64,000 nucleotides of DNA from assembly GCA_963810095.1 (NCBI GenBank), contig CAWEMM010000011.1, forward strand, positions 256,001 through 320,000. The letters run 5' to 3'. Shown piece after piece: positions 1-64,000 of this stretch. The position numbers and the translations under genes are program-made. Positions within the stretch are counted from its first letter, which is position 1. The number at the start of each line of letters is the position of its first letter. The stretch comes from an uncultured Chloroflexia bacterium. Its GTDB lineage: Bacteria > Chloroflexota > Anaerolineae > CG2-30-64-16. The notes under the pieces were generated by a model. The model worked only from the letters and a program-made list of their open reading frames with translations. It made no database searches and was not told the origin of the DNA.

Positions 1-1476
1 CGTCTCTGCGAGCCGCGGGTCGAGGTCGGGGGGGAGCTGCAGGTAACGGGAAATCACGTTGCTCGGGTAGATGGTTCCGGTTGCGGCCAGGGTCGTCACG
101 TTCTGTTCCGGAACGTGCGAGAGGGCCGTGTAGCTGCCCAGACCCGACGGCGAGGTCAGCGCGACCAGGTCGCCGGGCGCGCGCAAGAGGGCCTCGTAGG
201 GCTGATCGATGCCGATTGGCTCCCCGACGGCGTAAAGAACCTGCCGGGAGGCCCTGACGACGTCGAACGACACGACGATTGGCCGGCGGCCCTCCGTCGA
301 CGGCAGCTCCGCAGCCCACGGCTGGCCGGCTTCCAGCGAGCGCGCCTGCACCGCCGGCTCGTTCTCCCATCCGCGCCCCGTGTACCGGTCGTACGTCTGC
401 CCCCGCCAGTAGAGCTGCAGGTTCGTTGGATCGCCCCGCACCCGCACCCGCAGCGCAAGCTCGCGGCCGAGTTCCGGCGCCGCGCCCAACAGGTGAGCGC
501 GCGGCAGTCCGCCTTCCGCCGCGCCTGATGGCGGCACGAGGGACCGCACCGGCGCGGGAACCTGGAAGCTGGCACTCACCTGCTGCTCCACCCGCCGCCA
601 GGGTGATTCGAACAAGCCCCAGAACCGCTGCGAAAACTCGCCGGAAGCAACGAACGGCACCGCCGGCGAAAGGGTGGTGACCAGCAGGGTCAGCGCAAGC
701 CCGGTCAGGACTACGTCCAGGCGAATGTCTTCAGCATAGTCCACGCCGGACGCGTCCCACTCCCGCATGTTGAACACCAGCCGGGCCAACACGAGCAGGA
801 ACACCGTGGTTGCCAGAAACAGGAGCATATAGCTGATGGTCTTGGGCGCCCAAAACGCCTGCTGGGCCAGGAAGACGCCGGTCGGCAGCAGGCCCACGAG
901 GGGCTGCCCGCGGCGAGCAACCCACCACGCCGCCCACCCGGCGATGCACCAGCACAGGAGGATGATTAGCCCGATGACGACGAGGTTGTCGGGCGCGCCC
1001 GGCCCAACGACAAGGCCCTTAACCCACCAGGCCACCCGCTGCAAGTAGCCCGCCAGCACCGAGCCCTGCTCGCGGAAGAACGTCACCGCGGGCTCGTGGG
1101 CGCTGCGCCCGCTCAGCGCCCACGACCACCAGCGTCCGAGTTGTCCGGCCAGCGGCAGGGGCCGGAGCACGAACACGCCCCAGAGGAGGTCGGCCACGAC
1201 TCCCGTCGTAACGATGATGACCGACGCAGCCACGCCCGACATGCGCCGGCCCGCCAGCCACCACGCCAGTGCGAACCCGACGATGGAGAGCGTAAGCGCG
1301 GGGTTGAGGCCGGGGAACATCTCGCTGCCGATCAGCGCGACCGGCAGCAGCAGCACTGCGCCGAGGGCTAACCAGAAAACACCCCATCCCGTCGTGGGCC
1401 GGTAGCGCTCCCACAGCCGCATGAACCAGGGCTGCCGCTCGACAAGGGCAGCTGCGTTCTCCCCGGTCGCGCTCAT
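1..1476 (-). CDS. Transglutaminase-like (TgpA/DUF3488-type) membrane protein, 3' end outside window
   Basis: Own translation from ATG at 1476 (overlaps the DUF58 stop): MSATGENAAALVERQPWFMRLWERYRPTTGWGVFWLALGAVLLLP..., several TM segments, then LPRAHLLGAAPELG and ...RYLQLPPDLDPRL at the window edge; the YLQLP motif also occurs in the paralog at 11414-13752. Not in the ORF track, probably because no stop lies in the window. Confidence 0.8.
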   Translation of the reverse strand, partial: MSATGENAAALVERQPWFMRLWERYRPTTGWGVFWLALGAVLLLPVALIGSEMFPGLNPALTLSIVGFALAWWLAGRRMSGVAASVIIVTTGVVADLLWGVFVLRPLPLAGQLGRWWSWALSGRSAHEPAVTFFREQGSVLAGYLQRVAWWVKGLVVGPGAPDNLVVIGLIILLCWCIAGWAAWWVARRGQPLVGLLPTGVFLAQQAFWAPKTISYMLLFLATTVFLLVLARLVFNMREWDASGVDYAEDIRLDVVLTGLALTLLVTTLSPAVPFVASGEFSQRFWGLFESPWRRVEQQVSASFQVPAPVRSLVPPSGAAEGGLPRAHLLGAAPELGRELALRVRVRGDPTNLQLYWRGQTYDRYTGRGWENEPAVQARSLEAGQPWAAELPSTEGRRPIVVSFDVVRASRQVLYAVGEPIGIDQPYEALLRAPGDLVALTSPSGLGSYTALSHVPEQNVTTLAATGTIYPSNVISRYLQLPPDLDPRLAET

Positions 1477-2777
1477 ACCTCCTCCTCGACGTCGACCCGG
1501 ATCACCCGCCCAAAGCCGGACAAGGTCCGGCTCTCCGTGCGCTGGCGCCGAATTTTGTCGATCGGATCGAACGGGAAGCCCTGTGCGAGCACGTTGCTGG
1601 GGATGCGATGCTGAGTGAGCAGCCCGCGCAACCCGAGCAGGGTGCTCGCGTTGCCTTGCGGGGGATCGAACGTCGACGCGTCGAGCAGTACTGCCGTCGG
1701 CGCATTCCCGCGTGAGATGAGCGGCAGCAGCGGCGCGACCCAGGCCGGGTCTTGCGAGGGCGTGATGATGACGAGCGTCCGGCCGCTCCCCAGGCTGGGC
1801 CCGGATTGGCGGATCAACTCGGCCAGGGACATCCCCGCCGCAGGCTCGACCAGCGCCAGCGCTTCGAGGATGCGCCACAACTGGTCCTGTCCGCGACCCG
1901 GCGGCAGCATGAGCGAATTCCGGCCGGAAGCGATCAGGCCCACTGCCCGGCGCTCCCCCTGGCGCAGGTACTGCGCGGCGAGCGACGCGGCCAGGATGAC
2001 GCTGTACTCCTGGGTGGCCTCGGCTTCCTGGCCGGCCTGCACCGCCGCATCCAGGTCGAGGATCAGCCACAGGTCGCCGGACGGCTCGCGGTCGAACTCG
2101 TGCACCATCAACTCGTCGTGGCGGGCGGTCGCCTTCCAATGAACGCGGCGCAGCGCATCGCCCGGCGCATACGGGCGCAAGCCCCCCACAAGAATGGTTT
2201 CTTCGTTCGCGCGGAGGGATGAGGTCGAGCGGCCGGGCGCGCGGCCGCGGGGCAGGTCCAGGTCGGGGAGCCGGGAGGCCCGCGGGTAGACCATGATCGT
2301 CGTGCTCTCGGGATGGCGGTGCATGACCTTGAAAAACCCGAGGGGGTCGCCCATCTCCACGTCCCACGGCCCCAGCCGGAAGACACCCCGGCGCTGGCAC
2401 ACGCCCGCAGTCGTCCAGGAGCGCTCACCCCCGGACTCGGCCGTCTCCACCCGGTCCACCCGGTAGCCGGGCACCTCCGACCGGTCCCACACCCGCGCCC
2501 ACAGCACCGGCAGCTGGCCCCGGTTCGTCAGCGTGAACTGCTCGCGCAGCCGGTCGCCGGCGACCACCCAGGCCCCGTAGGTTCGGCGCTCGACGGTCAC
2601 CTGGTCGCGCAACATCCGTGCCCAGAAATAGGCGACCAAGATCAGAAAGCCGAAACCGACCAGGAGCCAGCTCCAGACCCGATCCGGCGAAACCAGCTGC
2701 AGCACCAACGTCACGCCCCACGCGATGAAGGGCAGCGGCGTGGTCGGGCGCAGCGTGGCTCGTGCGGTAGGCATCAT
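1473..2777 (-). CDS. DUF58 domain-containing protein (MoxR-associated, vWA-like)
   Basis: RRGVFRLGP...GDPLGFF, LRPYAPGDALRRVHWKATARHDELMVHEFD and LILDLD motifs; N-terminal TM segments. Confidence 0.9.
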   Translation of the reverse strand: MMPTARATLRPTTPLPFIAWGVTLVLQLVSPDRVWSWLLVGFGFLILVAYFWARMLRDQVTVERRTYGAWVVAGDRLREQFTLTNRGQLPVLWARVWDRSEVPGYRVDRVETAESGGERSWTTAGVCQRRGVFRLGPWDVEMGDPLGFFKVMHRHPESTTIMVYPRASRLPDLDLPRGRAPGRSTSSLRANEETILVGGLRPYAPGDALRRVHWKATARHDELMVHEFDREPSGDLWLILDLDAAVQAGQEAEATQEYSVILAASLAAQYLRQGERRAVGLIASGRNSLMLPPGRGQDQLWRILEALALVEPAAGMSLAELIRQSGPSLGSGRTLVIITPSQDPAWVAPLLPLISRGNAPTAVLLDASTFDPPQGNASTLLGLRGLLTQHRIPSNVLAQGFPFDPIDKIRRQRTESRTLSGFGRVIRVDVEEEV

Positions 2778-2783
2778 AACGGC

Positions 2784-2792
2784 ATTATAGCA
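2784..2792 (-). promoter_or_regulatory. Extended -10 promoter (TGcTATAAT) for a probably leaderless DUF58-transglutaminase transcript
   Basis: Reverse complement reads TGCTATAATgccgttATG; only 6 nt between the -10 and the ATG at 2777, no room for a Shine-Dalgarno. Confidence 0.6.
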
Positions 2793-2924
2793 CTCACCGA
2801 GAAACCAGGTCGACGCCGCAAGTGGCTGCTTGCCTGCGAGGGTGGCATTCGTGGCAACTTGGTTTGTCGGTGATGGGGGCAGCGTGCTACAATCTCGACG
2901 ATCTCTGACCGGACGGTTCGAGGC

Positions 2925-3716
2925 ATGTGCAAATCAGGACAGCCCTCCATAACGCAACAGCACATCGAAACGGAACAACTCATCGAGGAGTCGGTTAACG
3001 CCCTCACGTGCGACTATGCGTTATACTACCGACCTCAGAACGGTCGCGCCGTGCTGCGACGCAACTGCGACCGCTTCCTGTCCGCTTCCATCATCAAGGT
3101 GCCGATCCTGTTTGCCTGGGCGCACCTGGAGCGGGCCGGCGCCGTTAGCTTACGCGACGCCTGTAACCTGGACGCCGAGGCGCCGGTGGAGGGCGCGGGC
3201 CTCTCGTGGCTGCTTCACCAGCGCACGCTGCCCTTTCACGACGTGCTGCTCCTGATGACGGCGCTCTCCGACAACCTGTGCACTAACCTGGTCATAAGGC
3301 ACGTTGGGCTGGAGCGACTCAACGCGGTCTTCCGCGAGTTGGGTCTGCCCGACGCCAGCTTGCAGCGCAAGCTGTTTGACTACGAGGCGCGGGCGCGGGG
3401 ATTGGACAACTGGGTGTCGGCGGCCGATTGCATCCGGCTTTACGAGCTGCGCGATGCGCTCTCTCCCGGCGAGCGCGCGTGGATCGAGCCGATGCTGCTC
3501 TGGAACTCGGACCTGGGCCTGTGGTTGCGGAATGTCCCGCGCGACACGGTCGAGTTCTATCACAAGTCGGGCAATGTCGAGCATGTGCTCCACGACTGGG
3601 GCTATACACGGCACGCCGACGCGTTCCTGCTCACGCAGAATGTCCGCGACGAGCGCGAGGTCTACCGCCTGCTTGACCTGCTGGGTCCGGCGCTCTTGGA
3701 GGATAAGGCGCCTTAA
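2925..3716 (+). CDS. Class A beta-lactamase-like serine hydrolase
   Basis: SASIIK (SxxK), SDN and HKSG motifs; no signal peptide; TGcTACAAT at 2885-2893 upstream. Confidence 0.85.
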   Translation: MCKSGQPSITQQHIETEQLIEESVNALTCDYALYYRPQNGRAVLRRNCDRFLSASIIKVPILFAWAHLERAGAVSLRDACNLDAEAPVEGAGLSWLLHQRTLPFHDVLLLMTALSDNLCTNLVIRHVGLERLNAVFRELGLPDASLQRKLFDYEARARGLDNWVSAADCIRLYELRDALSPGERAWIEPMLLWNSDLGLWLRNVPRDTVEFYHKSGNVEHVLHDWGYTRHADAFLLTQNVRDEREVYRLLDLLGPALLEDKAP

Positions 3717-3723
3717 TTGATGC

Positions 3724-3753
3724 GACCTCGGGGTCTGCCCACGCGCCGAGGTC
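3724..3753. terminator. Hairpin between convergent genes
   Basis: GACCTCGG-N14-CCGAGGTC; resembles the hairpin at 61303-61333. Confidence 0.4.
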
Positions 3754-3777
3754 TGACTGCGATGACGGGGAACTTTG

Positions 3778-4077
3778 CTACAGCTGGAAACGTCCGCTCG
3801 CGGTAATGACTTTCTGACTGTAGTTGTGGACATGTTCGAGAAGTCGTTCGCGCAGCTGCCGCCAGTCTTCGCTCTCGAGGATCTGGTGCATGGTCGGCAG
3901 GTCGTTAGCCACCGCACCCGTCAGAATCTGGGGCCCGCTGCCATGGACCGTATACCAAGCCTCGGTCGGCTGGAGGCCCAGCCGCATCAGTCCCGGGGCA
4001 AACTCTTGCATCACAAATTCAAAATAGGATTGCTCGTGCCCGGTCTTGATGTCCCAATTCATGAGTAGCTTAACCAT
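3778..4077 (-). CDS. Conserved-looking hypothetical protein (possible dimeric alpha/beta barrel, NIPSNAP-like)
   Basis: 99 aa, GAAGGTGG SD-like sequence upstream, normal composition (MVKLLMNWDIKTGHEQSYFEFV...). Confidence 0.7.
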   Translation of the reverse strand: MVKLLMNWDIKTGHEQSYFEFVMQEFAPGLMRLGLQPTEAWYTVHGSGPQILTGAVANDLPTMHQILESEDWRQLRERLLEHVHNYSQKVITASGRFQL

Positions 4078-4154
4078 GCGGACCCACCTTCCCTCGCTGC
4101 GGAGACGGTTGGTCGGAGGATACCAGAATCACCTACATTAAGCAAGTCACCATC

Positions 4155-6209
4155 GTGCTTGGCATCGTCTTGTGCTTGCTTTCACTCGGACGATTGGTCG
4201 CGCAAGCGGGCTCCCTGCCGCAGGTCGCCACCCCCGGCAGTGCGGCCGTGGGCGTCGTTCCGGCGGACGGCAAACCGCCGCGGCATCCGCCTCCGCAGCC
4301 AGACCGTCAACGCCGTCATCACGGAAGCTGCGGACGGCGTGTGGGCCGACACCGACCTGCAGGTGCAGTTACAGAACCGGGGCAAGACGCCCATCGTCGT
4401 ACCGGTCGGCCTGCCTGGGCCACAGCCGGCGGCTTATGTCACCACTACGCTCGGCCTTCCCGAGATTTACGAAGTGACGCTCGACAAGAAGCCCCTCGCC
4501 CTTGTGCCGCTCGGGCCTGGAGAGCGACCCGGGATTCGGGCCTCGGCCGTGATCACCGTCCCCGAGCAGGGCACCGTGTCGCTGCGGGTGCGCTACAGGC
4601 AGGCCGTGCCGGTGCGCGACGACCTGGCAGCGTACGTGTATCCGCTGGCCAGCGGGAACGTTTGGGCAGGCGCGCCTGAGTCGTTGAGCGTGCTCCTGAC
4701 TTTCAAGCGGGCCGTTTCACGCGAGCAAGTGATGTTCCTCACGCCCGGATGGCGCACGCCCCGGCCGGGCGCCTATGCCTGGGGCTGGAGCGGGGCCAAG
4801 GCGTCCTCGAATGCCGCCGCAGTGTTCGTGACGAATCGATGGTGGCAGGAGCTCGAAGCTGCCCGGGCGGCGGCTGCAGGGTCCAATTCGGGGCTGGCCG
4901 AACACGCAGCCCTCGCGGAGCATTACTGGCGACTCGCCACACTCGCCCCGCCCGCCTTTGCACCGGGCGCATCCTTCTATGACCGGGCGTTCCCGCTCGC
5001 GGTTGCCGCTTGGCGGGCCGGGCTCGCCCGGGCCGGCGCAACGACACCCCCCGCCGACCTCGCCCGTGCACACGAACGCCTCGCCGGGTTGTACCTGGCA
5101 GAGGGTAATCGTGCCGGGGGGGCTGCCGCGCAGACGTATCTGCAGCTCGCAGCAGACGAAATGGCCGCAGGCGTCGCCCTGGATCCGGGCAACGAGGAGC
5201 TGGCCTCCTCCGCGAGCGCCCTAGAGGAACGGTTGGCGGCGGGCGCGGCAAACCGCGGCGACGGTATGCTCGCCTCGGCCCACTCCGCGCGTCTCGCGGC
5301 ACTTGCCGCGGGACAGTACGCGTCGACCTCGGCGCAGGTCGCCCAGCAGCAGGCGCTGGCTCTTGCGGAGGCGGCCGTCACCGCCGGCGACCTCGCCGGC
5401 GCGCGACATTTGCTGGCCGAGGCTTATGGGCCCGAGGTGCTCCAGGTCACGAATGCCCGCCCGCCCCTGGTCACGCAATCGATTGTGCACGTAAAGAGCC
5501 GGCCGGCGGGCCGGGAGATCTCGCTGCGCCTGGTCGGAGGTAGCGCCGGGTCGGCGACGGGCCTGGTCGAGGAAACGGCCGCTGCGCTGCGCCGGGTGGC
5601 GCCCGTGACTTCAGCGGCCGACACGCTGACCGTCACCCTGGCGTATACGGATCCAGCCGCGCTCATCGCCGCACAGGGCCGGCTCGCCGCCGCCCTGCCC
5701 CACTTGCCCGAACTGGCCCTGCTTTCATCCGCACTGTCGACGCGCCGGCTGGCCTGGCCCGAGCAGGCGAACCTGGTTTCGCGCACCTCGCGTTACGAGG
5801 AACGCGTCGACCTGACGCCGAGTGTTGCGGCCTGGGACGCCGAGGCGGCGAAGCTGGAGGCGGCGGCGGTCGAGGCCACAGGGGTCGGCGGGCCACTGGA
5901 CCGGCTGCGCGCGGCGCTGTGGCGGGCGCGGATGCGCGGGCCTGGCGGGATATGGGGGCGCTGAGTCGGGCCACGTACGAGGTCGAGCTGCAGGAGCAAG
6001 GCGCGGGACCGGATTGGCTACAGGCCCGCGTGCATCAGCTGTACCAGGAAGGCTCGGTGGGCCGCGAGTGGGTCATCCGCGCCGGCGAAACCCGTCAGCT
6101 CGAAATGGCAGTGCTCGGATGGCGGTACGACCGGGTCGCGCTGGCGACAGGCGTCGCCCTCCTGATGGCCGGTCTCGCCGTGGTCGTCCTGTGGTTGGCC
6201 ACGAGCTAA
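4155..6209 (+). CDS. Hypothetical secreted protein with C-terminal TM anchor (frameshifts near 4280 and 5925)
   Basis: Signal-peptide-like start in the 4155 frame, body in the 4159 frame (beta-rich N-terminal domain with YVYPLASGNVW, then helical TPR-like region), TM anchor in the 5919 frame. Confidence 0.6.
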
Positions 6210-6280
6210 ACAGACGGAAGCGGCGCTGCGCCCAGTCCCCCCCGCCTCGAATGGCCGCGCCCTTGCGGAAGCGCCCAAGT

Positions 6281-7611
6281 CTAGCGGCGCCGGATCATAG
6301 GCAGGTAGAGGTGGTTCTTCAGCTTCGCGGGATCGGTGGTCGGACGGGGGGTTGGCGTACGGGTCGGCGTGCTGCGTGCGGGTCGGCGTGTGCGTGCGGG
6401 TGGGCGTGGAAGTCCGCGTTGGCGTTCGCGTCGGGGTGAAGGTCGGCCGCCGGCTGTCCCGCGCCATAGATCGCCTTGATCCCGGCGATATCGTTTGCGC
6501 CCAGCGACCGCTTCACCGTGCCCATGACATACGACGCGCACATGACAGGCGTGCTGTAAGGACAGTTGCCATCGGTGTCGTGCGCCAGCGAAAGGAAATG
6601 GCCCAACTCGTGCGTTGCGACGGTTTGCAGGTCCGGCTCGTTGCTCGAAGGTGAGCCGGTCGCGTCCCACGCATAGTAGTCGTTGAAACGGAGATCGACG
6701 TCCACGATCTGCCCGTTGTCGTATTTCCACCACTGCGTCTCCGCGAGCGTCGTCACGTTCCCCAAATCCTGCCAGTAGATCACATTCTGGTCGTCTGCCG
6801 CCCACGAGGTCGCGCCCGTGGTCCCGCCATACTTGAAGGAAAACGCAGCGCCCGCGTCGTTCCACGCACCGGCTGCCCACAGGATCGCGTTACGAAACGC
6901 TTCATACGACCCGTTCGCACCGCCGGCGTCGCCCGTGTTGATGTTGATACGGTAACTCTCTTCCATGGGATTGGGGCCGAACCACTTTGCATTGTTGTAC
7001 TGGTAATCGTCGGGCCCCGCGCCAGCGAGCGCGGATGGTCCCGGCAAGAGCGCCTGGGGCGCGGCGCCTAAGGACGGTGCACTGCTGTCCGGCGTGTTCG
7101 GCTCGGCCGGCCAGCGTCCTTCGATCACGCCGGCATCGAGGTCCGAAAGCTGCAGGTCCGCCTGCCACGCTCGGTTAACAGCCCGGCCGCCGGCGATGGT
7201 GAACTTGCCCTGCTCGCCCGCGGTCACCCGGTACGCGCCGCGTTTCAGCTCCCCCAGGAAAAGGTAGACGTCCTCGCCCGCCTCAAAGACCGGCTCTTCC
7301 GAAGAAACCATCGTCAAGCCGTCTACCGTGCCCCCGAGCACCCGCACGGGCAGCAGCGCGCCGGTGGAGAGATGGCCGCGCGGAATGGCACTCAGCCGCA
7401 CGTACACAGTGCTTTCGATCTGTCGCTCCGCGTTCCACCCGGACTCAATGCGTTCTACTTGCCCCCGCACGACCAGGGCGCTGCGCGCGTCGATTTCCGA
7501 AAGCGGGAGGCGAATACTGGTCGCGTCGATGCGACCGGCCAGCAGAAAGGCAGCGAGCGCCGCGAGAAGGCACGCGACGACCGCCCGCCCGTAACGTGAG
7601 TAGTAGGTCAT
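6281..7611 (-). CDS. Matrixin (M10/M57-like) zinc metalloprotease with Pro/Thr linker and C-terminal YLPMIRR motif (frameshift near 6460)
   Basis: Signal peptide, HELGHFLSLAH zinc motif and Met-turn (PVM); after the frameshift TPTRTPTRTSTPTRT...KNHLYLPMIRRR. Confidence 0.85.
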
Positions 7612-7750
7612 GGGAACCGTTCCATGAGGAGGATGACGAACTTTATGTGCAGTATAAGCGCGAAGCTTACAAGTTTTCAAGTTCGGAGGAAGGGGTTTGG
7701 AACGCGAAGGCGCCAGCGCTGCTGGCGTCAGCGAATGCGGGTGAAGACAT

Positions 7751-7787
7751 GTAGGGGCAAGGCATCCCTCGGATGCCTTGCCCCTAC
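7751..7787. repeat. GTAG-type REP-like palindrome
   Basis: GTAGGGGCAAGGCATCC-ctc-GGATGCCTTGCCCCTAC, perfect 17-bp stem just after the M42 stop. Confidence 0.75.
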
Positions 7788-7791
7788 CGGG

Positions 7792-8796
7792 CTAGAGTTC
7801 GATGGGCTTCGCGAGAAACGCCTTCAACAAGTTCACCGTAGCGCGCACGTCGCGCTCGTCCACAATCTGCGACGGCGTGTGCACGTGGCGGCTGGGGATC
7901 GAGAGCGCCGTGGCCGGCACACCGGCTCGTCCGACCTGGATCGCGAAGGCATCGGTTGTTCCGCCCTGAAGGACTTCGAGTTGGTACGGGATGCCCGCCG
8001 CCTCGGCTGTGTCTTCAAGGCGGGCGTTGAGACCGGGGTGGCCGATCATGCCCGAATCGAGCACCTTGACGGCCACGCCCTTGCCAATCCCGACCTCCAT
8101 GGCCGGCGAGGCATAGGGAACGTCGCCCGTCATCGTGACGTCCAGCGCAATGGCGAGGTCGGGATCGATGGCATAACCAGACGTACGGGCCCCGCGCGTC
8201 CCCACTTCCTCCTGCGTCGTGAACACCGCGTACAGGTCATGGTCGACCGGCGCCTCTTTCAGCTCGCGCAGCAGTTGCACGAGGACGACACAGCCGGCCC
8301 GGTCGTCCATGTTCGGCGAGAACCAGGTGTGGCCTTGCGCCACAAAGCCCGGCCAGAAGCCGCACACCGAGCCGACCTTCTGCTTCACGTCTGCCTTGCC
8401 GCCGGCGCCCACGTCGATATAGAAGTCGCGCAGCTCGGGCAGCTTGTGCCGCACGTCGATCCGGCCGTCCACACCGATCGTGCCGATCGTCCCGTCGGCA
8501 AACCGCACCTGCCCGCCCCACGACGCCAGGCTGTAGATGAAGCCGACGTTGGTGAAGCGCATGAACCCCTTCTCGTCGATATGGGTCACCATCAGGCCAA
8601 TCTGGTCCATGTGCGCGGCCAGCATCACCCGCTTGCCACCGCCGCGGCCCCGCTTCAGGGTCACCAGGTTCCCGAGCGCGTCGACCTGCACCTCGTCGAC
8701 CAGGCCGTTCAGCTCGGCACGGATGACGTCGCGGATCTCGTCCTCGAAGCCCGACACGCCGAATGCCTCGGCCAGACGCTTTGCCAGTTCTTGCAT
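7792..8796 (-). CDS. M42 family metallo-aminopeptidase (paralog 3)
   Basis: GVSGFE, AAHMDQIG, MDDRAG, QEEVG, LDVT, GGTTD and RHVHTP motifs. Confidence 0.93.
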   Translation of the reverse strand: MQELAKRLAEAFGVSGFEDEIRDVIRAELNGLVDEVQVDALGNLVTLKRGRGGGKRVMLAAHMDQIGLMVTHIDEKGFMRFTNVGFIYSLASWGGQVRFADGTIGTIGVDGRIDVRHKLPELRDFYIDVGAGGKADVKQKVGSVCGFWPGFVAQGHTWFSPNMDDRAGCVVLVQLLRELKEAPVDHDLYAVFTTQEEVGTRGARTSGYAIDPDLAIALDVTMTGDVPYASPAMEVGIGKGVAVKVLDSGMIGHPGLNARLEDTAEAAGIPYQLEVLQGGTTDAFAIQVGRAGVPATALSIPSRHVHTPSQIVDERDVRATVNLLKAFLAKPIEL

Positions 8797-8808
8797 AGCG
8801 AGTGCTCC

Positions 8809-9878
8809 TTATCCGCGCGCGAGGTGCTCTGGCGACAGGCGCCGCAAGGCGGCATCCATCAGCCGGACCGTCGCGTCGAGATCGTTCAGGTTGAGAATCG
8901 AAGCCGGCCCGTGGATGTAGCGGCAGGGGACGGCCACGGCAACCGAGGGCACGCCGCTGCGCGCCAGGTGGATGGCGCCGCTGTCAGTGCCGCCCAACCC
9001 AGGAGCCTTGTACTGGACCGCGATCCCCTCGGCTGCGGCCGTCTGCTGCAGCAGTGCAACCAGCCCCGGGTGTGCGAACAGGCTCCGGTCCATCAAGGTG
9101 ATGGCCGGCCCGTCGCCAAGGCGCGTGACGGCGGTGCTGTCCTCGTCCGCCGGCCGTGGCAAATCGTCGCAGATGGTGCCTTCGAGTGCAAAGGCGGCTT
9201 GCGGGTCGAGACGGTGGGCAACCACCCGCGCGCCCCTCAGGCCCACTTCCTCCTGCACGGTGAAGACGCCGTAGATGTCGACCGGATACGGCTCGCCCTG
9301 CAACAGCGTAACCAGGGCCGCACAGCCTGCCCGGTCATCAAACCCCTTGCCGCGGACCGTCGGCCAGGCCGGGATCGTCGCTCAGGGCGACAAAGCGGGT
9401 GGCGAAGGTGGCATAGTCGCCCACCTTCGCCTTGCTCGCTGCGCCCTTCTCGTCCGATGCGCCGATATCGATAAAGAGATCGTCCGCGTCCACCACGCGG
9501 CTCGCCGAATCGCCCTTCTGCAAATGCGGCACGGGCGAGCCGATAATGCCCGGGCACGCGGCTTTCGCCGATGACGAGCCGCTTCGCCAGCAGCAGGCGA
9601 GCATCGATCGAGCGGGCGGAAAACGATAGCGTGCCGTTCTTGTTCACTTTCGTGATCATGAAGCCGACTTCGTCCATGTGCGCGCTCAGCATGATCCGCG
9701 GCCTAGGCTCGGCCCCCGTCCCGGCCTTGAACGCAATCAGGTTTCCCAGCGCGTCGATCTCGATCCGGTCCACCCGCGCCTCGATTTCCTCTCGGACGAG
9801 GGTTCGGACCGCTTTTTCGTTTCCCGATGGGCCAAACGCCTCAGACAGCCGGCCCAGCAACTCGCGCAGTTCGGTCAC
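8809..9878 (-). CDS. M42 family metallo-aminopeptidase (paralog 2, frameshifted)
   Basis: GPSGNE and SAHMDEVG in 9237-9878; QEEVGLRG, GGTDSG and RYIHGP in 8809-9303. Confidence 0.88.
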
Positions 9879-9902
9879 TTGCTGCTCCTACAGAGGAACG
9901 TC

Positions 9903-9964
9903 GACACAAAGACACGAAGACACAGGGTGGCGACGTCGGCTTCGTGCCCTGGTGACTTTGTATC
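9903..9964. repeat. Imperfect palindrome of 8-bp ACACRAAG units (family copy 1)
   Basis: GACACAAAGACACGAAGACACAG...CTTCGTGCCCTGGTGACTTTGTATC. Confidence 0.7.
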
Positions 9965-10011
9965 TATCCGAGAATTAGCTGGGGCCGGTCTCTGACCGTG
10001 CCCCGTCTGGG

Positions 10012-11139
10012 CTACCACAGGTCTTCGGCCAGGCCCGCCAGGGTCTCGCCGTCCAGCCGGCCGATGAAGGCCGCGAGCAAGCGGGCCGTCCGGTCCAGGT
10101 CGGCCGTCGCAACCGTCTCCACCGATGAGTGCATGTAGCGAATGGGGACGCTCAGCAAGCCAGTGGGGATGCCCTCCTGGCTCACCTGGATGGCCCAGGC
10201 ATCCGTGCCGGTCGGGCCATACATCGGCTCCACCTGGTAGGGGATTTCGAGCGCATCCGCCGCCTCCTTCAGGCGCTTCACGACGCCCGGGTGCAGGTTC
10301 GGTCCGATGCCAATGGTCGGCCCACGATCCATTGCGTAAGTCTCGTCCTCACTCACCCCCGGCGTATTCCCGAAAGTCACGTCGAGCGCGATGGCGACGT
10401 CGGGCGCCACCCCGAACGCAGCGGTGGTTGCGCCCCGCAACCCGATCTCCTCCTGGACCGTAGCAACAGCCAGTACGTCCCATGGGTGCTGCATCTGTGC
10501 GAGATACCCCAGCGCGCCGAGCATGATCGCGACGCTGGCCCGGTTGTCCAGCGCCTTCGTGGCGATCCGGCCGTCCAGCAGCTCCGTGGCCGGCCCGCGC
10601 CAGACTGCCCGGTCACCGACACGGACGAGCCCGCCGTCGAGAAAGCCGGGCGGCAGCCCAAGGTCGATGCGCAGATCGGTGCATCGGGATGACCTTGTGC
10701 CGCTCCTCCTCCGTCAGCAGGTGGGGCGGGCGGCTGCCAATATAGCCGGGCAAGCCATCTGGATAAGCGTCGGCGCCGGGGCCTGACGGATAGACGGTTA
10801 CTTCCTGGCCCAGGGCAGAGCGGGGATCGACCCCGCCGACGCGGGTCACGTGGAGGAACCCGCGGTCTACCTTGGTGACGACCAGGCCGATCTCGTCCAT
10901 GTGCGCCGCGATCATCACGCGTCCGGGCGCATTTGAGACCTCGCTTGTCGGGCCGGCGCCGCCCCGCGCACCCCTTGCGGCGCGCGCGCGATCAGGTTCC
11001 CGAGCGCGTCGGTGCGCAGGTCTGCGACGGTGTCTTCCGCCAGGCTGCGCACGAGCCCGGCCACCTTCGTCTCGGCGCCAGACGGGCCGTCGATCGCGCA
11101 CAGCTGTTTCAAAATGTCTGTGATCCGCGCTTTGTCCAT
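10012..11139 (-). CDS. M42 family metallo-aminopeptidase (paralog 1, frameshifted)
   Basis: MDKARITDILKQL..GPSGAE, AAHMDEIG, QEEIGLRG, GTDAW and RYMHS spread across frames. Confidence 0.88.
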
Positions 11140-11338
11140 GCAGCGTATCCTTTGGAAGGGGGCTGACTGCGGTTTCCGGCCAACAGCCGCAGGATTGTAC
11201 CCCGCGCTCATTTGTCCGTCAAACGTCCCTTGGCTGGACGATGTACCGAGACAGGGTCGCACACAGACTTCTGTGAACTTTGGGACCGCGCGCGTCGCCC
11301 GCGACGCCACTGGCGCGGTCAGCGAAAGTCCTGGGGAC

Positions 11339-11368
11339 TTGACGCTATGTCAACAAAACGGTTAAAAT
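11339..11368 (+). promoter_or_regulatory. Sigma70-type promoter
   Basis: TTGACG-N18-TAAAAT upstream of the ATG at 11414. Confidence 0.5.
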
Positions 11369-11413
11369 AGTCTTGTCCGGATTCAAGAAGGAGCGGCTGA
11401 CCCGAGAAGCTTT

Positions 11414-13752
11414 ATGACCACAACTACAACAACCATCCCCGTGCAGCACGTGGAGGCACCCCCGGCGAACACGCCCGCCGAACGTCTCGCCCGTGGCGGC
11501 GGCTGGTGGACCTTAGTCCTCGCCCTGATCATGCTCCTTGCCGTTACAGAAAGCCTGAATGCGGCCGCCTGGAGCGAGGGGCTGGAGGTCGTTCGATTGG
11601 CGGTGCTGGGCGGCGCGCTGCTCAGCTTCATGTTGGCACTGACACGCTGGGATGGCCCGTTTCCCGTCGTTTATGGCATCCTCGCCAGCATTGTCTGGAT
11701 TGCCACCCTGTTCACACAGCTCGTCTTTCAGCACCTGGGCTGGCGCGAGGGTGCGCTCGAGCTCTTCCAACGGAATGTAAACTGGGTTCGGGCGCTCATG
11801 GAGGGCACCTCGGGCGCGGACAACCTGATCTTCGTAACCCAGCTCAGTTTTCTCGGGTGGTGGATCGGCTACCTCGCAATCTGGAGCCTGTTCCGGCACC
11901 AGCGCCTGCTCAGCGCCATCATTCCTGCGGGCGTCGCATTGGTCGTCAACGCCTACTACTCGACGAGTAGCATGACCGGGTACCTGGTTCTGTATGCGGG
12001 GGCGGTCCTCATGCTGGCCATCCGCGTCGAGTTGGCGCGCAACGAGACGCGGTGGCAGATGACGCGCGTCCGGTATGCGCCGGACATTACCCTGGACTTC
12101 CTCAAGGCGGGGGCGGCGTTCAGCGCGCTCGTGCTGATCCTGGCCTGGTCGCTGCCCGACGTCAGCCAGAGCCTGACGGTCGAGCGCATCATGCGTCCGT
12201 TCGAGGCGCCGTGGCACCGGGTCGAAGACACGTGGAACCGGATGTACAAGTCGCTCAACTACTCGCGCTCGGCGGCTTCGGTCGCCTCGTTCGGGAAATC
12301 GATGAGCTTCGGCGGCCCGGTGAGCCTGACCGACCGGCCGATCTTCGATGCTCAGACCCCCGAGCGCAATTACTGGCGGGCGGCAGTCTATGACGAATAC
12401 ACGAGCGATGGCTGGCAGAACACCGCCGCTGACGTCGCCGTCGTAGACAGCAATGAGGCATTGCGCGAGCCGCTCGCCCGGCGACGACCCAGATCACGAC
12501 CACCGTTTACCCGCTGGAGCAGGGGCAAGAGCTGATCTTTGCGCCCCCCCAGCCGCTGCGGGTGAGTATCCCCGTCAACGCCGACCTGCGGCTGGTGCCA
12601 AATCCGGGTAAGCCGAACGAGCCACTGCGCTCGATCTCGCTGCTGCGGAGCCGGGTGCGGGTGGACGCCCAGACCGGTTACCAGGTCGTGTCGGCCGTCA
12701 GCGACGCGTCGCCCGACAAGCTGCGCGCGGACAGCACGGACTATCCCGAGTGGATCAAGCAACAGTACCTCCAACTGCCCGACAGCGTGTCGGCGCGGGT
12801 GAAGGACCTGGCAGCCAAGACCGTGGCGAACGTGGACAACCCGTATGACAAGGCCGACGCGATCGAGTCGCTTTTGCGGACATACACGTACAACCAGGGC
12901 ATCGCCGCCCCGCCGGCCGGCCAGGATGGGGTCGACTACTTCCTGTTTGACGTGAAGGAAGGGTACTGCGACTACTACGCCAGCGCGATGGTGGTGATGC
13001 TGCGCTCGGTGGGGGTGCCGGCCAGGTTCGCCGTGGGGTATACGCCTGGGCAGTTGAAGCAGCAGAACGAACAGAACGACGAGGCCCCGCTCTACCGCGT
13101 GCTCGAACGCAACGCGCACGCTTGGCCCGAGGTGTACTTCCCCGCTTACGGCTGGATCCAGTTCGAGCCCACCGCGTCCGAGCCGCTGATCTCCCGGCCC
13201 GCGCCCGAGATTCAGGACAAGCTCGACGCCGGCTTGGTGCCCGACCCGGGCCAGCAGGCGCACAATACCGAAGAGGACATGCCCAACGTGCCGGAAGGCC
13301 AAATGCCGGCCAACATCCAGACGCCCAGCGCGTTCGTAAACTGGCTGCGCGGGAACTGGGGCTGGTTAGCGGCCTTGGTGGTCGTTGGTGCGGGAGCCAT
13401 TGCGGCGTGGCGTTACCTGAAGTGGCGGCAAATTGACCTGTTCCGCGATTCGCAGGTGCTTGGCCGGTTGTTCGGGCTGCTCGGCCTGTGGGCCCAGCGC
13501 CTGCACGTGCCGTGGCGGGCCAGCCAGACGCCGCTGGAGCGGGCCGCCGAGTTCAACGCCCGCCTGCCCGAGGCAGCGCCGGCCGTCGACACCATTGCGA
13601 CCCTCTTCATCGCCCAGCAGTACGGTCGCCAGGACCCGCCGCCGGATTCAATCCAGCACCTTGCGCGTTACTGGCAGCAACTGCAGCCGCGGCTGTGGCG
13701 GCAGTGGGTGGTGGCCCAGGTGCGGGGGCCGGGCCGCCAGGCCGATAAGTAA
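11414..13752 (+). CDS. Transglutaminase domain membrane protein (TgpA/DUF3488, frameshift near 12480)
   Basis: Multi-TM N-terminus; YWRAAVYD; GYCDYYASAMVVMLRSVGVPARFAVGY; NAHAWPEVYFPAYGWIQFEPT; DUF4129-like tail. Confidence 0.9.
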
Positions 13753-13765
13753 GGTGGACGCCTAA

Positions 13766-13837
13766 GCACAAAGACACCAGGACACAGAGAACCGCGAAGC
13801 ACGTTCTTCGAGGTTCTCGTGTCCTGGTGTCTTCGCG
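13766..13837. repeat. ACACRAAG-unit palindrome (family copy 2) between convergent genes
   Basis: AAGACACCAGGACACAGAGAACC...GGTTCTCGTGTCCTGGTGTCTT. Confidence 0.7.
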
Positions 13838-13850
13838 ACGAGGTAACCTA

Positions 13851-14591
13851 CTACTGCCCCTTCAGCGTCTTAAGTTGCTTGCGCGCCTCGTCCATGGCCG
13901 TCGGGTCCTGTGCGGTGCCCAGCGCCAGGAACTTTTCGAACGCAGCAATGGCTTCCGCCTTCTTCCCCTGCAGGTTGTACAGCGCACCCAGCCCGTAATA
14001 CACCTCGGCGAGTCCGGGCTGCGCGGCCTTGGCCCGGTTCAGGAGGGTTTCGGCGTCCGACAGCTGGTTGTTCTGGATGTGCACCGCGGCCAACAAGTAG
14101 AGCGTGGGAGCATCATCCGGCTTCAACTTCAGAGCCGCGTTGAACTCGTCCTCCGCCTTCTTCATCTGGCCCTGCTGGTAGTACACCACGCCCAGGTTCG
14201 AGTGTGCAGAGGTGAGGTTAGGGTCGACGGCGAGCGCAGCCCGGTAGGCCGTTTCCGCCTCCGCCAGCCGGCCCTGCCGGAAGTAGACGTTGCCGAGGCC
14301 AAACTGGGCCTGGGCCGAGTTTCGGTCTGCGGCCGCGGCCTGTTTGAACAATCGCTCGGCGTCGGGCATTCTTCCCGCATCCAGCGCCACCTGCCCCTGC
14401 TTGACGAGGTCTTGGGCATTCCCCACCGGCATGGGGGTGCCCGCCCGCTGCGGCGGCAGCACGGTGGGCGCCGTCGAGCCGGCGGCTGGCCGCGTTTCGG
14501 GCGCGCCCGCCCCGCACGCCCCAAGCACAATGATCACCACCGTCATGACAATGAGGAGGGTCGCCCGCCTCCCCCGTATCACTCCATTCAT
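13851..14591 (-). CDS. TPR-repeat lipoprotein
   Basis: Lipobox LGAC after a hydrophobic stretch; about 5 TPR repeats (AQFGLGNVY, AHSNLGVVY, VYYGLGALY). Confidence 0.88.
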   Translation of the reverse strand: MNGVIRGRRATLLIVMTVVIIVLGACGAGAPETRPAAGSTAPTVLPPQRAGTPMPVGNAQDLVKQGQVALDAGRMPDAERLFKQAAAADRNSAQAQFGLGNVYFRQGRLAEAETAYRAALAVDPNLTSAHSNLGVVYYQQGQMKKAEDEFNAALKLKPDDAPTLYLLAAVHIQNNQLSDAETLLNRAKAAQPGLAEVYYGLGALYNLQGKKAEAIAAFEKFLALGTAQDPTAMDEARKQLKTLKGQ

Positions 14592-14626
14592 AGCCTGCCC
14601 CTGCTCAATGCTACCCCTGCTCGATG

Positions 14627-15271
14627 CTACGCCTGTTTGCACTCGAGCACGATCACTTGCGTCTGCTCGGGCAGTGCGCTGCGGCTGACTCGCAGCGACT
14701 CCTGCGGCTCGTGTTCGGTCACGCCCATTTCCTTGAGGAACTTCGCCAGGGGGTCGAGCTTGAGCGTCGTGTACTGCGTGAGGTAGTGCATCGGTACGAC
14801 GATGCGCGGCTCGAGCTGAGCAATGACCTCGGCAGCCTTATCCGCGTCCAGGGCGCCGCCGCCCCCTACTGGCACCAGGAGCACGTCGACGTCGGGCATG
14901 GATTCTACCTGCGCCTGCGTCAGCACCTTGCTCAGGTCGCCCAGGTGGCACACCGTCATCTCGCCAAACTCGAACACAAAAACCGTGTTCTCTTCCTTCG
15001 CCTCGCCCTTAACGGCCGAACCACGCCAGGTCTGGATGCCCGTTACGAAGACGCCCTTGATCTCGTACTCTCCCGGCCGCGTCAAAACTTTCGGATCGCC
15101 CTTCACCCCCGCGCCGTTCGAATGGCCCGGCGCGTCGTGGCTGATCGTCACGAAGTCGGCCCGCAGCTTGGGCACCGAGTAGCCGATGCTCTTGTCATAC
15201 GGGTCCGTGACGACTGTCACGGCGCCCTCTTTGATGCGGAAACAAGACTGGCCAAACCAATCAATATCCAC
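14627..15271 (-). CDS. MBL-fold metallo-hydrolase (Lactamase_B_3-like)
   Basis: WFGQSCF, TDPY, TISHDAPGH, HLGDL and VPMHY motifs. Confidence 0.88.
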   Translation of the reverse strand: MDIDWFGQSCFRIKEGAVTVVTDPYDKSIGYSVPKLRADFVTISHDAPGHSNGAGVKGDPKVLTRPGEYEIKGVFVTGIQTWRGSAVKGEAKEENTVFVFEFGEMTVCHLGDLSKVLTQAQVESMPDVDVLLVPVGGGGALDADKAAEVIAQLEPRIVVPMHYLTQYTTLKLDPLAKFLKEMGVTEHEPQESLRVSRSALPEQTQVIVLECKQA

Positions 15272-15424
15272 TAGGATTGCTCCCTTCTTTCGGTGTTACG
15301 GGTTGATTATACCCGTGAGGGGTCACTTTGGACAAGGCTTCACCGCCCTCGTCCCAACCGCCCCCGGCTGAGGCCGGCAGCGCTCAGACCGACGGCATTG
15401 CCACGACGAATGATTTTTGGGGTC

Positions 15425-15453
15425 TGGACAACGAAAAGAATATAGTGTATAGT
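15425..15453 (+). promoter_or_regulatory. Sigma70-type promoter; a divergent promoter (TTGTCC..TATAAT) lies on the minus strand at 15306-15335
   Basis: TGGACA-N17-TATAGT in an AT-rich intergenic region, AAAGGAG SD before the ATG at 15508. Confidence 0.55.
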
Positions 15454-15507
15454 AGTCAACAGGTAAATATTGCTGTGGTTTTGCACAGCCAGGCTAAAGG
15501 AGCGCCC

Positions 15508-17914
15508 ATGGCGAGGCCTTTGAACGACTCACCCTACCTGTACGGACTGCATGACCCGGGCGGCGAGCAGTTGATGGCCCAGGCCGGCGCGCGTGGCTGG
15601 ATCCTGTTCACGGAGGAGTTGGGCGCCGATCCCAACAACCGCCGCGGCGTGGACTACAGCCGCTGGGCGAACGACGGCTTTGGCATCATCGTCCGGCTGA
15701 ACCACGGCTACGAGCCGAACGGCACCTTGCCGCGCGCCAGCCGCTACCGGGACTTCAGCCGCCGGGTAGCGAACTTCGTCGCGGGCTCGGCCGGCTGCCA
15801 CATCTGGATTATCGGCAACGAGATGAACTTCTCCGTCGAGCGCCCGGGCGGCGAGGCGATCCTGCCGAAAATGTACGCCTCGTGCTACACGCTCTGCCGC
15901 AACGCCATCAAGGCACTCGCTGGCCACGGCGCGGACCAGGTGATTACGGGCGCGGTGGCGCCGTGGAACGTGCAGACCGCGTACGATGGCAATCCGTCGG
16001 GTGATTGGGTGCGATACCAATCGGACCTATTGAGCGAGTTAGGGCCCTTGGGGTGTGACGGGATCGCCATTCACGCCTACACCCACGGCTCGGATCCCAG
16101 CCTGATCCACACGGACCGCTACATGGATCCCCCCTTCGCCAACCGGCAGTACAACTTCCGGGTCTACCAGGACCTGATGCAGGGCATCCCGCTCGCCATG
16201 CGCCACTTGCCGGTCTACCTCACGGAGGTGGATCAGAACGACGCGTGGCAGAACGTGAACCGAGGCTGGATCCAGCGGGCTTACGGGGAAATCGACTGGT
16301 GGAACCGCCAGCCGGAGACCCAAGTCATCCGCGCCGTGATCCTTTACCGCTGGCCCAACATCGACCGGTGGGGGCTCGAAGGGAAGACTGCGCTGTACGA
16401 GGACTTTCGGCAGGCAATGTCACACAAATACAACTGGGAGGCCGCGATGACCAGCAAGCCGTCCGCCCCGCCGCCGAGTGCAGGCGGCGTTGCTCAGCCC
16501 GAATTTGTCGATATCACCAACCAGTTGTCGCGCGATCCCGGCGGCTTCGTAAAGCGCACGCGCGGCGACATCAAGACGATCGTCATCAACCACACGGGCG
16601 TGCGCCCCGAGATCGGCGCGGACCGGGTGGCCACCGCGCAGCGACAGCGCTGGCCCGGCATCCTGAGCCAGTTCTTTATCACTGGCGACGGCAAAATCCA
16701 GCGCACCGAACCTGACCTCGAGGCTGTGAGTAAGGACCAGGCGTGGATCTTCAACGGCCTCAACATCTATGTCGCAGGCAATTTCGACGCCACGGTGCCA
16801 AGCGACGGGCAGATGGCCGCGCTGGCCCACCTGTGTGCGTGGCTGCTCGACCAGTACGACTTGAAGGCCGACGCCTTGAAGGGCGTCAGCGAGTTTATCG
16901 AGACCCATTCGCCCGGCCTGCAGTGGCTGACCGGCGCCCGGTGGAAGGACAAGCTCATGACACTCATCGCCGCCGTGCCGGGCTCGCCCACGGGTTCGGA
17001 CGACCAGTTGGTCCAGCAGCTGCGGGCCGAGATCACGCAGGCTTAACACCCAGGTGCAGACGCTGACCGCGCAGGTGGGCGCTCTCACGGACCAGGCGAA
17101 CCAACTCGTCACGGATAAGGCCGCGCTGGCTAAGGAGCTTGACGCACTGAAGGCGGCGAACGCCGCGCTCCTGCTGCAGGTCAAGAACCTGACAGACGCC
17201 AACGCCAGCCTGAAGGCGCAGCTCAAGACAGCAGACACCGAAAAGCAGGCGCTGCAGAAACGGATTGCGGAGCTGGAGGCGAAAATCGCGGAGCTGACCG
17301 GGGGCAGCAGCCAGGTTGCCGCGCCGCCCATCCGCAACGTCGTAGACACCCTGCCCAAGCATCCCACCGACCGGTACGCCACGCGTACCCTCGACAAGAT
17401 CACCGCGCTTGCCATCCATCACAGCGCCGCGGCGGGAGACATCCCGCCCCAGAATGTCGCCGCCTACCATGTGCGCCGTGATTGGCCCGGCATGGGGTAT
17501 CACTTCTACATCATGGGTGACGGGACGATCTACCAGTGCAATAACCTGGAATCGATCTCATACCATTCGGGCTACGCCAACACCTATTCGGTGGGCATCT
17601 GCCTCGCGGGGCGCTTCATGGACGGCGCACTGCCGCCCGACAAGCAGCTTGCGGCGGCCACACAGCTCGTGGCGTACCTTTCGAAGAAGCTCAACGTGAA
17701 GCTCGAAAACGTCAAGGGACACAAGGAACTGCCCCAGACGCAGACGGCCTGTCCGGGCGCGGACTGGATCACCGGACAGCGCTGGAAGGATAGGTTCCTC
17801 GCACAGGTCAGAGTCCAGGCTCGGCTAGTTGGGCCACCCCACGCCTGGTTCCTGCGGGCGGGCGAACTGCCTGGGAGGAACCAGGCGTTTGCGCGCCTAC
17901 TGCCCGAGGAGTAA
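15508..17914 (+). CDS. Glycoside hydrolase-like TIM barrel + degenerate Amidase_2 + coiled coil + N-acetylmuramoyl-L-alanine amidase (frameshift near 17040)
   Basis: IIGNEMN, DGIAIHAY and VYLTE (clan GH-A-like); second amidase domain AIHHSA, GYHFYI, GHKE, TACPG; heptad region spans the frameshift. Confidence 0.8.
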
Positions 17915-18046
17915 GATGCAGTAAACAGACAGGGGCGAGACCGTGAGCGCCGGGCCGAGCCGTTTGGCGTCGTGGAGTGGGGTGGTACGGGCGAACCAAG
18001 AAGCTGGCTAATGGCGATGGATGGGGTGGACAGGAGGTGGGCGAAG

Positions 18047-18532
18047 ATGACTGAGTTTGCGACGATCGGCGTGTATGGTTGGGATGAGCACCGGTTCTTC
18101 GATGCGATCCGGGCTGCCGGCGTCGACCTGTTGGTCGATATCCGCCGGCGCAGGGGCGTGCGCGGGTCGGAGTACACGTTTGCCAACAGCGCGCGCCTTC
18201 AAGCGACGCTCGCCGAGCTCGGCATTTGTTACCTGCACCGGATAGACCTGTCGCCGTCTGACGCGGTCCGCAAGGCCCAGGGCCAGGTGGACCAGGAAGA
18301 ACACGTGGCGCGGCGCCATCGTGCGGAACTGAGCGACGCGTTCAAGCAAGCCTATCGGAAAGAGGTATTGGACCACTTTGACAGCCGGCAGTTCGTGGCC
18401 GAGCTTGGGCCCGAGACCAAGTGCGCCGTGCTGCTCTGCGTCGAGAGCGAGCCGTCCGCGTGCCACCGCGGGCTGCTCGCCGAGCGGTTGGAGCAAGACC
18501 TCGGCGTCAAAGTCACGCATCTGACGCCCTGA
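18047..18532 (+). CDS. DUF488 family protein
   Basis: TIGVYG, LLVDIR and LLCVESEPSACHR motifs; AGGAGG SD. Confidence 0.85.
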   Translation: MTEFATIGVYGWDEHRFFDAIRAAGVDLLVDIRRRRGVRGSEYTFANSARLQATLAELGICYLHRIDLSPSDAVRKAQGQVDQEEHVARRHRAELSDAFKQAYRKEVLDHFDSRQFVAELGPETKCAVLLCVESEPSACHRGLLAERLEQDLGVKVTHLTP

Positions 18533-18543
18533 ACCGATTTGAT

Positions 18544-18636
18544 ATAGGACGCCGATACAACTGATTTAGCTGATCCGGACCGTCCTTTGGTAAATGATCG
18601 TGATCATCGGTCCGATCCGTTCAATCAGTGTCCTAT
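18544..18636. repeat. Imperfect palindrome of 9-bp-period CTGAT/ATCAG units (family copy 1)
   Basis: ATAGGACGCCGATACAACTGATTTAGCTGAT...ATCGGTCCGATCCGTTCAATCAGTGTCCTAT. Confidence 0.7.
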
Positions 18637-18709
18637 TTCGCCCCCCGAGGCATCTTCGCAACCGGCAGCAGGCCCATCCGTATTATCGAGCAGGACGGGA
18701 CGATGTGTC

Positions 18710-20485
18710 ATGTCCGGTTACGTAGCGCACCACGCGGGCAAGGCCCGCGGCCCACAGACTGCAGGAATGTCAGCGGCAATGAAAGAAGATAGCGAATTCG
18801 CAGAACTGGCGCCCTGGCTGGTGCTGGTCGTTACGCTGATCGGTGCCGTGGTGCGCGTCTTGCTGCTCGGTGGCAAGGGGATGTGGCTCGACGAAACGTT
18901 CAGCGTCTGGCTGGCCAACCACCCTCTTGGCGATCTGCTCCACTGGACCGCCACGATTGACCAGCATCCGCCCCTCTACTATCTGCTGCTCCACTACTGG
19001 ATGGCGCTTACCGGCGACTCGCCGTCCGACGTCCGCCTGCTCTCCGTCGTGTTTGGCACGGCGACGATCCCGGTTATCTACCTGATCGGCAAACGCATGT
19101 CGGGCGCAGTCGTGGGAGTTGCCGCGGCCGTTCTACTCGCCTTCTCTCCCTTCAACATCCGCTTCGCGGAGGAAACGCGCATGTATACCCTCCTGACCTT
19201 CAATGCGGCGGTCGCGATGTACGCCCTGGTCAGGCTGCTGACCGATCCCCGAGCGACAAGCCCCATTGGCAGCCAGTTCCGGGAATACGTGCGCGCCTGG
19301 CGCACCGCCGGGCCCGTGGAACCCGCCGGCGAAAAGAACTTCAGCTACAGGGAAGCCGGCCGAACTCAGACTGGCTGGCGGGGCTGGGTCGGCCGTCACA
19401 CGTGGTCGCCCATCCAGACCGTCGAGACCGATCTGGCGTGGATTGCCTTCGTTGCCTTCTCGGCCACGACCATGCTCACCCACAACACGGCGGTCTTTTT
19501 CGTCCTGGCCACAAACGTCTTCGTGCTCGGCCTGCTGCTCTACCGGCGGCCTAGAAGAGCGGGGGCGCCGTCACAAATCAGCTCGCCCGCGTTCCGGGCG
19601 CCGTCCCTGGGAAACTGGGTGAAGGCACAAATTGCCATCCTGGTCTTGTGGAGCCCCTGGCTGGTGGCCTTCACCAGGCAGGCCACGGGCGTCTACCGTG
19701 AGTTCTGGATTCCGGCGCCGGACTGGGACGTCCTTGTCCAGGCGGTGCAGTCCTTGCTGAATGCTTCGACGCCGGTACCGGGCCAGGCGAACGAGCTGGC
19801 GTTCGTGTGGGCTCTGTTCGCGCTGGTGCTCGTTCTGGGCGTGCTGTACTTCCGGAAGCATGCCTCACAGTTCATGTTCCTCGCCGCCCTGATCGCCACC
19901 CCGATCGTGGGCGAGTTGGTCGTGAGCCTGCGCCGGCCGATCTTCTACGATCGAACCCTGATCTGGGTGTCGATCCCACTGCTGCTGTGGCTGGGGGCCG
20001 GCATTGCCCAACTGAGATTTCGTCCCCTCATGATCCTGGCGCTGGTGATTCTCGGATCACTCAACGTGTTCTCCGCCAGCGACTATTTCCGATTCATGCA
20101 AAAGGAAAACTGGAGCGACGCGGCGGGCTATGTGGCCAATTTTGCGCAGAAGGATGACCTGGTCCTGTTCAATGCCGGTTGGGTGCAAATCCCGTTCGAC
20201 TACTACTTCCAGGACTTCGAAGCGCAGTACGGTGTCCAGGTGGAGAAACGTGGGGCGCCTGCCGATATGTTCGAGCGGGGGGTTCTGGAGCCCAAGATGA
20301 CAGAGAGCGACGTCCCCAGGCTTGCCGCCTTACTGAACGGGCGCAAGCGCGCTTGGCTGGTCTACAGCCACAATTCCTATACCGATCCAGAGGGATTAGT
20401 CCCGCAAACCCTGGCTGCGACCATGAAGCTGACGCAACAGCGCCCGTTTTATGGGGGGCAGGTTCAACTGTACGAGGCGCCCTGA
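18710..20485 (+). CDS. GT-C fold glycosyltransferase (family 39/PMT-like); start uncertain
   Basis: MWLDETFS, DQHPPLYYLLLH and EETRMYTL motifs; many TM helices. Confidence 0.88.
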   Translation: MSGYVAHHAGKARGPQTAGMSAAMKEDSEFAELAPWLVLVVTLIGAVVRVLLLGGKGMWLDETFSVWLANHPLGDLLHWTATIDQHPPLYYLLLHYWMALTGDSPSDVRLLSVVFGTATIPVIYLIGKRMSGAVVGVAAAVLLAFSPFNIRFAEETRMYTLLTFNAAVAMYALVRLLTDPRATSPIGSQFREYVRAWRTAGPVEPAGEKNFSYREAGRTQTGWRGWVGRHTWSPIQTVETDLAWIAFVAFSATTMLTHNTAVFFVLATNVFVLGLLLYRRPRRAGAPSQISSPAFRAPSLGNWVKAQIAILVLWSPWLVAFTRQATGVYREFWIPAPDWDVLVQAVQSLLNASTPVPGQANELAFVWALFALVLVLGVLYFRKHASQFMFLAALIATPIVGELVVSLRRPIFYDRTLIWVSIPLLLWLGAGIAQLRFRPLMILALVILGSLNVFSASDYFRFMQKENWSDAAGYVANFAQKDDLVLFNAGWVQIPFDYYFQDFEAQYGVQVEKRGAPADMFERGVLEPKMTESDVPRLAALLNGRKRAWLVYSHNSYTDPEGLVPQTLAATMKLTQQRPFYGGQVQLYEAP

Positions 20486-20504
20486 GCCCGTACTGCACCT
20501 TCAT

Positions 20505-20533
20505 TTGCCCGCACCCTTTCCGCCGACTATACT
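20505..20533 (+). promoter_or_regulatory. Promoter for glmS
   Basis: TTGCCC-N17-TATACT. Confidence 0.45.
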
Positions 20534-20569
20534 GTTACGCACAACATCCCACTCGACGACGAGGCGTGC

Positions 20570-22359
20570 ATGTGCGGTATTTTCGGCATCGTGACAAACA
20601 AAGAACAGCCGCTCGGCGAACTCCTGACGGATGCCGGGCGGCGTCTTTCGTACCGGGGCTATGACTCGGTGGGCGCTGCGACGATCCACTCGGACGGCGC
20701 GATCGACCTGCGAAAGGACGTCGGCAAGGTCGACGCAGTGGCGGCCCGCCACCACTTCTCAGAGATGACCGGCACGCGCGGCATCGTGCAGCTCCGGTGG
20801 GCGACCTTCGGCAACCCCTCGCAGGCCAATTCCCAGCCTCACCTCGACTCAGACGGCGACCTGGTGGGTGCTCACAACGGCAACGTGGTCAACAACGTCG
20901 AACTGCGCCGCCAGTTTGTGGCCGAGGGTATGGTGGTTCGCTCGGAGAACGACGGCGAGTCGTGTGTGCACGCGGTCGAGCGCTACGTCGACCGCGGGCT
21001 GGAGATGGTCGAGGCGATCCGGTGCGCATACTCCGACCTGCACGGCGACTACGCCTTTGTGATCGGCCACGTGAGCGAGGATTGCCTGCACGCGCTCAAG
21101 AAGGGCTCCGGGCTCGTCGTCGGCCTGGGCGATGGGTTCACCGTCGTTTCTTCAGACATGCCCTCGGTTCTGCCTCTGACCCGGAAGATTCTCCGTGTGC
21201 GCGACGGCGAGATCGTGACGTTCCGGGCCGACGCGCGGCAATTCACCGGGTCTCGGACGGCGCGCTGGTCGAGCGCGAGGCTGAGACGGTGACTGAGACC
21301 ATGGAGGCCGCGGCCAAGGGCGGCTATCCCCACTTCATGCTCAAGGAAATTTACGAGCAGCCAAAGCTGGCCGGCGACCTGCTCCACTTGCTCGACGAGA
21401 AGGCCGACGTGGGCGAGATCGCGCAGGCCCTCACGGCCGCTCGCCATCTCTACTTTGTCGGCTGCGGCACCAGCTACCACGCGTGCATGTTGGGCGCGCT
21501 CTACGTGGCCCGGCTGGCGGGCCGGCCCGCGATCCCGATCCTCGCGCCGCAGTTCATCGCCCAGTACGGCCCTACCCTCGGGCCGGGCGACGTGGCCGTG
21601 TTCGTCAGCCAGAGTGGGGAAACCAAGGACGTGCTGCTGGCGCTGGAGGCGGCACAGGCTCGGGGGGCGACCGCTTTCGGCATGGTAAACGTCATCGGCT
21701 CCACCCTGATGATCCAGTCCGAGCGCCACATCCCGCTGGCCTGCGGGTATGAGATCAGCGTTCCGGCGACCAAGACCTTCCTCAATCAGTGCATCGCGTT
21801 CCTCTACACGGCCATGCGCATGGGCGGGCACGACACGAGCGCGCTGCACGCCCTGCCCGGGCTCATTCAGCAGACGCTCGAAGTCGTCGACGGGCCGGTC
21901 GCAGCCCTGTCGACCGCTCTGATTCCCCAGGATGACTTGTACTGCTTGGGTTACGGGCTCACCTACCCCATCGCGCTCGAGGGCGCACTCAAGTTCAAGG
22001 AAATCACCTACGCGGACTGCGAGGGCATCCTGTCGACAGAGTTCAAGCACGGGCCGCTGTCCGCGGTGCATGAGGGCTACCCCGTGCTGTTCGTCGCCGG
22101 CTCGGAGGACTCGGCCGTGTTGGTCAGCGGGATCAACGAGGTGACCTGCCGCGGCGGTCGGGCCATCGCGTTCGGCGAGGATGACAGCCGGCTGCACAAC
22201 AACGCGTCCAGCCTGATCGTCATCCCCCCGAGCGACGCGCACTTCAACCCAATCCTCGCGGTGCTGCCGCTGCAGTTGCTGTCCTACCGGGTCAGCGTCG
22301 GGCGCGGCTACGACCCGGACTTTCCGCGGAATCTCAGCAAGACGTTGACGGTGGATTAG
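20570..22359 (+). CDS. glmS: Glutamine--fructose-6-phosphate transaminase (frameshift near 21240)
   Basis: MCGIFG, YRGYDS, HNG, HFMLKEIYEQP, GCGTS, SQSGET, EGALKFKEI, KHGP and PRNLSKTLTVD. Confidence 0.93.
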
Positions 22360-22361
22360 TT

Positions 22362-23603
22362 GTGACTGAGCAGAACCCGAAACTGAGGCCGCTGGATATC
22401 AAGCCCTACCAGCAGGACGGGCAAAACATGCTCCTGCTGCGCGACCCGCTGGAGCTGTCCGACCACATGCTGGGGCTGCCCCAGCCGCTGGCGCCGCTCC
22501 TGGCCCTGTGCGACGGGACCCGCGATCTCGTCGGCATCCACACCGCGCTGACGGTGCGGTGGGGCGTGCGGGTTAAGGCGAGCATGTTGAACGAAGTGAT
22601 CGACATGCTCGACGAGGCGTGCCTGCTCGACAACGCGCGCTCGCAGGCAGCAATGCGGGTCGCGCTCGAAGCGTACCGGGCGCTCCCTCAGCGGGTCCCT
22701 GCGCTGGCCGGCGGCGCCTACCCGGCCGATGCCGGGGCGCTCGGGCCCTTCCTCGACGCGTTCGACACGAGCGGCGTGTCAAAAGGCTGGGCGCCGCGGG
22801 CTCCCGGCCCGGTTCGGGGCGTGGTCAGCCCCCACATCGACTACGCCCGCGGCGGCCCGGTCTATAAGGCCGTATGGGGCGCGGCGCAGGACGCGGCCCG
22901 CGATGCGGACCTGGCAATCATCTTTGGCACCGACCACAGCGGGGGGCTCGGCAAGGTCACCCCCACCAGGCAGAGCTATGCCACCCCCTACGGGGTGCTG
23001 CCGACCGCCCGCGCGATCGTCGACCGGCTGGCCGAGGCGCTCGGCGCAGACCCCTCGCTCGGCGAGGGCGACGCGTTTGCCGAAGAGCTGCACCACCGCA
23101 GCGAGCACTCGATCGAGCTAGCGAGCGTGTGGCTGCACCACGTGCGCGGCGGCCGGCCGGTGGAGGTTGTGCCCATCCTGTGCGGCTCCTTCGCGGACTT
23201 CGTGGCCGGCCAGGCCGACCCGGCGACTGACGAACGATTTGCGAAGGTCGTGGCGGTGCTGCGAGATGCGATGCGGGGGCGAAACGCGCTGGTCGTCGCC
23301 GCGGCCGACCTCGCGGACGTCGGCCCTGCGTTTGACGGCGACCCTGTCCGAGCCGAGGGACAGGCGAAGTTGCGCCGGGCGGACGACGCGATTCTGGCAG
23401 CGATGGCGGCGGGCAGCGCGGCGCGGTTCTTCTCCGAGCTGCGGGCAGTCGAAGACGCCAACAACGTCTGCGGGCTGCCGCCGATCTACCTGGCGCTCCG
23501 TCTTCTGGGCGAAACGGCCGGCGAGACGGTCGCGTACGACCAGTGCCCGGCCGACGAAGAAAACACCTCGTGGGTGTCGGTGGCGGGCATGCTCTGGCGG
23601 TAG
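22362..23603 (+). CDS. AmmeMemoRadiSam system protein B (MEMO1 family) with N-terminal extension
   Basis: SPHIDY, GTDH, HRSEHSIE, VPILCGS and NVCGLPP motifs. Confidence 0.88.
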   Translation: MTEQNPKLRPLDIKPYQQDGQNMLLLRDPLELSDHMLGLPQPLAPLLALCDGTRDLVGIHTALTVRWGVRVKASMLNEVIDMLDEACLLDNARSQAAMRVALEAYRALPQRVPALAGGAYPADAGALGPFLDAFDTSGVSKGWAPRAPGPVRGVVSPHIDYARGGPVYKAVWGAAQDAARDADLAIIFGTDHSGGLGKVTPTRQSYATPYGVLPTARAIVDRLAEALGADPSLGEGDAFAEELHHRSEHSIELASVWLHHVRGGRPVEVVPILCGSFADFVAGQADPATDERFAKVVAVLRDAMRGRNALVVAAADLADVGPAFDGDPVRAEGQAKLRRADDAILAAMAAGSAARFFSELRAVEDANNVCGLPPIYLALRLLGETAGETVAYDQCPADEENTSWVSVAGMLWR

Positions 23604-23737
23604 GCCGGGGGACGAGGCATTCGGACAGCGAGCGCCTACCGGGCGTAGACGTTCATGGCTGGGTCGGCGATCAGAACGCTTCGTCCACCCGCTACGTCGA
23701 CGACGTGCGCATCACGCCGGCACGCTGATCCGCCATT

Positions 23738-23801
23738 TAGGGGCGAGGCATTCAGACGGCGAGCGCCGAGGGCGCTCGCCGTCTGAATGCCTCGCCCTTA
23801 C
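23738..23801. repeat. GTAG-type REP-like long palindrome
   Basis: TAGGGGCGAGGCATTCAGACGGCGAGCGCC-gag-GGCGCTCGCCGTCTGAATGCCTCGCCCTTA; arms resemble 7751-7787. Confidence 0.8.
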
Positions 23802-23821
23802 GCGCCCTCGGCCGCGCCGCC

Positions 23822-26145
23822 CTACCGGACCGTGATCTCGCCCAGTACCACCGCGTCCCCGCCTGTGCTGGCCGGCAGCCGCACCCCGTCCAGCAGCCCG
23901 TACATCCCCACTTCCACCCGGTACGTACCGGCCGGCGCTTTCGGATCGACCTTGATGCGGTAGCGGTCCACGACGACCTCGCGCGGCGCCCAGCGGGTCG
24001 TGGGGAGCTGGTCGGTCTGCGGCTCGTTGTCCTGCTGGCCCCACAGGAAGTTGCCCCCGTCCGCATTCCAGGTCTCTCCGACCAGGTGGGTAAACACCTT
24101 ATAGCGCTCGGTCAGGACCGCATCCGTCTGCCAGTAGAGCGTCAGGTCGACGTAGTCGCCGGGACGGACGGGATCGGTGGCAAGGTCGTAGCCAAGCAGA
24201 TGCACGTACCCGCCGAAGCGAACTTCCAGCGGGTGTTGTGGGTTGGCGACGGCCGCCCGAGCCGGACCTGCGGCCACGAGTTCGATCGTGCCAAGTTGGG
24301 CCACCTCGCGCCCCTGGTCGCGGAGAACGACATGGTACACGCCGGGCCTCAGGTCAGGCGTGAGCGGCAGGCGGCCGACGACCCGCTGGGTGCCGCTCGT
24401 CACGGTCGGAGGCGGAGGAAGAAGCTCCTGCGGGGCGGTCACCTCCCGCAGTCCCAGTTCCAACAGCGCCCGTCGGTGGGTTCAGCCAGTACACTGTCGC
24501 GTAGAGCGGTATCGCCGATGCGGTAGCGGCGCAGGGGCAGCCGGGGCGCGGCCAGCCGCTGGCCCTCAACTTCCGCCACCGTGCTGAAGGCGGGCAGGGG
24601 CGCCGGCAACGTCCCACATCTCCCCCGCTCGGCCGGCCGTACGCGCGTACAAGCGTCAGCCGGTTCTCGCCAAAATCCCAGTCGGTGCGGGCCGCTGCGT
24701 GCGATTCGAGCCACCCGTGCACCAGGCCCTGCCTGTCGGCCTCCTGCGCCTTGGGCGTCGTGACCACCCACAGCCCCTCGGCCCGCTCCCACACCGGCGC
24801 CAGCAACCCCCCGACGCTCTCGGGCGAGAAGTCCATCCCCGCGGGCGCCTTCTCCCACGGTCCGGGGAATCGCGCCGCGAACAGCGGCCAGTCCTGGTCC
24901 GGATAGAGCAACACCTTGTCGCCGGGCCGTTCGTGCGCCCGGAGCGTATCGACCAGCGACACGTACTGGTCACTTGCAACCCGGCCGGGCAGCACAACCA
25001 CGAGCGCGGCCACGGCGACTGCAGCGACGATGCCGGCGCCGGCGAGCGACAGGGCGCGTCCCACGCGGGGCGGCCCGAGGCGGCCCAACCCGGCGACGCC
25101 CCACCCGAGCAATGCGTAGAAGGTCCCTGCGAGCGGCAGGAAGTAGCGCGGGGCCAGCCGCGGCACGTAAAACGTGCGGCCCGGCAGTGCCGTCAGCGCG
25201 TAGACCATCAGCGCCGGCAGCGCGACGCCGAGCAGCAGCATAACCAGTCCGGCCGTCTGCAAGCGCGTCCGCCGCTTAAGGCTGAGTGTCACGACGCCCG
25301 CAGCAAAAACTGCGAGTACCAGCAGCGCCGGCGCCAGCCACGGCTCGATGTTTTCCGCAATCCCGGTCGTCAGCACGGTCGTGTAGAGCCGGGCGAAGAA
25401 CGCGGGCGAGTATGGTTCGGTCGACGACCAACTCATCATCCGCGGCAACGCGTACGCCAGCCACGGCGCAAACAGCGCGAGGACCGCCACTTGTGCGAGC
25501 GCCCACCGCCCCAGAATGCGCCCGGCGTCGCTCGGCACAGGCGAGGAACACGAGAAACGCGAGGTTGGCGACGAGCGTCACGGTGACAAACAAATACAAC
25601 GTCCACAGGCCGGCCGCCGACGCAAGCACGTACAAGACGAACCAGGCCGCGCCCGGTTGACCATCTGCGTGGGCCTGCCACATCTTGAGCACGGCGTACA
25701 GCGCCAGCGGCGCCCACAGGCTCGCCCACACATACATCCGCAGTTCCTGCGACCAGGTCACCGCGAACGCCGAAAGCGCCAGAAACGCGGCAGCCAACAA
25801 CCCCGCTCGCCGTCCCCCGAGCGTCCGGGCCAGCAGGTACACGCCGGCAACCGCCGCGGTCCCCGCCAGCGCCGAGATGAACCGCATGGGCCATTCGCCG
25901 TCGCCCGTCAGCAGCCACCACCCGCGTTGTATAAGGAAGTACAGCGGGGGATGGACGTCATGCGCAGTCCAGTCAAGGATGCGCAGCACGGGCAGCCGGC
26001 TGGCCCACGCGCTGAGCCCTTCGTCCCACCAGACGTTGTGCTGGTCCAGGCCCCAGAGGCGCAGCGCGAGCGCCATGAGCAGAATCATGCCCAGGATGAG
26101 TCGGGTGGTATGGGTCGACCGGGGAAAGGGTGCTTGCGGGCTCAT
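23822..26145 (-). CDS. GT-C fold glycosyltransferase (family 39-like) with C-terminal extracellular domains (several frameshifts)
   Basis: WWDEGLS, DVHPPLYF and QELRMY; C-terminal LLGYDL..LTLYWQ..YKVFTHLV..VEVGMY domain. Confidence 0.85.
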
Positions 26146-26165
26146 GTCGCGAGATAGTATAGCCC

Positions 26166-26198
26166 AGAAACCAGGTTTCTTCGAGAAACCTGGTTTCT
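26166..26198. repeat. GAAACCNGGTTTC double palindrome (family copy 1)
   Basis: AGAAACCAGGTTTCT-tcg-AGAAACCTGGTTTCT. Confidence 0.75.
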
Positions 26199-26411
26199 TT
26201 CGGGCGCGTGTCGACGCACCTCGCTTGTCCCGGCCGCAGATCCGTCGCGGACTTCCAAAGCTGACGGTGGTATGCGCAGCGCTGACTGCCGGGCCCTCCC
26301 GGTTGCCCACGTCATCCAGATGGTCGCAGGCCTCCCAGTAAGGAGCGAAGTCATTGGCGGTCAAGGGGGCAGGGCCTGGCCCCGGCAAAACCATACAACC
26401 CAACTTTGCTT

Positions 26412-26440
26412 TTGCCACGGCTATGGCGCGGTGCTATAAT
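26412..26440 (+). promoter_or_regulatory. Strong sigma70-type promoter upstream of lepB and the BMC locus
   Basis: TTGCCA-N17-TATAAT with extended TG. Confidence 0.7.
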
Positions 26441-26473
26441 GACTCGAACAGTCATTGCAAGGAAAGACTACTC

Positions 26474-27153
26474 GTGTCTGAACTCGAACCGACAACAGAA
26501 ACACCGCCGGCCCCCGTCGTCGAGGAAGCCGCCCCCGCCTCCGCCGCTGCGTCGCTTGGCCGCGGCGCGTGGGAGATCGTCCAGATCCTGGTGCTCGCCC
26601 TGCTGATGGTCATGGTGATCCGCAACTTCATCCATAACTATCGAATTGACGGTATCAGCATGGAGCCGAATTTTCACGACCAGCAGTTCCTGATCGTCAA
26701 CCGCTTCGCCTATTGTCCGGGGATCCACGTGGAAATCCCCGTCGTCAACATCTCGCTCTTTGACAAGACGTGGTGTGCGCGGGTTCCCAACCGCGGCGAC
26801 GTCGTCATTTTCCGCTATCCGCGCGACCCTCTCGCGACTTCATCAAGCGAGTCATCGGGCTGCCGGGCGAGACGGTCGAGGTTATTGCAGGCCAGGTTTA
26901 CATTAACGGGGAGCTCATGCCCGAGCCGTTCGGCCCGAACCCGGGGAGCTACAACGCGCCTCCCATTACCGTAGGCCCGGAAGAGGTCTACGTGATGGGC
27001 GACAACCGTAACAACTCGAGCGACTCACACCTCTGGGGGCCCTTGCAACTGGACCACATCATCGGGAAAGCCCTGGTTTCGTACTGGCCTCCGAAGGATT
27101 GGGCCATCGTGCCCCACTACAACCTGACTGACCTAAGTGCGCAGCAGCAATAA
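26474..27153 (+). CDS. lepB: Signal peptidase I (frameshift near 26830)
   Basis: TM segment, GISMEP, RGDVVIF, DFIKRVIGLPGE and GDNRNNSSDS. Confidence 0.92.
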
Positions 27154-27170
27154 GTCCGAGCCTGCCACTT

Positions 27171-27989
27171 GTGCCAAAGGAGCGCTCCTTGGGGCCAACC
27201 GAAGCTGAAGTCCGCGAGATCGTTCGCCGTGTCCTGACGCGGTTGACGGCAGCCCCTGCCCCCACGAGCACGAGCCCTTCGCCCGCCGCGCCGCCATCGG
27301 GCAGCCCGACTCGGCCTGCCGTACGGCGCCTGGTGGACGAGGCGGCAGTGCGCGAACTCGCGCCCGGCTCGCGCTTGAGCATCCCCCGGGGCGCGCTGGT
27401 CACTCCGCTCGCCCGCCAGGTCGCAGAAGAACGCAACATCCTCCTTGAAGAGGCCGGCGCTGCGGCTGCCCCGGGAGCGCGGCAGGGCAAGCCCTCGGCA
27501 GAGGCCCGACCGGGCGCCCGCGGCGCGGCTGCGGCGCAACAGCGGGTCGCGATCGGCGCGGACCACGGCGGCTATCCGCTCAAGGAGACGCTCAAGGCGC
27601 ATTTGCAGTCGCTGGGGTACGAAGTCGTCGACTGTGGGACCAACTCTGCGGACGCCGTGGATTACCCCGACTTCGCCTACGCGGTGGCCCAGCTGGTCGC
27701 CAGCGGCCAGTGCGCCAACGGGATCGTCGTGGACGGTGCGGGCATCGGGTCGTGCATGACGGCCAACAAGGTGCCGGGCGTGCGTGCAGCGATGTGTTAC
27801 GATCATGCCACCGCGATGAACAGCCGCGAGCACAACCACGCCAACGTGCTCACGCTTGGCGCAGGGCTCATTGGCGCCAACCTGGCCAAACAAATCGTGC
27901 AGACATGGCTGGCAACCCCGTACGGTGGGGGCCGGCATGCGGCGCGCGTCGCGAAGATTACGGCTATCGAGAAACGATTTACGAAATGA
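27171..27989 (+). CDS. rpiB: Ribose-5-phosphate isomerase B with N-terminal encapsulation peptide and extra domain
   Basis: [32 protein letters not shown] and GGRH..RV; N-terminal [15 protein letters not shown] amphipathic helix. Confidence 0.92.
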
Positions 27990-28872
27990 CAGCACCTACC
28001 ACGGGCGCATTGAGCGCCTACTCACTCGACCAACTGGTCGAGATCATTACAAGAGAAGTATTGGCTGCCTATCCTGCAGGCGGCCAGCAGTGCGAAGTCT
28101 GCAAGTCGGGCAACTGCCAGGGTCAGTGCGTCGAGACGAACCCGGACGGCGCGCGGAAGTGGTCAGCGCGGGCGCAGATCGCCTGAGCACGAGCCTTGGG
28201 ATTCGCAACGTTTCGTCCGACATGGCACGCATGATCGACCACACGCTGCTCAAGCCAAACGGCACGGAAGAGCAGATACGCCAGCTGTGCGCCGAGGCTC
28301 GGGAGTTCAGCTTTGCGACCGTGTGCGTTAACCCGGCCTGGGTGCCCCTCTGCGCCGAGCTGCTGCGCGGCAGTCCGGTCAAGGTCTGCACGGTCATCGG
28401 CTTCCCACTCGGCGCCACCCTGCCCGAGGTGAAGGCATTCGAGGCGCAGCGCTGTGCGAACCTGGGCGCCACCGAGCTTGACATGGTCATTAACGTCGGC
28501 GCGCTGAAGTCGCGACTGTACGACCTGGTCGAGGATGACATCGCGGCCGTCGTCGGCGCCGCGCATGGGCTCGGCGCCAGCGTCAAGGTCATCATCGAAG
28601 CCGCGTACCTCACCGACGAAGAGAAGGTCGAGGCGTGTGTCCTCTCCAAGGCTGCCGGCGCCGATTATGTCAAAACTTCGACGGGCTTTGCGGCGACGGG
28701 CGCGACCGTGGAGGACGTGGCTCTCATGCGCCGGGTGGTCGGGCCAGAGATGGGTGTGAAGGCGGCGGGCGGCGTCAAAACGGCCGAGGATGCGAAGGCC
28801 ATGATCGCGGCCGGCGCTACCCGTATCGGCGCAAGCGCCAGCGTGAAAATCCTGAGCGAGCTCAAGAAGTAG
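27986..28872 (+). CDS. deoC: Deoxyribose-phosphate aldolase with N-terminal encapsulation peptide and Cys-rich segment (frameshift near 28155)
   Basis: [34 protein letters not shown] and GATRIG; N-terminal [16 protein letters not shown]; ATGA overlap with rpiB. Confidence 0.92.
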
Positions 28873-28884
28873 GGGCGGCGCCAG

Positions 28885-28915
28885 GAAACCCGGTTTCTGG
28901 CCGAAGTCGGGTTTC
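28885..28915. repeat. GAAACCNGGTTTC-family palindrome (copy 2)
   Basis: GAAACCCGGTTTCTGGCCGAAGTCGGGTTTC. Confidence 0.6.
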
Positions 28916-28935
28916 ACCCGCACGTGGAGTGGGCG

Positions 28936-29187
28936 ATGTCGCAGCGTGAGTTCATGATCGTGTTGGCCCACACGGGCAATTGCGGTATGTGCCGCGCCCG
29001 GTTGCTCGGCGATCCGCCGGCGGTCTTCAACGGCCGCTCGCTCACCGAGGGCGAGCGAGAGATCCTATCGGGGCTCAAATTCGAGGATTTCCTGACCCCC
29101 GAAAGCCTGTCACGGGCGGCGCATGTGGTGCGCGAGGAACTGGAGCGTTTTTACAGCGAGCCGGTCGTCCGGCTGCGACATCTGTAG
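28936..29187 (+). CDS. Small hypothetical protein with HxxxCxxC motif
   Basis: [27 protein letters not shown]...LTEGEREIL; GGAG SD-like sequence; operonic position. Confidence 0.7.
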
Positions 29188-29193
29188 TCGATC

Positions 29194-29226
29194 AGGAACC
29201 GGGTTTCTGGCAGAATTCCGGCTTCT
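29194..29226. repeat. GAAACCNGGTTTC-family palindrome (copy 3)
   Basis: AGGAACCGGGTTTCTGGCAGAATTCCGGCTTCT. Confidence 0.55.
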
Positions 29227-29239
29227 TAAGGAGCAACGA

Positions 29240-29878
29240 ATGGCCGTCGATCTTCGTTCTTACGTCTTCCTCGATAGCCTGCAACCGCAGCACGCGGCAT
29301 TCCTTGGCACGGTGGCCAAGGGCTTTTTGCCGCTGCCCGGCGATGCGTCGCTGTGGATCGAGATTTCCCCCGGCATCGAGATCAACCGGATCACGGACGT
29401 GGCGCTGAAGGCCACGGGCGTGCGGCCCGGGATGCAGATCGTCGAGCGGCTCTACGGCCTGCTCGAGGTTCACTCGGAAAGCCAGGCCGAAGTGCGCGCG
29501 GCCGGCGCGGCGATCCTGGCCGCACTGGGCGCCCGTGAAGAGGACCGCCGCAAGCCGAAGGTCGTCTCGAGCCAGATTATCCGGGCGGTCGACGCGCACC
29601 AGGTGCAACTGATCAACCGGATGCGCCACGGGCACATGCTGCTGGCGGGCGAGACGCTGTACGTGCTCGAGGTCGAGCCAGCCGGGTATGCCGCCTTGGC
29701 AGCCAACGAGGCCGAGAAGGCCGCACACATCAACATCCTGGAAGTGATTGCGTTCGGTTCGTTCGGCCGGGTTTTCCTGGGCGGGGAAGAACGCGATATC
29801 ATGGCCGGCTATGGCGCAGCGCTCGCAGCGATCGAGGCTGTTGGCGGCCGGGTCGAGGCTCAGGGCAAGCGGGAGTAA
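29240..29878 (+). CDS. BMC-T shell protein, double-stacking CcmP/CsoS1D-like type
   Basis: [42 protein letters not shown] and FGSFGR; TAAGGAG SD. Confidence 0.88.
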
Positions 29879-29882
29879 TCTC

Positions 29883-29950
29883 AACACAAAGACACAAAGC
29901 CACAAAGCCTTGAGAGGTGTGGTGTGGTTGTGTCTTTGTGCCTTTGTGTT
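29883..29950. repeat. ACACRAAG-unit palindrome (family copy 3)
   Basis: AACACAAAGACACAAAGCCACAAAG...GTTGTGTCTTTGTGCCTTTGTGTT. Confidence 0.75.
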
Positions 29951-29971
29951 ATCGTACCTTTTGGAGGCAAC

Positions 29972-30262
29972 ATGGCAGAAGCATTGGGCATGATCGAGAC
30001 CAAGGGTTTCGCGGCGATGGTCGAAGCATCAGACGCGATGGTGAAGGCCGCCAAGGTCGAACTGATCGGCTACGAGAAGATTGGCGGCGGGTATGTGACC
30101 GCGATCGTGCGCGGCGACGTCGCCGCGGTCAAAGCAGCGCTCGAAGCGGGCGCGCGCGGCGCGGAGAAGGTGGGGGAGGTCGTCTCCGTCCACGTCATCC
30201 CGCGGCCCCACGAGAACGTCGACCGGGCCCTGCCGCTCGGGCGCCAGCAGTCGAAGGAATAA
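29972..30262 (+). CDS. BMC-H hexameric shell protein (EutM/PduA-like)
   Basis: [39 protein letters not shown]; GGAGG SD. Confidence 0.95.
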
Positions 30263-30265
30263 CCT

Positions 30266-30808
30266 ATGCAGAATCTGTGGCGTGAGCTGCGGCCCGGGCC
30301 TAAGACGCCGGACACGATCTATGCCATCGTCGAAATCCCGAAGGGATCGCGCAACAAGTACGAATACAACAAAGAAAACGGCGTGATCGTGCTTGACCGC
30401 GTCCTGTTCTCGTCCCTGCATTACCCGGGCGATTATGGCCTCATCCCGCGCACCTTCTTCGACGACGGCGATCCGCTGGACATCCTCCTGATGACGAACG
30501 AGCCGACTTTCCCCGGGTGCATCATCCAGGCCCGGCCCATCGGCATCTTCCGTATGCTGGACCGCGGGGTCAGTGACGACAAGGTCCTGGCGGTGCCGGC
30601 GACCGACCCGCTCTTCGCCGAGTACCATGACCTGGCCGACGTGCCCCCGCACTTCCTCCACGAGGTCGCGCACTTCTTCGAGGTCTACAAGGATCTCGAA
30701 GGCGCGCGCACGAAGCCCGTGGGCTGGGAAGATGCGGCGGCGGCGAAGAAAGAGATCATGCGCTCCATCAAGATGTTCGACGATCGCTTTGGGTTGCCGG
30801 GCCTCTAA
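30266..30808 (+). CDS. ppa: Soluble inorganic pyrophosphatase (family I)
   Basis: EIPKGSRNKYE, YPGDYG, DGDPLD, DDKVL and FFEVYKDLE. Confidence 0.95.
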   Translation: MQNLWRELRPGPKTPDTIYAIVEIPKGSRNKYEYNKENGVIVLDRVLFSSLHYPGDYGLIPRTFFDDGDPLDILLMTNEPTFPGCIIQARPIGIFRMLDRGVSDDKVLAVPATDPLFAEYHDLADVPPHFLHEVAHFFEVYKDLEGARTKPVGWEDAAAAKKEIMRSIKMFDDRFGLPGL

Positions 30809-31548
30809 TGGAACTCGTTCCGAATTTGCACCTTGTGGCCGGCGTCGGGTTGGGGGTCAATGCGTACCTCTGGCGGCCGGTGGTGGCGGGGAACGGGCGG
30901 GGCGCGGGTGAAAGCGTCCTGTTCGATTGCGGCTACCCCTGGCAGGCGCCGGCCCTTGTCGACAGCCTCGAACGCCTCGGCTGCCCGATCGACCAGCTCG
31001 CCGCGATCGCAATCACGCACGACGATTACGATCACTCGGGCGCGCTCGCCGAGCTTGTAGCGATGATCGGCGCCGGCGGCCCGGCCATCGTCGCACATCG
31101 ACTGGAAGCCGAGAGCCTCGAGAGCGAGGTGTGGCGCGAGATTCCCCGGCAGAAGAACCTGGGGAGCCTGGTCACCAGCGCGGTGATCGGGCTCGCGTAC
31201 GCGGCCAGGCCGAAGCAGCCCGTGAAGGTCACCCGGCCGGTGGAAGACGGCGCGCAGCTGCCGGGCGGGTGGGTTGCGATCCACACGCCGGGGCACACGC
31301 CGGGCCACCTGGCCTACTGGCAGCCGGACGCCCGCATCCTGATCGCAGGCGACGCGCTCGGTGGCCCGCAGGGCGATGGCGAGATTCGCGCCAACACGGG
31401 CTATTACTCGGTGAACGACGAGGAAGTCATTCGCAGCGTTCGCAAGCTGGCCGCGTTGCAGCCCGATACGATCTGCTTCGGTCACGGCCGCGAGATCGTG
31501 GGGGGCGCCGCGCCACGGCTCGACCGCCTTGCGCGGTCACTGCCGTGA
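30808..31548 (+). CDS. MBL-fold metallo-hydrolase
   Basis: LFDCG, THDDYDH, HTPGHTPGH, AGDA and FGHG; TAATG coupling to ppa. Confidence 0.88.
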   Translation: MELVPNLHLVAGVGLGVNAYLWRPVVAGNGRGAGESVLFDCGYPWQAPALVDSLERLGCPIDQLAAIAITHDDYDHSGALAELVAMIGAGGPAIVAHRLEAESLESEVWREIPRQKNLGSLVTSAVIGLAYAARPKQPVKVTRPVEDGAQLPGGWVAIHTPGHTPGHLAYWQPDARILIAGDALGGPQGDGEIRANTGYYSVNDEEVIRSVRKLAALQPDTICFGHGREIVGGAAPRLDRLARSLP

Positions 31549-31602
31549 ATTGGCATCGCTCCGCTCAGGATGCCCCTCTTCAAGACGGATACGAGGCGTC
31601 GC

Positions 31603-31911
31603 ATGCTCATCGGTAAAGTCGTCGGAACGGTGGTTGCCAGCCGCAAGGAAGAGAAGCTGGAAGGCGTCAAGCTGCTCGTCCTTAAGCAGGTCAGCGTGGA
31701 GGGACAGGTCGGGGCGGCCTACGTGGTCGCGGTCGACGCCGTGGGCGCGGGGCTCGACGAGTACGTGCTGTATGCCAGCGGCTCGTCGGCGCGGCAGACC
31801 CTCGTAACCGATAAACGCCCGGTCGACGCGGTGGTCATGGCGATCATCGACCAGTGGGAAGTCGGCGGCGAGGTCAAGTACCGGAAGGTCGAAGGCGAGT
31901 ACCAGTCCTAA
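31603..31911 (+). CDS. BMC-P pentameric vertex protein (EutN/CcmL family)
   Basis: [40 protein letters not shown]. Confidence 0.95.
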
Positions 31912-31962
31912 GTCACGCGTGGACGACGCAGGTTCCGGTCCATCTATGGGATCCATCAGTCT

Positions 31963-33501
31963 ATGGGCGAAAAACTAACAGACGCGCAGATCGAAGCGAT
32001 CGCTCGCCGGGTGCGCGGTCAATTAGGCGGTGGGCCGCTGCGACACGGCCAGGACTCCGGACGTGAGGACCGTGCGCGGACAGCCGCCGCGCCATCCGCG
32101 CCCGCGGGTGGGCCGCCCCCGCACCTCTCGTATGTGGGACGGGCCGGGCGGAGCGTGCCCGCGCCTGCCGTCACGGGCAAGGACGGTATCTACCCGGACC
32201 TTGATTCCGCAGTCGCCGCAGCACGGCGCGGCTTCCGCAGCCTCGACGAACTCACGCTGGAGAAACGCGTCACGATCGTGGCGGCCATGCGCGAGGCGAT
32301 GCGCCGCAATGCTGAATTGCTCGCGACCATGGCGCAGGAAGAGACCGGGCTGGGGCGGGCCGAGGACAAGGTCAAGAAGAACCTCCTCGTGATCGACAAG
32401 ACACCCGGGCCAGAAATCCTACAGCCGTCCGCGTGGACCGGGGATCGCGGGCTAACGCTGGTCGAGCGTGCGCCGTACGGCGTGTTCGGCGTGATTACCC
32501 CGAGCACCAACCCGACTTCCACGATCATCAACAACGCCATTGGCCTGGTCTCCGCCGGCAATGCCGGCGTCTTCAACGTCCACCCCGGCGCAAAGCGCGT
32601 CTCTGCGTACCAGATCCAGTTGCTGAATCGGGCCATCGTGTCGGCAGGGGGTCCGCCCGACGTGCTCACTGCACTGGCCGAGCCGACCGTGGAAAGCGCC
32701 CAGGCGTTGATGAAGCACCCGGGCGTCCGCATCCTCCTCATTACGGGTGGGGGCGCGGTGGTCAAGTTGGCCATGGCCTCGGGCAAGCGCGCCATCTGCG
32801 CCGGCCCGGGCAACCCGCCCGTCGTCGTCGACGAAACCGCCGACATCGACCTGGCGGGCCGAGAGATCGTCTTCGGCGGCAGCTTCGACAACAACATCAT
32901 TTGCGTGGACGAGAAAGAAGTCTTCGCCGTTGCGAGCGTGGCCGACAAGCTCAAGGCCGCGATGGTGGCAAACGGCGCGGTGGAATTGCCCTCGTACCGG
33001 CTCAAGGCGCTCGAGAAAGTCATTTTCGAAAAGCTGCCCGGCCCGCGCGAGCACGGCGTGATGAAGAAGGAATGGATCGGCCAGAATGCGGGAAAGATCC
33101 TGGCGGAGCTGGGCATCTCGGCGCCGAACGCCAGGCTTGTGCTGGTCGAGACGCCGGCCGATCACCCGCTGATCTGGACCGAGCAGCTGATGCCGGTGAT
33201 GCCGCTGGCGCGCGTGCGCAACGTGGACGAGGCCATTGACCTGGCGATCGAGGCGGAGCATGGCTTCGGCCACACGGCCAGCATGTTCAGCCGCAACATC
33301 GACGCGCTCAGCCGGATGGCCCGGGAGATCAACACGAGCATCTTCGTGAAGAACGGGCCAAACCTGGCCGGGTTGGGTTACGGCGGCGAGGGCTTTACCA
33401 GCTTCTCCATCGCCAGCCCTACCGGCGAGGGGCTGACCAACGCGCTGACGTTCACGCGCATTCGCCGTTGTACGATGGTCGACCACTTTCGAATTGTTTA
33501 G
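31963..33501 (+). CDS. CoA-acylating aldehyde dehydrogenase (EutE/PduP family) with encapsulation peptide
   Basis: EETGLGR, PSTNPTST, TGGGAVV, AGPGNPP, FDNNIIC, EQLMP and PTGEGLT; N-terminal DAQIEAIARRVRGQL helix then Pro-rich linker. Confidence 0.95.
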   Translation: MGEKLTDAQIEAIARRVRGQLGGGPLRHGQDSGREDRARTAAAPSAPAGGPPPHLSYVGRAGRSVPAPAVTGKDGIYPDLDSAVAAARRGFRSLDELTLEKRVTIVAAMREAMRRNAELLATMAQEETGLGRAEDKVKKNLLVIDKTPGPEILQPSAWTGDRGLTLVERAPYGVFGVITPSTNPTSTIINNAIGLVSAGNAGVFNVHPGAKRVSAYQIQLLNRAIVSAGGPPDVLTALAEPTVESAQALMKHPGVRILLITGGGAVVKLAMASGKRAICAGPGNPPVVVDETADIDLAGREIVFGGSFDNNIICVDEKEVFAVASVADKLKAAMVANGAVELPSYRLKALEKVIFEKLPGPREHGVMKKEWIGQNAGKILAELGISAPNARLVLVETPADHPLIWTEQLMPVMPLARVRNVDEAIDLAIEAEHGFGHTASMFSRNIDALSRMAREINTSIFVKNGPNLAGLGYGGEGFTSFSIASPTGEGLTNALTFTRIRRCTMVDHFRIV

Positions 33502-33559
33502 TTTGTGCGCATCGCGGGCACGCTGTGCGTGCCGTGATGCGCACAAAAAGTAAGGGACT

Positions 33560-34256
33560 ATGCAGCCAGCCCTCGCCCTCATCGAATTCGACTCTATCGC
33601 GGCAGGCGTACAGGCCGGCGACGCTATGGCCAAGAAGGCCCCGGTCGCGCGCGTCGCCGCGGGCACCGTCCACAACGGCAAGTACCTGGTGCTGGTGGCG
33701 GGCGAGGTCGCCGACGTCGAGGAGTCGTACGCCGAAGGGCTGGCACGTGGGCGCTAGCAGCATCCTCGACAGCGTTTTCCTTCCTGGCGTGCACCCCCAG
33801 GTCGCCTCTGCAGTCGGACGACAGCGCCTCCCCGAGCCTGTGGACAGCCTGGGCATCGTCGAGACACGCACGGTCGCGGCGGCTATCGCTGCAGCCGACG
33901 CCGGGCTCAAAGGTGCCGAAGTCAACCTGATCGAGGTGCGCCTCGCGGATGGGCTGGGCGGCAAAGGGCTCGTCTTTTTCTCCGGCCTGGTGCACGATGT
34001 CGAAGCCGCGGTCCACATCGGCGTCGAGTGCATTTCGTCAACCTCGGCGCTGATCCAGGCGGTCGTCATCCCCCAACTTCACCCCGACATGGCGGCGAAC
34101 ATCCTGGCCGACACCCGCTGGCAGCGCCAACATCTAGGCTCGCCGCGCCGTTGTTATGTCCTGTTGGGGGCGGGCTCGCCCCCAACACCCCCGCTTCGGT
34201 GGCTGCGCCCCCGAAACCCCCAAAGGCTACGCTCCCAGCACTGCTTACGCCCCTAG
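33560..34256 (+). CDS. PduT-like BMC-T shell protein (frameshift near 33745; reading frame runs into a repeat, so the 3' end is uncertain)
   Basis: ALALIEFDSIAAG..DAMAKKA..GKYLVLVAGEVADVE; second domain LGIVET..AADAGLK..RLADGLGGK. Confidence 0.88.
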
Positions 34257-34330
34257 CAATCACGCTGCCAGTACACAGGCAACCTCATACATCACGCGCC
34301 CCACGATGCCGGTTCTGCGGAATTTCGTCA
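34163..34330 (-). repeat. Roughly 170-bp structured element, diverged copy of the 49704-50078 units
   Basis: Reverse complement contains CAGAACCGGCAT and GGAGCGTAGCCTTTGGGGGTTTCGGGGGCGCAGCCACCGAAGCGGGGG, matching GGAGCGTAGCATTTGGGGGTCTCGGGGGCAGCGGCCCCCGAGGCGGGGG near 49803. Confidence 0.7.
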
Positions 34331-34398
34331 CTGGCAGCCCCGCACCGGTTCGGAAGCTACATCCGTCATCTCGCAGACGCACCATCCCCCGAGCTAAT

Positions 34399-34582
34399 TT
34401 TGGGAGTCAAGGGGCGGAGCCCCTTGTCGAGGGTGCTGGGGGCCGGGCGGCCCCAGCAGAGATACTCGCTGAGCCAGAGCCACGCGGGGTGCTGGGGGCC
34501 GGATGGCCCCGAGCAAGAGCAAACCCCGAACCACTGCCGGCGCGGGGCGCTGGGGGCCGGGTGGCCCCCGGCAAGAGCAAAC
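34399..34582 (+). repeat. Three tandem GC hairpins preceded by an AAGGGGCGGAGCCCCTT hairpin
   Basis: GGGTGCTGGGGGCCGGN2GGCCCC..GCA at about 34431, 34487 and 34545. Confidence 0.75.
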
Positions 34583-34669
34583 ACCGGTCCATTGCCTCGG
34601 ACGCAGGCCTTCGCGTTCCGGGCCAGGCGGTGCTACAATGCCCCCAGCATGCGTGGAGGCTGAGCACCG

Positions 34670-35449
34670 ATGACCCAAACCCAACCCAACCCCACTCTCG
34701 ATCTGATGCACCGCCACGGCTCGGTACGCCGCTACCGGCCCGACCCGGTTTCCTCCGACATGGTTACGGAGATCGTCCGTGCCGCTCAACGGGCGTCCAC
34801 ATCGTCCAACCTGCAAATGTGGACGGTGATTGCGGTCACCGGCGCCGAAAAACGGGGCCGGCTGGCGGAGTTGTGCGGTAATCAGTCGCACATCCTCGAC
34901 GCACCTGTCTTCCTCGCCTGGTGTGCCGACCTGGCACGCCTGGACCGGGCATGCGAGTTACGTGGCTACACGCAAGTCACGGAGTACGTCGAGAACTTCC
35001 TGGTGGCCGCGACCGACGCGGTGATTGCGTCGCAGCAGGCGGCGCTCGCGGCCGAGTCGTTCGGGCTGGGCATCTGTTACATCGGAGGCCTGCGCAACTG
35101 CCCCGCCGAGGTCATCGAACTGCTCGAGATGCCACGGCTGACCTTCCCGGTGGCCGGTATGACGCTCGGCTGGCCCGCGGCCCACCCACCCATCCGCCCC
35201 CGGCTCGATACAGAGGCGGTGCTCCACTGGGAGCGTTACGACACGCGCGAACAAGACCGGTTGCTGGCCGCGTACGACCGTGCCATGATCGACACGGGCA
35301 TTTACCAGGGGCGACAGGTCGCGACGCCCGGCCAAAGCGGCGAGATGCAGGACTACGGCTGGCTGGAACACTCGGCCCGCCGGGTGTCTCAACCCTCGCG
35401 CACGGGGCTGCGCGAGGAATTGGCGAAACAGGGTTTTCTGTTAGAGTAG
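34670..35449 (+). CDS. NADPH-dependent flavin oxidoreductase (NfsA/Frp nitroreductase family)
   Basis: HGSVRRY, ASTSSNLQ, CADLAR, GICYIGGLRN and RPRL; TGcTACAAT at 34631-34639. Confidence 0.92.
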   Translation: MTQTQPNPTLDLMHRHGSVRRYRPDPVSSDMVTEIVRAAQRASTSSNLQMWTVIAVTGAEKRGRLAELCGNQSHILDAPVFLAWCADLARLDRACELRGYTQVTEYVENFLVAATDAVIASQQAALAAESFGLGICYIGGLRNCPAEVIELLEMPRLTFPVAGMTLGWPAAHPPIRPRLDTEAVLHWERYDTREQDRLLAAYDRAMIDTGIYQGRQVATPGQSGEMQDYGWLEHSARRVSQPSRTGLREELAKQGFLLE

Positions 35450-35496
35450 CAGACATCAAGCAACCATGATGAAGTCGTAAGAGAGGAGCGTGGGCT

Positions 35497-36690
35497 GTGG
35501 CGATGCAGGCAGACGACGTTGTCATCCTAAGTGCGGCACGGACGCCAATCGGCAAATTTCAGGGTGCGCTCGCCGAAACCCCGGCGACGAAACTGGGAGC
35601 CATCGCAATACGGGCTGCTTGCGAGCGGTCGGGCGTGGATCCGAGTTTGATCACCGAAGTGTTCATGGGCAACGTGGTTCAGGCGGGCGAAGGCCAGGCC
35701 CCTGCTCGTCAGGCGGCCATCGGCGCGGGCATCCCCCCGACCACCGGCGCGACAACCATCAACAAGGTGTGCGGGTCGGGCCTGCGCGCCGTCATGTTCG
35801 CCGCATCTGCGATACGGGCGGGCGAAGGCGACTTCTTCGTCGCCGGCGGCATGGAGAACATGAACAGTGCGCCCTACCTGCTGCCCAACGCGCGCTTCGG
35901 CTACCGGCTGGGCAACGGAGAGCTGGTCGACGCAGTCGTCCACGATGGCCTGCTCGATCCTTATGACAACAAGCACATGGGCGAGTTTGCAGAGTGGACC
36001 GCGGAAACCTTCGGCATCAGCCGGCAGGATCAGGACGAGCTTGCCCTGCGCAGCCACCGGCGGGCGGTTGCAGCGCAGGACGAAGGCCGCTTCAAGGCTG
36101 AAATCGCACCGGTGCCCCTGCCCCAGCGCCGCGGCGATCCCATCCCCTACGACACCGACGAAGGACCCCGCCGCAACACGTCCGCGGAACTGCTCGCGGG
36201 TCTGAAGCCCGTCTTCCGTGCGGGCGGCACCGTCACGGCGGGCAACGCGCCGGGCATTACCGACGGCGCGGCTGCGCTAGTCGTGGCGCGGCGCGCGGCG
36301 GCTGATGCCGCAGGGCTTAAGCCCATGGCCAGGATCGTTGGCTATGCGCAAGGACAACTCAAGCCGAGCGAAGTATTTATCGCGCCCGTCAAGGCCATCG
36401 GGCGGCTCTGCGAACGGCTCGGCCGCGAGCCCGGCGACTTCGATCTCTACGAGCTCAACGAGGCTTTCGCGGCGCAAGCAGCGCACAACATCCGTGAACT
36501 GGGACTGGACCCAGAGCGGGTCAACGTGAACGGCGGAGCCATCGCGCTCGGTCACCCCATCGGGGCCAGCGGCGCGCGGGTCCTGACCACGCTTCTGTAC
36601 GCTCTGGCGAGCCGCGGGCTGCACACGGGACTCGCGTCGCTGTGCCTGGGCGGCGGCGAGGCGGTCGCGCTTGCGGTGGAAATGGAGTAA
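35497..36690 (+). CDS. Acetyl-CoA C-acyltransferase (thiolase)
   Basis: INKVCGSG, GGMENM, NEAFAAQ, NGGAIALGHPIGASG and LCLGGG. Confidence 0.95.
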   Translation: MAMQADDVVILSAARTPIGKFQGALAETPATKLGAIAIRAACERSGVDPSLITEVFMGNVVQAGEGQAPARQAAIGAGIPPTTGATTINKVCGSGLRAVMFAASAIRAGEGDFFVAGGMENMNSAPYLLPNARFGYRLGNGELVDAVVHDGLLDPYDNKHMGEFAEWTAETFGISRQDQDELALRSHRRAVAAQDEGRFKAEIAPVPLPQRRGDPIPYDTDEGPRRNTSAELLAGLKPVFRAGGTVTAGNAPGITDGAAALVVARRAAADAAGLKPMARIVGYAQGQLKPSEVFIAPVKAIGRLCERLGREPGDFDLYELNEAFAAQAAHNIRELGLDPERVNVNGGAIALGHPIGASGARVLTTLLYALASRGLHTGLASLCLGGGEAVALAVEME

Positions 36691-39600
36691 TGATCGAACA
36701 CTTGCACCAGGGTGGGCTGCTGCGGGCAAAGCTAAGCCCGCCACAGCCATACCGCCGCACGCTCGCGCGACCACGCGTGCTGGCGTGCCTGACACAGGCG
36801 CTGGAGCACCGTCTGACGGTGGTTCATGCCGGCGCAGGGTACGGCAAGACCACCGCGCTGGCTTCACTGTGGCGTGAGTTGGGCGGCGGGGCCACGAAAC
36901 CGGTCGCTCCAGACCTTGCAACGGCCGCCGGCGGCCCCCACGAGATTGAGCCGGCCTGGCTGACCCTGGACAGCACGGATCGCGAGCCGAGGCAGTTCCT
37001 CGCCTACCTCAGCGCCGCATGCAATGCTGAAGCCGAGTCCTTGGCGCTCGAATGGGAAGGCGGCGCCGGGGCCGACTGGCGCAGGCAGATCGACCGGCTG
37101 TTGAATGCGCTCACGGTGCCCGAACGCGATGCCCGGCTGCTGATCCTCGACGATTTTCACCTCCTGGCGGGCGAGCCAGACGTGCTCGCGATGATGGAAC
37201 GGCTGCTCGCCTACCTCCCCGCAAACCTGCACGTGATCCTTGCGACGCGGCAGCCGGTTCCATTCGAATCCATCGCCGCCTGGCGTGCTCGAGGCGAAGT
37301 GCTCGAGGTCGGGAGCCGGGACCTCGCGTTCACCAGGGACGAGGTGCAGGCGCTCTTCGAGGAGAGCTACGGCGCGGGACTAGACCCGGACGACGCCGCG
37401 ACGCTGACCGAGTTAACCGAAGGCTGGCCGATTGCGTTGCAACTGGCCTGGCAAAGCCTGCGGAGCGGGCTGGGCCCCGGGCAGGTCCGCCTGGAGCCGA
37501 GCCGCGACATTCGCCGGCTGATCGAGCAGGGCAGCGGCCCCTCACACGTCCTTTTCGAGTACCTTGCGCACGAATTGCTCGACCGCCAGCCGCCGAGCGT
37601 CGTCAACTTTCTGCTCGACACCTCGGTCCTGCGCGATCTGACCCCGGGCGCGTGCGCCGCCGTGCGTGAGGACGAGGCGGCGGGAGACCTGCTGATCCGC
37701 GTCCACGAGCTGGACCTGTTCACGGTGTCCCTCGGCGACGGTCACTACCGCTATCACCACCTTTTCCACGACTTCCTCCGCGCGGGCAGCGGCCGACCCT
37801 TCGGGCGTCTGTGTGCGTCACGCCCGCGCCGCCGGTCACTTCGCCAGCGTGGGGCAGGCCGAAGAGGCAGTCTATCACTGGCTGCAAGCGGACGAGTTCC
37901 GGTCGGCGGCCGGGGCGATCGAATCTGCGGCCCCGGCCCTGCTGACGGCCGGCCGGCTTGATGTGGTCGCCGGATGGATCGACGCACTCCCGCCGTCTCT
38001 TCTGGCCGAGAGTCCGGCACTGCAGGCCCTGCTCGGAGACATCTGCCGGCTGCAGAGCCGGTTCGACCAGGCCCTTGGCTGGTACGCGGAGGCCGAGCGC
38101 ATCTATCAGAGCCGCGGCGATCGAGCCGGGATGAGCCGGGCCCTGCACGGGCAGGCGTCCGTCTACCTCGACACGGTCCGCCCCGCCCAAGCCGAGGGGC
38201 TGCTGCAGGAAGCGCTCCGGCTGAGCGAAGGCATTGCCGATCGCGAATCTCAGGCCCGCTTGCTCGACCTGCTGGCCGAGAACAAGCTGAATGTGGGCAA
38301 GCCGGGCGAAGCCGAGGCCCTGCGGGCAGAAGCTCAGAACCTGCGCGAGGAGGGGCCGACCGCAGATGCCTTGAGCGTGCGCGTGAAGCTGCGGACGGGC
38401 CAACTGGCGCAGGCGCGCGCGATGCTGGAGGCGCGCGTCGACGCCGAACGCCGCGCCGCGGAGGGCGGACAAATGGGACCGCCGCGCGCCCACCGGGAGA
38501 CGCGTCCTGATCTTGTCGCTGATCGCTGCGTTACAGGGAAGCGCCGAAACTGCGCTGACGCTTGCGCAGGAAGGCATCCAGCTTGGCGAGCGCCTGAACT
38601 CGCCCTTTGTGACCGCCGTGGGCCAGATGCGGCTCGGGCATGCGCTGCAGATCCAGGCCCACCAGGCCGCTGCCCGAGGCTGGGAAGGCGTCCTACCCGG
38701 TGGAACCGGCCCAAGCCCCGCAGCCAGCCGCGACGAAGCCATCCGGGGATACCGGGCCGCGATCGCGCTGGGCGATGCATTGGACGTGCGCCGGACACGC
38801 GCGGAGGCCATGTGGGGACTCACCCGAGCGTTCGGTTACTTCGGCGGCGCGGGCGAAGGCGGCGGCGACATTAAGGCCGCAGAGGACGCGGCGCGCGAAG
38901 GGCTGGAAATCGCACATTGGGCCGGCGACTTGTGGGTGGGCGCTCTGACCGAAATGACCCTTGGCGCCAGCTATGTCCTGGTAGACCAGCCCCACGAGGG
39001 CCTGCTCGCGCTGAGCCGGGCCACAGCCGCGTTCCGCGACTGCGGCGACACCTTCGGCCGCGCCGCCGCGCGACTTTGGGAGGCCCTGGCCCACGCCGCG
39101 CTCAAGCATCAGGAAGCCGCGCTGGGCGCGCTGCACGAAGCGCTGGGCCTGTGTGCCGTCAACGGGTACGACTATCTGTTGACCGCCCCGACCCTGCTCG
39201 GGCCGCCGGATGCCCGTCGCCTCGTGCCGCTCCTGCTAAAGGCTCGCACGCATCGCCTGCACACGGCATACGTGGGGCGCCTGCTGGCGCTGCTGGATAT
39301 CCCTGCCGTTCAGGCGCATGCCGGTTACCGTCTCCACGTCCAAACGCTTGGGGCGTTCCGGGTCTGGCGCGGCGCGGCCGAGGTGGCGCCGCGCGATTGG
39401 CAGCGCGACAAGGCGCGGCAGTTGTTCCAACTGTTCGTCACGGAGCGCGGACGGTGGCTGAATCGGGACGAAGTGGTCGAGCGCCTGTGGCCGAGCCTCG
39501 GGCCGGAAGCGGCCGTGCGCGACTTCAAGGTGGCGCTCAACGCGCTGAACCGGGCCGTCGAGCCGGGCCATGCGCCCGACGAACCGTTCGCGTTCGTCGC

Positions 39601-40108
39601 ACGCGAAGGCGCGGCATACCGCCTGCGCCCCGACGCAGATTTGTGGCTCGACCTCGCGGATTTTGAGCGCCGCTGCGAGGCCGGCCTGCGCGGGCCGCTG
39701 GGCGGGCCGGAGGCAGAGGCCACGCTGGAGCACCTGCGAGCGGGACTGCGCCTCTACCAGGGCGACTACCTGCCGGACGCGCTCTACGAAGATTGGGCGA
39801 CCGAGACGCGCGAGCGAATGCTCACGCTCTACCTGCGGGCGGCCGACCGGCTGGCCACCGCCCTGCTCGAACGCGGCCAGCACGAAGAAGCCCTGGACGT
39901 CTGCGGCGCAATCCTGGCGCGCGATGCTTGCTGGGAGCGCGCGTACCGCATCGAAATGCAGGCGTGCGCGCTGCTGGGCAATCGACCGCAGGCGCTGAAA
40001 TCTTATCAGCGCTGCCGCACCGTCCTCGCGGCCCAACTCGACGTCCCTCCTTCCCCAGAAACGGTCTCCCTCGCCGCCGCGCTCGGTCTGCACGGAGGCC
40101 GGCTGTAA
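36690..40108 (+). CDS. Large transcriptional activator: MalT-like ATPase + TPR + C-terminal winged-helix/BTAD (frameshifts near 37790 and 38505)
   Basis: AGAGYGKTT, LILDDFH, TEGWP and YRYHHLF; QTLGAFRV..WQRDKAR..ERLWP, LYQGDYL and WERAYR. Confidence 0.88.
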
Positions 40109-40136
40109 CTCACCTGTGACTCCCCCTCGCTATACT
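40103..40136 (+). promoter_or_regulatory. Candidate SARP/BTAD operator-promoter
   Basis: CTGTAACTC and CTGTGACTC with 11-bp period, then 8 bp, then TATACT. Confidence 0.55.
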
Positions 40137-40173
40137 CGTCCCAGCCATTTCGCGTGCGCGAGGATTGCGAGCT

Positions 40174-40428
40174 ATGCCCGACGACTCTCTGCCAACACCT
40201 GCCGAACCCAACCTCGACTCTTTCGTCTTGCGCTTCGTGTCCAACCGTGAAGGCCCTTCAGTTCGAGCAGGCGCCGAAAGCGGGTCCGACGACGGCTGCG
40301 GCGCAGTTGGATGGCACGGCGTCATCCGCCACGTGCAGACGAATCGTGAGCGGGCTTTCAGCCGTTGGACAGATGCCGTCGCATTTATCTCCGAATTCGT
40401 GCACGTGGGAGAGAACAAGGATGAGTGA
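40174..40428 (+). CDS. Small hypothetical protein
   Basis: DSFVLRF..WHGVIRHVQT..RAFSRW..AVAFI; stop overlaps the next start. Confidence 0.7.
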   Translation: MPDDSLPTPAEPNLDSFVLRFVSNREGPSVRAGAESGSDDGCGAVGWHGVIRHVQTNRERAFSRWTDAVAFISEFVHVGENKDE

Positions 40429-41467
40429 GTCCAGCGCCGGGATCGTCAGCGTAGGCATGTATGTGCCGGAGCCCGTGATGACGGCGGCCGACATCGCCGC
40501 GGCCAGTGGGATCGAAGAGTGGGTGGTGCGCGAGAAGTTCGGCATCACGCAGAAGCACGTGCCCGGCCCCGACGACCACACCAATGCGATGGCCGTGCGG
40601 GCCGCGCTCGACTGCCTCGCACACGCGGACATAAAGCCCGAGGACATCGACGTCGTCCTGTGCACGACGGAAGAGTGGAAAGAGTACCTGCTTTGGACCG
40701 CCGGCATCAAGCTGGCGTACGAAATCGGCGCAACGCGGGCGTGGGCCATCGACGTACAGATGCGCTGTGGGACGACCATCGCCGCCATGAAGATGGCGAA
40801 GGACATGATGCTGGCCGACGAGGAGATCCGGACTGTGCTCATCGCCGGAGGCTACCGCAACGGGGACCTCATCAATTACCGAAACCACCGCACGTCGTTC
40901 ATGTTCAACCTTGCAGCCGGCGCCGGCGCGATGCTGCTGCAGCGAGGGTATCCCCGCAACCGGGTCTTGGGCAGCCACCTGATGACCGACGGCTACATGA
41001 GCGAGCACGTTGTCGTGCCCGCCAGCGGTACCAAGCGCTTTCCCACCGATGCGGCCGTGGCAGAGGGCCTGTTTTACCTGGACCTCGTCGAGCCGGAAGC
41101 CATGAAGAGCCGGCTGAACGCGGTTTCGATGGACAACTGGATGCACTGCGTGGACGAGGCGCTGCGCAAGTCTGGGTCCAAGCCCGACGGCGCGGGCGGA
41201 ACCCGCTCCTACACCCGGGCCGACATCGGCTACCTCAACGTCCTGCACATGAAGCCATCGGCGCACAAGGACATGCTCCAGCGACTGGGGCTGACCGAAG
41301 AACAGTCCGTCTACCTTTCAGACTACGGCCACATCGGGCAGCAGGATGCCATGGTTTCGATCGTCGAGGGTCTGCGGCAGGGCCGGCTCAAGGACGGCGA
41401 CCTGATGGTCATCGTCGCAGCCGGCATTGGCTACACCTGGGGCGCGGGGTGCGTGCAGTGGGGGTAG
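40421..41467 (+). CDS. 3-oxoacyl-ACP synthase III-like protein (non-canonical Cys-His-His)
   Basis: FabH fold motifs; MRCGTT, VLHMK, YGHIGQ and AAGIGYTWG. Confidence 0.88.
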   Translation: MSESSAGIVSVGMYVPEPVMTAADIAAASGIEEWVVREKFGITQKHVPGPDDHTNAMAVRAALDCLAHADIKPEDIDVVLCTTEEWKEYLLWTAGIKLAYEIGATRAWAIDVQMRCGTTIAAMKMAKDMMLADEEIRTVLIAGGYRNGDLINYRNHRTSFMFNLAAGAGAMLLQRGYPRNRVLGSHLMTDGYMSEHVVVPASGTKRFPTDAAVAEGLFYLDLVEPEAMKSRLNAVSMDNWMHCVDEALRKSGSKPDGAGGTRSYTRADIGYLNVLHMKPSAHKDMLQRLGLTEEQSVYLSDYGHIGQQDAMVSIVEGLRQGRLKDGDLMVIVAAGIGYTWGAGCVQWG

Positions 41468-41563
41468 AATAGCCCGGAGATCCAGCTGATTGAACTGATC
41501 TCGGCGATCTATTTTGGAAAGGATCATGGGGATCAGTCTGGTCAGTCAAATCAGCGTCCCATT
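41468..41563. repeat. CTGAT/ATCAG palindrome family (copy 2)
   Basis: GATCCAGCTGATTGAACTGATC...GATCAGTCTGGTCAGTCAAATCAGCG. Confidence 0.65.
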
Positions 41564-41575
41564 AAGGAGTGTCTT

Positions 41576-42379
41576 ATGCCGACGATTTGCGTGAACGACA
41601 TCGACCTCTACTATGAGCTTTACGGCGACGGCGAGCCGCTCGTGCTCATCTCGGGGCTCGGGTATGGGCTTTGGCAGTGGCACAAGATGATCCCCTTCCT
41701 GGCCGGGCGGCGGCAGGTCATCGCCTTCGATAACCGCGGCGCAGGGCAAACGGCGAAGCCCGCTGGCCCCTACACCGCACCCATGCTCGCCGAGGACACG
41801 GCCCGCCTGATCGAGGAAGTGGTCGGTGGGCCGGCGGCAGTCATGGGCCACTCGATGGGCGGCTTCATCGCCCAGCAGCTTGCGCTGGCCCGGCCCGACC
41901 TGGTCAGCAAGCTCATCCTGGCCTCGACCAACTTCGGCGGCCCCAATGCCGCGCCGGTAACGCCCGAGGCCCTGGCCGCCATGCTGGATCGTTCGGGCGA
42001 CCCGGCCGACGTCGTGCGCCGGGGGGTCGGCATCGCCACCGCGCCCGGTTTTATCGACGCGCATCCTGACGTTCTCGCCGAGCTGATGAACTACCGGTTC
42101 ACGAACCCCGTGCCGCCCGAGGCCTACCAGGCCCAGATGGCGATCGGACTCGGACTGCTTTCGCCCGCGGCCGCTTTCGAGGGGAAGCTCGGCGCGGTCC
42201 GGGTTCCCACGCTCATCCTGTTCGGCGCGCACGACAACGTCGTGCCGCCCGCCAATGCCCGTCTGCTTGCCGCTCAGCTGCCGCAAAGCAAAATCGTGAT
42301 CCTGCCCGGCGCAGGCCACATGTTCCCGATTGAAGCGCCGGAAGAGGCTGCGCAGTCCGTATTGGAGTTCCTGGGATGA
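41576..42379 (+). CDS. Alpha/beta hydrolase
   Basis: FDNRGAG, GHSMGG, GAHD and AGH; TAAGGAG SD. Confidence 0.92.
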   Translation: MPTICVNDIDLYYELYGDGEPLVLISGLGYGLWQWHKMIPFLAGRRQVIAFDNRGAGQTAKPAGPYTAPMLAEDTARLIEEVVGGPAAVMGHSMGGFIAQQLALARPDLVSKLILASTNFGGPNAAPVTPEALAAMLDRSGDPADVVRRGVGIATAPGFIDAHPDVLAELMNYRFTNPVPPEAYQAQMAIGLGLLSPAAAFEGKLGAVRVPTLILFGAHDNVVPPANARLLAAQLPQSKIVILPGAGHMFPIEAPEEAAQSVLEFLG

Positions 42380-43432
42380 CGGGCAACGAAGCCGCACGCC
42401 ACCAACCAGCACGCTATGCCCAGATCCTCGCGACCGGCCGCTACGTGCCCGAACGGGTGATGACCAACGCGGAGTTTGAGCCGCTGGTGGGTAAGCCCGT
42501 CGACCAGTGGCTCGTCGAGAAGGTCGGCATCCGCGAGCGACATGTCATGGCGGACGACCAGGCAACGTCGGATCTCATCGTGCCCGCCTGCCGGCAAGCA
42601 TTGGAACGCGCGGGGCTCGAGCCGGCGGACGTGGACCTGATCGTCGTCGCGACCGACACGCCCGACTACATCAGCCCGGCCACAGCTTCGGTGGTGCAGG
42701 CGAAGCTCGGGGCGGACCAGGCGGGGACCTACGACGTCAATTGCGCATGTGCGGCGTGGGTGACAGGGCTGGACGCGGCTGCGCGCATGATCGCGACGGA
42801 CCCGGACGTGAACCGGGTGTTGGTTGCGGGTGCGTACGGCATGACCAAGTTCCTGGATTGGCACGACATCTACACGGCAACCCTGTTTGCCGACGGCGCG
42901 GGCGCGGTGGTGCTTGGGGCCGGCGCCGAGCCGGGTTTCGTCGCCGGCAAACTCGTCGGCGCAGGCGACTATCACGACGCGCTCGGCATCTACTCCGGGC
43001 GGCACCTACCGCCCCGTCACCGACGCCAGCATGGCCGAACACGGACGGCCGCGGGTGCAGTTCGTCAAGAAGTTCCCGGCGACGTTCAACAGCGAGAACT
43101 GGCCGCAGTTGGTCAATGACGTCTGCCGCAAGGCCGGGTGGACGGTGGACGAGGTCGATTTCTTCCTGTTCACCCAGCTGAACCTGAGGACGATCGAGGA
43201 CGTGATGCAGCGGCTCGGCCAGCCCATGAGCAAGACCCACTGGATCATGGACAAGTGGGGGTACACCGGCTCCGCCTGCATCCCGATGGCCCTGGACGAC
43301 GCGGTGGAGCAGGGCAAGCTAAGCCCGGGCATGAAGGTGGTTTTCTGCGCCACGGGCGGCGGCATGGCCATGGCCTGTGATGCGTGGGTGTGGACGAGCG
43401 AGCTGGCATGGCACCCTGATCCAACTGATTGA
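42376..43432 (+). CDS. 3-oxoacyl-ACP synthase III-like protein lacking the canonical His and Asn (frameshift near 42995)
   Basis: GIRERH, ATDTPD, DVNCACAA, LFADGAGA, FTQLN and WGYTGSA. Confidence 0.88.
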
Positions 43433-43500
43433 ACTGGTGTTCCTGATGCACCGTGGAAGAATCAGGTAAATCAGTCCGATCTGTTCAATCTGCGTGCTAT
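43408..43500. repeat. CTGAT/ATCAG palindrome family (copy 3), overlapping the KAS III stop
   Basis: ATGGCACCCTGATCCAACTGATTGAACTGG...ATCAGTCCGATCTGTTCAATCTGCGTGCTAT. Confidence 0.7.
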
Positions 43501-43521
43501 TTCCTCCCCGGAGGGCGTGAT

Positions 43522-45066
43522 ATGTACATCGGGGACTATCTCGGGCGGCGAGAGATTTACAGCCCGGAAAAGATCGCCATTATCGACGCGGGCAAGCCCG
43601 GCGAGCCGCAGTATACCTATCGCCAGATGAACGAGCGCGCGAATCGCCTCGCGAATTACCTGCGCGACGAGGTCGGCGTCGGCAAGGGTGACCGGGTGGG
43701 CATCTTTGCCCGCGATGGCATCGAGCACCTGGACCTCTTCTTCGCCCTGTCGAAACTCGGTGCGATTCACGTCGCGTTCAACTGGCGCCTCCACCCCCAG
43801 GAGCTATGCCGCCTCGCCGAGCTGACGACGCCCAAGGCCCTCGTCTTCTCCGACGACTTCCGCCCCACGATCGCGCAGCTCCAAGCCAACCCTGCCTCGG
43901 GCACGATCACGCGCTACCTGCACATTGACGGGGAGGGCATCCCCGGGAGCAGCTTATTTGCAGAGGCGCGCGACGCTTCGTCCGGCAGTCCCGTCACTTG
44001 CGAAACCCTTGAGGCCGAGAATATCGCCGCGCTGCTCTTCACCGGGGGCACAACCGGGCTGCCGAAGGGCGCGGAGATCAGCCACCGCCAGATCGCCTGG
44101 AACACGCTCAACACAGTGATTCACGACGTGACGCACAACGACGTGTACCTAAACGTCTTCCCCATGTTTCATACCGGCGGCTTGTTTGTGTACACGCTGC
44201 CGCAGGTCATCTTCGGCGGCACGACCATCCTCACCCGCCAGTTTGATCCGGGGCAGGTGCTCGACTTGATCGGGCGGTACAGGGTGACCGTGTTTGGCGG
44301 CGTGCCGACGATGTACCAGATGATGACGCAGGCGCCCAACTGGGAAACGGCCGATTTATCCAGCCTCCGGTTTTGCACTTCGGGAGGCGCACCACTGCCG
44401 GTGCCGTTGGTTCAGAAGTACACTGCCGAGAAAAGCATTCGCTTCAAGCAGGGCTTCGGGATGACCGAGTTTGGACCGGGCATTTTCGCACTGGCGCCGG
44501 AGGATGCTTTGCGAAAGGCCGGTTCGATCGGCCGGCCGAACTTCTACGTAGATGCTCGCATCGTGGACGAAGACAACCGTGCCTTGCCTCCCTTGCAGGT
44601 CGGCGAGCTGGTGCTAAAGGGACCGAGTTACTGCTCAGGCTATTGGGCGAACCCGGACGCCACTGCGGGAGCGGTAGACACGGAGGGCTGGTTCCACACG
44701 GGTGACGCGGCCTATTGCGACGAGGAGTGGTACTTCTTCATCGTCGACCGAATCAAGGACATGTTCATCTCGGGCGGTGAGAATGTGTACCCGGCCGAGA
44801 TCGAAGCGGTGCTTTACCGGCACCCGGCCGTCCACATGTGCGCGGTCGTCGGCGTGCCCGACCCTAAGTGGGGGGAAGTCGGCGTCGCGTGCGTTATCGG
44901 GAAGCCGGGGGCAACTGCCAGCGCAGAGGACCTGCTGAGCTTCCTGTCCGAGAACCTCGCCCGGTACAAGGTGCCCAGGCGGGTAGAGTTTGTCCAGGCG
45001 CTGCCTATTTCGGCGGCCGGCAAGATCCTCAAGCGTGAACTGAGAGAACAGCTGCTGCATTCGTAG
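43522..45066 (+). CDS. Acyl-CoA synthetase (AMP-forming) 1
   Basis: FTGGTTGLPKG, GFGMTE, HTGD, SGGENVYPAE and AAGKILK. Confidence 0.93.
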   Translation: MYIGDYLGRREIYSPEKIAIIDAGKPGEPQYTYRQMNERANRLANYLRDEVGVGKGDRVGIFARDGIEHLDLFFALSKLGAIHVAFNWRLHPQELCRLAELTTPKALVFSDDFRPTIAQLQANPASGTITRYLHIDGEGIPGSSLFAEARDASSGSPVTCETLEAENIAALLFTGGTTGLPKGAEISHRQIAWNTLNTVIHDVTHNDVYLNVFPMFHTGGLFVYTLPQVIFGGTTILTRQFDPGQVLDLIGRYRVTVFGGVPTMYQMMTQAPNWETADLSSLRFCTSGGAPLPVPLVQKYTAEKSIRFKQGFGMTEFGPGIFALAPEDALRKAGSIGRPNFYVDARIVDEDNRALPPLQVGELVLKGPSYCSGYWANPDATAGAVDTEGWFHTGDAAYCDEEWYFFIVDRIKDMFISGGENVYPAEIEAVLYRHPAVHMCAVVGVPDPKWGEVGVACVIGKPGATASAEDLLSFLSENLARYKVPRRVEFVQALPISAAGKILKRELREQLLHS

Positions 45067-45097
45067 CCCATACTCCGAGAGACAAAGGAGCGTTGAC

Positions 45098-46162
45098 ATG
45101 AATGATGACATCCCAACCTTGCTCGGCATCACATCCACCTTCGTCGACACGCCGCGGCTGCGCACGCACGTCCTCTCGTGTGGCCCGACGAGCGGCGTTC
45201 CGATCGTCTTCATCCACGGCAACTTCTCCGCCGCGACTTACTGGGAAGAGCTGATGCTGGCCCTGGCCGAGCGCGGCTTCCGCTGCGTCGCGCCCGACCT
45301 GCGCGGCTACGGCTGGAGCGAAGATAAGCTGATCGACGCAACGCGCGGTTATCGCGACTGGAGCGACGACCTGCACGCACTCGTGACCGCGCTGGCCCTG
45401 CCCCCCTTCCATCTTGTTGGTTGGTCTGCGGGAGGCGGGGTTGTGTATCGCTACCTGGCGGATCACCCCGCCAACCTGCTCAGCGTCACGCTCCAGGCCC
45501 CGGTCAGCCCGTACGGCTTTGGCGGCTCGAAGGGGCTCGATGGAACGCCCTGCTACGCCGACTTCGCCGGCTCGGGTGGGGGCGTGGTCAACCCGGTCTT
45601 CGTCCAGCGCATCCAGATGGGCGACCGCACGGCCGACGACCCGAATTCGCCCCGCAACGTAATCGCCGCGTTCTATTACGCGCCGGGTTTCGTCTCCGAG
45701 CGGATGGAGGACTACCTGACCGCCGCGCTCCAGGAAAAGACAGGGCCCGAGCGCTACCCGGGCGACTTCGTACCGTCGCCCAACTGGCCCAACGTGGCGC
45801 CCGGTGTGCTGGGGCCGGTCAACTGCTGGTCGCCCAAATACCTGGCCGAAGATGCACCCGACGTCCTGGCCGCGGAGCCCAAGCCGCCGGTCCTGTGGAT
45901 CCACGGCGACAAGGACCTGATCGTGGGCGACATGTCGATGTTCGATTTCGGCGCGCTGGGCAAGTTGGGCTACGTTCCCGGCTGGCCCGGCGACGAAGTG
46001 TACCCGCCACAGCCGATGGTCGGCCAGACGCGCGCTTTCCTCGAGCGTTATGCGGCGGCGGGCGGACACTTTCAGGAAGTCGTGATCGAGAACACCGGTC
46101 ACTCGCCCCACATCGAGAACCCGCAGGAATGGCTGAATGCGTTCCTGGAGATGGTGGGATAG
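45098..46162 (+). CDS. Alpha/beta hydrolase (esterase/depolymerase-like)
   Basis: IHGN oxyanion motif, DLRGYG, GWSAGG nucleophile elbow, GDKD and GHSPH. Confidence 0.9.
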   Translation: MNDDIPTLLGITSTFVDTPRLRTHVLSCGPTSGVPIVFIHGNFSAATYWEELMLALAERGFRCVAPDLRGYGWSEDKLIDATRGYRDWSDDLHALVTALALPPFHLVGWSAGGGVVYRYLADHPANLLSVTLQAPVSPYGFGGSKGLDGTPCYADFAGSGGGVVNPVFVQRIQMGDRTADDPNSPRNVIAAFYYAPGFVSERMEDYLTAALQEKTGPERYPGDFVPSPNWPNVAPGVLGPVNCWSPKYLAEDAPDVLAAEPKPPVLWIHGDKDLIVGDMSMFDFGALGKLGYVPGWPGDEVYPPQPMVGQTRAFLERYAAAGGHFQEVVIENTGHSPHIENPQEWLNAFLEMVG

Positions 46163-46215
46163 GCGGGGCCAACAGGTCCACCGCACCGCCCGTAACCGTG
46201 AATTGGAGTGGAGTG

Positions 46216-47274
46216 ATGCAGCGAGAACCGAAGATGACGTTGAGCCAGATAGAAGCAATGCGTTCTGGGGCCCGCACCGCCGTTCGCACGTGCATGGGCG
46301 TGGGTCCGGCCGACCGGGTGTTTGTGCTGACCGATCGTGTCACGAACACGATCGGCCGGTTGTTGAGCGAAGAAGCGGACGAGGCCGGTGCGCAGGCAGT
46401 CATATACGACCTGGAGCACTTTGGCCCGCGGCCCATGACCGAGTTTCCCGACAACCTGCGCCGCGAACTATTGAACTACCGGCCGACGGTCACGTTCTAC
46501 GCTGCGGCAAGCCAGCCGGGCGAACTGCCGTTCCGCATGGCGCTCCGGGTGTTCCTCGTGCAGGACCTGAAGGTGCGGCACGGACACATGCCCGGGGTGA
46601 CGCCCCAGCTGATGGTGGAAGGTATGCGCGCGGACTATAAGGTTGTCGCCGCGCTGACCCGCGCCGTGTATGACCTGGGCCGGGAGACACGCACCATCCA
46701 CGTCACGACGCCGGATGGCACCGACCTGACCGCGCTGATCAGCCCCCGCCTGCGATGGGTGCCGTCGACCGGCATCTACCACGAACAGGGCCAGTGGGGC
46801 AACCTGCCCGAGGGCGAGACGTTCACCTGCCCTGAAACGCTCGACGGACGGCTCGTCGCCCATATCCTCGGAGATTACTTTAGCGAGAAGTACGGCGTCC
46901 TGGAGCACCCGGTGATCTTCCACCTGGCAGACGGCCGCGTCACGGCGATCGAGAGCCAGAATCGCGACGTCGCCATCGAGGTCACTGAGTACCTGGACTC
47001 TTCTGAGAACGGCCGCCGGGCTGGCGAATTTGCCATTGGCACCAACGTCGGGCTGAAGAAGCTCATTGGCAACCTGCTGCAAGACGAGAAGCTGCCTGGC
47101 ATTCACGTCGCGTTCGGCAATCCCTACCCCCACGAGACGGGGGCTGACTGGACGTCCAACGTCCACGTCGACGTGATCCCGATCAACTGCACCATCACGA
47201 TGGACGGCCAGACGGTGATGCAGGATGGCCGTTTCGACTACGAACTGCTGGGGGTCTCACCCAGCGGACGCTGA
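46216..47274 (+). CDS. Aminopeptidase, M29/aminopeptidase T-like
   Basis: GHMPG, NLPEGETF, GEFAIGTN, QDEK..GIHVAFG and HVD. Confidence 0.85.
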   Translation: MQREPKMTLSQIEAMRSGARTAVRTCMGVGPADRVFVLTDRVTNTIGRLLSEEADEAGAQAVIYDLEHFGPRPMTEFPDNLRRELLNYRPTVTFYAAASQPGELPFRMALRVFLVQDLKVRHGHMPGVTPQLMVEGMRADYKVVAALTRAVYDLGRETRTIHVTTPDGTDLTALISPRLRWVPSTGIYHEQGQWGNLPEGETFTCPETLDGRLVAHILGDYFSEKYGVLEHPVIFHLADGRVTAIESQNRDVAIEVTEYLDSSENGRRAGEFAIGTNVGLKKLIGNLLQDEKLPGIHVAFGNPYPHETGADWTSNVHVDVIPINCTITMDGQTVMQDGRFDYELLGVSPSGR

Positions 47275-47305
47275 CGCGCACGCGGAACCGCAAGGAATGT
47301 GAGCC

Positions 47306-48857
47306 ATGTTCATCGGCGACTGGCTCGGCCGGCGAGCCAACCTGACACCGGACAAGGTCGCACTCATCGACGCTACGGGCGCCGCCGAGCGCAGCATCAC
47401 GTATGCAGAGTGGCACCGCCAGGCCTTGCGCACGCAGCACTTCCTGGTTGACGAGCTGGGCGTGACCAAGGGCGACCGGGTGGCAGTGCTTGCCGCAAAC
47501 AGCGTCGAGTATCTGGATGTATGGTTTGCCCTGGGCAAGCAGGGGGCCATCCTCCAGAATCTCAACTGGCGGCTGGCCGTGCCCGAGCTCGAGCGCGTCT
47601 TGCTGGATGCGGAGCCGGTCGGCACTGATCTACTCGTCTGAGTTCGGCGGACAGGTGGACGAGCTGCGGGGCCGAGTGCCCTCGATTCGTCACTGGATTG
47701 CGTTCGACCGGCCCAACCGCGATGACATGCTCTTCGGCCGCCGCGAGCTGCACCCCGACACGCCGCTCCCAGACGTAGAGCTCGCCTGGGACGATCCGTG
47801 GGTGCTGTGCTACACGGGCGGCACGACCGGATTACCCAAGGGCGCCGTGCTCACCCACGGCAGCATGGCCGCCAATTCGATCAACACCGTCATGAGCTGG
47901 GGCGTGACCCCAGACGACGTCGTACCGCTGATTAGCCCGCTCTTCCATACGGGTGGACTCAACGTCTTCACCCTGCCCCTCGTCCACATCGGCGGTACGA
48001 CGGTCGTCACCCGGGGGTGGAACACGGACCAGATGTACGACCTGGTCGCGCGCCGCGCAATCACGCTTTTCTTCGCCGTGCCGACCATGTTCGTCATGCT
48101 CCAATCGGACCCGCGCTGGGAGAGCACGGACTTCACCTACCTGAAATACGTCATCAACGGCGGTGCACCCTGCCCACTGCCCATCTTCGAGAAGTGGTGG
48201 GCGAAGGGCGTGCCGTTCAAGACGGGGTACGGCTTGACGGAGGCGGGGCCGAATACGTTCTGGCTCCCCGAAGCGGACGTGAAGCGAAAGCCCGGTTCGG
48301 TCGGCCACCCGCTGTTCCACGTCGACGTGCAGGTTGTCGACCCCGACTCCGAGCGGCCGTGCAGCCCGGGGGAGGTCGGCGAGCTGCTGATCAGGGGCCC
48401 GCACGTCTGCCGCGGCTACTGGCGCAACCCCGAGGCGACCGCGGCGGCGTTCCGCCCCGCGAAGGGCGACCCCGATGGGCCAACATGGCTGCACACGGGC
48501 GACCTGGCGCGCTGCGACGAGGAGGGTTTCTACTACATTGTCGGGCGCTGCAAAGATATGATTATCTCGGGCGGTGAGAACATCTACCCTGCCGAGGTGG
48601 AGAGCGCCATGCACGCGCACCCGGCGGTCGCGTCAGCTGCCCTCATCGGCGTGCCCGACGAGAAGTGGGGGGAGGTCGGCAAGGCGTTCGTCGAGCTCAG
48701 GCCGGGCGCAAAGCTCGAGGAGGCCGAGCTGCTCGACTTCCTGCGCGGCCGGCTCGCGCGCTACAAGGTGCCAAAGTCGGTCGTCTTTGTTGCCGCGATG
48801 CCCGTGACGGCCGCCGGCAAAATCGATAAGCAGGAACTGGCCCGCTCGTTCGCCTGA
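47306..48857 (+). CDS. Acyl-CoA synthetase (AMP-forming) 2 (frameshift near 47620)
   Basis: YTGGTTGLPKG, GYGLTE, HTGD and SGGENIYPAE. Confidence 0.92.
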
Positions 48858-48860
48858 GCC

Positions 48861-49548
48861 ATGCAGATGGAAGCACTGGAAGCCATTGCCACCCGCCACG
48901 GCGTGCTGCGTTACCGGCCCGACCCGGTTGAGCCGGACAAGATCCAGGCGGTGCTGGAGGCTGCGATCGCGGCCCCCAGCCCGGCCAACCTGCAGCCTTG
49001 GGCCTTCGTGGTCGTTACAGACCCCGGGGCGTGCAGACCAATTGCGCGCTACCTGGTCGACGTGCAGGAGCAGCGGGTGTTCCGCGAAATGCTGGGGATG
49101 CCAGCCGGCTCCACCGAACGGCTCATGGGCTTGTACGAGTCGTTCGACCGTGCGCCGTGCTTCATCCTGCTGTGCCTCGAGCAGAAGGCGTCGTTCGCCC
49201 GGCCCGAGCACGAGGGCGTGCTGCGGCAGTGGCACCTGGTGAGCCTGGGCGCGGCCATGCAGAGCCTGATGATCGCCGCAACCGCGCTCAGGATTGGGCA
49301 CGCGCTGGTTTGGCGGTTTCGCGCTGGACGACGGCGGCGGGCCCTTGAAGGAGATGCTTGGCATCCCTCCGGCGGTCGAGATAGTGGCCGCCACGCCGCT
49401 GGGTTACCACGACGAGCCACCCAAGCCCAGACCCGGGCAGGCCCGGGAGGATATCGCCGGGTTCGCCCGGGGCGACAGCCGGGCCCTGGGCCGCTTGCTG
49501 AGGGGCAAGCTGCCGCTGGCCGAGGTCGTCCATTACGGGAAGTGGTGA
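48861..49548 (+). CDS. Nitroreductase family protein (frameshift near 49290)
   Basis: APSPANLQPW, LMIAATA/GTRW and PLGY. Confidence 0.85.
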
Positions 49549-49585
49549 AGTGACCAGCCGGCGCCCGGCTGGGGGTAGGTCTTTG

Positions 49586-50127
49586 TTGGGGGCCGGTCCC
49601 CAACGCCCCCGCCGGGGGGCTGCGCCCCCTCGACCCCCAAAGAGGTTAGGGGGAAGGATCATCCGCCGAACGATTCCTGCGGCCTGGATGGGCGGCGGGG
49701 CCAACAGAAACGAGCTCGCACAGAACTGGCATTGCGGGGTTCGCGATCCAATCGGTCCCGAGGCCGTGGAGGCCTGGTATGCGCGAAGCATGAGGCACGC
49801 CAGGAGCGTAGCATTTGGGGGTCTCGGGGGCAGCGGCCCCCGAGGCGGGGGCGGCGGGGGCCAGCCGGCCCTCGCCAAACAATCGAAGCACCTTATGCCA
49901 GGCTGACAGAAACGAACTCGCACGGAACTGGCATGGCGGGATGCACAATCCAATTGGTCCCAAGGCCCTGGAGGCCTGGTATGCGCGAAGCATGAGGCAC
50001 GCCAGGAGCGTAGCAATTGGGGGTCTCGGGGGCGAGGCCCCCGAGGCGGGGGCGGCGGGGGCCAGCCGGCCCTCGCCACAACGATGATAGGTCCCAGGAC
50101 GCGGGCCAGCCGGCCCTCGCCAAAACG
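49586..50127. repeat. Structured element cluster: inverted terminal motif (49586-49641), two direct copies of about 175 bp (49704-49877, 49906-50078) and a partial third end
   Basis: Both copies share TGGAGGCCTGGTATGCGCGAAGCATGAGGCACGCCAGGAGCGTAGCA and CCCCCGAGGCGGGGGCGGCGGGGGCCAGCCGGCCCTCGCCA; period about 202 bp. Confidence 0.85.
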
Positions 50128-50175
50128 ACGCAATCGACATCCGGGCGATGATGCTCACCTCAGAGAGGAGCAGGG

Positions 50176-51696
50176 ATGTACACATTCGATTGGCTGGCCA
50201 AGCAGGCCGACATGCGGCCGGATAAGCTTGCGCTCGTAGACGCGGCAACCGACCGCTGCTTCACCTATGCGGACTTCCACCTCCGCGCCAGCCGCTTTGC
50301 CGAGTTCCTTCGCGACGAGTGGCGCATCGAGCCCGGCGAACGAGTCGCTCTGCTCGCCAACAATTCCTCCGACTACTTCGAAATCCTCTGGGGCTGCGCC
50401 AAAATCGGCGCGATCCTCGTCTGCCTTAACTGGCGCTTGGCAGCGCCCGAGCTCGAGTTCATCATGCGCGACTCCACCCCCGTCGCGCTCATCTATGACC
50501 CGCCCTTTGCCGCCTCGGCCGGCGCGCTGAAGGAACGCCTGGGGCTGCACCGGATGATGACGCTGGCGCCGGAAGCCGGGGCCGGCGAATGGGCGTACGA
50601 GCCGGCCCTGGCACATGCGTCGGGGAAGCCCATCGTCATGCCCCCGCGCAGCTTGAACGACGTCTGGCACATCCTCTACACCGCGGGCACGACCGGCCAC
50701 GCGAAGGGGGTCCTGCAGACGTTCGGCATGGTCTTCTACAACGCGCTCAATATCGGGCTCAAGATCGACCTGACCTCCGAGGACGTCACGCTCAACCTGC
50801 TGCCCTGCTTCCACACCGGCGGCCTCAATATGTACGCCAACCCCACGTTCCACGTCGGGGGCACCGCCATCATCCAGCGCACCTTCGAGCCCGCCGAGAC
50901 GCTGCGCCTGCTCTCCACCCGCACGACCGCTTTCTTCGGCGTCGCAGCGATCTACCTCTTTCTGAGCCAGCACCCGGACTTCGAGCACACCGACCTGTCC
51001 CGCGTCCGGTCCTGGGCCGACGGCGGCGCGCCGATCCCGACGAGCCTGCTGCAGCTCTACCGCAAGAAGGGCATCGACATCCGGTTTGGTTTTGGCATGA
51101 CCGAGACCGGGCCCACCGTCTTTCTCATCGACCAGGGCTATCCCGACAGCAAACTCGGCTCGGTGGGCAAGCCCTGCCTGCACGTGGACGTACGGATCGC
51201 CGACGCCGAAGGGCGCGATCTGCCGCCGGGCGAGCGCGGCGAGCTCCTGATCAAGGGCCCGGGCGTGACGCCGGGATACTGGCAGCTGCCGGACATCACG
51301 GCCAAGAGCATCGAAGACGGCTGGCTGCACTCGGGCGACGTGGCTATGCGCGACGAGGACGGCTACTTCTACATCGTCGACCGGGTCAAGGACATGTACA
51401 TCTCGGGCGGCGAGAACGTCTACCCCGCGGAAGTGGAGAACGTCATCTATCAGCTGCCGCAAGTGTCAGAAACGGCAGTGATCGGCGTGGCCGACGAGAA
51501 GTGGGGCGAGGTCGGCCGTGCGCTCGTTGCCCTACGGCCGGGCCAGGAACTGACCGAGGCTGCGATCATCGAGCACTGCCGGGCCAACCTGGCGCGCTAC
51601 AAGGTGCCGCGCTCGGTCGTCTTCGTACCGGCGTTGCCGCGCAACCCCGCGGGCAAGGTCGTCAAGGGCGAGTTGCGCCAGCAGTTTGGGAAGTGA
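50176..51696 (+). CDS. Acyl-CoA synthetase (AMP-forming) 3
   Basis: YTAGTTGHAKG, GFGMTE, HSGD and SGGENVYPAE; AGGAG SD. Confidence 0.93.
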   Translation: MYTFDWLAKQADMRPDKLALVDAATDRCFTYADFHLRASRFAEFLRDEWRIEPGERVALLANNSSDYFEILWGCAKIGAILVCLNWRLAAPELEFIMRDSTPVALIYDPPFAASAGALKERLGLHRMMTLAPEAGAGEWAYEPALAHASGKPIVMPPRSLNDVWHILYTAGTTGHAKGVLQTFGMVFYNALNIGLKIDLTSEDVTLNLLPCFHTGGLNMYANPTFHVGGTAIIQRTFEPAETLRLLSTRTTAFFGVAAIYLFLSQHPDFEHTDLSRVRSWADGGAPIPTSLLQLYRKKGIDIRFGFGMTETGPTVFLIDQGYPDSKLGSVGKPCLHVDVRIADAEGRDLPPGERGELLIKGPGVTPGYWQLPDITAKSIEDGWLHSGDVAMRDEDGYFYIVDRVKDMYISGGENVYPAEVENVIYQLPQVSETAVIGVADEKWGEVGRALVALRPGQELTEAAIIEHCRANLARYKVPRSVVFVPALPRNPAGKVVKGELRQQFGK

Positions 51697-51699
51697 GCG

Positions 51700-52101
51700 A
51701 TGGAGCTTAGGGTAGGGGCCGTTGCCGTGGCGCGGCGCACGTTCACCCAGGAAGACTTCAACCGCTTCGCCGGCCTCAGCGGCGACGACAACCCGATCCA
51801 TGTGGATCCCGAGTTCGCCGCCCGCACGCGCTTCGGCCGCACGGTGTGCCACGGCATGCTGCTGTACAGCTCCATTTGCGCTGCCCTGAGTCGGGAGCTC
51901 GACCCCGCGTTCGTGCAGCACGAGCAGGAACTGATGTTCCTGACGCCCACGTTTGCGGGTGAAGAGGTCGAAATCCGCCTTGAAGTCACCGGCCTGGCGC
52001 CAGACGCGGGGCTCGCCGAGCTCGCGACGGTGATCTACCGTCCGGACGGCGCCATTGCCTGCCAGGGTCGGACACGGATCGGCGCGGGCCGGCGCCGGTG
52101 A
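51700..52101 (+). CDS. MaoC/(R)-specific enoyl-CoA hydratase family protein
   Basis: FAGLSGDDNPIHVD..FG..CHG hydratase-2 motif. Confidence 0.9.
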   Translation: MELRVGAVAVARRTFTQEDFNRFAGLSGDDNPIHVDPEFAARTRFGRTVCHGMLLYSSICAALSRELDPAFVQHEQELMFLTPTFAGEEVEIRLEVTGLAPDAGLAELATVIYRPDGAIACQGRTRIGAGRRR

Positions 52102-52156
52102 GTCGGCGCGGGAGGCAGGGGAGCAGCACGCCGCGCACGAGGCGGCGAGCGAGGGT

Positions 52157-52598
52157 GTGACACTCAAGGGGCTGCGCATCGGCCAGACCGCTCAGGTCGA
52201 ACGCGTCTTCACCGCCGGCGACCTTGCCGAGTATGTCGCGCTGACCGGCGACACGAATCCCGCCTACCTGGCCGGCCGCAGTGCCGAGGTCACGGGCTTG
52301 CAGGTCCCGAACGGGCTTCTGGGCGGCCTCTTCTCGTTCCTCCTGGGCACTCGGCTGCCCGGGCGGGGCACCAACTGGCTCAAGCAGCGCCTGGTCTTCC
52401 CGTCGCCCGCTGCCGGCGGCGCGCTGGCCCGGCCGGGCGACCCGGTCACCGCGCAGGTCGAGATTGTGCGGCTGCGCGCCGGATAAAGACCTGGTGAACC
52501 TGCGAACCACCTGCACCTGGCCAGCGGAGTGCGCCGTGTGCCGGGGCGAGGCTCTCGTCCTCGTGAAGGATCTCGAATCGGCTCGGGCGCCGGCGTGA
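52157..52598 (+). CDS. MaoC-like hotdog protein lacking the catalytic His (frameshift near 52480)
   Basis: LTGDTNPAY, LPGRGT..LKQ.L.F, then KDLVNLRTTC..VCRGEALV in the next frame. Confidence 0.8.
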
Positions 52599-52730
52599 CA
52601 TGCCGTCGCTGAGAGTTTGCCCGGCTCACTGTGGGCCGGAGAGGAGGTGCCTGACTCACCGCACATCCTGCGCTTGAATAACCGGCCTGTCGTTCATCCA
52701 CTTGGACACATAACCATGGAGGGGAGAAAC

Positions 52731-54157
52731 ATGCATTCCAATGTCAGTCGAAAATGGCTTGTCGTCAGCCTGGTGGTCGTGCTGAGCATGCTGCTGGCGG
52801 CCTGCGGCGGCGCCGCGCCCGCCACCGCGCCCACCCAGGCGCCTGCGCCCACGACCGCGCCTGTTGCGGAACCGACCAAGGCTCCTGAGCCGACCACGGC
52901 CCCTGAGCCCACCAAGGCGCCAGAGCCCACTGCGGCGCCCACCGAGGCCACCGCGCCCACTCGGCCGCCGAGCCCACCAAAGAGACTGCGGCTGCCACGG
53001 GCAAGGAACTCGTCATCGGCGAGTTGACAGACGATTCGGGGCTCCTGGCGCCCTACGGCCCGCTCTTCGAGCGCGGCTTCGAAATCGGCCTTGACTATGC
53101 GACGGACGGCAGCCGGGTGATCGCCGGGCGGCCGGTCAAGGTTGTGCTCAAGGACACCGTCAGCAAGCCGGACGTCGGCGCAACCTTGGCACGCGAGGCG
53201 CTGGAGAAGGACGGCGCCGAGATCCTCCTGGGCGTACCCAGCTCGCCGACGGCGCTTGCTGTGGGCGGCATCGCCACCGAAAACAAGAAGATCTACATCG
53301 CCGGTCCCGCGGCTGCCGATGCCATCACGGGCGCCAACTTCAGCCCGTATGTCTTCCGCTGTGGCCGCCAGAACATCCAGGACGCGCTGACCATGGGCGG
53401 CGGCCTCCTCGGCCTGGGCAAGAAGTTCGTCCAGATCTCGCAGGACAATGCGTTCGGGCAAGGCTCGGCCGCGGGCTTCTACAAGATCGTGAAGGCTGGA
53501 GGCGGGGCCTTCCCCCTCAATGACACTGAGAAAGGCGTTGGCGCAGTCTTCGCCCCGCCCGACACGACCGACTTCACCCCCTACATCAACCAGATCCTGG
53601 ACTCGGGGGCCGAGGTGCTCATCGTGACGTGGTCTGGCAACGGCTTCGTGCCAATGTTCCAGCAGATGCAGCAGCTGGGCGTCTTCGATTCCATGAAGGT
53701 CGCCACCGGCTTCGGCGACAACCAGGCGCTGAAGGCGGGCTACGAGGCGGCGAAGGATTCGTACGGCGTCAGCGTCTACCACTACTCGTTGTTCGACAAC
53801 CCGGTCAACAAGTACCTGACCGACGAGCACATCAAGCGCTTCAACGTCCCGCCGGACCTCTGGGCCGAAGCGGGCTTCAACTGCGCGGTGATGGTGAAGC
53901 AGGCTCTGGAAGCCACGAACGGCGACACGGACGGCGACAAGATGATCAAGGCCCTCGAGGGCATGAAGTTCCAGGGCCCGAAGGGTGACTACGAGGTGCG
54001 GGCGACCGACCATGCGCTGCTGCAGCCCATGACTTATGTCAAGCTGACGAACACCACCGACCCGGACTTCAAGTTCTTCGACCTGGTTACGCTCTTCAAG
54101 CCGGAACAGACTGCGCCGCCGTGTGCGGTGCCGGCCGATCAGAACCGCTGCAAGTAG
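52731..54157 (+). CDS. Liv-type ABC transporter substrate-binding lipoprotein (frameshift near 52960)
   Basis: Lipobox LAAC, PT(K/T)APE repeats, then LIVBP-like SG.LAPYG, DNAFG, DFTPYI and GPKG. Confidence 0.9.
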
Positions 54158-54183
54158 CAGCCCATCCCGAGCCGGGAAGCTCG

Positions 54184-54256
54184 CCACGAAGACTCGAAGA
54201 CACGAAGGCGCACTGAAGCAATCTTCGGGCAACTTGGTGTCTTTGAGTCTTAGTGG
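54184..54256. repeat. ACACRAAG-unit palindrome (family copy 4)
   Basis: CCACGAAGACTCGAAGACACGAAG...CTTGGTGTCTTTGAGTCTTAGTGG. Confidence 0.75.
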
Positions 54257-54287
54257 TGAACACCGGCTTTCGCCAGGGAGACCATCT

Positions 54288-55046
54288 ATGCCCGACACGA
54301 TCATCGAGACCCGCCAGGTCGCAAAACACTTTGGCGGCCTGCACGCGGTCGACGGAGTGGACCTGAAGGTGACTGAGGGCGCCATGCACTCGATCATCGG
54401 TCCCAACGGTGCAGGCAAGACCACGCTCTTCAACCTGATCAGCGGCTATCTCAAGCCGACGTCGGGCCAAGTATTCCTCCGCGGCCGCGAAGTCACCGGC
54501 CTCCCCCTGCATCGCATGGCGCATCTCGGGCTCGGACGCTCGTTCCAGATCACGAACGTTTTCCCCACCCTCACCGTGCTCGAAAACGTCCGTCTCTCGG
54601 CACAGGCGCTCGGGCACGACAACTTCAAGCTCTGGCAGGGCGCCGGCAAATTCCACGGCTATGAGGACAAAGCACGGGCCGCGCTGCACGACGTGGGGCT
54701 GGAAGAGAAAGCCGGCGTGCCCGCCTTGGTGCTGCCCCACGGCGACAAGCGCAAGCTGGAGCTTGCCATCATCCTCGCCGGCGACCCACAGGTGCTGCTG
54801 CTGGACGAGCCCACGGCCGGCATGGCGTCCGAGCAGGTGCCGGCACTCGTCGAAATGATCGCCCGCATCCGAGCCGCGGGGAACAAGACAATCATCCTGG
54901 TCGAGCATAACATGGGCATTGTCATGAACATCTCGGACCGCATCACCGTGATGCACCAGGGCCAGGTGCTGGCGGAAGGCAGCCCGCGCGAGATTGCGGC
55001 CAACGAGGCCGTCCAGAAGGCGTACCTGGGGGAAACGCATGACTGA
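54288..55046 (+). CDS. ABC transporter ATP-binding protein (LivG-like)
   Basis: GPNGAGKTT, RSFQ, LLDEPTAG, VEH and AYLG. Confidence 0.93.
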   Translation: MPDTIIETRQVAKHFGGLHAVDGVDLKVTEGAMHSIIGPNGAGKTTLFNLISGYLKPTSGQVFLRGREVTGLPLHRMAHLGLGRSFQITNVFPTLTVLENVRLSAQALGHDNFKLWQGAGKFHGYEDKARAALHDVGLEEKAGVPALVLPHGDKRKLELAIILAGDPQVLLLDEPTAGMASEQVPALVEMIARIRAAGNKTIILVEHNMGIVMNISDRITVMHQGQVLAEGSPREIAANEAVQKAYLGETHD

Positions 55047-55825
55047 CATCCTTGAGGTCAACGCCATCCATACCTTCATCAACCAGTTCCACATCCTGGA
55101 AGGGGTCTCGCTCACGGTGCCTCAGGGCAGCATCACGGCGCTGCTCGGCCGCAACGGAGCGGGCAAGACCACGACGTTGCGCTCCATCATGGGACTCAAT
55201 CCCCCCCGGGAAGGCACGATCGTCTACGCCGGCGTGCCGATTCACGGCCAGACAGCCTACCAGATCGCCGCCCGCGGCATCGGCTACGTGCCCGAATACC
55301 GGGCCATCTTCCGTTCGCTGACCGTCGAGGAAAACCTCAAGATCGCGGAGCGTTCCAAGAACGACCTCGCGAAGCGCGGCGACCTCATCTTCGAGCTCTT
55401 CCCGGATTTGAAACGGTTCTACCGCTTGCCCGGCGGGCAGCTCTCGGGCGGCCAACAGCAGATGCTCGCCATTGCCCGTGCGTTGGTGCCGGAAAACCGG
55501 CTCCTGTTAGTCGACGAACCGAGTGAGGGGCTGGCCCCGATCCTCATCGACGCGATCGTGGTTGCACTGCGCCGGCTCTCGGCGCACGTGACGATCCTCC
55601 TCGTCGAGCAGAACTTCCGCATGGCGTCACAGCTCGCCGACCGCTACTACATTGTCGACGATGGCCAGACGGTCAACTCAGGGCGGATGGCCGACCTGAT
55701 CAACGACCGGCGCGCTCATCACGCGGTATCTTGGGGCAGGCTACGCCGGGGCGGCAAGTCACGCGGCCCCGCCGAACGAAACAGCCGCAGCCGCGGAAAC
55801 AGGTGTGGAGGGAGTGAACCAATGA
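55039..55825 (+). CDS. ABC transporter ATP-binding protein (LivF-like; frameshift near 55710)
   Basis: GRNGAGKTT, LSGGQQQ, DEPSEGLAP and VEQN; the shifted frame gives ALITRYLG and stops in an ATGA overlap at 55822-55825. Confidence 0.9.
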
Positions 55826-57334
55826 CCGCCTTCTTTCGCCGCAACCGGCCACTCCTGGTCACGCTCTTGATCGTGCTGCTGGTGCTGGTCTGGATGGTGA
55901 ATCGCTTTCCGGCGCGGGTCAGCGCCAGCATCCTACTGTCGGGGCTGACGCTGGGTGCGCTCTATTTTCTTGTGGCGGCCGGCCTGTCGCTGATCTTCGG
56001 CCTCATGGACGTGCTCAATTTTGCGCACGGTGTCATCTTCATGATCGGGGCCTATTTTGGATTCACGGCCTACGCGAACCCCCGGCTCCTCCTCAACACG
56101 CTGCCCTTCGTGCTCGCCCTTCTGGGCGGTGCGCAGATCGGCCGGTGGATCGGCGGCATGCTGCCGCCGCGCTTCGGCAAGCGCTGGCTCGACACGGCCG
56201 CTCTCGTCATCATGTTCCTGCTCTCCGGCGCACTCCTGGTGTTTGCGCTGCGCGGCTTCAACATCACCGTGCTCACCGCGGCTGCGTCGACCGTCGCAGG
56301 CGGCGCGGTCGCCACGGACGTCGCCCAGGAGGTCGCGGCCGTCTTCCTGCCGCGCATCGTGCTCCTCACGGTGTCGGGCTTCTTCCTCGGCCTCGCCCTG
56401 AGCCGGACGAGCCCGGTCGAGGTGCGCCAGAAAACCCGTTGGCCGGCCGCCGCCATCGGCGCAGTCCTGGTCGCTGCGGCTTTCGCCATCACGCCGGTCC
56501 GCAGCCCCGCGGAAGCCTTTCTGCTGGCGACATCGTCCAACGCCCGCTTCGTCCTCGCGCTTCTCGTGGGGCTGCTGGTGGGCGGCGGACTCGGTGCTCT
56601 CGTCGAAACGTCCGTGATCCGGCCGCTATACGCCCGGCCCGTCTACCAGGTGCTCCTGACACTCGGCCTCAGCTATGTGGGCACTGAATTGGTCAGGAGC
56701 GTTTGGGGCACGGCCGGCTTCTTCATGACCACCCCCGCGCTTATTCGCCGGGTCGGGTGAAGGCTGTCCATCTCCCAACCTGTGGTCTTGGTTCAGCGAC
56801 CACTGCCAATCCATCCTCGTGCTGGGCAGGCCTTTCCCGTCCTACCGGCTCTTCATCATCGCGCTCGGCGTGGCGATGTTCGTAGTCATTTGGTTGATCC
56901 TGAAGAAGACGCGGCTCGGTATTATCATCCGGGCCGGCGTGCAAGACAGCGAGATGGTGCAAGCACTCGGCATCAACGTCCGCCGGGTCTTCACCATCGT
57001 CTTTGCGATTGGGTGCGCGCTGGCCGCCGTGGGCGGCGTGGCGGCCGCCCCGTTTCTGGGCGTCAACCTTGGACTCGGCGCGGAACTCCAGCTGCAGGGG
57101 TTTATTGCGGTCGTGATTGGCGGCATGGGGAACTTCGTCGGCGCGGCAGTGGGCGCGCTGCTGGTCGGCATGGCACGCGCATTTGGCGACCAGTTGGTCC
57201 TCTCCGGCATCCAGCTGCCCTGGATGAACGAGGCGCTGCGCATGTCGCCGGCGATCGCCCGTGCTTCGACCGTGCTCATCATGGCGCTCGTGCTGCTGCT
57301 CCGGCCCGCGGGGCTGTTCGGGAAGAAGGAGTAA
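55822..57334 (+). CDS. ABC transporter permease (LivH-like, enlarged; frameshifts near 56740-56815)
   Basis: AAGLSLIFGLMDVLNFAHG; KTRLGIIIRAG; AVVIGGMG; LRPAGLFG. Confidence 0.88.
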
Positions 57335-57338
57335 CGAC

Positions 57339-58403
57339 GTGGACCAGACGAGCTCACGCACGCGCGCCGTGCGCGGCGCCGGCAGATGGGGCGGCCTCCT
57401 GGTGCTGCTTCTGCTGGCCGCGTTGCCGTTCCTCCTCGCGCTGTTCACCGGGCAGCCGGTCAATGCCGGGACGCCCAAGTTCTGGCAGGGCTTGATCATC
57501 CAGGTATTTATCGCGGCAGTCTATGCCATGAGCTATGACCTGCTGTTCGGTTACACCGGCATCCTCAGCTTCGGCCACGCCATGTTCTTCGGCACCGGCG
57601 CGTATGTGGCCGGCATCCTGCTCAAGGAAGCCGGCTGGTCACTCGGACCGGCGGTGCTTGCGGTGATTGGCGTCGCAGTGCTCCAAAGCCTCCTGGTCGG
57701 CGTGGTGTCGCTCCGGGTCCGGGGGGTGTACTTTGCCATGGCCACCCTGGCCTTCTCGCAGATGTTCTACATCCTCGTCCAAGCCACCGACTTGCGCGAC
57801 ATTACCGGCGCAGAAGACGGCCTGCACGGCATCCCCGTGCCCGCCTGGTTAAGCCCGACCGACCATCGCCTGACGTTCTACTTCGTCGCGCTGGCGTTCT
57901 GCGTGGTGTGTTACCTGATGGCCCGGCGCCTGGTCGATTCGCCGCCCGGTCGCGTCATGGTGGCGATCCGCGAGAACGAACCGCGAGCCCAGATGATTGG
58001 TTACAACACCTTCGCTTACAAGCTCCTCGCACTCACGGTTGCTGGCGTCCTGGCGGCGCTGGCCGGCATGATGAATGCGCTGTGGAACGGGAATGCAACG
58101 CCCGAGGTCCTCAGCGTCGAGACGACGATCAACGCGCTGCTAATGACCATCATCGGCGGGGTGGGCACGCTGATCGGGCCCATGCTGGGCGCGGCCGTCT
58201 TCCAGCTGCTGGGCTACTGGCTGAACAGCGTGTTCGGCTCGCAGTGGCAGCTCATCTTCGGCGCGGTCTACGTTCTGCTGGTCGTCTTCCTGCCCTATGG
58301 TATCGTCGGGACGTACTATGCCCGGCGCAACGATATCCGAGCCGGCTGGCAGCGCCTGCTCCGTCCGTTGCACCCGCCCGCAAAGCCATCCGAGCACCTG
58401 TAG
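57339..58403 (+). CDS. ABC transporter permease (LivM-like)
   Basis: GYTGILSFGHA, GVYFAMATLA, AIRENE and IIGGVGT. Confidence 0.93.
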   Translation: MDQTSSRTRAVRGAGRWGGLLVLLLLAALPFLLALFTGQPVNAGTPKFWQGLIIQVFIAAVYAMSYDLLFGYTGILSFGHAMFFGTGAYVAGILLKEAGWSLGPAVLAVIGVAVLQSLLVGVVSLRVRGVYFAMATLAFSQMFYILVQATDLRDITGAEDGLHGIPVPAWLSPTDHRLTFYFVALAFCVVCYLMARRLVDSPPGRVMVAIRENEPRAQMIGYNTFAYKLLALTVAGVLAALAGMMNALWNGNATPEVLSVETTINALLMTIIGGVGTLIGPMLGAAVFQLLGYWLNSVFGSQWQLIFGAVYVLLVVFLPYGIVGTYYARRNDIRAGWQRLLRPLHPPAKPSEHL

Positions 58404-58518
58404 TGAGCCGGATGTTGTTTCCGGGGCTCCACCGCCACCGTCCGTGAAGTAGCCACGGCGATCGACGACGCAGGAGTGAGGTCCGCCGGTTCAGCGGCGC
58501 CACGTGCGCCCTGCCTTT

Positions 58519-58547
58519 TTGACGGACCCCTTGGGAAGGATTATACT
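58519..58547 (+). promoter_or_regulatory. Sigma70-type promoter for the MFS gene
   Basis: TTGACG-N17-TATACT. Confidence 0.6.
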
Positions 58548-58595
58548 TTCGTTCGGCGGCCGACTGGCCGCCGAATCTTTTGTAGTTCACGTGTC

Positions 58596-59912
58596 ATGCC
58601 AGAAAGCCAATCCATCCCGCGCCCCGCGCCACCTGCTGCGTCGCGGCTGAACACCCGCCTGGACGAGTTTCTCGCCGGGCCGTACGATCCTGAGACCGAC
58701 GCTCGCCCCGGCAGCCGCCGCGGCCGGCGCCTGTTCTGGGCCGACGGCTTCACCTCGAACGTCTCCGAGTCGGTCGTCACAAACTTCACGAACCCGTTTG
58801 CGCTGGCGCTGGGCGCCACGAACCAGCAAATGGGCATCATGAGCAGCATCGCCAACCTTGCCGCTGCGCTGGCGCTCCTACCCGGCGCCCGCCTCGACGA
58901 GCGCGTGCCCAGCCGCAAGCGCATCGTGGTAACGACGAGCTTCCTGCACCGCCTGCTGCTCATCGCGATCGCGCTCCTGCCGCTCCTGTTCGGGCCGCGG
59001 GCCATCTACGTCTTCATCTTCCTGGTGGCCGTGCGGTCGTTTTTCGCCCAGCTCGGCTTCCCTGCGTGGTCCGCCTTCAGCGCGGACCTGGTGCCCGCAC
59101 GAATCCGGGGCCGCTATTTCGGCGCGCGGAACATCGGGCTCGCCGTGGCGGCGCTCGTCTTTGCGCCGCTTTTCGGCCGGCTCGCCGACGTTATCGGCCT
59201 GCCGAAGGGCTACCAGGTCCTTTTCGTGATCGCCGCACTGGTGGGCTTTGGCGCGGTCCTGGTCTTCAGAAGCATCCCGGAGCCGCCGCGGTCGCGCTCG
59301 GCAGAGCAGGCCCCTGCGCAAGGGAAACAGCCTGTGCTGGCCCTGCTGCGAACGCACCCCCGCTTCGCCGCGTTCAGCGCGGTGGCCGTGCTGTGGAACC
59401 TGTCAATCATGGTCGCGGGGCCCTACTTCAGCGTCTACATCGTGCGCAACCTGGCAGCAAGCCCGACGATCATCGGTCTGCTCGCAGCTTCCAACGCTAT
59501 CTTCAACATCATCGGGCAGCGGGTCTGGGGCCGCACCAACGACCGCCGCGGTGCGGCATGGGTGATGGCCGCAACCGGCCTGATGATCCCGCTGATCCCG
59601 GCGTTCTATGCGGTGGCGCCCAACGCGTGGTATCTGATCGCCGTCGAAGCGTTCTCGGGCTTTATGTGGTCGGGCTATGGCCTTTCAAGCTTCAACATGA
59701 TGCTGGGGCTGGCGCCCGCCGAACAGCGCGCGCGCTTCTCGGCCGTATACCAGAGCGGCGTCTTCCTGGCGTCCTTCCTCGGCCCGCTCATCGGCATGGC
59801 GCTCGTCAGCGTCTACGACATCCGGCTTCTCTTTTGGATCTCCGCCATCGGCCGCCTGATCGCCTCGCTCCTCTTCATGGTTGCGGTGCGTGTCGGACCG
59901 GATCGCGAATGA
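58596..59912 (+). CDS. MFS transporter
   Basis: About 12 hydrophobic segments; DLVP..RGRYFG, GRLAD and WGRTNDRRG. Confidence 0.9.
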   Translation: MPESQSIPRPAPPAASRLNTRLDEFLAGPYDPETDARPGSRRGRRLFWADGFTSNVSESVVTNFTNPFALALGATNQQMGIMSSIANLAAALALLPGARLDERVPSRKRIVVTTSFLHRLLLIAIALLPLLFGPRAIYVFIFLVAVRSFFAQLGFPAWSAFSADLVPARIRGRYFGARNIGLAVAALVFAPLFGRLADVIGLPKGYQVLFVIAALVGFGAVLVFRSIPEPPRSRSAEQAPAQGKQPVLALLRTHPRFAAFSAVAVLWNLSIMVAGPYFSVYIVRNLAASPTIIGLLAASNAIFNIIGQRVWGRTNDRRGAAWVMAATGLMIPLIPAFYAVAPNAWYLIAVEAFSGFMWSGYGLSSFNMMLGLAPAEQRARFSAVYQSGVFLASFLGPLIGMALVSVYDIRLLFWISAIGRLIASLLFMVAVRVGPDRE

Positions 59913-60000
59913 CGGCAGGGCGCAAGAATCACCTTGTGCCCGCTGCACCGCTTGTGCTAGAATCCCCAATGAACCCGCGACCTTTCAGTGGAGAGCCTCG

Positions 60001-60219
60001 ATGAACTGCCCGAACTGCGGCCAGTGGAACCCCGAAGACAAGCGCGTCTGTTGGCGCTGCGATGCGGAGCTGCCCAGGCCCGTCGAAAAGAAACCCAAGC
60101 CACCCCGGACGCTTTTTCTCGGCCTGCCGGTTTGGACGTGGGTCGTCCTGGTGCTGATGTTCGCGCTCCTGGCAGCCGCCCAGTGTCTTGGTCCGTCGCT
60201 CCTGAACCGGGGCGGGTGA
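60001..60219 (+). CDS. Zinc-ribbon membrane protein
   Basis: MNCPNCG..VCWRC plus one TM helix; TGcTAGAAT at 59955-59963. Confidence 0.75.
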   Translation: MNCPNCGQWNPEDKRVCWRCDAELPRPVEKKPKPPRTLFLGLPVWTWVVLVLMFALLAAAQCLGPSLLNRGG

Positions 60220-61303
60220 GCACACGAGCAGGATCCCCGAGAGCTGGCGGCCCGCCTCCTGGAATGGATGCAGGCCGCACGGCGCGATCTTCCCTGGCGG
60301 CGCGACCGCACCCCGTATGCCGTCTGGGTCTCTGAGATCATGCTCCAGCAGACGCAGGCCGCCACTGTCGTACCCTACTTCGAACGGTGGCTGGCTCGTT
60401 TCCCCGACGTCGATGCGCTGGCAGCCGCCCCGCTTGATGATGTTCTGAAGCTGTGGGAGGGTCTCGGGTATTACGCGCGCGCCCGCAACATGCAGCGCGC
60501 CGCGCAGATGATGATCGAACGTCATGGCGGCCGCGTCCCGCGATACGGCCGGCGAACTTCTCGCCCTGCCCGGCATCGGCCGCTACACCGCAGGTGCGAT
60601 CCTGAGCATTGCGTTCGGAGAACCCGCGCCGATACTGGACGGGAATGTCCGCCGGGTCCTGTGCCGGGTTTCAGACGTAGATGGCGACCCGCGCAGCCCC
60701 GAGGTGGAAGATCACCTGTGGGGCCTCTCCACGGTGCTGATGCAGGCTGCGCCCCCCGAAGCGGTAGGGGAGTTCAACGAGGCGCTGATGGAGCTCGGCG
60801 CACTTGTGTGCACCCCAAGCGCCCCGAATTGTCCTGACTGCCCGATCCGCGCATTCTGTCTCGCCTTCGCGCGCGGCACCGTGGGCCAGCGTCCCACCAC
60901 CCACACCAAGCCCCCGACCCCGCACTACGACGTGACCGCCGGCGTCGTCCGCAACGAATTGGGCCAGGTTCTCATCGTCCGGCGGCCCCCTTCGGGCTTG
61001 CTGGGCGGGCTGTGGGGCTTTCCCGGGGGCGTCGTTGCGGCCGGTGAGGACCTGGGGGAAGCGTTAGCACGCACGGTGCGCGAACAAACGGGATTAAGCG
61101 TGCGGGCGCGCACGGTCGTTCGCACGGTCAAGCACGCGTACACGCACTTCCGCATCACCTTACATGCATTCACGGCGGAGATTGAGTCAGGGCAGGCGCA
61201 AGCCGTTACCTGCGCCGAGGTGCGCTGGGTCGAGGTGGACGAGCTGGAGGAATACGCGATGCCGGTGACGGACCGAAAGGTGGCCCGCGCCATCGAAAGG
61301 TAG
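60216..61303 (+). CDS. mutY: A/G-specific adenine glycosylase (frameshift near 60545)
   Basis: [42 protein letters not shown]-x6-C-x2-C-x5-C cluster and NUDIX-like C-terminal domain. Confidence 0.95.
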
Positions 61304-61333
61304 ACCTTCGAGGTGTTCGAAACCTCGAAGGTC
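61303..61333. terminator. Palindrome between convergent mutY and prenyl synthase genes
   Basis: GACCTTCGAGGT-N7-ACCTCGAAGGTC, perfect 12-bp stem. Confidence 0.6.
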
Positions 61334-61351
61334 GTGTGCGACAAGACGTGC

Positions 61352-62401
61352 TCAGCTCTTCCGGTCGACGAGCATGTCGAGCAGTTCGGCCAGCAGGCCG
61401 TGAGAGGCGCTCCCGTTGCTGCCGGTCGCGGCGATGACCTGCAGGGCCGCGTGGCCGCGGGTCGTCGCTTCCAGCACTGCCTGCTCGGTTGTCCGGCGCA
61501 CGCCGGCCTCTTCCAGCAGCGAAAGCACCCCGGGAACGTGCTCGGGGCCAAAGTCGGGTCCCGCGTACATGATCCGCAGCCGCTTCCCCACCCCCTCGTG
61601 GTTCAGCGCCAGCACGACCGGCAGCGACTTCTTCTTCGTGAGAATGTCGCTCGCTGCCGACTTGCCCGTCTGCTTCTCGTCACCCCAAATGCCCAGAATG
61701 TCGTCCTGCAGCTGGAATGCTCGGCCGAGGCTTGCGCCGTACTCGCGGTAGGCCAATGCCACTTCCGGCGACGCCCCGGCGACCAGCGCACCGATCTCGG
61801 GCGCCGCGCCCAAAAGCGCTCCGGTCTTCCCCGCGATCATGGCGTAATACTCGTCGACCGTAACGTCGAGCCTGTCCTCGAACGTCATGTCCATGTACTG
61901 GCCTTCGGTCAGCGCAAGGTTCATCTCGACGAACCGCTGCAGGGCCGCCAGCACGGCCTGCTGCGGGACGCCATGCGTTGCCAGGTCGAAGAACGCGGCG
62001 TGCGCCAGGCTGAACATCCCGTCGCCCACGTTGCATGCGATGGGCACGCCCCACACCGACCAGGCCGTCGCTCGGTGGCGGCGGGTCTCACTATTGTCCT
62101 CGATGTCGTCATGGATCAGCGAAAAGTTGTGGAGCAACTCGAGGCCGGCCGCGGCAGGCAGGGCCGTGCCCGGATCACCGCCCGCAGCCGAGCATGCAAG
62201 CAGGCATAGCACCGGCCGGATGCGCTTGCCCGAGGGCGCGACGGCCGGCTGAAGCTCCTCGTCGCGCCAGCCCATGTGATACTGCATGATTTCGTAGTGG
62301 CGGGCCGCTCGGGGATTGCGCGGCTCCAGCAGCCGGCGCATCTCGCCCTCGACCAGCGGGACATACTCGGCAAATGCCTCAGCCAGGTTCACGATACTCA
62401 C
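61352..62401 (-). CDS. Polyprenyl diphosphate synthase (short chain, GGPP synthase-like)
   Basis: [27 protein letters not shown] and FQLQDDILG. Confidence 0.93.
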
Positions 62402-63424
62402 CCCACCTTCACCAGCCGTTCGGGCTCGCGCAGAGCCGCCACGCTGCCTGCTCCCGCGCAGAACATGGCAACCCGTAGCTCGGCAGCCAGTTGGTCGATC
62501 GTCGCCACCACCTCTTCCGGCCCTGCTGCGGCCGCCTTGAGGAATGAAGATGCAACCCCGACGAGCGTTGCGCCCAGTGCCAGCGCCTTCGCTGCCTCGA
62601 TGCCGGTTCGCATTCCCCCGCTGGCAATCAACGGGAGGCCGGGGGCACCCTCTTTCGCCATCAGCAGCGAGTCCGCCGTGGGGATACCCCAGTCGGCAAA
62701 GGCGCGCGCCAGCTTGCGCAGCGAATCGGAGGTGGCACGGTGGTACTCGACCTCGGTCCAGGAAGTCCCGCCCGAGCCGGCCACGTCGATGACGGCGATC
62801 CCGACCTCCATGAGACGCCGGGCCGTCGCCGTGCTGATGCCCCAACCCACTTCCTTTGCGATGACCGGCACGCCGACCTGGCGGACCACCTGCTCGATCT
62901 TTGCGTAAAGCCCGCGCCAGTTCCAGTCGCCGTCGCCCTGCACCGCCTCCTGGAGGGGATTCAAGTGCAGAATCAGCGCGTCGGCCTCGATCATCTCGAC
63001 GGCCCGCCGGCATTGGTCCACGCCGTAACGATAATTCAGCTGAATGGCGCCGAGGTTGGCAAACAGCAGGATGTCGGGGGCCAGGTCGCGGACCTTGAAC
63101 GTCTCGGCCGTCTCAGGCTGTTCGATGCCGGTGCGCTGCGAGCCCAGCCCCATCGCGATGCCGTGGGCCTGCGCGCCTTCGGCCAGGTTCCGGTTAATGA
63201 CGCGGCGCAGCCTCGGTCCCGCCCGTCATCGACGAGATCAGGAACGGCAGCCGGAGGTGCTTGGCCAGGAGCTCGACGTGGGTGTCAATCGCCTGGAGGT
63301 CCAGTTCGGGCAGCGCCTGGTGCACCAGCCGGTAGCACTCGAACCCCGTGGTGAGCGCCGGAAACTGGACATTCTCTTCCAGGTTGATGCGGATGTGATC
63401 GGCCTTTCGGCGGTCGTGGGCCAT
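62398..63424 (-). CDS. fni: Type 2 isopentenyl-diphosphate delta-isomerase (frameshift near 63210)
   Basis: RKADHI, SSMTGG, GLGSQR, HLNPLQE, KEVGWG, GGTSW and ASGG. Confidence 0.95.
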
Positions 63425-63652
63425 GACGCCTCGCAGGTTTCTCGCATAATTACGGATGAGGAGGACGCAACTTCCGCCCGCTGACGGTGTTTTAGGATCA
63501 TGGGCCGCTCGTAAAGCACCCGACGGCCCGGGCTCGGCCTCGGGTTACAGCAGAGCGCCGAACGGCATCTTACCAGCCTCACCTGCCCCTGTCAAAGCTC
63601 AACGTGGCTTCTGACAGCCGAGGTGGCCGCTCAACAGCTGCCCCAGATGCGT

Positions 63653-63681
63653 TTGACACTCACACAGCGAGTGATTACAAT
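63653..63681 (+). promoter_or_regulatory. Near-consensus sigma70 promoter for acpP
   Basis: TTGACA-N17-TACAAT; AAGGAG SD before the ATG at 63756. Confidence 0.75.
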
Positions 63682-63755
63682 TCCGGACGTTATGACCCTG
63701 AGTTTACCGATCCGCGTCACAGGGCCCCAAATTGCTCAACAACAAGGAGATCTGC

Positions 63756-64000
63756 ATGAACCACCAGGAAATCTACGACGAAGTCAAGAAGATCGTCATC
63801 GACAAGCTGAACGTAACCGAAGACCAGATCACGCCCGAGGCGCGCTTCCGTGAGGATTTGAAGGCGGATTCGCTTGACCTTGTCGAGCTGATCATGGCCT
63901 TCGAAGAAGCATTCGGCGGCGAGATTAAGGACGAGGACGCTCAGAAGATCACGACGGTCGGCGAGGCCGTGTCCTACCTGGAAAAAGCGCAGGCTGGCGC
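63756..64000 (+). CDS. acpP: Acyl carrier protein (stop outside window)
   Basis: Own translation [57 protein letters not shown]; DSL phosphopantetheine site. Confidence 0.95.

Follow-up and report, generated by a model that had tools for sequence, protein, structure and literature searches.

A derived, frame-damaged copy of a recurrent Chloroflexota gene cluster with a possible role in the use of 3-hydroxyalkanoate-type acids

The window analysed here (the whole stretch of 64,000 nucleotides) contains, at positions 35497-58403, a derived version, damaged in its reading frames, of a locus that is conserved among Chloroflexota (Anaerolineae and relatives). The gene cluster is real and its core recurs across many Chloroflexota genomes. 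On a tentative reading, to which we give somewhat less than an even chance, the cluster would serve the inducible import of 3-hydroxyalkanoate-type acids and their CoA-dependent, (R)-specific use. Most likely, the cargo is a small carboxylic acid that already carries a C3 hydroxyl group or a C2 double bond and is handled as a CoA thioester, without an acyl-CoA dehydrogenase; (R)-3-hydroxyalkanoates or short PHA-type oligo-esters are the most likely candidate substrates.

Pfam domain scans over the 28 ORFs of the cluster, together with NCBIfam profiles, recovered on the + strand every gene family named in a preliminary description, i.e. a thiolase, a MalT-like/BTAD regulator, a small ORF, two KAS III-like genes, two alpha/beta hydrolases, three AMP-ligases, an M29-like gene, a nitroreductase, two MaoC-like genes and five Liv-type ABC genes. 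The features are as follows.

35497..36690, + strand: type-II (biosynthetic-type) acetyl-CoA C-acetyltransferase (thiolase), 397 aa, intact; accessory
36642..40108, + strand: REG, large STAND-type activator with MalT-like NTPase, TPR and C-terminal wHTH+BTAD, in three frames
40174..40428, + strand: SP, orphan small protein, 84 aa, first gene after REG
40421..41467, + strand: KAS1, KAS III-like, PRK06840 family, 348 aa, intact
41576..42379, + strand: ABH1, alpha/beta hydrolase, distantly PcaD-like, 267 aa, intact
42376..43432, + strand: KAS2, core KAS III-like enzyme, one frame break near 43000-43044
43453..45066, + strand: LIG1, acyl-CoA ligase, 537 aa, intact; ABH2 follows directly
45098..46162, + strand: ABH2, highly conserved alpha/beta hydrolase, 354 aa, anchor of the core
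46192..47274, + strand: M29-like protein, about 360 aa, intact; accessory
47306..48857, + strand: LIG2, acyl-CoA ligase, one frame break at 47620/47622
48861..49553, + strand: nitroreductase-family protein, one frame break near 49295; accessory
49699..50061, no strand: tandem repeat, two copies of ~161 nt, in the 620-nt spacer before LIG3
50176..51696, + strand: LIG3, acyl-CoA ligase, 506 aa, intact; the MaoC pair follows directly
51700..52101, + strand: MaoC1, PhaJ-like (R)-specific enoyl-CoA hydratase, 133 aa, intact, MaoC_dehydratas domain
52055..52598, + strand: MaoC2, degenerate MaoC-like partner, one frame break near 52470
52731..54157, + strand: SBP, lipoprotein substrate-binding protein, Peripla_BP_6 211.8 bits, frame break near 52950
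54123..55046, + strand: LivG-like ABC ATPase, ABC_tran and BCA_ABC_TP_C
54994..55750, + strand: LivF-like ABC ATPase, ABC_tran match covering residues 35-177 of ORF 54994-56760 (588 aa)
55822..57334, + strand: LivH-like permease, one frame break at 56721/56729
57261..58403, + strand: LivM-like permease, intact, BPD_transp_2 135.5 bits

The statement that the cluster has neither ACP nor acyl-CoA dehydrogenase holds, no PP-binding (ACP) or Acyl-CoA_dh Pfam domain being found among the 28 ORFs. The spacers outside these ORFs contain the small ORF and the repeat, and nothing else. The repeat copies are 84% identical by repeat search and 92% by blastn; a third copy was found neither in the window nor in 80 related loci, and Rfam gave no match; the 118-aa ORF that lies over them has no Pfam match and is probably not a gene.

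At least eight reading-frame breaks fall inside 35497-58403; the preliminary description had passed over them. KAS2 (the second KAS III-like gene), LIG2, the nitroreductase, MaoC2, SBP and LivH are broken once each, and REG twice (36717-37781, 37819-38502 and 38504-40072, in three frames). Pfam and NCBIfam place the REG domains on three separate ORFs (AAA_22/MalT N-terminus; TPR_12/TPR_MalT; BTAD), and an intact orthologue of 1087 aa (L012:3423-6686) aligns successively to window frames 3, 1 and 2. Judged by this alignment, REG is a single gene of ~1,100 aa split by two frame breaks. In KAS2, the alignments of orthologues switch from frame 1 to frame 2; ACP_syn_III is on the 5′ ORF, and the 3′ ORF matches the C-terminal part of FabH. 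In the LIG2 region, where AMP-binding profile positions 3-94 and 113-384 are found on two ORFs, the alignments of LIG1 and orthologues pass from frame 2 to frame 3, and so does that of a MaoC orthologue in the MaoC2 region. The Pfam Nitroreductase match stops at residue 148, and the alignment of an orthologue from locus L036 moves from frame 3 (48867-49298) to frame 1 (49291-49545). Frame 3, from 52731, encodes the SBP signal peptide, 'LLAAC' lipobox and Pro/Thr linker, and frame 2 the mature domain, with the break inside the linker. The LivF frame continues into LivH with no stop codon; orthologues from L004 align to 55048-55707 only for LivF and, for the 501-aa LivH, to frame 1 (residues 1-300) and frame 2 (residues 301-501). 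Because the frames are broken, many of the overlaps that had earned these genes the label 'often overlapping' are artefacts. Similar breaks occur outside the cluster. At 8.8-11.1 kb, one of two M42 peptidase paralogues occupies 2 frames and the other 3; elsewhere in the window, Pfam matches to MutY and an FMN dehydrogenase are only partial. Therefore, the breaks are likely assembly indels. If they are real, their number is such that the window copy may be non-functional, which counts against the uptake reading.

ABH2 has 5500 homologues, the best 120 with 63-100% identity over at least 95% of the query length, and its relatives are encoded on 515 genome stretches. For comparison, 80 related loci were used, nearly all of them from Chloroflexota; counts that depend on flank carry their own denominators. 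Common to these loci is a core made, in order, of the STAND/BTAD activator, the orphan small protein, a KAS III-like enzyme, a ligase or 4-hydroxybutyrate-type CoA-transferase and then ABH2, plus a Liv-type ABC importer. In 42 of 73 loci the gene that immediately precedes ABH2 encodes a LIG1-type ligase or a CoA-transferase; KAS2 lies within 2.6 kb upstream in 40 of 67 and REG upstream in 26 of 51; downstream are SBP (36/50) and livG (34/47), and LivM was found by tblastn in 23 of the 80 loci, many of which end before it. This recurrence of gene order exceeds chance. Also frequent are a FabG-like reductase (SDR, 23/63), thiolase with DUF35 (34/71 and 32/68) and MaoC. The SDR and the thiolase/DUF35 pair, which complete the scheme in relatives, are absent from the window, and Acyl-CoA_dh is absent from the annotated recurrent gene clusters of the related loci. 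Thus, the core gene set is co-conserved, the point on which the preliminary description had made its own reading depend; the 23 kb as a whole is not one conserved unit, three of its genes being accessory. The window thiolase (Thiolase_N and Thiolase_C; NCBIfam PRK08235 474 bits, under the cut-off of 526) has a counterpart upstream of ABH2 in none of the 49 loci with sufficient flank, and the nitroreductase in 1 of 50. An orthologue of the M29-like protein (65% identity) adjoins ABH2 in L003 only (1/80); its Peptidase_M29 match (52.8 bits) covers profile positions 203-353 of 406 only, and AmpS is its sole PDB sequence match (E 4.6e-4).

SP, whose 3′ end shares 8 nt with the start of KAS1, was detected by HMM in 26 of the 80 loci and in the window, mostly between REG and KAS1, KAS2 or SDR. 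Its homologues, about 65-80 aa long, number at least 1000; most are unnamed and the others are always called 'hypothetical protein'. SP has no Pfam match. Its AF2 model (pLDDT 74) has three strands and one helix and gave no Foldseek match in the PDB at E ≤ 0.001. KAS1 scores 457 bits against PRK06840 (cut-off 315) and ABH1 scores 119 bits for Abhydrolase_1 (Pfam) and 120.6 bits for TIGR02427 pcaD, under the cut-off of 255.85. Close orthologues (at least 50% identity) of KAS1 occur upstream of ABH2 in 7/57 loci and downstream in 4/50, and those of ABH1 in 7/61 and 12/47, respectively.

Several leads point to (R)-3-hydroxyacyl chemistry, as proposed earlier: MaoC1, ABH2, the CoA-transferase in the slot upstream of ABH2 (13/73 loci) and the PHA loci (3/80). 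In L036, L049 and L079, genes for PhaC, a PhaE-like protein and a second PhaC-like protein lie directly upstream of the hydrolase-ligase-ABH2 module and are co-directional with it; in between are a FabG-type SDR (L049 and L079) and KAS2 (L079). PHA synthase genes adjoin the module in these three loci only, which are fairly closely related to one another, and none is present in the 64-kb window. This scarcity counts against a PHA-type reading, as do the sub-threshold score of ABH2 and its match over the N-terminal half only, the closeness of generic esterases, the poorly modelled cap and the best PDB matches of SBP (3n0x/3nnd, E 5e-58), entries that name no ligand. The PHA-type model needs no role for KAS1, KAS2, SP, the M29-like protein or the nitroreductase, which also counts against it. 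LIG1 carries AMP-binding and AMP-binding_C domains (PRK06187 474.9 bits versus a cut-off of 476), and the solved structures closest to it are those of a fatty-acyl and a feruloyl-CoA synthetase (8weu/8wev, E 4e-111), again against 3-hydroxyalkanoates. The slot directly upstream of ABH2 holds a LIG1-type ligase in 29 of 73 loci and, in the 13 mentioned, a 4-hydroxybutyrate-CoA-transferase-like gene (E 1e-104); this alternation speaks for the simple activation of a short acid with CoA. LIG3 has both ligase domains (AMP-binding and AMP-binding_C, Pfam), and a ligase directly precedes MaoC in 7 of the 21 loci having MaoC. Collectively, the preliminary reading is supported in part: by the co-conserved core, the non-canonical KAS2 and the (R)-3-hydroxyacyl leads, though not across the whole 23 kb.

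For use of 3-hydroxyalkanoate-type acids, an order of events can be proposed wholly from family membership and gene order. The STAND/BTAD activator would switch on the operons, with SP encoded first after it, and a lipoprotein-dependent Liv-type ABC system would import the acid. Ester bonds would be split by ABH1 and by ABH2, which is distantly related to the intracellular PHB depolymerase; LIG1-3, or elsewhere the 4-hydroxybutyrate-type CoA-transferase, would make the CoA thioester. PhaJ-like MaoC1, paired with degenerate MaoC2, would interconvert (R)-3-hydroxyacyl-CoA and enoyl-CoA, and a thiolase would yield acetyl-CoA: here the canonical enzyme at 35497, in relatives thiolase+DUF35 together with the FabG-like reductase. 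Since the SDR and the thiolase/DUF35 pair are missing, the oxidation step has no candidate in the window, a further point against this reading. The KAS III-like enzymes that retain Cys alone would probably carry the acyl group as an acyl-S-enzyme before handing it to some acceptor.

FabH has a Cys-His-Asn triad, whereas KAS2 has Cys-Thr-Tyr and retains Cys alone: Cys is invariant, His is replaced by Thr in 39/40 sequences and Asn by Tyr in 40/40, which bears out the earlier guess of a non-canonical KAS III. In the KAS1 group (13 sequences), Cys is invariant, 'G-H' replaces the FabH 'G-N' and no conserved His was found at the FabH His position. MaoC1 matches the (R)-specific enoyl-CoA hydratase PhaJ of A. 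caviae best in the PDB (1iq6, E 1e-20, full length) and retains Asp and His ('GDDNPIH'); MaoC2 ('GDTNPAY') has Tyr at the position of this His, no Pfam match and 55.6 bits for NCBIfam PRK08190. On sequence and fold similarity, the nearest characterised relative of ABH2 is the Bacillus thuringiensis PHB depolymerase: this intracellular type is the top match in NCBIfam (i_nPHAscl, 91 bits, far under the cut-off of 300), among PDB sequences (8ynv, profile search, E 1e-21) and among PDB folds (8ynw, Foldseek, E 2e-15, TM 0.61/0.72). In the NCBIfam and PDB sequence searches the match is confined to the N-terminal half of ABH2; its large cap is poorly modelled, and in Foldseek numerous generic esterases come within a factor of ten of PhaZ. 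H40, W109, S110 and H335 are invariant in ABH2, and its invariant G-W-S-x-G box, with Trp at x1, is that of the B. thuringiensis-type PHB depolymerase family, for which this Trp is reported (PMC2666664). Also in favour of the reading, an acyl-CoA synthetase of P. putida is reported to be located on PHA granules together with PhaC and PhaZ (PMC2959000).

All genes with a protein-family match between positions 35497 and 58403 of the window (G+C ∼65%) lie on the + strand. The features are the following.

35497-36690, + strand, type-II thiolase, intact
36642-40108, + strand, REG, large regulator, cut by frame breaks
40174-40428, + strand, SP, small ORF, intact
40421-41467, + strand, KAS1, KAS III-like enzyme of the PRK06840 family, intact
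41576-42379, + strand, ABH1, alpha/beta hydrolase, intact
42376-43432, + strand, KAS2, second KAS III-like enzyme, frame break
43453-45066, + strand, LIG1, acyl-CoA ligase, intact
45098-46162, + strand, ABH2, 354-aa alpha/beta hydrolase, intact
46192-47274, + strand, M29-like protein, intact, colinear with its L003 orthologue (65% identical)
47306-48857, + strand, LIG2, acyl-CoA ligase, frame break
48861-49553, + strand, nitroreductase-family protein, frame break
49699-50061, two-copy repeat of ∼161 nt within a 620-nt spacer
50176-51696, + strand, LIG3, acyl-CoA ligase, intact
51700-52598, + strand, MaoC1 and MaoC2, hydratase-type pair, MaoC1 intact, MaoC2 with a frame break
52731-54157, + strand, SBP, lipoprotein binding protein, frame break
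54123-58403, + strand, LivG, LivF, LivH and LivM homologues, LivG and LivM intact

The cluster is devoid of acyl-CoA dehydrogenase and ACP, as the preliminary description had it: Acyl-CoA_dh and PP-binding domains were not found with Pfam. Three spacers (40108-40174, 49553-50176 and 52598-52731) point to several transcription units. Over 34-60 kb no Rfam family reaches the gathering score, and sigma-70-like promoters (3, shuffled mean 2.0) and terminators (7, shuffled 9.7) do not rise above shuffled sequence. The repeat copies between the nitroreductase gene and LIG3 (49699-49859 and 49901-50061) are G+C-rich, tandem and 84-92% identical, and are flanked by 29-nt repeats and long imperfect inverted repeats; no further copy occurs in the window or in the best 80 related loci, and Rfam gives no match. 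Directly after LivM, outside the cluster, a 478-aa MFS transporter is encoded on the same strand (58476-59912), with a counterpart in none of the best 80 loci. On the other side, directly upstream, a bacterial microcompartment-type gene set occupies 27132-34256.

27132-27989, RpiB/LacAB, microcompartment-type set
31549-31911, EutN/CcmL, microcompartment-type set
31912-33501, aldehyde dehydrogenase, microcompartment-type set
33468-34256, BMC-domain shell protein, microcompartment-type set
34670-35449, NfsA-like nitroreductase, after the set

At least eight frame breaks are present in ∼22 kb of the cluster. An intact 1087-aa orthologue of REG in Bellilinea caldifistulae GOMI-1 (L012:3423-6686) aligns in turn to frame 3 (36717-37781), frame 1 (37819-38502) and frame 2 (38504-40072), so that the ‘MalT-like/BTAD activator’ is a single gene cut twice. 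Frame shifts are found in KAS2 (near 43000-43044), LIG2 (between 47620 and 47622), the nitroreductase gene (near 49295), MaoC2 (near 52470) and LivH (at 56721/56729), into which LivF, lacking a stop codon, reads through. In SBP, the signal peptide, the ‘LLAAC’ lipobox and a Pro/Thr-rich linker are in frame 3 and the mature domain is in frame 2. Short C or G runs occur at several break sites. Since breaks are as common outside the cluster, where two paralogues of M42 peptidase (8.8-11.1 kb) are spread across two and three frames, assembly indels are preferred to local decay; the breaks are probably assembly errors, real decay of this copy being possible. MutY and FMN dehydrogenase, in side regions 60515-61303 and 62398-63225, give partial domain matches only, and the M42 peptidase paralogues form a tandem of three on the - strand (7792-11124). 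By exact look-up, two of the broken ORFs carry protein annotations on their contig of origin (365,843 nt), and no independent assembly containing the broken pieces turned up. The genes had been described as often overlapping; their co-directional packing is confirmed, whereas much of the overlap is a product of the frame breaks.

Related loci were collected by scanning genome contigs with a 25-sequence alignment of ABH2. At least 601 stretches matched, of which at least 515 encode an ABH2 relative, and the best 80 were kept with flanks of up to 10 kb per side. Chloroflexota MAGs account for almost all of them, together with B. caldifistulae GOMI-1 (L012), which is cultured. Four have other phylum labels: L032, L040 and L078 keep parts of the cluster, and L047 (OZ253939.1, a 6.5-Mb chromosome labelled Cyclobacteriaceae) has a lone ABH2 homologue, 59% identical (10001-11029), with no cluster gene within 10 kb. 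Genes were counted by tblastn with pieces of the window and orthologue representatives, a locus being counted only if its flank was long enough to show the gene; the fractions that follow refer to these best 80 loci.

The slot directly upstream of ABH2 is filled by a LIG1-type ligase in 29/73 loci and by a CoA-transferase in 13/73 (either in 42/73). KAS2 lies at most 2.6 kb upstream of ABH2 in 40/67, and a FabG-like reductase (SDR) and REG are upstream in 23/63 and 26/51. An SCP-x/archaeal-type thiolase is encoded directly downstream in 34/71, with DUF35 in 32/68, a further alpha/beta hydrolase (abhX) in 24/59 and MaoC in 17/55; SBP and livG are downstream in 36/50 and 34/47. The fullest order, REG-SDR-KAS2-CoA-transferase-ABH2-thiolase-DUF35-abhX-MaoC-SBP-livG-livF-livH-livM, occurs in L019, L048, L062, L069 and L080, and is kept in Bellilinea minus abhX. 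Linkage of KAS2, activation enzyme and importer extends across Anaerolineales, Caldilineales, Promineifilaceae, Thermoflexales and Chloroflexia bins. Variations include a single 813-aa open frame that joins a CoA-transferase to a Peripla_BP_6 binding-protein domain (L036:4911-7352) and a second SBP-like gene, 33-36% identical to the window SBP, between CoA-transferase and ABH2 (L014, L015 and L026).

Several genes of the window behave differently. The type-II thiolase has a counterpart in 0/49 loci and the nitroreductase in 1/50 (L036, where the order LIG3-nitroreductase-MaoC-MaoC is also found), and an M29-like gene stands beside ABH2 in 1/80, namely in L003, where it follows ABH2 as in the window. 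SDR, the SCP-x type thiolase/DUF35 pair and CoA-transferase were found nowhere in the 64-kb window by tblastn. In L002, the closest relative with enough sequence among the best 80 (ABH2 77% identical, tblastn), KAS1 and ABH1 are separated by an SDR, and a thiolase is encoded farther along. Because the core recurs while the extras of the window do not, the locus is best regarded as a conserved core with lineage-specific accessories. Co-conservation, on which the preliminary description had made its ∼23-kb cluster depend, thus holds for the core and fails for the type-II thiolase, the M29-like gene and the nitroreductase.

KAS2 of Bellilinea matches FabH structures with E 1e-42, and KAS1 matches with E 6e-27. 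Residues are discussed by the numbering of the FabH triad, Cys-His-Asn. Window KAS2 and its 39 orthologues all keep the nucleophile Cys (40/40), with Thr at the His position in 39/40 and Tyr at the Asn position in 40/40. In KAS1 (13 sequences), Cys is invariant, ‘G-H’ stands at the Asn position and no conserved His occupies the His position. The triad is incomplete in both, the HQAN and GNT motifs being visible in the FabH rows. Intact KAS2 of L012 reaches 195 bits against PRK09352, below the cut-off of 249, and KAS1 reaches 457 bits against PRK06840 (cut-off 315), a family named by similarity only. Since Thr and Tyr replace His and Asn, canonical decarboxylative condensation is not expected of KAS2. 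In the FabH mechanism Cys is acylated by acyl-CoA and, by analogy, the same acylation may occur in KAS2. The preliminary description had guessed at non-decarboxylating enzymes or transferases; Cys-Thr-Tyr in place of Cys-His-Asn agrees with the former, and KAS2 may act as a transferase as well. In KAS1 and its 12 orthologues, an invariant Glu also precedes the nucleophile Cys by ∼32 residues, and the FabH Asn is replaced by an invariant His; HMG-CoA synthase has a similar Glu-Cys spacing. An HMG-CoA-synthase-like role of KAS1 was considered and not adopted, because the score against NCBIfam HMGCS is only 57 bits (cut-off 244).

ABH2, the anchoring hydrolase, has 5500 homologues at E ≤ 0.001 among 8000 candidates scored; the best 120 of them share 63-100% identity with the query along at least 95% of its length, and their named sources are Chloroflexota. 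A protein-language-model search of the Atlas returned ABH2-like clusters in Actinomycetota (128 members) and Archaea (57 members, commonest phylum Methanobacteriota), each at 0.99, so that the family may reach beyond Chloroflexota. The top match is a B. thuringiensis-type intracellular PHB depolymerase in NCBIfam (i_nPHAscl, NF050089; 91.4 bits, cut-off 300; residues 35-142 on profile 20-124 of 288), in the PDB profile search (8ynv, E 1e-21) and in Foldseek with the AF2 model (pLDDT 77; 8ynw, E 2e-15, TM 0.61/0.72), with small margins over generic esterases. Among 25 sequences, W109 and S110 of the G-W-S-x-G box are invariant and G108 and G114 nearly so; H335 is invariant, and D273 is an invariant candidate acid. 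According to the accessible text of the PHA Depolymerase Engineering Database article (PMC2666664), Trp at x1 marks intracellular nPHA(scl) depolymerases with a lipase box.

Genes of PHA synthesis are linked to the module in three clear cases among the best 80 loci. Three co-directional genes immediately precede the module in L036, L049 and L079. They encode PhaC (PhaC_N, 217 bits, together with an alpha/beta hydrolase domain), a PhaE-like protein (PF09712, 24-31 bits) and a second, shorter PhaC-like protein; the order in L079 is REG-SP-PhaC-PhaE-PhaC'-SDR-KAS2-hydrolase-LIG. These loci are fairly close relatives (hydrolases labelled c21, 74-86% identical), and the support they lend to a PHA link is thin. 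L038 has one PhaC-like gene on the opposite strand, and no PhaC is encoded in the 64-kb window.

The nearest solved relatives of LIG1 are 8weu (fatty-acyl) and 8wev (feruloyl-CoA synthetase), with E 4e-111 to 5e-111, followed by 4-coumarate-CoA ligases (E 3e-71). The Bellilinea CoA-transferase resembles 4-hydroxybutyrate CoA-transferase (E 1e-104) and scores 279.6 bits against the butyryl-CoA:acetate model (cut-off 674.8). In the same locus, the SDR lies on the cut-off for FabG (296.3 bits versus 296), and the thiolase passes that of PRK06064 (455 versus 420) and reaches 416 bits (cut-off 600) with the Methanothermococcus acetoacetyl-CoA thiolase model. Over its full length (residues 3-125), MaoC1 of the window matches 1iq6, an (R)-specific enoyl-CoA hydratase from A. 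caviae (E 1e-20). PhaJ-type enzymes have their catalytic Asp and His in a D-x-N-P-x-H motif; MaoC1, a single hot-dog MaoC domain, has it as ‘GDDNPIH’. In MaoC2 the motif reads ‘GDTNPAY’, without the PhaJ-type Asp/His feature, and MaoC2 is therefore probably a non-catalytic partner. The M29-like protein matches Peptidase_M29 with 52.8 bits (cut-off 27) over profile 203-353 of 406 only, and AmpS in the PDB with E 4.6e-4.

In the importer, a Liv/HAAT set, the binding protein has a Peripla_BP_6 domain, both permeases are of the BPD_transp_2 type, and one of the two ATPases carries BCA_ABC_TP_C. The best PDB relatives of the window SBP are 3n0x and 3nnd of R. palustris (E 5e-58), in which the ligand is not named; further relatives, 4ey3, 4f06 and 4evs of the same organism, are presumably an aromatic-acid-binding group. 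The window SBP has no LivJ/K-type (Leu/Ile/Val) NCBIfam match.

When the spacer between REG and KAS1 is aligned to its L002 counterpart, it shows the kind of pattern that coding sequence gives, and the core of the predicted product is conserved, so that SP is considered a real gene. The 84-aa protein has the core SFVIRFV, a variable loop and then WRGxIRHVQTxEExxFTxWxEAxxFIxRFV. Its profile finds one copy each in 26/80 best loci and in the window, mostly between REG and the first enzyme gene (KAS1, KAS2 or SDR). SP has no Pfam family, even at E ≤ 1, and at least 1000 homologues of ∼65-80 aa, most without a name and the others called ‘hypothetical protein’, as are all Atlas clusters near it (scores 0.84-0.87). 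The AF2 model (pLDDT 74) has three strands and a helix, and Foldseek gave no PDB match at E ≤ 0.001. Longer or fused forms number 21 among the proteins found, one of them fused to an alpha/beta hydrolase. The position of the gene suggests a co-regulator or an operon leader protein.

The component superfamilies are all known already. Narrow literature searches returned no published description of the arrangement, the Cys-Thr-Tyr KAS III-like clade, the ABH2 clade or SP, none of this locus among the papers listed on Anaerolineae polyhydroxyalkanoate genes, and nothing relevant among those listed on KAS III-like acyltransferases that lack the catalytic triad. A search on the SBP relatives 3N0X and 3NND was equally empty, and one on Chloroflexi DUF35/thiolase yielded only a preprint on an archaeal fatty-acid synthase.

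From gene order and its conservation, residue patterns and family similarities, which are direct observations, we infer catalytic steps, direction of flux and substrate. Activation would be by ligase or short-chain CoA-transferase; the hydratase would be PhaJ-like, the reductase FabG/PhaB-like and the anchoring hydrolase PhaZ-like, with a thiolase present, a linked importer and no dehydrogenase step encoded. Such a gene set fits a pathway whose acids arrive with C3 oxidised or C2 unsaturated beforehand. Inducible uptake of a small acid followed by processing as CoA thioester is likely. As to its identity, (R)-3-hydroxyalkanoates together with their short oligo-esters are the best single candidate, put forward tentatively. 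A bolder proposal, to which we give little credence, is that KAS2, the CoA-activating enzyme and ABH2, headed by SP and the STAND/BTAD activator, form acyl-transfer machinery of an undescribed type that works without ACP. The Cys of KAS2 would accept the acyl group from CoA and pass it on, either to ABH2 or to an acceptor with a hydroxyl; 3-hydroxyacyl esters or oligo-esters would be built or remodelled without a PhaC synthase, and SP would act as a co-regulator or adaptor of a novel sort.

Uptake and use of (R)-3-hydroxyalkanoate-type acids have to be weighed against readings in which the same enzymes work in another direction or on another substrate. The module could instead build chains or supply monomers, dependent on CoA and independent of ACP, with products going to lipids or PHA. 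Imported or endogenous acids would be activated, extended by thiolase/DUF35 or a KAS III-like enzyme, reduced by the FabG-like enzyme, dehydrated by MaoC and, in some genomes, reduced by an MDR enzyme, ABH2 being the releasing thioesterase or transferase. The relatives do combine the archaeal-type thiolase (PRK06064) with DUF35, FabG-type SDR and MaoC, and ketothiolase/DUF35, (R)-specific reductase and MaoC are named as components of the fatty-acid synthase complex from S. acidocaldarius in the accessible part of the preprint (bioRxiv 10.1101/2024.07.05.601840). FabG and MaoC are both (R)-specific, the stereochemistry of biosynthesis; in 3/80 best loci the module stands behind PHA synthase genes, and an MDR reductase follows ABH2 in L004 and L006. 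Yet these are the only two of the 80 with an enoyl reductase, KAS2 is without the His and Asn of decarboxylative condensation, the linked ABC importer (SBP 36/50) and MalT-like inducible activator fit catabolism better, and tblastn found no archaeal-type thiolase/DUF35 pair with SDR and MaoC in the window, which lacks pair and SDR alike; chain building is therefore considered unlikely. It is rather improbable, too, that the side chains of hydroxycinnamates or other 2-enoic acids are shortened by beta-oxidation, a route in which import and ligation would be followed by MaoC hydration, SDR oxidation and thiolase/DUF35 cleavage to aroyl-CoA and acetyl-CoA, with the alpha/beta hydrolases as cinnamoyl esterases or thioesterases. 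A 2-enoic acid has no need of acyl-CoA dehydrogenase, feruloyl-CoA synthetase (8wev, E 5e-111) is among the two best solved relatives of LIG1, those of SBP include 4ey3, 4f06 and 4evs, and the thiolase/DUF35 pairs resemble BbsAB (157.8 and 42.7 bits, both far below cut-off). Against aromatic substrates speak the equal score of 8weu, labelled fatty-acyl-CoA synthase, the proximity of MaoC1 to short-chain PhaJ and the replacement of the ligase in 13/73 loci by a 4-hydroxybutyrate/butyrate-type family-I CoA-transferase, family-I enzymes acting on short aliphatic acids.

The same replacement bears on an Ole-like or beta-lactone secondary-metabolite cluster. In the OleABCD pathway OleA is the condensing enzyme, OleD the reductase and OleC an ATP-dependent synthetase, acting with OleB; here KAS III, SDR, ligase and hydrolase would take the parts of OleA, OleD, OleC and OleB under a SARP/BTAD activator. 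The orders KAS1-SDR-LIG-ABH2' (L029, L037 and L039) and SDR-KAS2-LIG-ABH2 (L020 and L068) recall it, and BTAD regulators are typical of secondary-metabolite clusters. But a CoA-transferase in the ligase slot of 13/73 loci is incompatible with an ATP-dependent lactone synthetase; OleA keeps the His and Asn that KAS2 is without, and transport is represented by a linked importer, with no conserved exporter (0/80 for the MFS gene at 58476). The Ole-like interpretation, highly improbable, was rejected on account of the transferase substitution, the missing KAS2 residues and the absence of SDR from the window. Finally, the 23 kb may not be one system: a conserved REG-to-ABH2 core and importer would lie beside unrelated acyl-CoA genes, or the whole would be a decaying pseudogene array. 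Rarity of the type-II thiolase (0/49), M29-like (1/80) and nitroreductase (1/50) genes, the three spacers and at least eight frame breaks in ∼22 kb are in keeping with this. Conversely, the genes are co-directional and tightly packed, L036 repeats LIG3-nitroreductase-MaoC-MaoC, L003 repeats ABH2 followed by the M29-like gene, and breaks outside the cluster are equally frequent. A mosaic or decaying locus is thus partly true for the accessories and doubtful for the cluster as a whole.

In sludge, sediments and soils, Chloroflexota with this locus are abundant and poorly understood. Knowledge of its substrate would account for a nutritional trait that is widespread in these filaments, possibly the scavenging of PHA-derived acids that neighbours shed, and would give functions to three uncharacterised families: the Cys-Thr-Tyr KAS III-like clade, the 354-aa hydrolase clade and the ∼70-aa orphan with at least 1000 members. 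Because the carrier B. caldifistulae GOMI-1 is cultured, these ideas are directly testable.

Comparison with known systems places each part of the locus. With Liv/HAAT importers (R. palustris 3n0x/3nnd) it shares the usual five components, but its lipoprotein SBP carries a long Pro/Thr linker, and the SBP of L012 is a weak match to the E. coli-type Leu/Ile/Val binding protein (40 bits, cut-off 477). KAS1 and KAS2 have the fold and Cys motif position of FabH/KAS III (PDB 8vd9 and 1hn9), whereas the cluster has no ACP gene and KAS2 no His or Asn. REG shares the NTPase and TPR type of MalT (NCBIfam PRK04841, 159 bits, far below cut-off) and the wHTH+BTAD module of AfsR (score also far below cut-off); this SARP module is N-terminal in AfsR and C-terminal in REG (profile 24-261 of 986 versus residues 269-520 of the last ORF), and, unlike in either, SP follows the regulator in the window and in most of the 26 SP-holding loci. 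As in the archaeal fatty-acid synthase, so far as the accessible part of the preprint describes it (bioRxiv 10.1101/2024.07.05.601840), the relatives carry thiolase, DUF35, SDR and MaoC side by side and would act on CoA esters without ACP; to the components named there they add importer, KAS2, ABH2 and ligase or transferase, with MDR in 2/80 best loci. B. thuringiensis PhaZ (8ynv/8ynw) is, like ABH2, a cytoplasmic alpha/beta hydrolase with G-W-S-x-G and Trp at x1. Identity is 19-20%, however, the NCBIfam match covers the N-terminal half only, and ABH2 is ∼55 residues longer, with a highly conserved cap bearing PVSPYGFGG and AGSGGG motifs that have no PhaZ match; its neighbours are a KAS III-like gene, ligase and importer, not pha genes, in 77/80 best loci. 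The pseudomonad PHA cycle, as outlined in the accessible text of PMC2959000, comprises PhaC, PhaZ and a granule-bound acyl-CoA synthetase. The pairing of hydrolase and ligase is common to both, MaoC1 matches A. caviae PhaJ, and the module of L036, L049 and L079 follows PhaC genes. What the cluster adds, in a window without PhaC, is an importer, an activator of the STAND/BTAD type, SP and Cys-only KAS III-like enzymes, none of which, to our knowledge, belongs to the PHA cycle as described. The locus is accordingly classified as an acid-uptake and CoA-processing type, related to PHA metabolism.

Follow-up and report, generated by a model that had tools for sequence, protein, structure and literature searches.

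Two KAS III-like proteins with conserved, divergent active sites in interleaved gene modules of an uncultured Chloroflexia bacterium

Gene content and two interleaved modules

The genes described here lie on the forward strand (+) of a 64,000-nt stretch of an uncultured Chloroflexia genome (GCA_963810095.1, contig CAWEMM010000011.1, forward strand 256,001-320,000), the whole of which we call the window. A canonical thiolase gene (35497..36690; Pfam Thiolase_N 314.5 bits, Thiolase_C 136.3 bits) is upstream of an AAA-TPR-BTAD regulator of the SARP/AfsR-like type (36642..40108; Pfam AAA_22, TPR_12 and BTAD), which occupies three frames in the assembly. Beyond it is KAS1 (40421..41467), a 348 aa protein of the KAS III fold (Pfam ACP_syn_III and ACP_syn_III_C), followed by ABH1 (41576..42379; Pfam Abhydrolase_1, 119 bits), a serine alpha/beta hydrolase with a GHSMG motif whose best solved relatives are the esterases Est1 6eb3 and 8v16 (E 4e-40). 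The second KAS III-like protein, KAS2, is read in two parts, an N-terminal one in frame 1 that holds the Cys of NCACAA (42376..43002; Pfam ACP_syn_III, 73.3 bits) and a C-terminal one in frame 2 that holds the Thr of FTQLN, the Tyr of WGYTGSA and a Cys five residues after that Tyr (43004..43432; Pfam ACP_syn_III_C, 91.5 bits). Next come AMPlig (43453..45066), an acyl-CoA synthetase that scored 474.9 bits against NF004837 (cut-off 476) and has as its best solved relatives the fatty-acyl/feruloyl-CoA synthetase 8weu/8wev (375 bits) and then FadD13; ABH2 (45098..46162; Pfam Abhydrolase_1), a second serine alpha/beta hydrolase with a GWSAG motif; an M29-like peptidase-family protein (46183..47274; Pfam Peptidase_M29, 52.8 bits), whose counterpart also adjoins KAS1 in one other locus (L016); AMP2 (47291..48857; Pfam AMP-binding), a second acyl-CoA synthetase with a frameshift near 47620; and a nitroreductase-family protein (48861..49553; Pfam Nitroreductase, 70 bits), the last tightly spaced gene. 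The tight spacing suggests a single operon, and between 40421 and 49553 there is no room for an ACP gene.

Judged by gene order in related loci, the operon consists of two interleaved three-gene modules, KAS1 with AMP2 and ABH2, and ABH1-KAS2-AMPlig. The order ABH1-KAS2-ligase is kept in the six orthologous KAS2 loci (L028-L033) as far as these reach; the ligase adjoins KAS2 in all six, and ABH1 is whole in four and partially matched in the other two. For KAS1, orthologs of AMP2 (57-62% identical) directly adjoin it in L116, L120 and L123, a ligase lies beside it in 10 of 11 loci, and orthologs of ABH2 (46-56% identical) are present in 7 of the 11. Among 19 KAS2-type loci, we identified a CoA-forming enzyme in 17, an alpha/beta hydrolase in 12 and a FabG-like SDR, which in many precedes KAS2, in nine; further neighbors included TetR or SARP regulators, MaoC and SCPx-thiolase+DUF35. 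In the KAS1 locus of G065 a CoA-transferase stands in the ligase's place. In L047 and L052 the hydrolase and the ligase looked fused, which we rejected as an ORF-calling artefact, the N-terminal extensions having no hydrolase match.

The break in KAS2 is caused by one extra base near 43003, in tcc ggg c ggc acc (42997-43009; the +1 site itself, ggg c ggc, is at 43000..43006). All six orthologs, which are 60-89% identical to the KAS2 of the window, are intact, and two of them (L028 and L030) read GIYSGGTYRPVT in one frame through the break site. Several further genes of the assembly are broken too, namely fabH, rpoB, rpoC, AMP2 and the SARP regulator, the last with breaks near 37790 and 38500 where the single ORFs of L036 and L120 (1077 and 1114 aa) match frames 3, 1 and 2. 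Because the assembly has many single-base indels and all six orthologs are whole, the KAS2 frameshift is probably an assembly indel, a warning against reading biology into frameshifts of this assembly. Among low-depth read contigs from 14 runs (best word share 0.44) none spanned 43003 with enough flanking letters; one contig from a relative of a different strain has 76 letters for the 77 bases 42993-43069, which fits the form shorter by one base. The alternative that KAS2 is a decaying pseudogene, which has lost its frame as well as its His and Asn, would agree with the broken frame at 43003; however, the whole orthologs, the breakage of the essential fabH, rpoB and rpoC in the same manner, and a Thr/Tyr/Cys pattern kept across phyla down to about 42% identity make it extremely improbable. 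The KAS2-type gene of L011 also shifts frame and was left out of further analysis.

Active sites of KAS1 and KAS2

The first-pass annotation had read the active sites of both proteins as departures from the Cys-His-Asn triad of FabH, and alignments to solved FabHs bore this out, KAS1 having Cys-His-His and KAS2 Cys-Thr-Tyr. In HMMER alignments of KAS1 to 8vd9, 2ebd and 1zow, ylsdyGHigq lies over vhkyGNtsa, which places a His at the FabH Asn site. In alignments of KAS2 to 1ub7, 8vd9, 1zow and 4ryb, fflfTQlNlr lies over lfvpHQaNlr and mdkwGYTgsacip over vdryGNTstasip, and the Cys of NCACAA falls in the FabH Cys column. The His of NVLHMK in KAS1 shares a column with the KAS2 Thr, which itself aligns to the His of PHQAN (alignment A1, with two references with L011 stop codons left out). 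As had also been claimed, these substitutions are well away from the frameshift, which falls some 85 codons downstream of the Cys and at least 55 upstream of the Thr.

KAS1 is a member of NCBIfam NF005308 (PRK06840), a family that carries the name "3-oxoacyl-ACP synthase" and no more; it scored 458.4 bits (458.8 when the genome was scanned), the cut-off being 315, and two relatives also pass this model (L017, 430.9 bits; L051, 409.5 bits), while members were absent from 14 control genomes. A full-text literature search for "PRK06840" found no paper. PRK06839 (a ligase), PRK06840 and PRK06841 (an SDR) have consecutive numbers, possibly a trace of adjacent genes in a reference Firmicute. The residues of interest in KAS1 are Cys116, His276, His304 and Asp309, the last two forming a His-x4-Asp motif (GHIGQQD). 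His304 and Asp309 are present in all 131 relatives that we compared, whereas the FabH-type His276 is found in 127 and is replaced by Leu in the other four, making it dispensable in this family; the nucleophile position is Ser rather than Cys in L122, L124 and L017. By this comparison the invariant residues of the family are Cys/Ser, His304 and Asp309.

In the KAS2-family alignment A2, Cys115, Thr256-Gln257 and Tyr286 are invariant and Cys291, five residues after the Tyr, is nearly always present; the KAS2 of the window carries all four. All 20 related loci, drawn from Myxococcota, Pseudomonadota, Chloroflexota, Acidobacteriota, Bdellovibrionota, Gemmatimonadota, Bacteroidota and Elusimicrobiota, combine Thr with Tyr, against His and Asn in all six FabH controls. 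With this constancy, and that of His304/Asp309 in the KAS1 relatives, the residue changes in the two proteins are, on the alignments, not due to chance. Among the best 150 of 24,458 representatives, 26 had Thr and Tyr, 97 had His and Asn and 27 were fragments or mixed. A quick tree of hand-picked rows (midpoint root, SH-aLRT support only) placed all 39 Thr/Tyr rows to one side of a single branch (SH-aLRT 98), and the N-terminal part of KAS2 scored 342.9 bits by itself against the A2 profile, FabHs reaching at most 272. On this phylogenetic and profile evidence KAS2 belongs to a single unnamed Cys/Thr/Tyr clade that spans at least nine phyla. Public records call its members "ketoacyl-ACP synthase III", the protein atlas matched it to generic "synthase III" clusters only, and in the literature searched we found no description of a KAS III with a Cys-Thr-Tyr site. 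We also considered whether His278 (KTHW) had taken over as the catalytic His of KAS2; it is invariant in A2, but in several Thr/Tyr representatives V, T, P, E or Y stands in its place, and we rejected it.

The genome has a canonical fabH (Cys, PHQAN, GNTS) elsewhere (G000:C6:1667134-1668109), thus KAS1 and KAS2 are not expected to be starters of fatty acid synthesis. This supports the earlier proposal that they are not fatty-acid initiation enzymes, as do the lack of an ACP gene in the operon and scores of both proteins below the cut-off of the fabH model TIGR00747. KAS1 scored 116.6 against TIGR00747 (cut-off 292.1) and 128.6 against NF006829 (cut-off 249), and the two parts of KAS2 scored 173.7+50.9 against TIGR00747; the intact KAS2 ortholog of L028 scored 212.7 against TIGR00747 but 252.7, just above the cut-off, against the broad subfamily model NF006829, with L013 and L053 scoring 179.5 and 198.5 against the latter.

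Separate occurrence of the two families

The first-pass annotation had also raised a heterodimer, with PqsBC as precedent, or an acyl relay. In a PqsBC-like heterodimer the altered sites of KAS1 and KAS2 would complement each other. Only one gene separates the two in the window, and G065, a genome of another class, has the same succession of regulator, KAS1, hydrolase and KAS2. L011, L012, L013, L051 and G016:C119 each hold KAS1 together with a KAS2-type gene, and PqsC is a structural neighbor of KAS1. However, of the 401 Chloroflexota genomes compared, KAS1 is present in 28 and KAS2 in 16, and just two of the 42 with either have both. Orthologs of KAS2 occur without KAS1 in G019, G039, G035 and G033 (96-100% complete) and in G008 (65%), while KAS1 is found without any KAS2-type gene in G007 and in the single-contig, 98% complete G037. 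Each protein keeps its nucleophile and a conserved site of its own, unlike PqsB, the PqsBC subunit that is without catalytic residues, and each is paired with a ligase and a hydrolase of its own. An obligate heterodimer is therefore not supported as stated, these distributions making it improbable; as KAS1 and a KAS2-type gene are only a few genes apart in at least seven loci, including that of G065, the two may nevertheless be linked in function, perhaps by acting in sequence where both are present, or form a facultative complex.

Candidate chemistry and comparison with known systems

Our preferred reading, to which we give a probability of roughly 60%, is that KAS1 and KAS2 belong to different conserved families, in separate modules, that carry out non-decarboxylating acyl-Cys chemistry on CoA thioesters; from their neighborhoods, their likely task is the processing of CoA-bound acids in loci for nutrient uptake. 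Each enzyme's CoA thioesters would be supplied by its own neighboring ligase. In KAS1 the acyl group would pass from CoA to Cys116, which His304-Asp309 would activate in the manner of DpsC, CerJ and ChlB3, and from there to an acceptor. In KAS2 an intermediate on Cys115 would form, with the Thr and Tyr hydroxyls as hydrogen-bond donors in place of His and Asn, and the enzyme might cleave or form beta-keto-acyl-CoA in a thiolase-like manner beside the FabG-like reductase. We offer such carbon-carbon chemistry for KAS2 tentatively, and know of no precedent for a thiolase-like role in a KAS III fold.

The loci look catabolic and could serve import, ester hydrolysis, CoA activation and beta-oxidation-like steps in turn, a catabolic role to which we would give even odds. 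The SARP regulators beside the Chloroflexota loci count against this catabolic reading. Such regulators elsewhere point to secondary metabolism, and the competing explanation is a small SARP-controlled biosynthetic cluster in which two ligases load two acids, which the KAS III-like enzymes then link or esterify, and a hydrolase frees the resulting product. SARP/BTAD regulators flank seven Chloroflexota loci (the window, L036, L038, L049, L114, L115 and L120), the single-operon spacing would suit a cluster, and there is an analogy with PqsA, PqsD, PqsE and PqsBC. In the excerpts of PMC12308425 and PMC12664062 the known DpsC/CerJ-type KAS III enzymes are, moreover, all from natural-product pathways. 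Against this, no ACP, PKS, NRPS or typical exporter was found among the scanned neighbor ORFs, and there are importers instead, with a TonB-type outer-membrane receptor or barrel in 7 of 19 KAS2-type loci and parts of a Liv-type ABC importer in 8 of 11 KAS1 loci. The TetR regulators, MaoC hydratases, FabG-like SDRs, CoA-transferases and thiolase+DUF35 also argue against a biosynthetic cluster, as does the occurrence of each module alone, and we consider it rather unlikely.

A second alternative is that the KAS2 operon is Ole-like, with counterparts of the thiolase OleA, the hydrolase OleB, the ANL enzyme OleC and the reductase OleD, making beta-lactones or olefins by head-to-head condensation. 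The four corresponding folds, namely KAS III-like, alpha/beta hydrolase, AMP-binding and SDR, are indeed repeatedly found side by side, and OleA structures were among the weak sequence and structure matches. However, OleA keeps His and Asn, both of which KAS2 is without; the ligase is nearest to true CoA ligases, with no OleC in its best 60 solved matches; and the SDR resembles FabG (some 260-285 bits against FabG models) and is not of the 3-beta-HSD type to which OleD belongs. In several loci, furthermore, a CoA-transferase replaces the ligase, an exchange that would not work for a lactone synthetase step. On this evidence we regard an Ole-like pathway as very improbable.

To our knowledge, KAS III homologs that do not condense malonyl units come only from a handful of natural-product pathways. 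The two families define two further conserved KAS III active-site designs, a DpsC-like Cys/Ser-His-Asp site in a curated, unstudied family (PRK06840) and a Cys-Thr-Tyr site for which we found no described counterpart in the literature searched, both of them in catabolic-looking loci of many uncultured phyla. More speculatively, and we think this doubtful, the Cys/Thr/Tyr(/Cys) proteins could be a new functional class of the thiolase superfamily, CoA-dependent and non-decarboxylating carbon-carbon enzymes on a KAS III scaffold that would split beta-keto-acyl-CoA like a thiolase or build it by Claisen joining, at the core of a widespread, horizontally spread SDR-KAS-hydrolase-ligase cassette, with PRK06840 as the DpsC-like counterpart; such a cassette would let at least nine phyla import and degrade a class of esters or of hydroxy or keto acids. 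The public name of the KAS2 family means that metabolic reconstructions will miscount its members as FabH. Two carriers are cultured, Phaeodactylibacter luteus KCTC 42180 and Aquisalimonas lutea CECT 8326, and the chemistry is directly testable in them.

Of the known systems, FabH shares with both proteins its fold, its length and a nucleophilic Cys in the same place, gives the best sequence matches of both, and is what both predicted structures resemble most (TM 0.79-0.87; that of KAS1 has a pLDDT of 80.7); it differs from KAS2 at the Thr/Tyr positions and from KAS1 at the Asn site and the Asp at +5, and the operon in the window is without ACP or fab genes. The PqsBC and PqsA/PqsD/PqsE systems share the logic of a ligase, a KAS III-like enzyme and a hydrolase, and PqsC, like the window proteins, lacks the Asn; however, both window proteins keep Cys, their hydrolases are serine enzymes of the alpha/beta fold, and the two families are independent. 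Thiolases are comparable in the predicted CoA-thioester substrates, the presumed lack of decarboxylation, the second conserved Cys of KAS2 and the beta-oxidation-type neighbors, a likeness of putative function only, but KAS2 is outside the Thiolase_N/C family (22 bits, below the cut-off) and its second Cys is placed elsewhere.

An active-site parallel of KAS1, overlooked in the first-pass annotation, is with DpsC, CerJ, ChlB3 and OxaC: Cys116, His304 at the FabH Asn position and Asp309 at +5 correspond, by alignment, to the triads S118-H297-D302 of DpsC, S113-H292-D297 of OxaC and C113-H296-D301 of ChlB3 given in excerpts of PMC12664062, PMC12308425 and PMC9573744. In HMMER alignments, His304 and Asp309 fall on positions 317/322 of the 4xs7 chain and 300/305 of the 5wgc chain, which are H297/D302 of DpsC if 20 and 3 extra N-terminal residues are assumed, the alignment being weak (E 0.039). 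On sequence grounds, then, the His-for-Asn change with Asp at +5 is the known DpsC/CerJ/ChlB3 acyltransferase-type triad, and the mostly Cys, sometimes Ser nucleophile of the KAS1 family recalls the Cys of CerJ and ChlB3 against the Ser of DpsC and OxaC. KAS1 differs from these enzymes in that its surroundings include neither type II PKS nor sugar-tailoring nor ACP genes, and in usually also keeping the FabH-type His. DpsC, CerJ and ChlB3 were absent among the structural neighbors of KAS1 listed to rank 49, and matched it by sequence with E-values of about 1e-6, against 6e-27 for FabH; because FabHs are thus far closer in sequence and fold, the shared triad may be convergent.

Catalytic residues and distribution of the KAS2 clade

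The first-pass annotation had described the two KAS III-like proteins KAS1 (40421-41467, + strand) and KAS2 (42376-43432, + strand, in two reading frames) as departing from the Cys-His-Asn triad of FabH, and this was borne out by HMMER alignments to solved FabHs and by our protein alignment A1. Cys is retained in both; in the HMMER alignments the GH of KAS1 'YGHIGQ' falls on the FabH GN, and KAS2 'FTQLN' and 'WGYTGSA' fall on 'PHQAN' and 'YGNTSTA', respectively, and in A1 the His of KAS1 'LHMK' shares a column with the FabH His. That neither protein initiates fatty acid synthesis, as also proposed there, agrees with our finding that neither is the FabH of this genome: a separate fabH with Cys, PHQAN and GNTS lies on contig C6 of the assembly (G000), and KAS1 scored 116.6 bits against the fabH model, below its cut-off of 292.1.

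We identified six true orthologues of KAS2 (L028, L030, L032, L029, L031 and L033; 60-89% identity), in which the acyl-CoA synthetase gene AMPlig (43453-45066, + strand, in the window) always adjoins, and the order of the alpha/beta hydrolase ABH1 (41576-42379, + strand), KAS2 and AMPlig is kept as far as each locus reaches. The KAS2 residue pattern is shared by a sister group at ~45% identity (L012, L013 and others), and C115, T256-Q257, H278, W284-G285-Y286, S289 and C291 are invariant in the 11 sequences of alignment A2, which also served as the KAS2-type profile. A KAS2-type scan of one genome per species gave 80 loci; the best 20 of these (42-64% identity), which we examined, came from eight phyla with two isolates among them, and had Cys, Thr and Tyr in 20/20 and a Cys at +5 in 18/20, with PHQAN and GNTS in 6/6 FabH controls in the same scan. 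Isolates with a Cys/Thr/Tyr member are Phaeodactylibacter luteus KCTC 42180 (L044), where a TonB-dependent receptor flanks the gene on one side and a CoA ligase on the other, with a dethiobiotin-synthase-like (AAA_26) gene coming after, and Aquisalimonas lutea CECT 8326 (L045), where its neighbours have no Pfam match.

Thr and Tyr occurred together in 26 of the best 150 of 24,458 profile matches (library clustered at 50% identity), His and Asn in 97, and the other 27 were fragments or mixed; Caldisericia and Spirochaetia records were present among cluster members. Scores of the KAS2-type profile were bimodal in 401 Chloroflexota genomes, with 16 genomes scoring at least 343 bits and none of the others above 272. 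In a quick tree of 85 rows of our own choosing, one branch set each of the Thr/Tyr, His/Asn and KAS1-family groups apart from the remaining rows (SH-aLRT 98, 98 and 100); as phyla are intermixed inside the Thr/Tyr clade, the sequences suggest its horizontal spread. No curated family naming this clade was found; public records name its members ketoacyl-ACP synthase III, and with the broad 'KAS 3' model (cut-off 249) intact members scored 252.7, 249.0, 198.5 and 179.5 bits. The predicted KAS2 structure (pLDDT 80.2) matched FabH folds at TM 0.80-0.87, with a loop of low confidence in the vicinity of the frameshift.

The KAS2 frameshift and assembly indels

We considered whether KAS2 is a pseudogene, its two frames meeting at 'tcc ggg c ggc acc'. 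Orthologues at 86-89% identity read GIYSGGTYRPVT uninterrupted across this site, and all six orthologues found are in a single frame (6/6). Close homologues carry names that assign the organism to Anaerolineae/Chloroflexota. The same assembly (16 contigs, 88.5% complete) has its canonical fabH split over two frames (G000:C6:1667134-1668109) and, in the region G000:C14:146935-155374, the C-terminus of rpoB in a different frame and rpoC broken into pieces across three frames (five or more switches), one piece containing four in-frame TGA codons. Within the window, the SARP/AfsR-like regulator (36642-40108) is broken twice over three frames, near 37790 and 38500, and the second acyl-CoA synthetase AMP2 (47291-48857, + strand) once over two frames, near 47620; relatives of both are single ORFs. 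Since essential genes also carry these indels of one base, any frameshift in this genome is best treated as a likely artefact, and that of KAS2 is probably not biology. The KAS2-type gene of a relative with a fragmented assembly (L011:2318-3233, G004) likewise has its N-terminal and C-terminal portions in different frames.

Two nested modules and a possible role

KAS1 opens a tightly spaced run on the + strand that continues through ABH1, KAS2, AMPlig, the hydrolase ABH2 (45098-46162), an M29-like protein (46183-47274), AMP2 and a nitroreductase (48861-49553), with intergenic gaps of 0-216 bases that leave no room for an ACP gene. Upstream lie a canonical thiolase (35497-36690) and the regulator, a large AAA-TPR-BTAD protein, and Liv-type ABC importer genes are at 54994-58403. 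A third AMP-binding ligase (50176-51693) and a second nitroreductase (34670-35449) are just outside the operon, giving the region unusually many acid-activating enzymes. Further upstream, the stretch 27856-34253 resembles a bacterial microcompartment locus, with a BMC-domain shell protein encoded together with an aldehyde dehydrogenase and a DeoC-family aldolase.

A ligase adjoins KAS1 in 10/11 KAS1 loci and ABH2 is present in 7/11; in L116, L120 and L123 this ligase is the AMP2 orthologue (57-62% identical, versus 43-48% to AMPlig). As AMP2 and ABH2 orthologues thus accompany KAS1 elsewhere, the window holds a KAS1, ABH2 and AMP2 module with the ABH1-KAS2-AMPlig set inside it. A heterodimer of the two KAS proteins had been raised in the first-pass annotation, and a PqsBC-like pair was considered; as an obligate property of the families this is ruled out, since the genes sit in separate modules and, in Chloroflexota, mostly occur in different genomes. 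Of 401 genomes of this phylum, 28 pass the cut-off of NF005308 (PRK06840), the family of KAS1, and 16 that of the KAS2-type profile, with G000 and G065 alone having both. The 41 nearest genomes, which are kin and not independent, include eight with both, two with KAS1 only and six with the KAS2 type only. KAS1 and KAS2-type genes are neighbours wherever both occur. In G065, which belongs to another class, the regulator-KAS1-hydrolase-KAS2 arrangement recurs, and a CoA-transferase stands in for the ligase. This leaves room for KAS1 and KAS2 as consecutive steps of one pathway. In that one G065 locus (L114:14141-16134), biotin carboxylase and biotin carrier protein genes follow a run of KAS1, hydrolase, KAS2, CoA-transferase, binding protein and ABH2, and an ethylbenzene-dehydrogenase-like domain protein is encoded upstream.

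We surveyed the flanks of 19 KAS2-type genes. Enzymes that form CoA thioesters, either AMP-binding or CoA-transferase, were near 17/19, an alpha/beta hydrolase near 12/19 (two of these by tblastn only), a FabG-like SDR, often directly upstream, near 9/19, and a TonB-type receptor or outer-membrane barrel near 7/19, all in Acidobacteriota or Bacteroidota; L053 is a compact receptor-SDR-KAS-hydrolase-ligase-TetR operon. Also encoded nearby were regulators (TetR or SARP), MaoC hydratases, an SCPx-type thiolase together with DUF35, and transporters of the MFS, SSF or binding-protein type. KAS1 loci carried Liv-type ABC importer parts (8/11), MaoC (4/11) and SDR (3/11). The nearest solved relatives of AMPlig are fatty-acyl/feruloyl-CoA synthetases and FadD13, and those nearest to ABH1 are esterases. 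For these gene sets we considered an Ole-like system and, with the SARP-like regulator upstream of KAS1, a small SARP-controlled biosynthetic cluster; no ACP, PKS or NRPS was found among the neighbour ORFs scanned. The simplest reading would be a catabolic-like chain, in which a substrate would be imported, hydrolyzed as an ester or lactone, activated with CoA, oxidized or hydrated and, as the CoA thioester, passed to a Cys-dependent step. That KAS2 has lost both decarboxylation residues, replaced by two hydroxyl side chains, and has a second conserved Cys and an adjoining FabG-like enzyme speaks for its making or breaking a beta-keto thioester in a thiolase-like manner, a step to which we give only about a one in three chance.

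KAS1, PRK06840 and acyltransferase-type KAS III homologues

Non-condensing KAS III homologues are already known. The Cys-Thr-Tyr clade and the cassette around it seem not to have been described in the literature searched, a set that does not include the principal review on such homologues. KAS1 is a clear PRK06840 member (458.4 bits, cut-off 315). Alignment A3 took in 131 relatives, namely 120 close homologues plus 11 Chloroflexota loci of 35-60% identity; 131/131 have His304 and Asp309, and the FabH-type His276 was replaced by Leu in 4/131. Three family members (L122:8051-9043, L124:8014-9009 and L017:5619-6620) have Ser at the nucleophile position, as assigned once the gapped alignment around the Cys had been re-registered manually.

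According to the published accounts, the acyltransferase-like triads are S118-H297-D302 in DpsC, S113-H292-D297 in OxaC and C113-H296-D301 in ChlB3 (PMC12664062, PMC12308425, PMC9573744), and KAS1 resembles the enzymes so described in having His at the FabH-Asn position and Asp five residues on. By HMMER, KAS1 His304/Asp309 align weakly (E 0.039) to chain indices that correspond to DpsC 297/302 on the assumption of 20 and 3 additional residues in the two constructs. The Ser/Cys variation in PRK06840 mirrors that between Ser (DpsC, OxaC) and Cys (CerJ, ChlB3) among acyltransferase-type KAS III. This triad argues for acyl transfer by KAS1, which in overall sequence and predicted fold is nearer to FabH and BioZ than to DpsC or CerJ; on our reading, KAS1 would therefore work like a DpsC-type enzyme, and we do not claim its membership of the DpsC clade.
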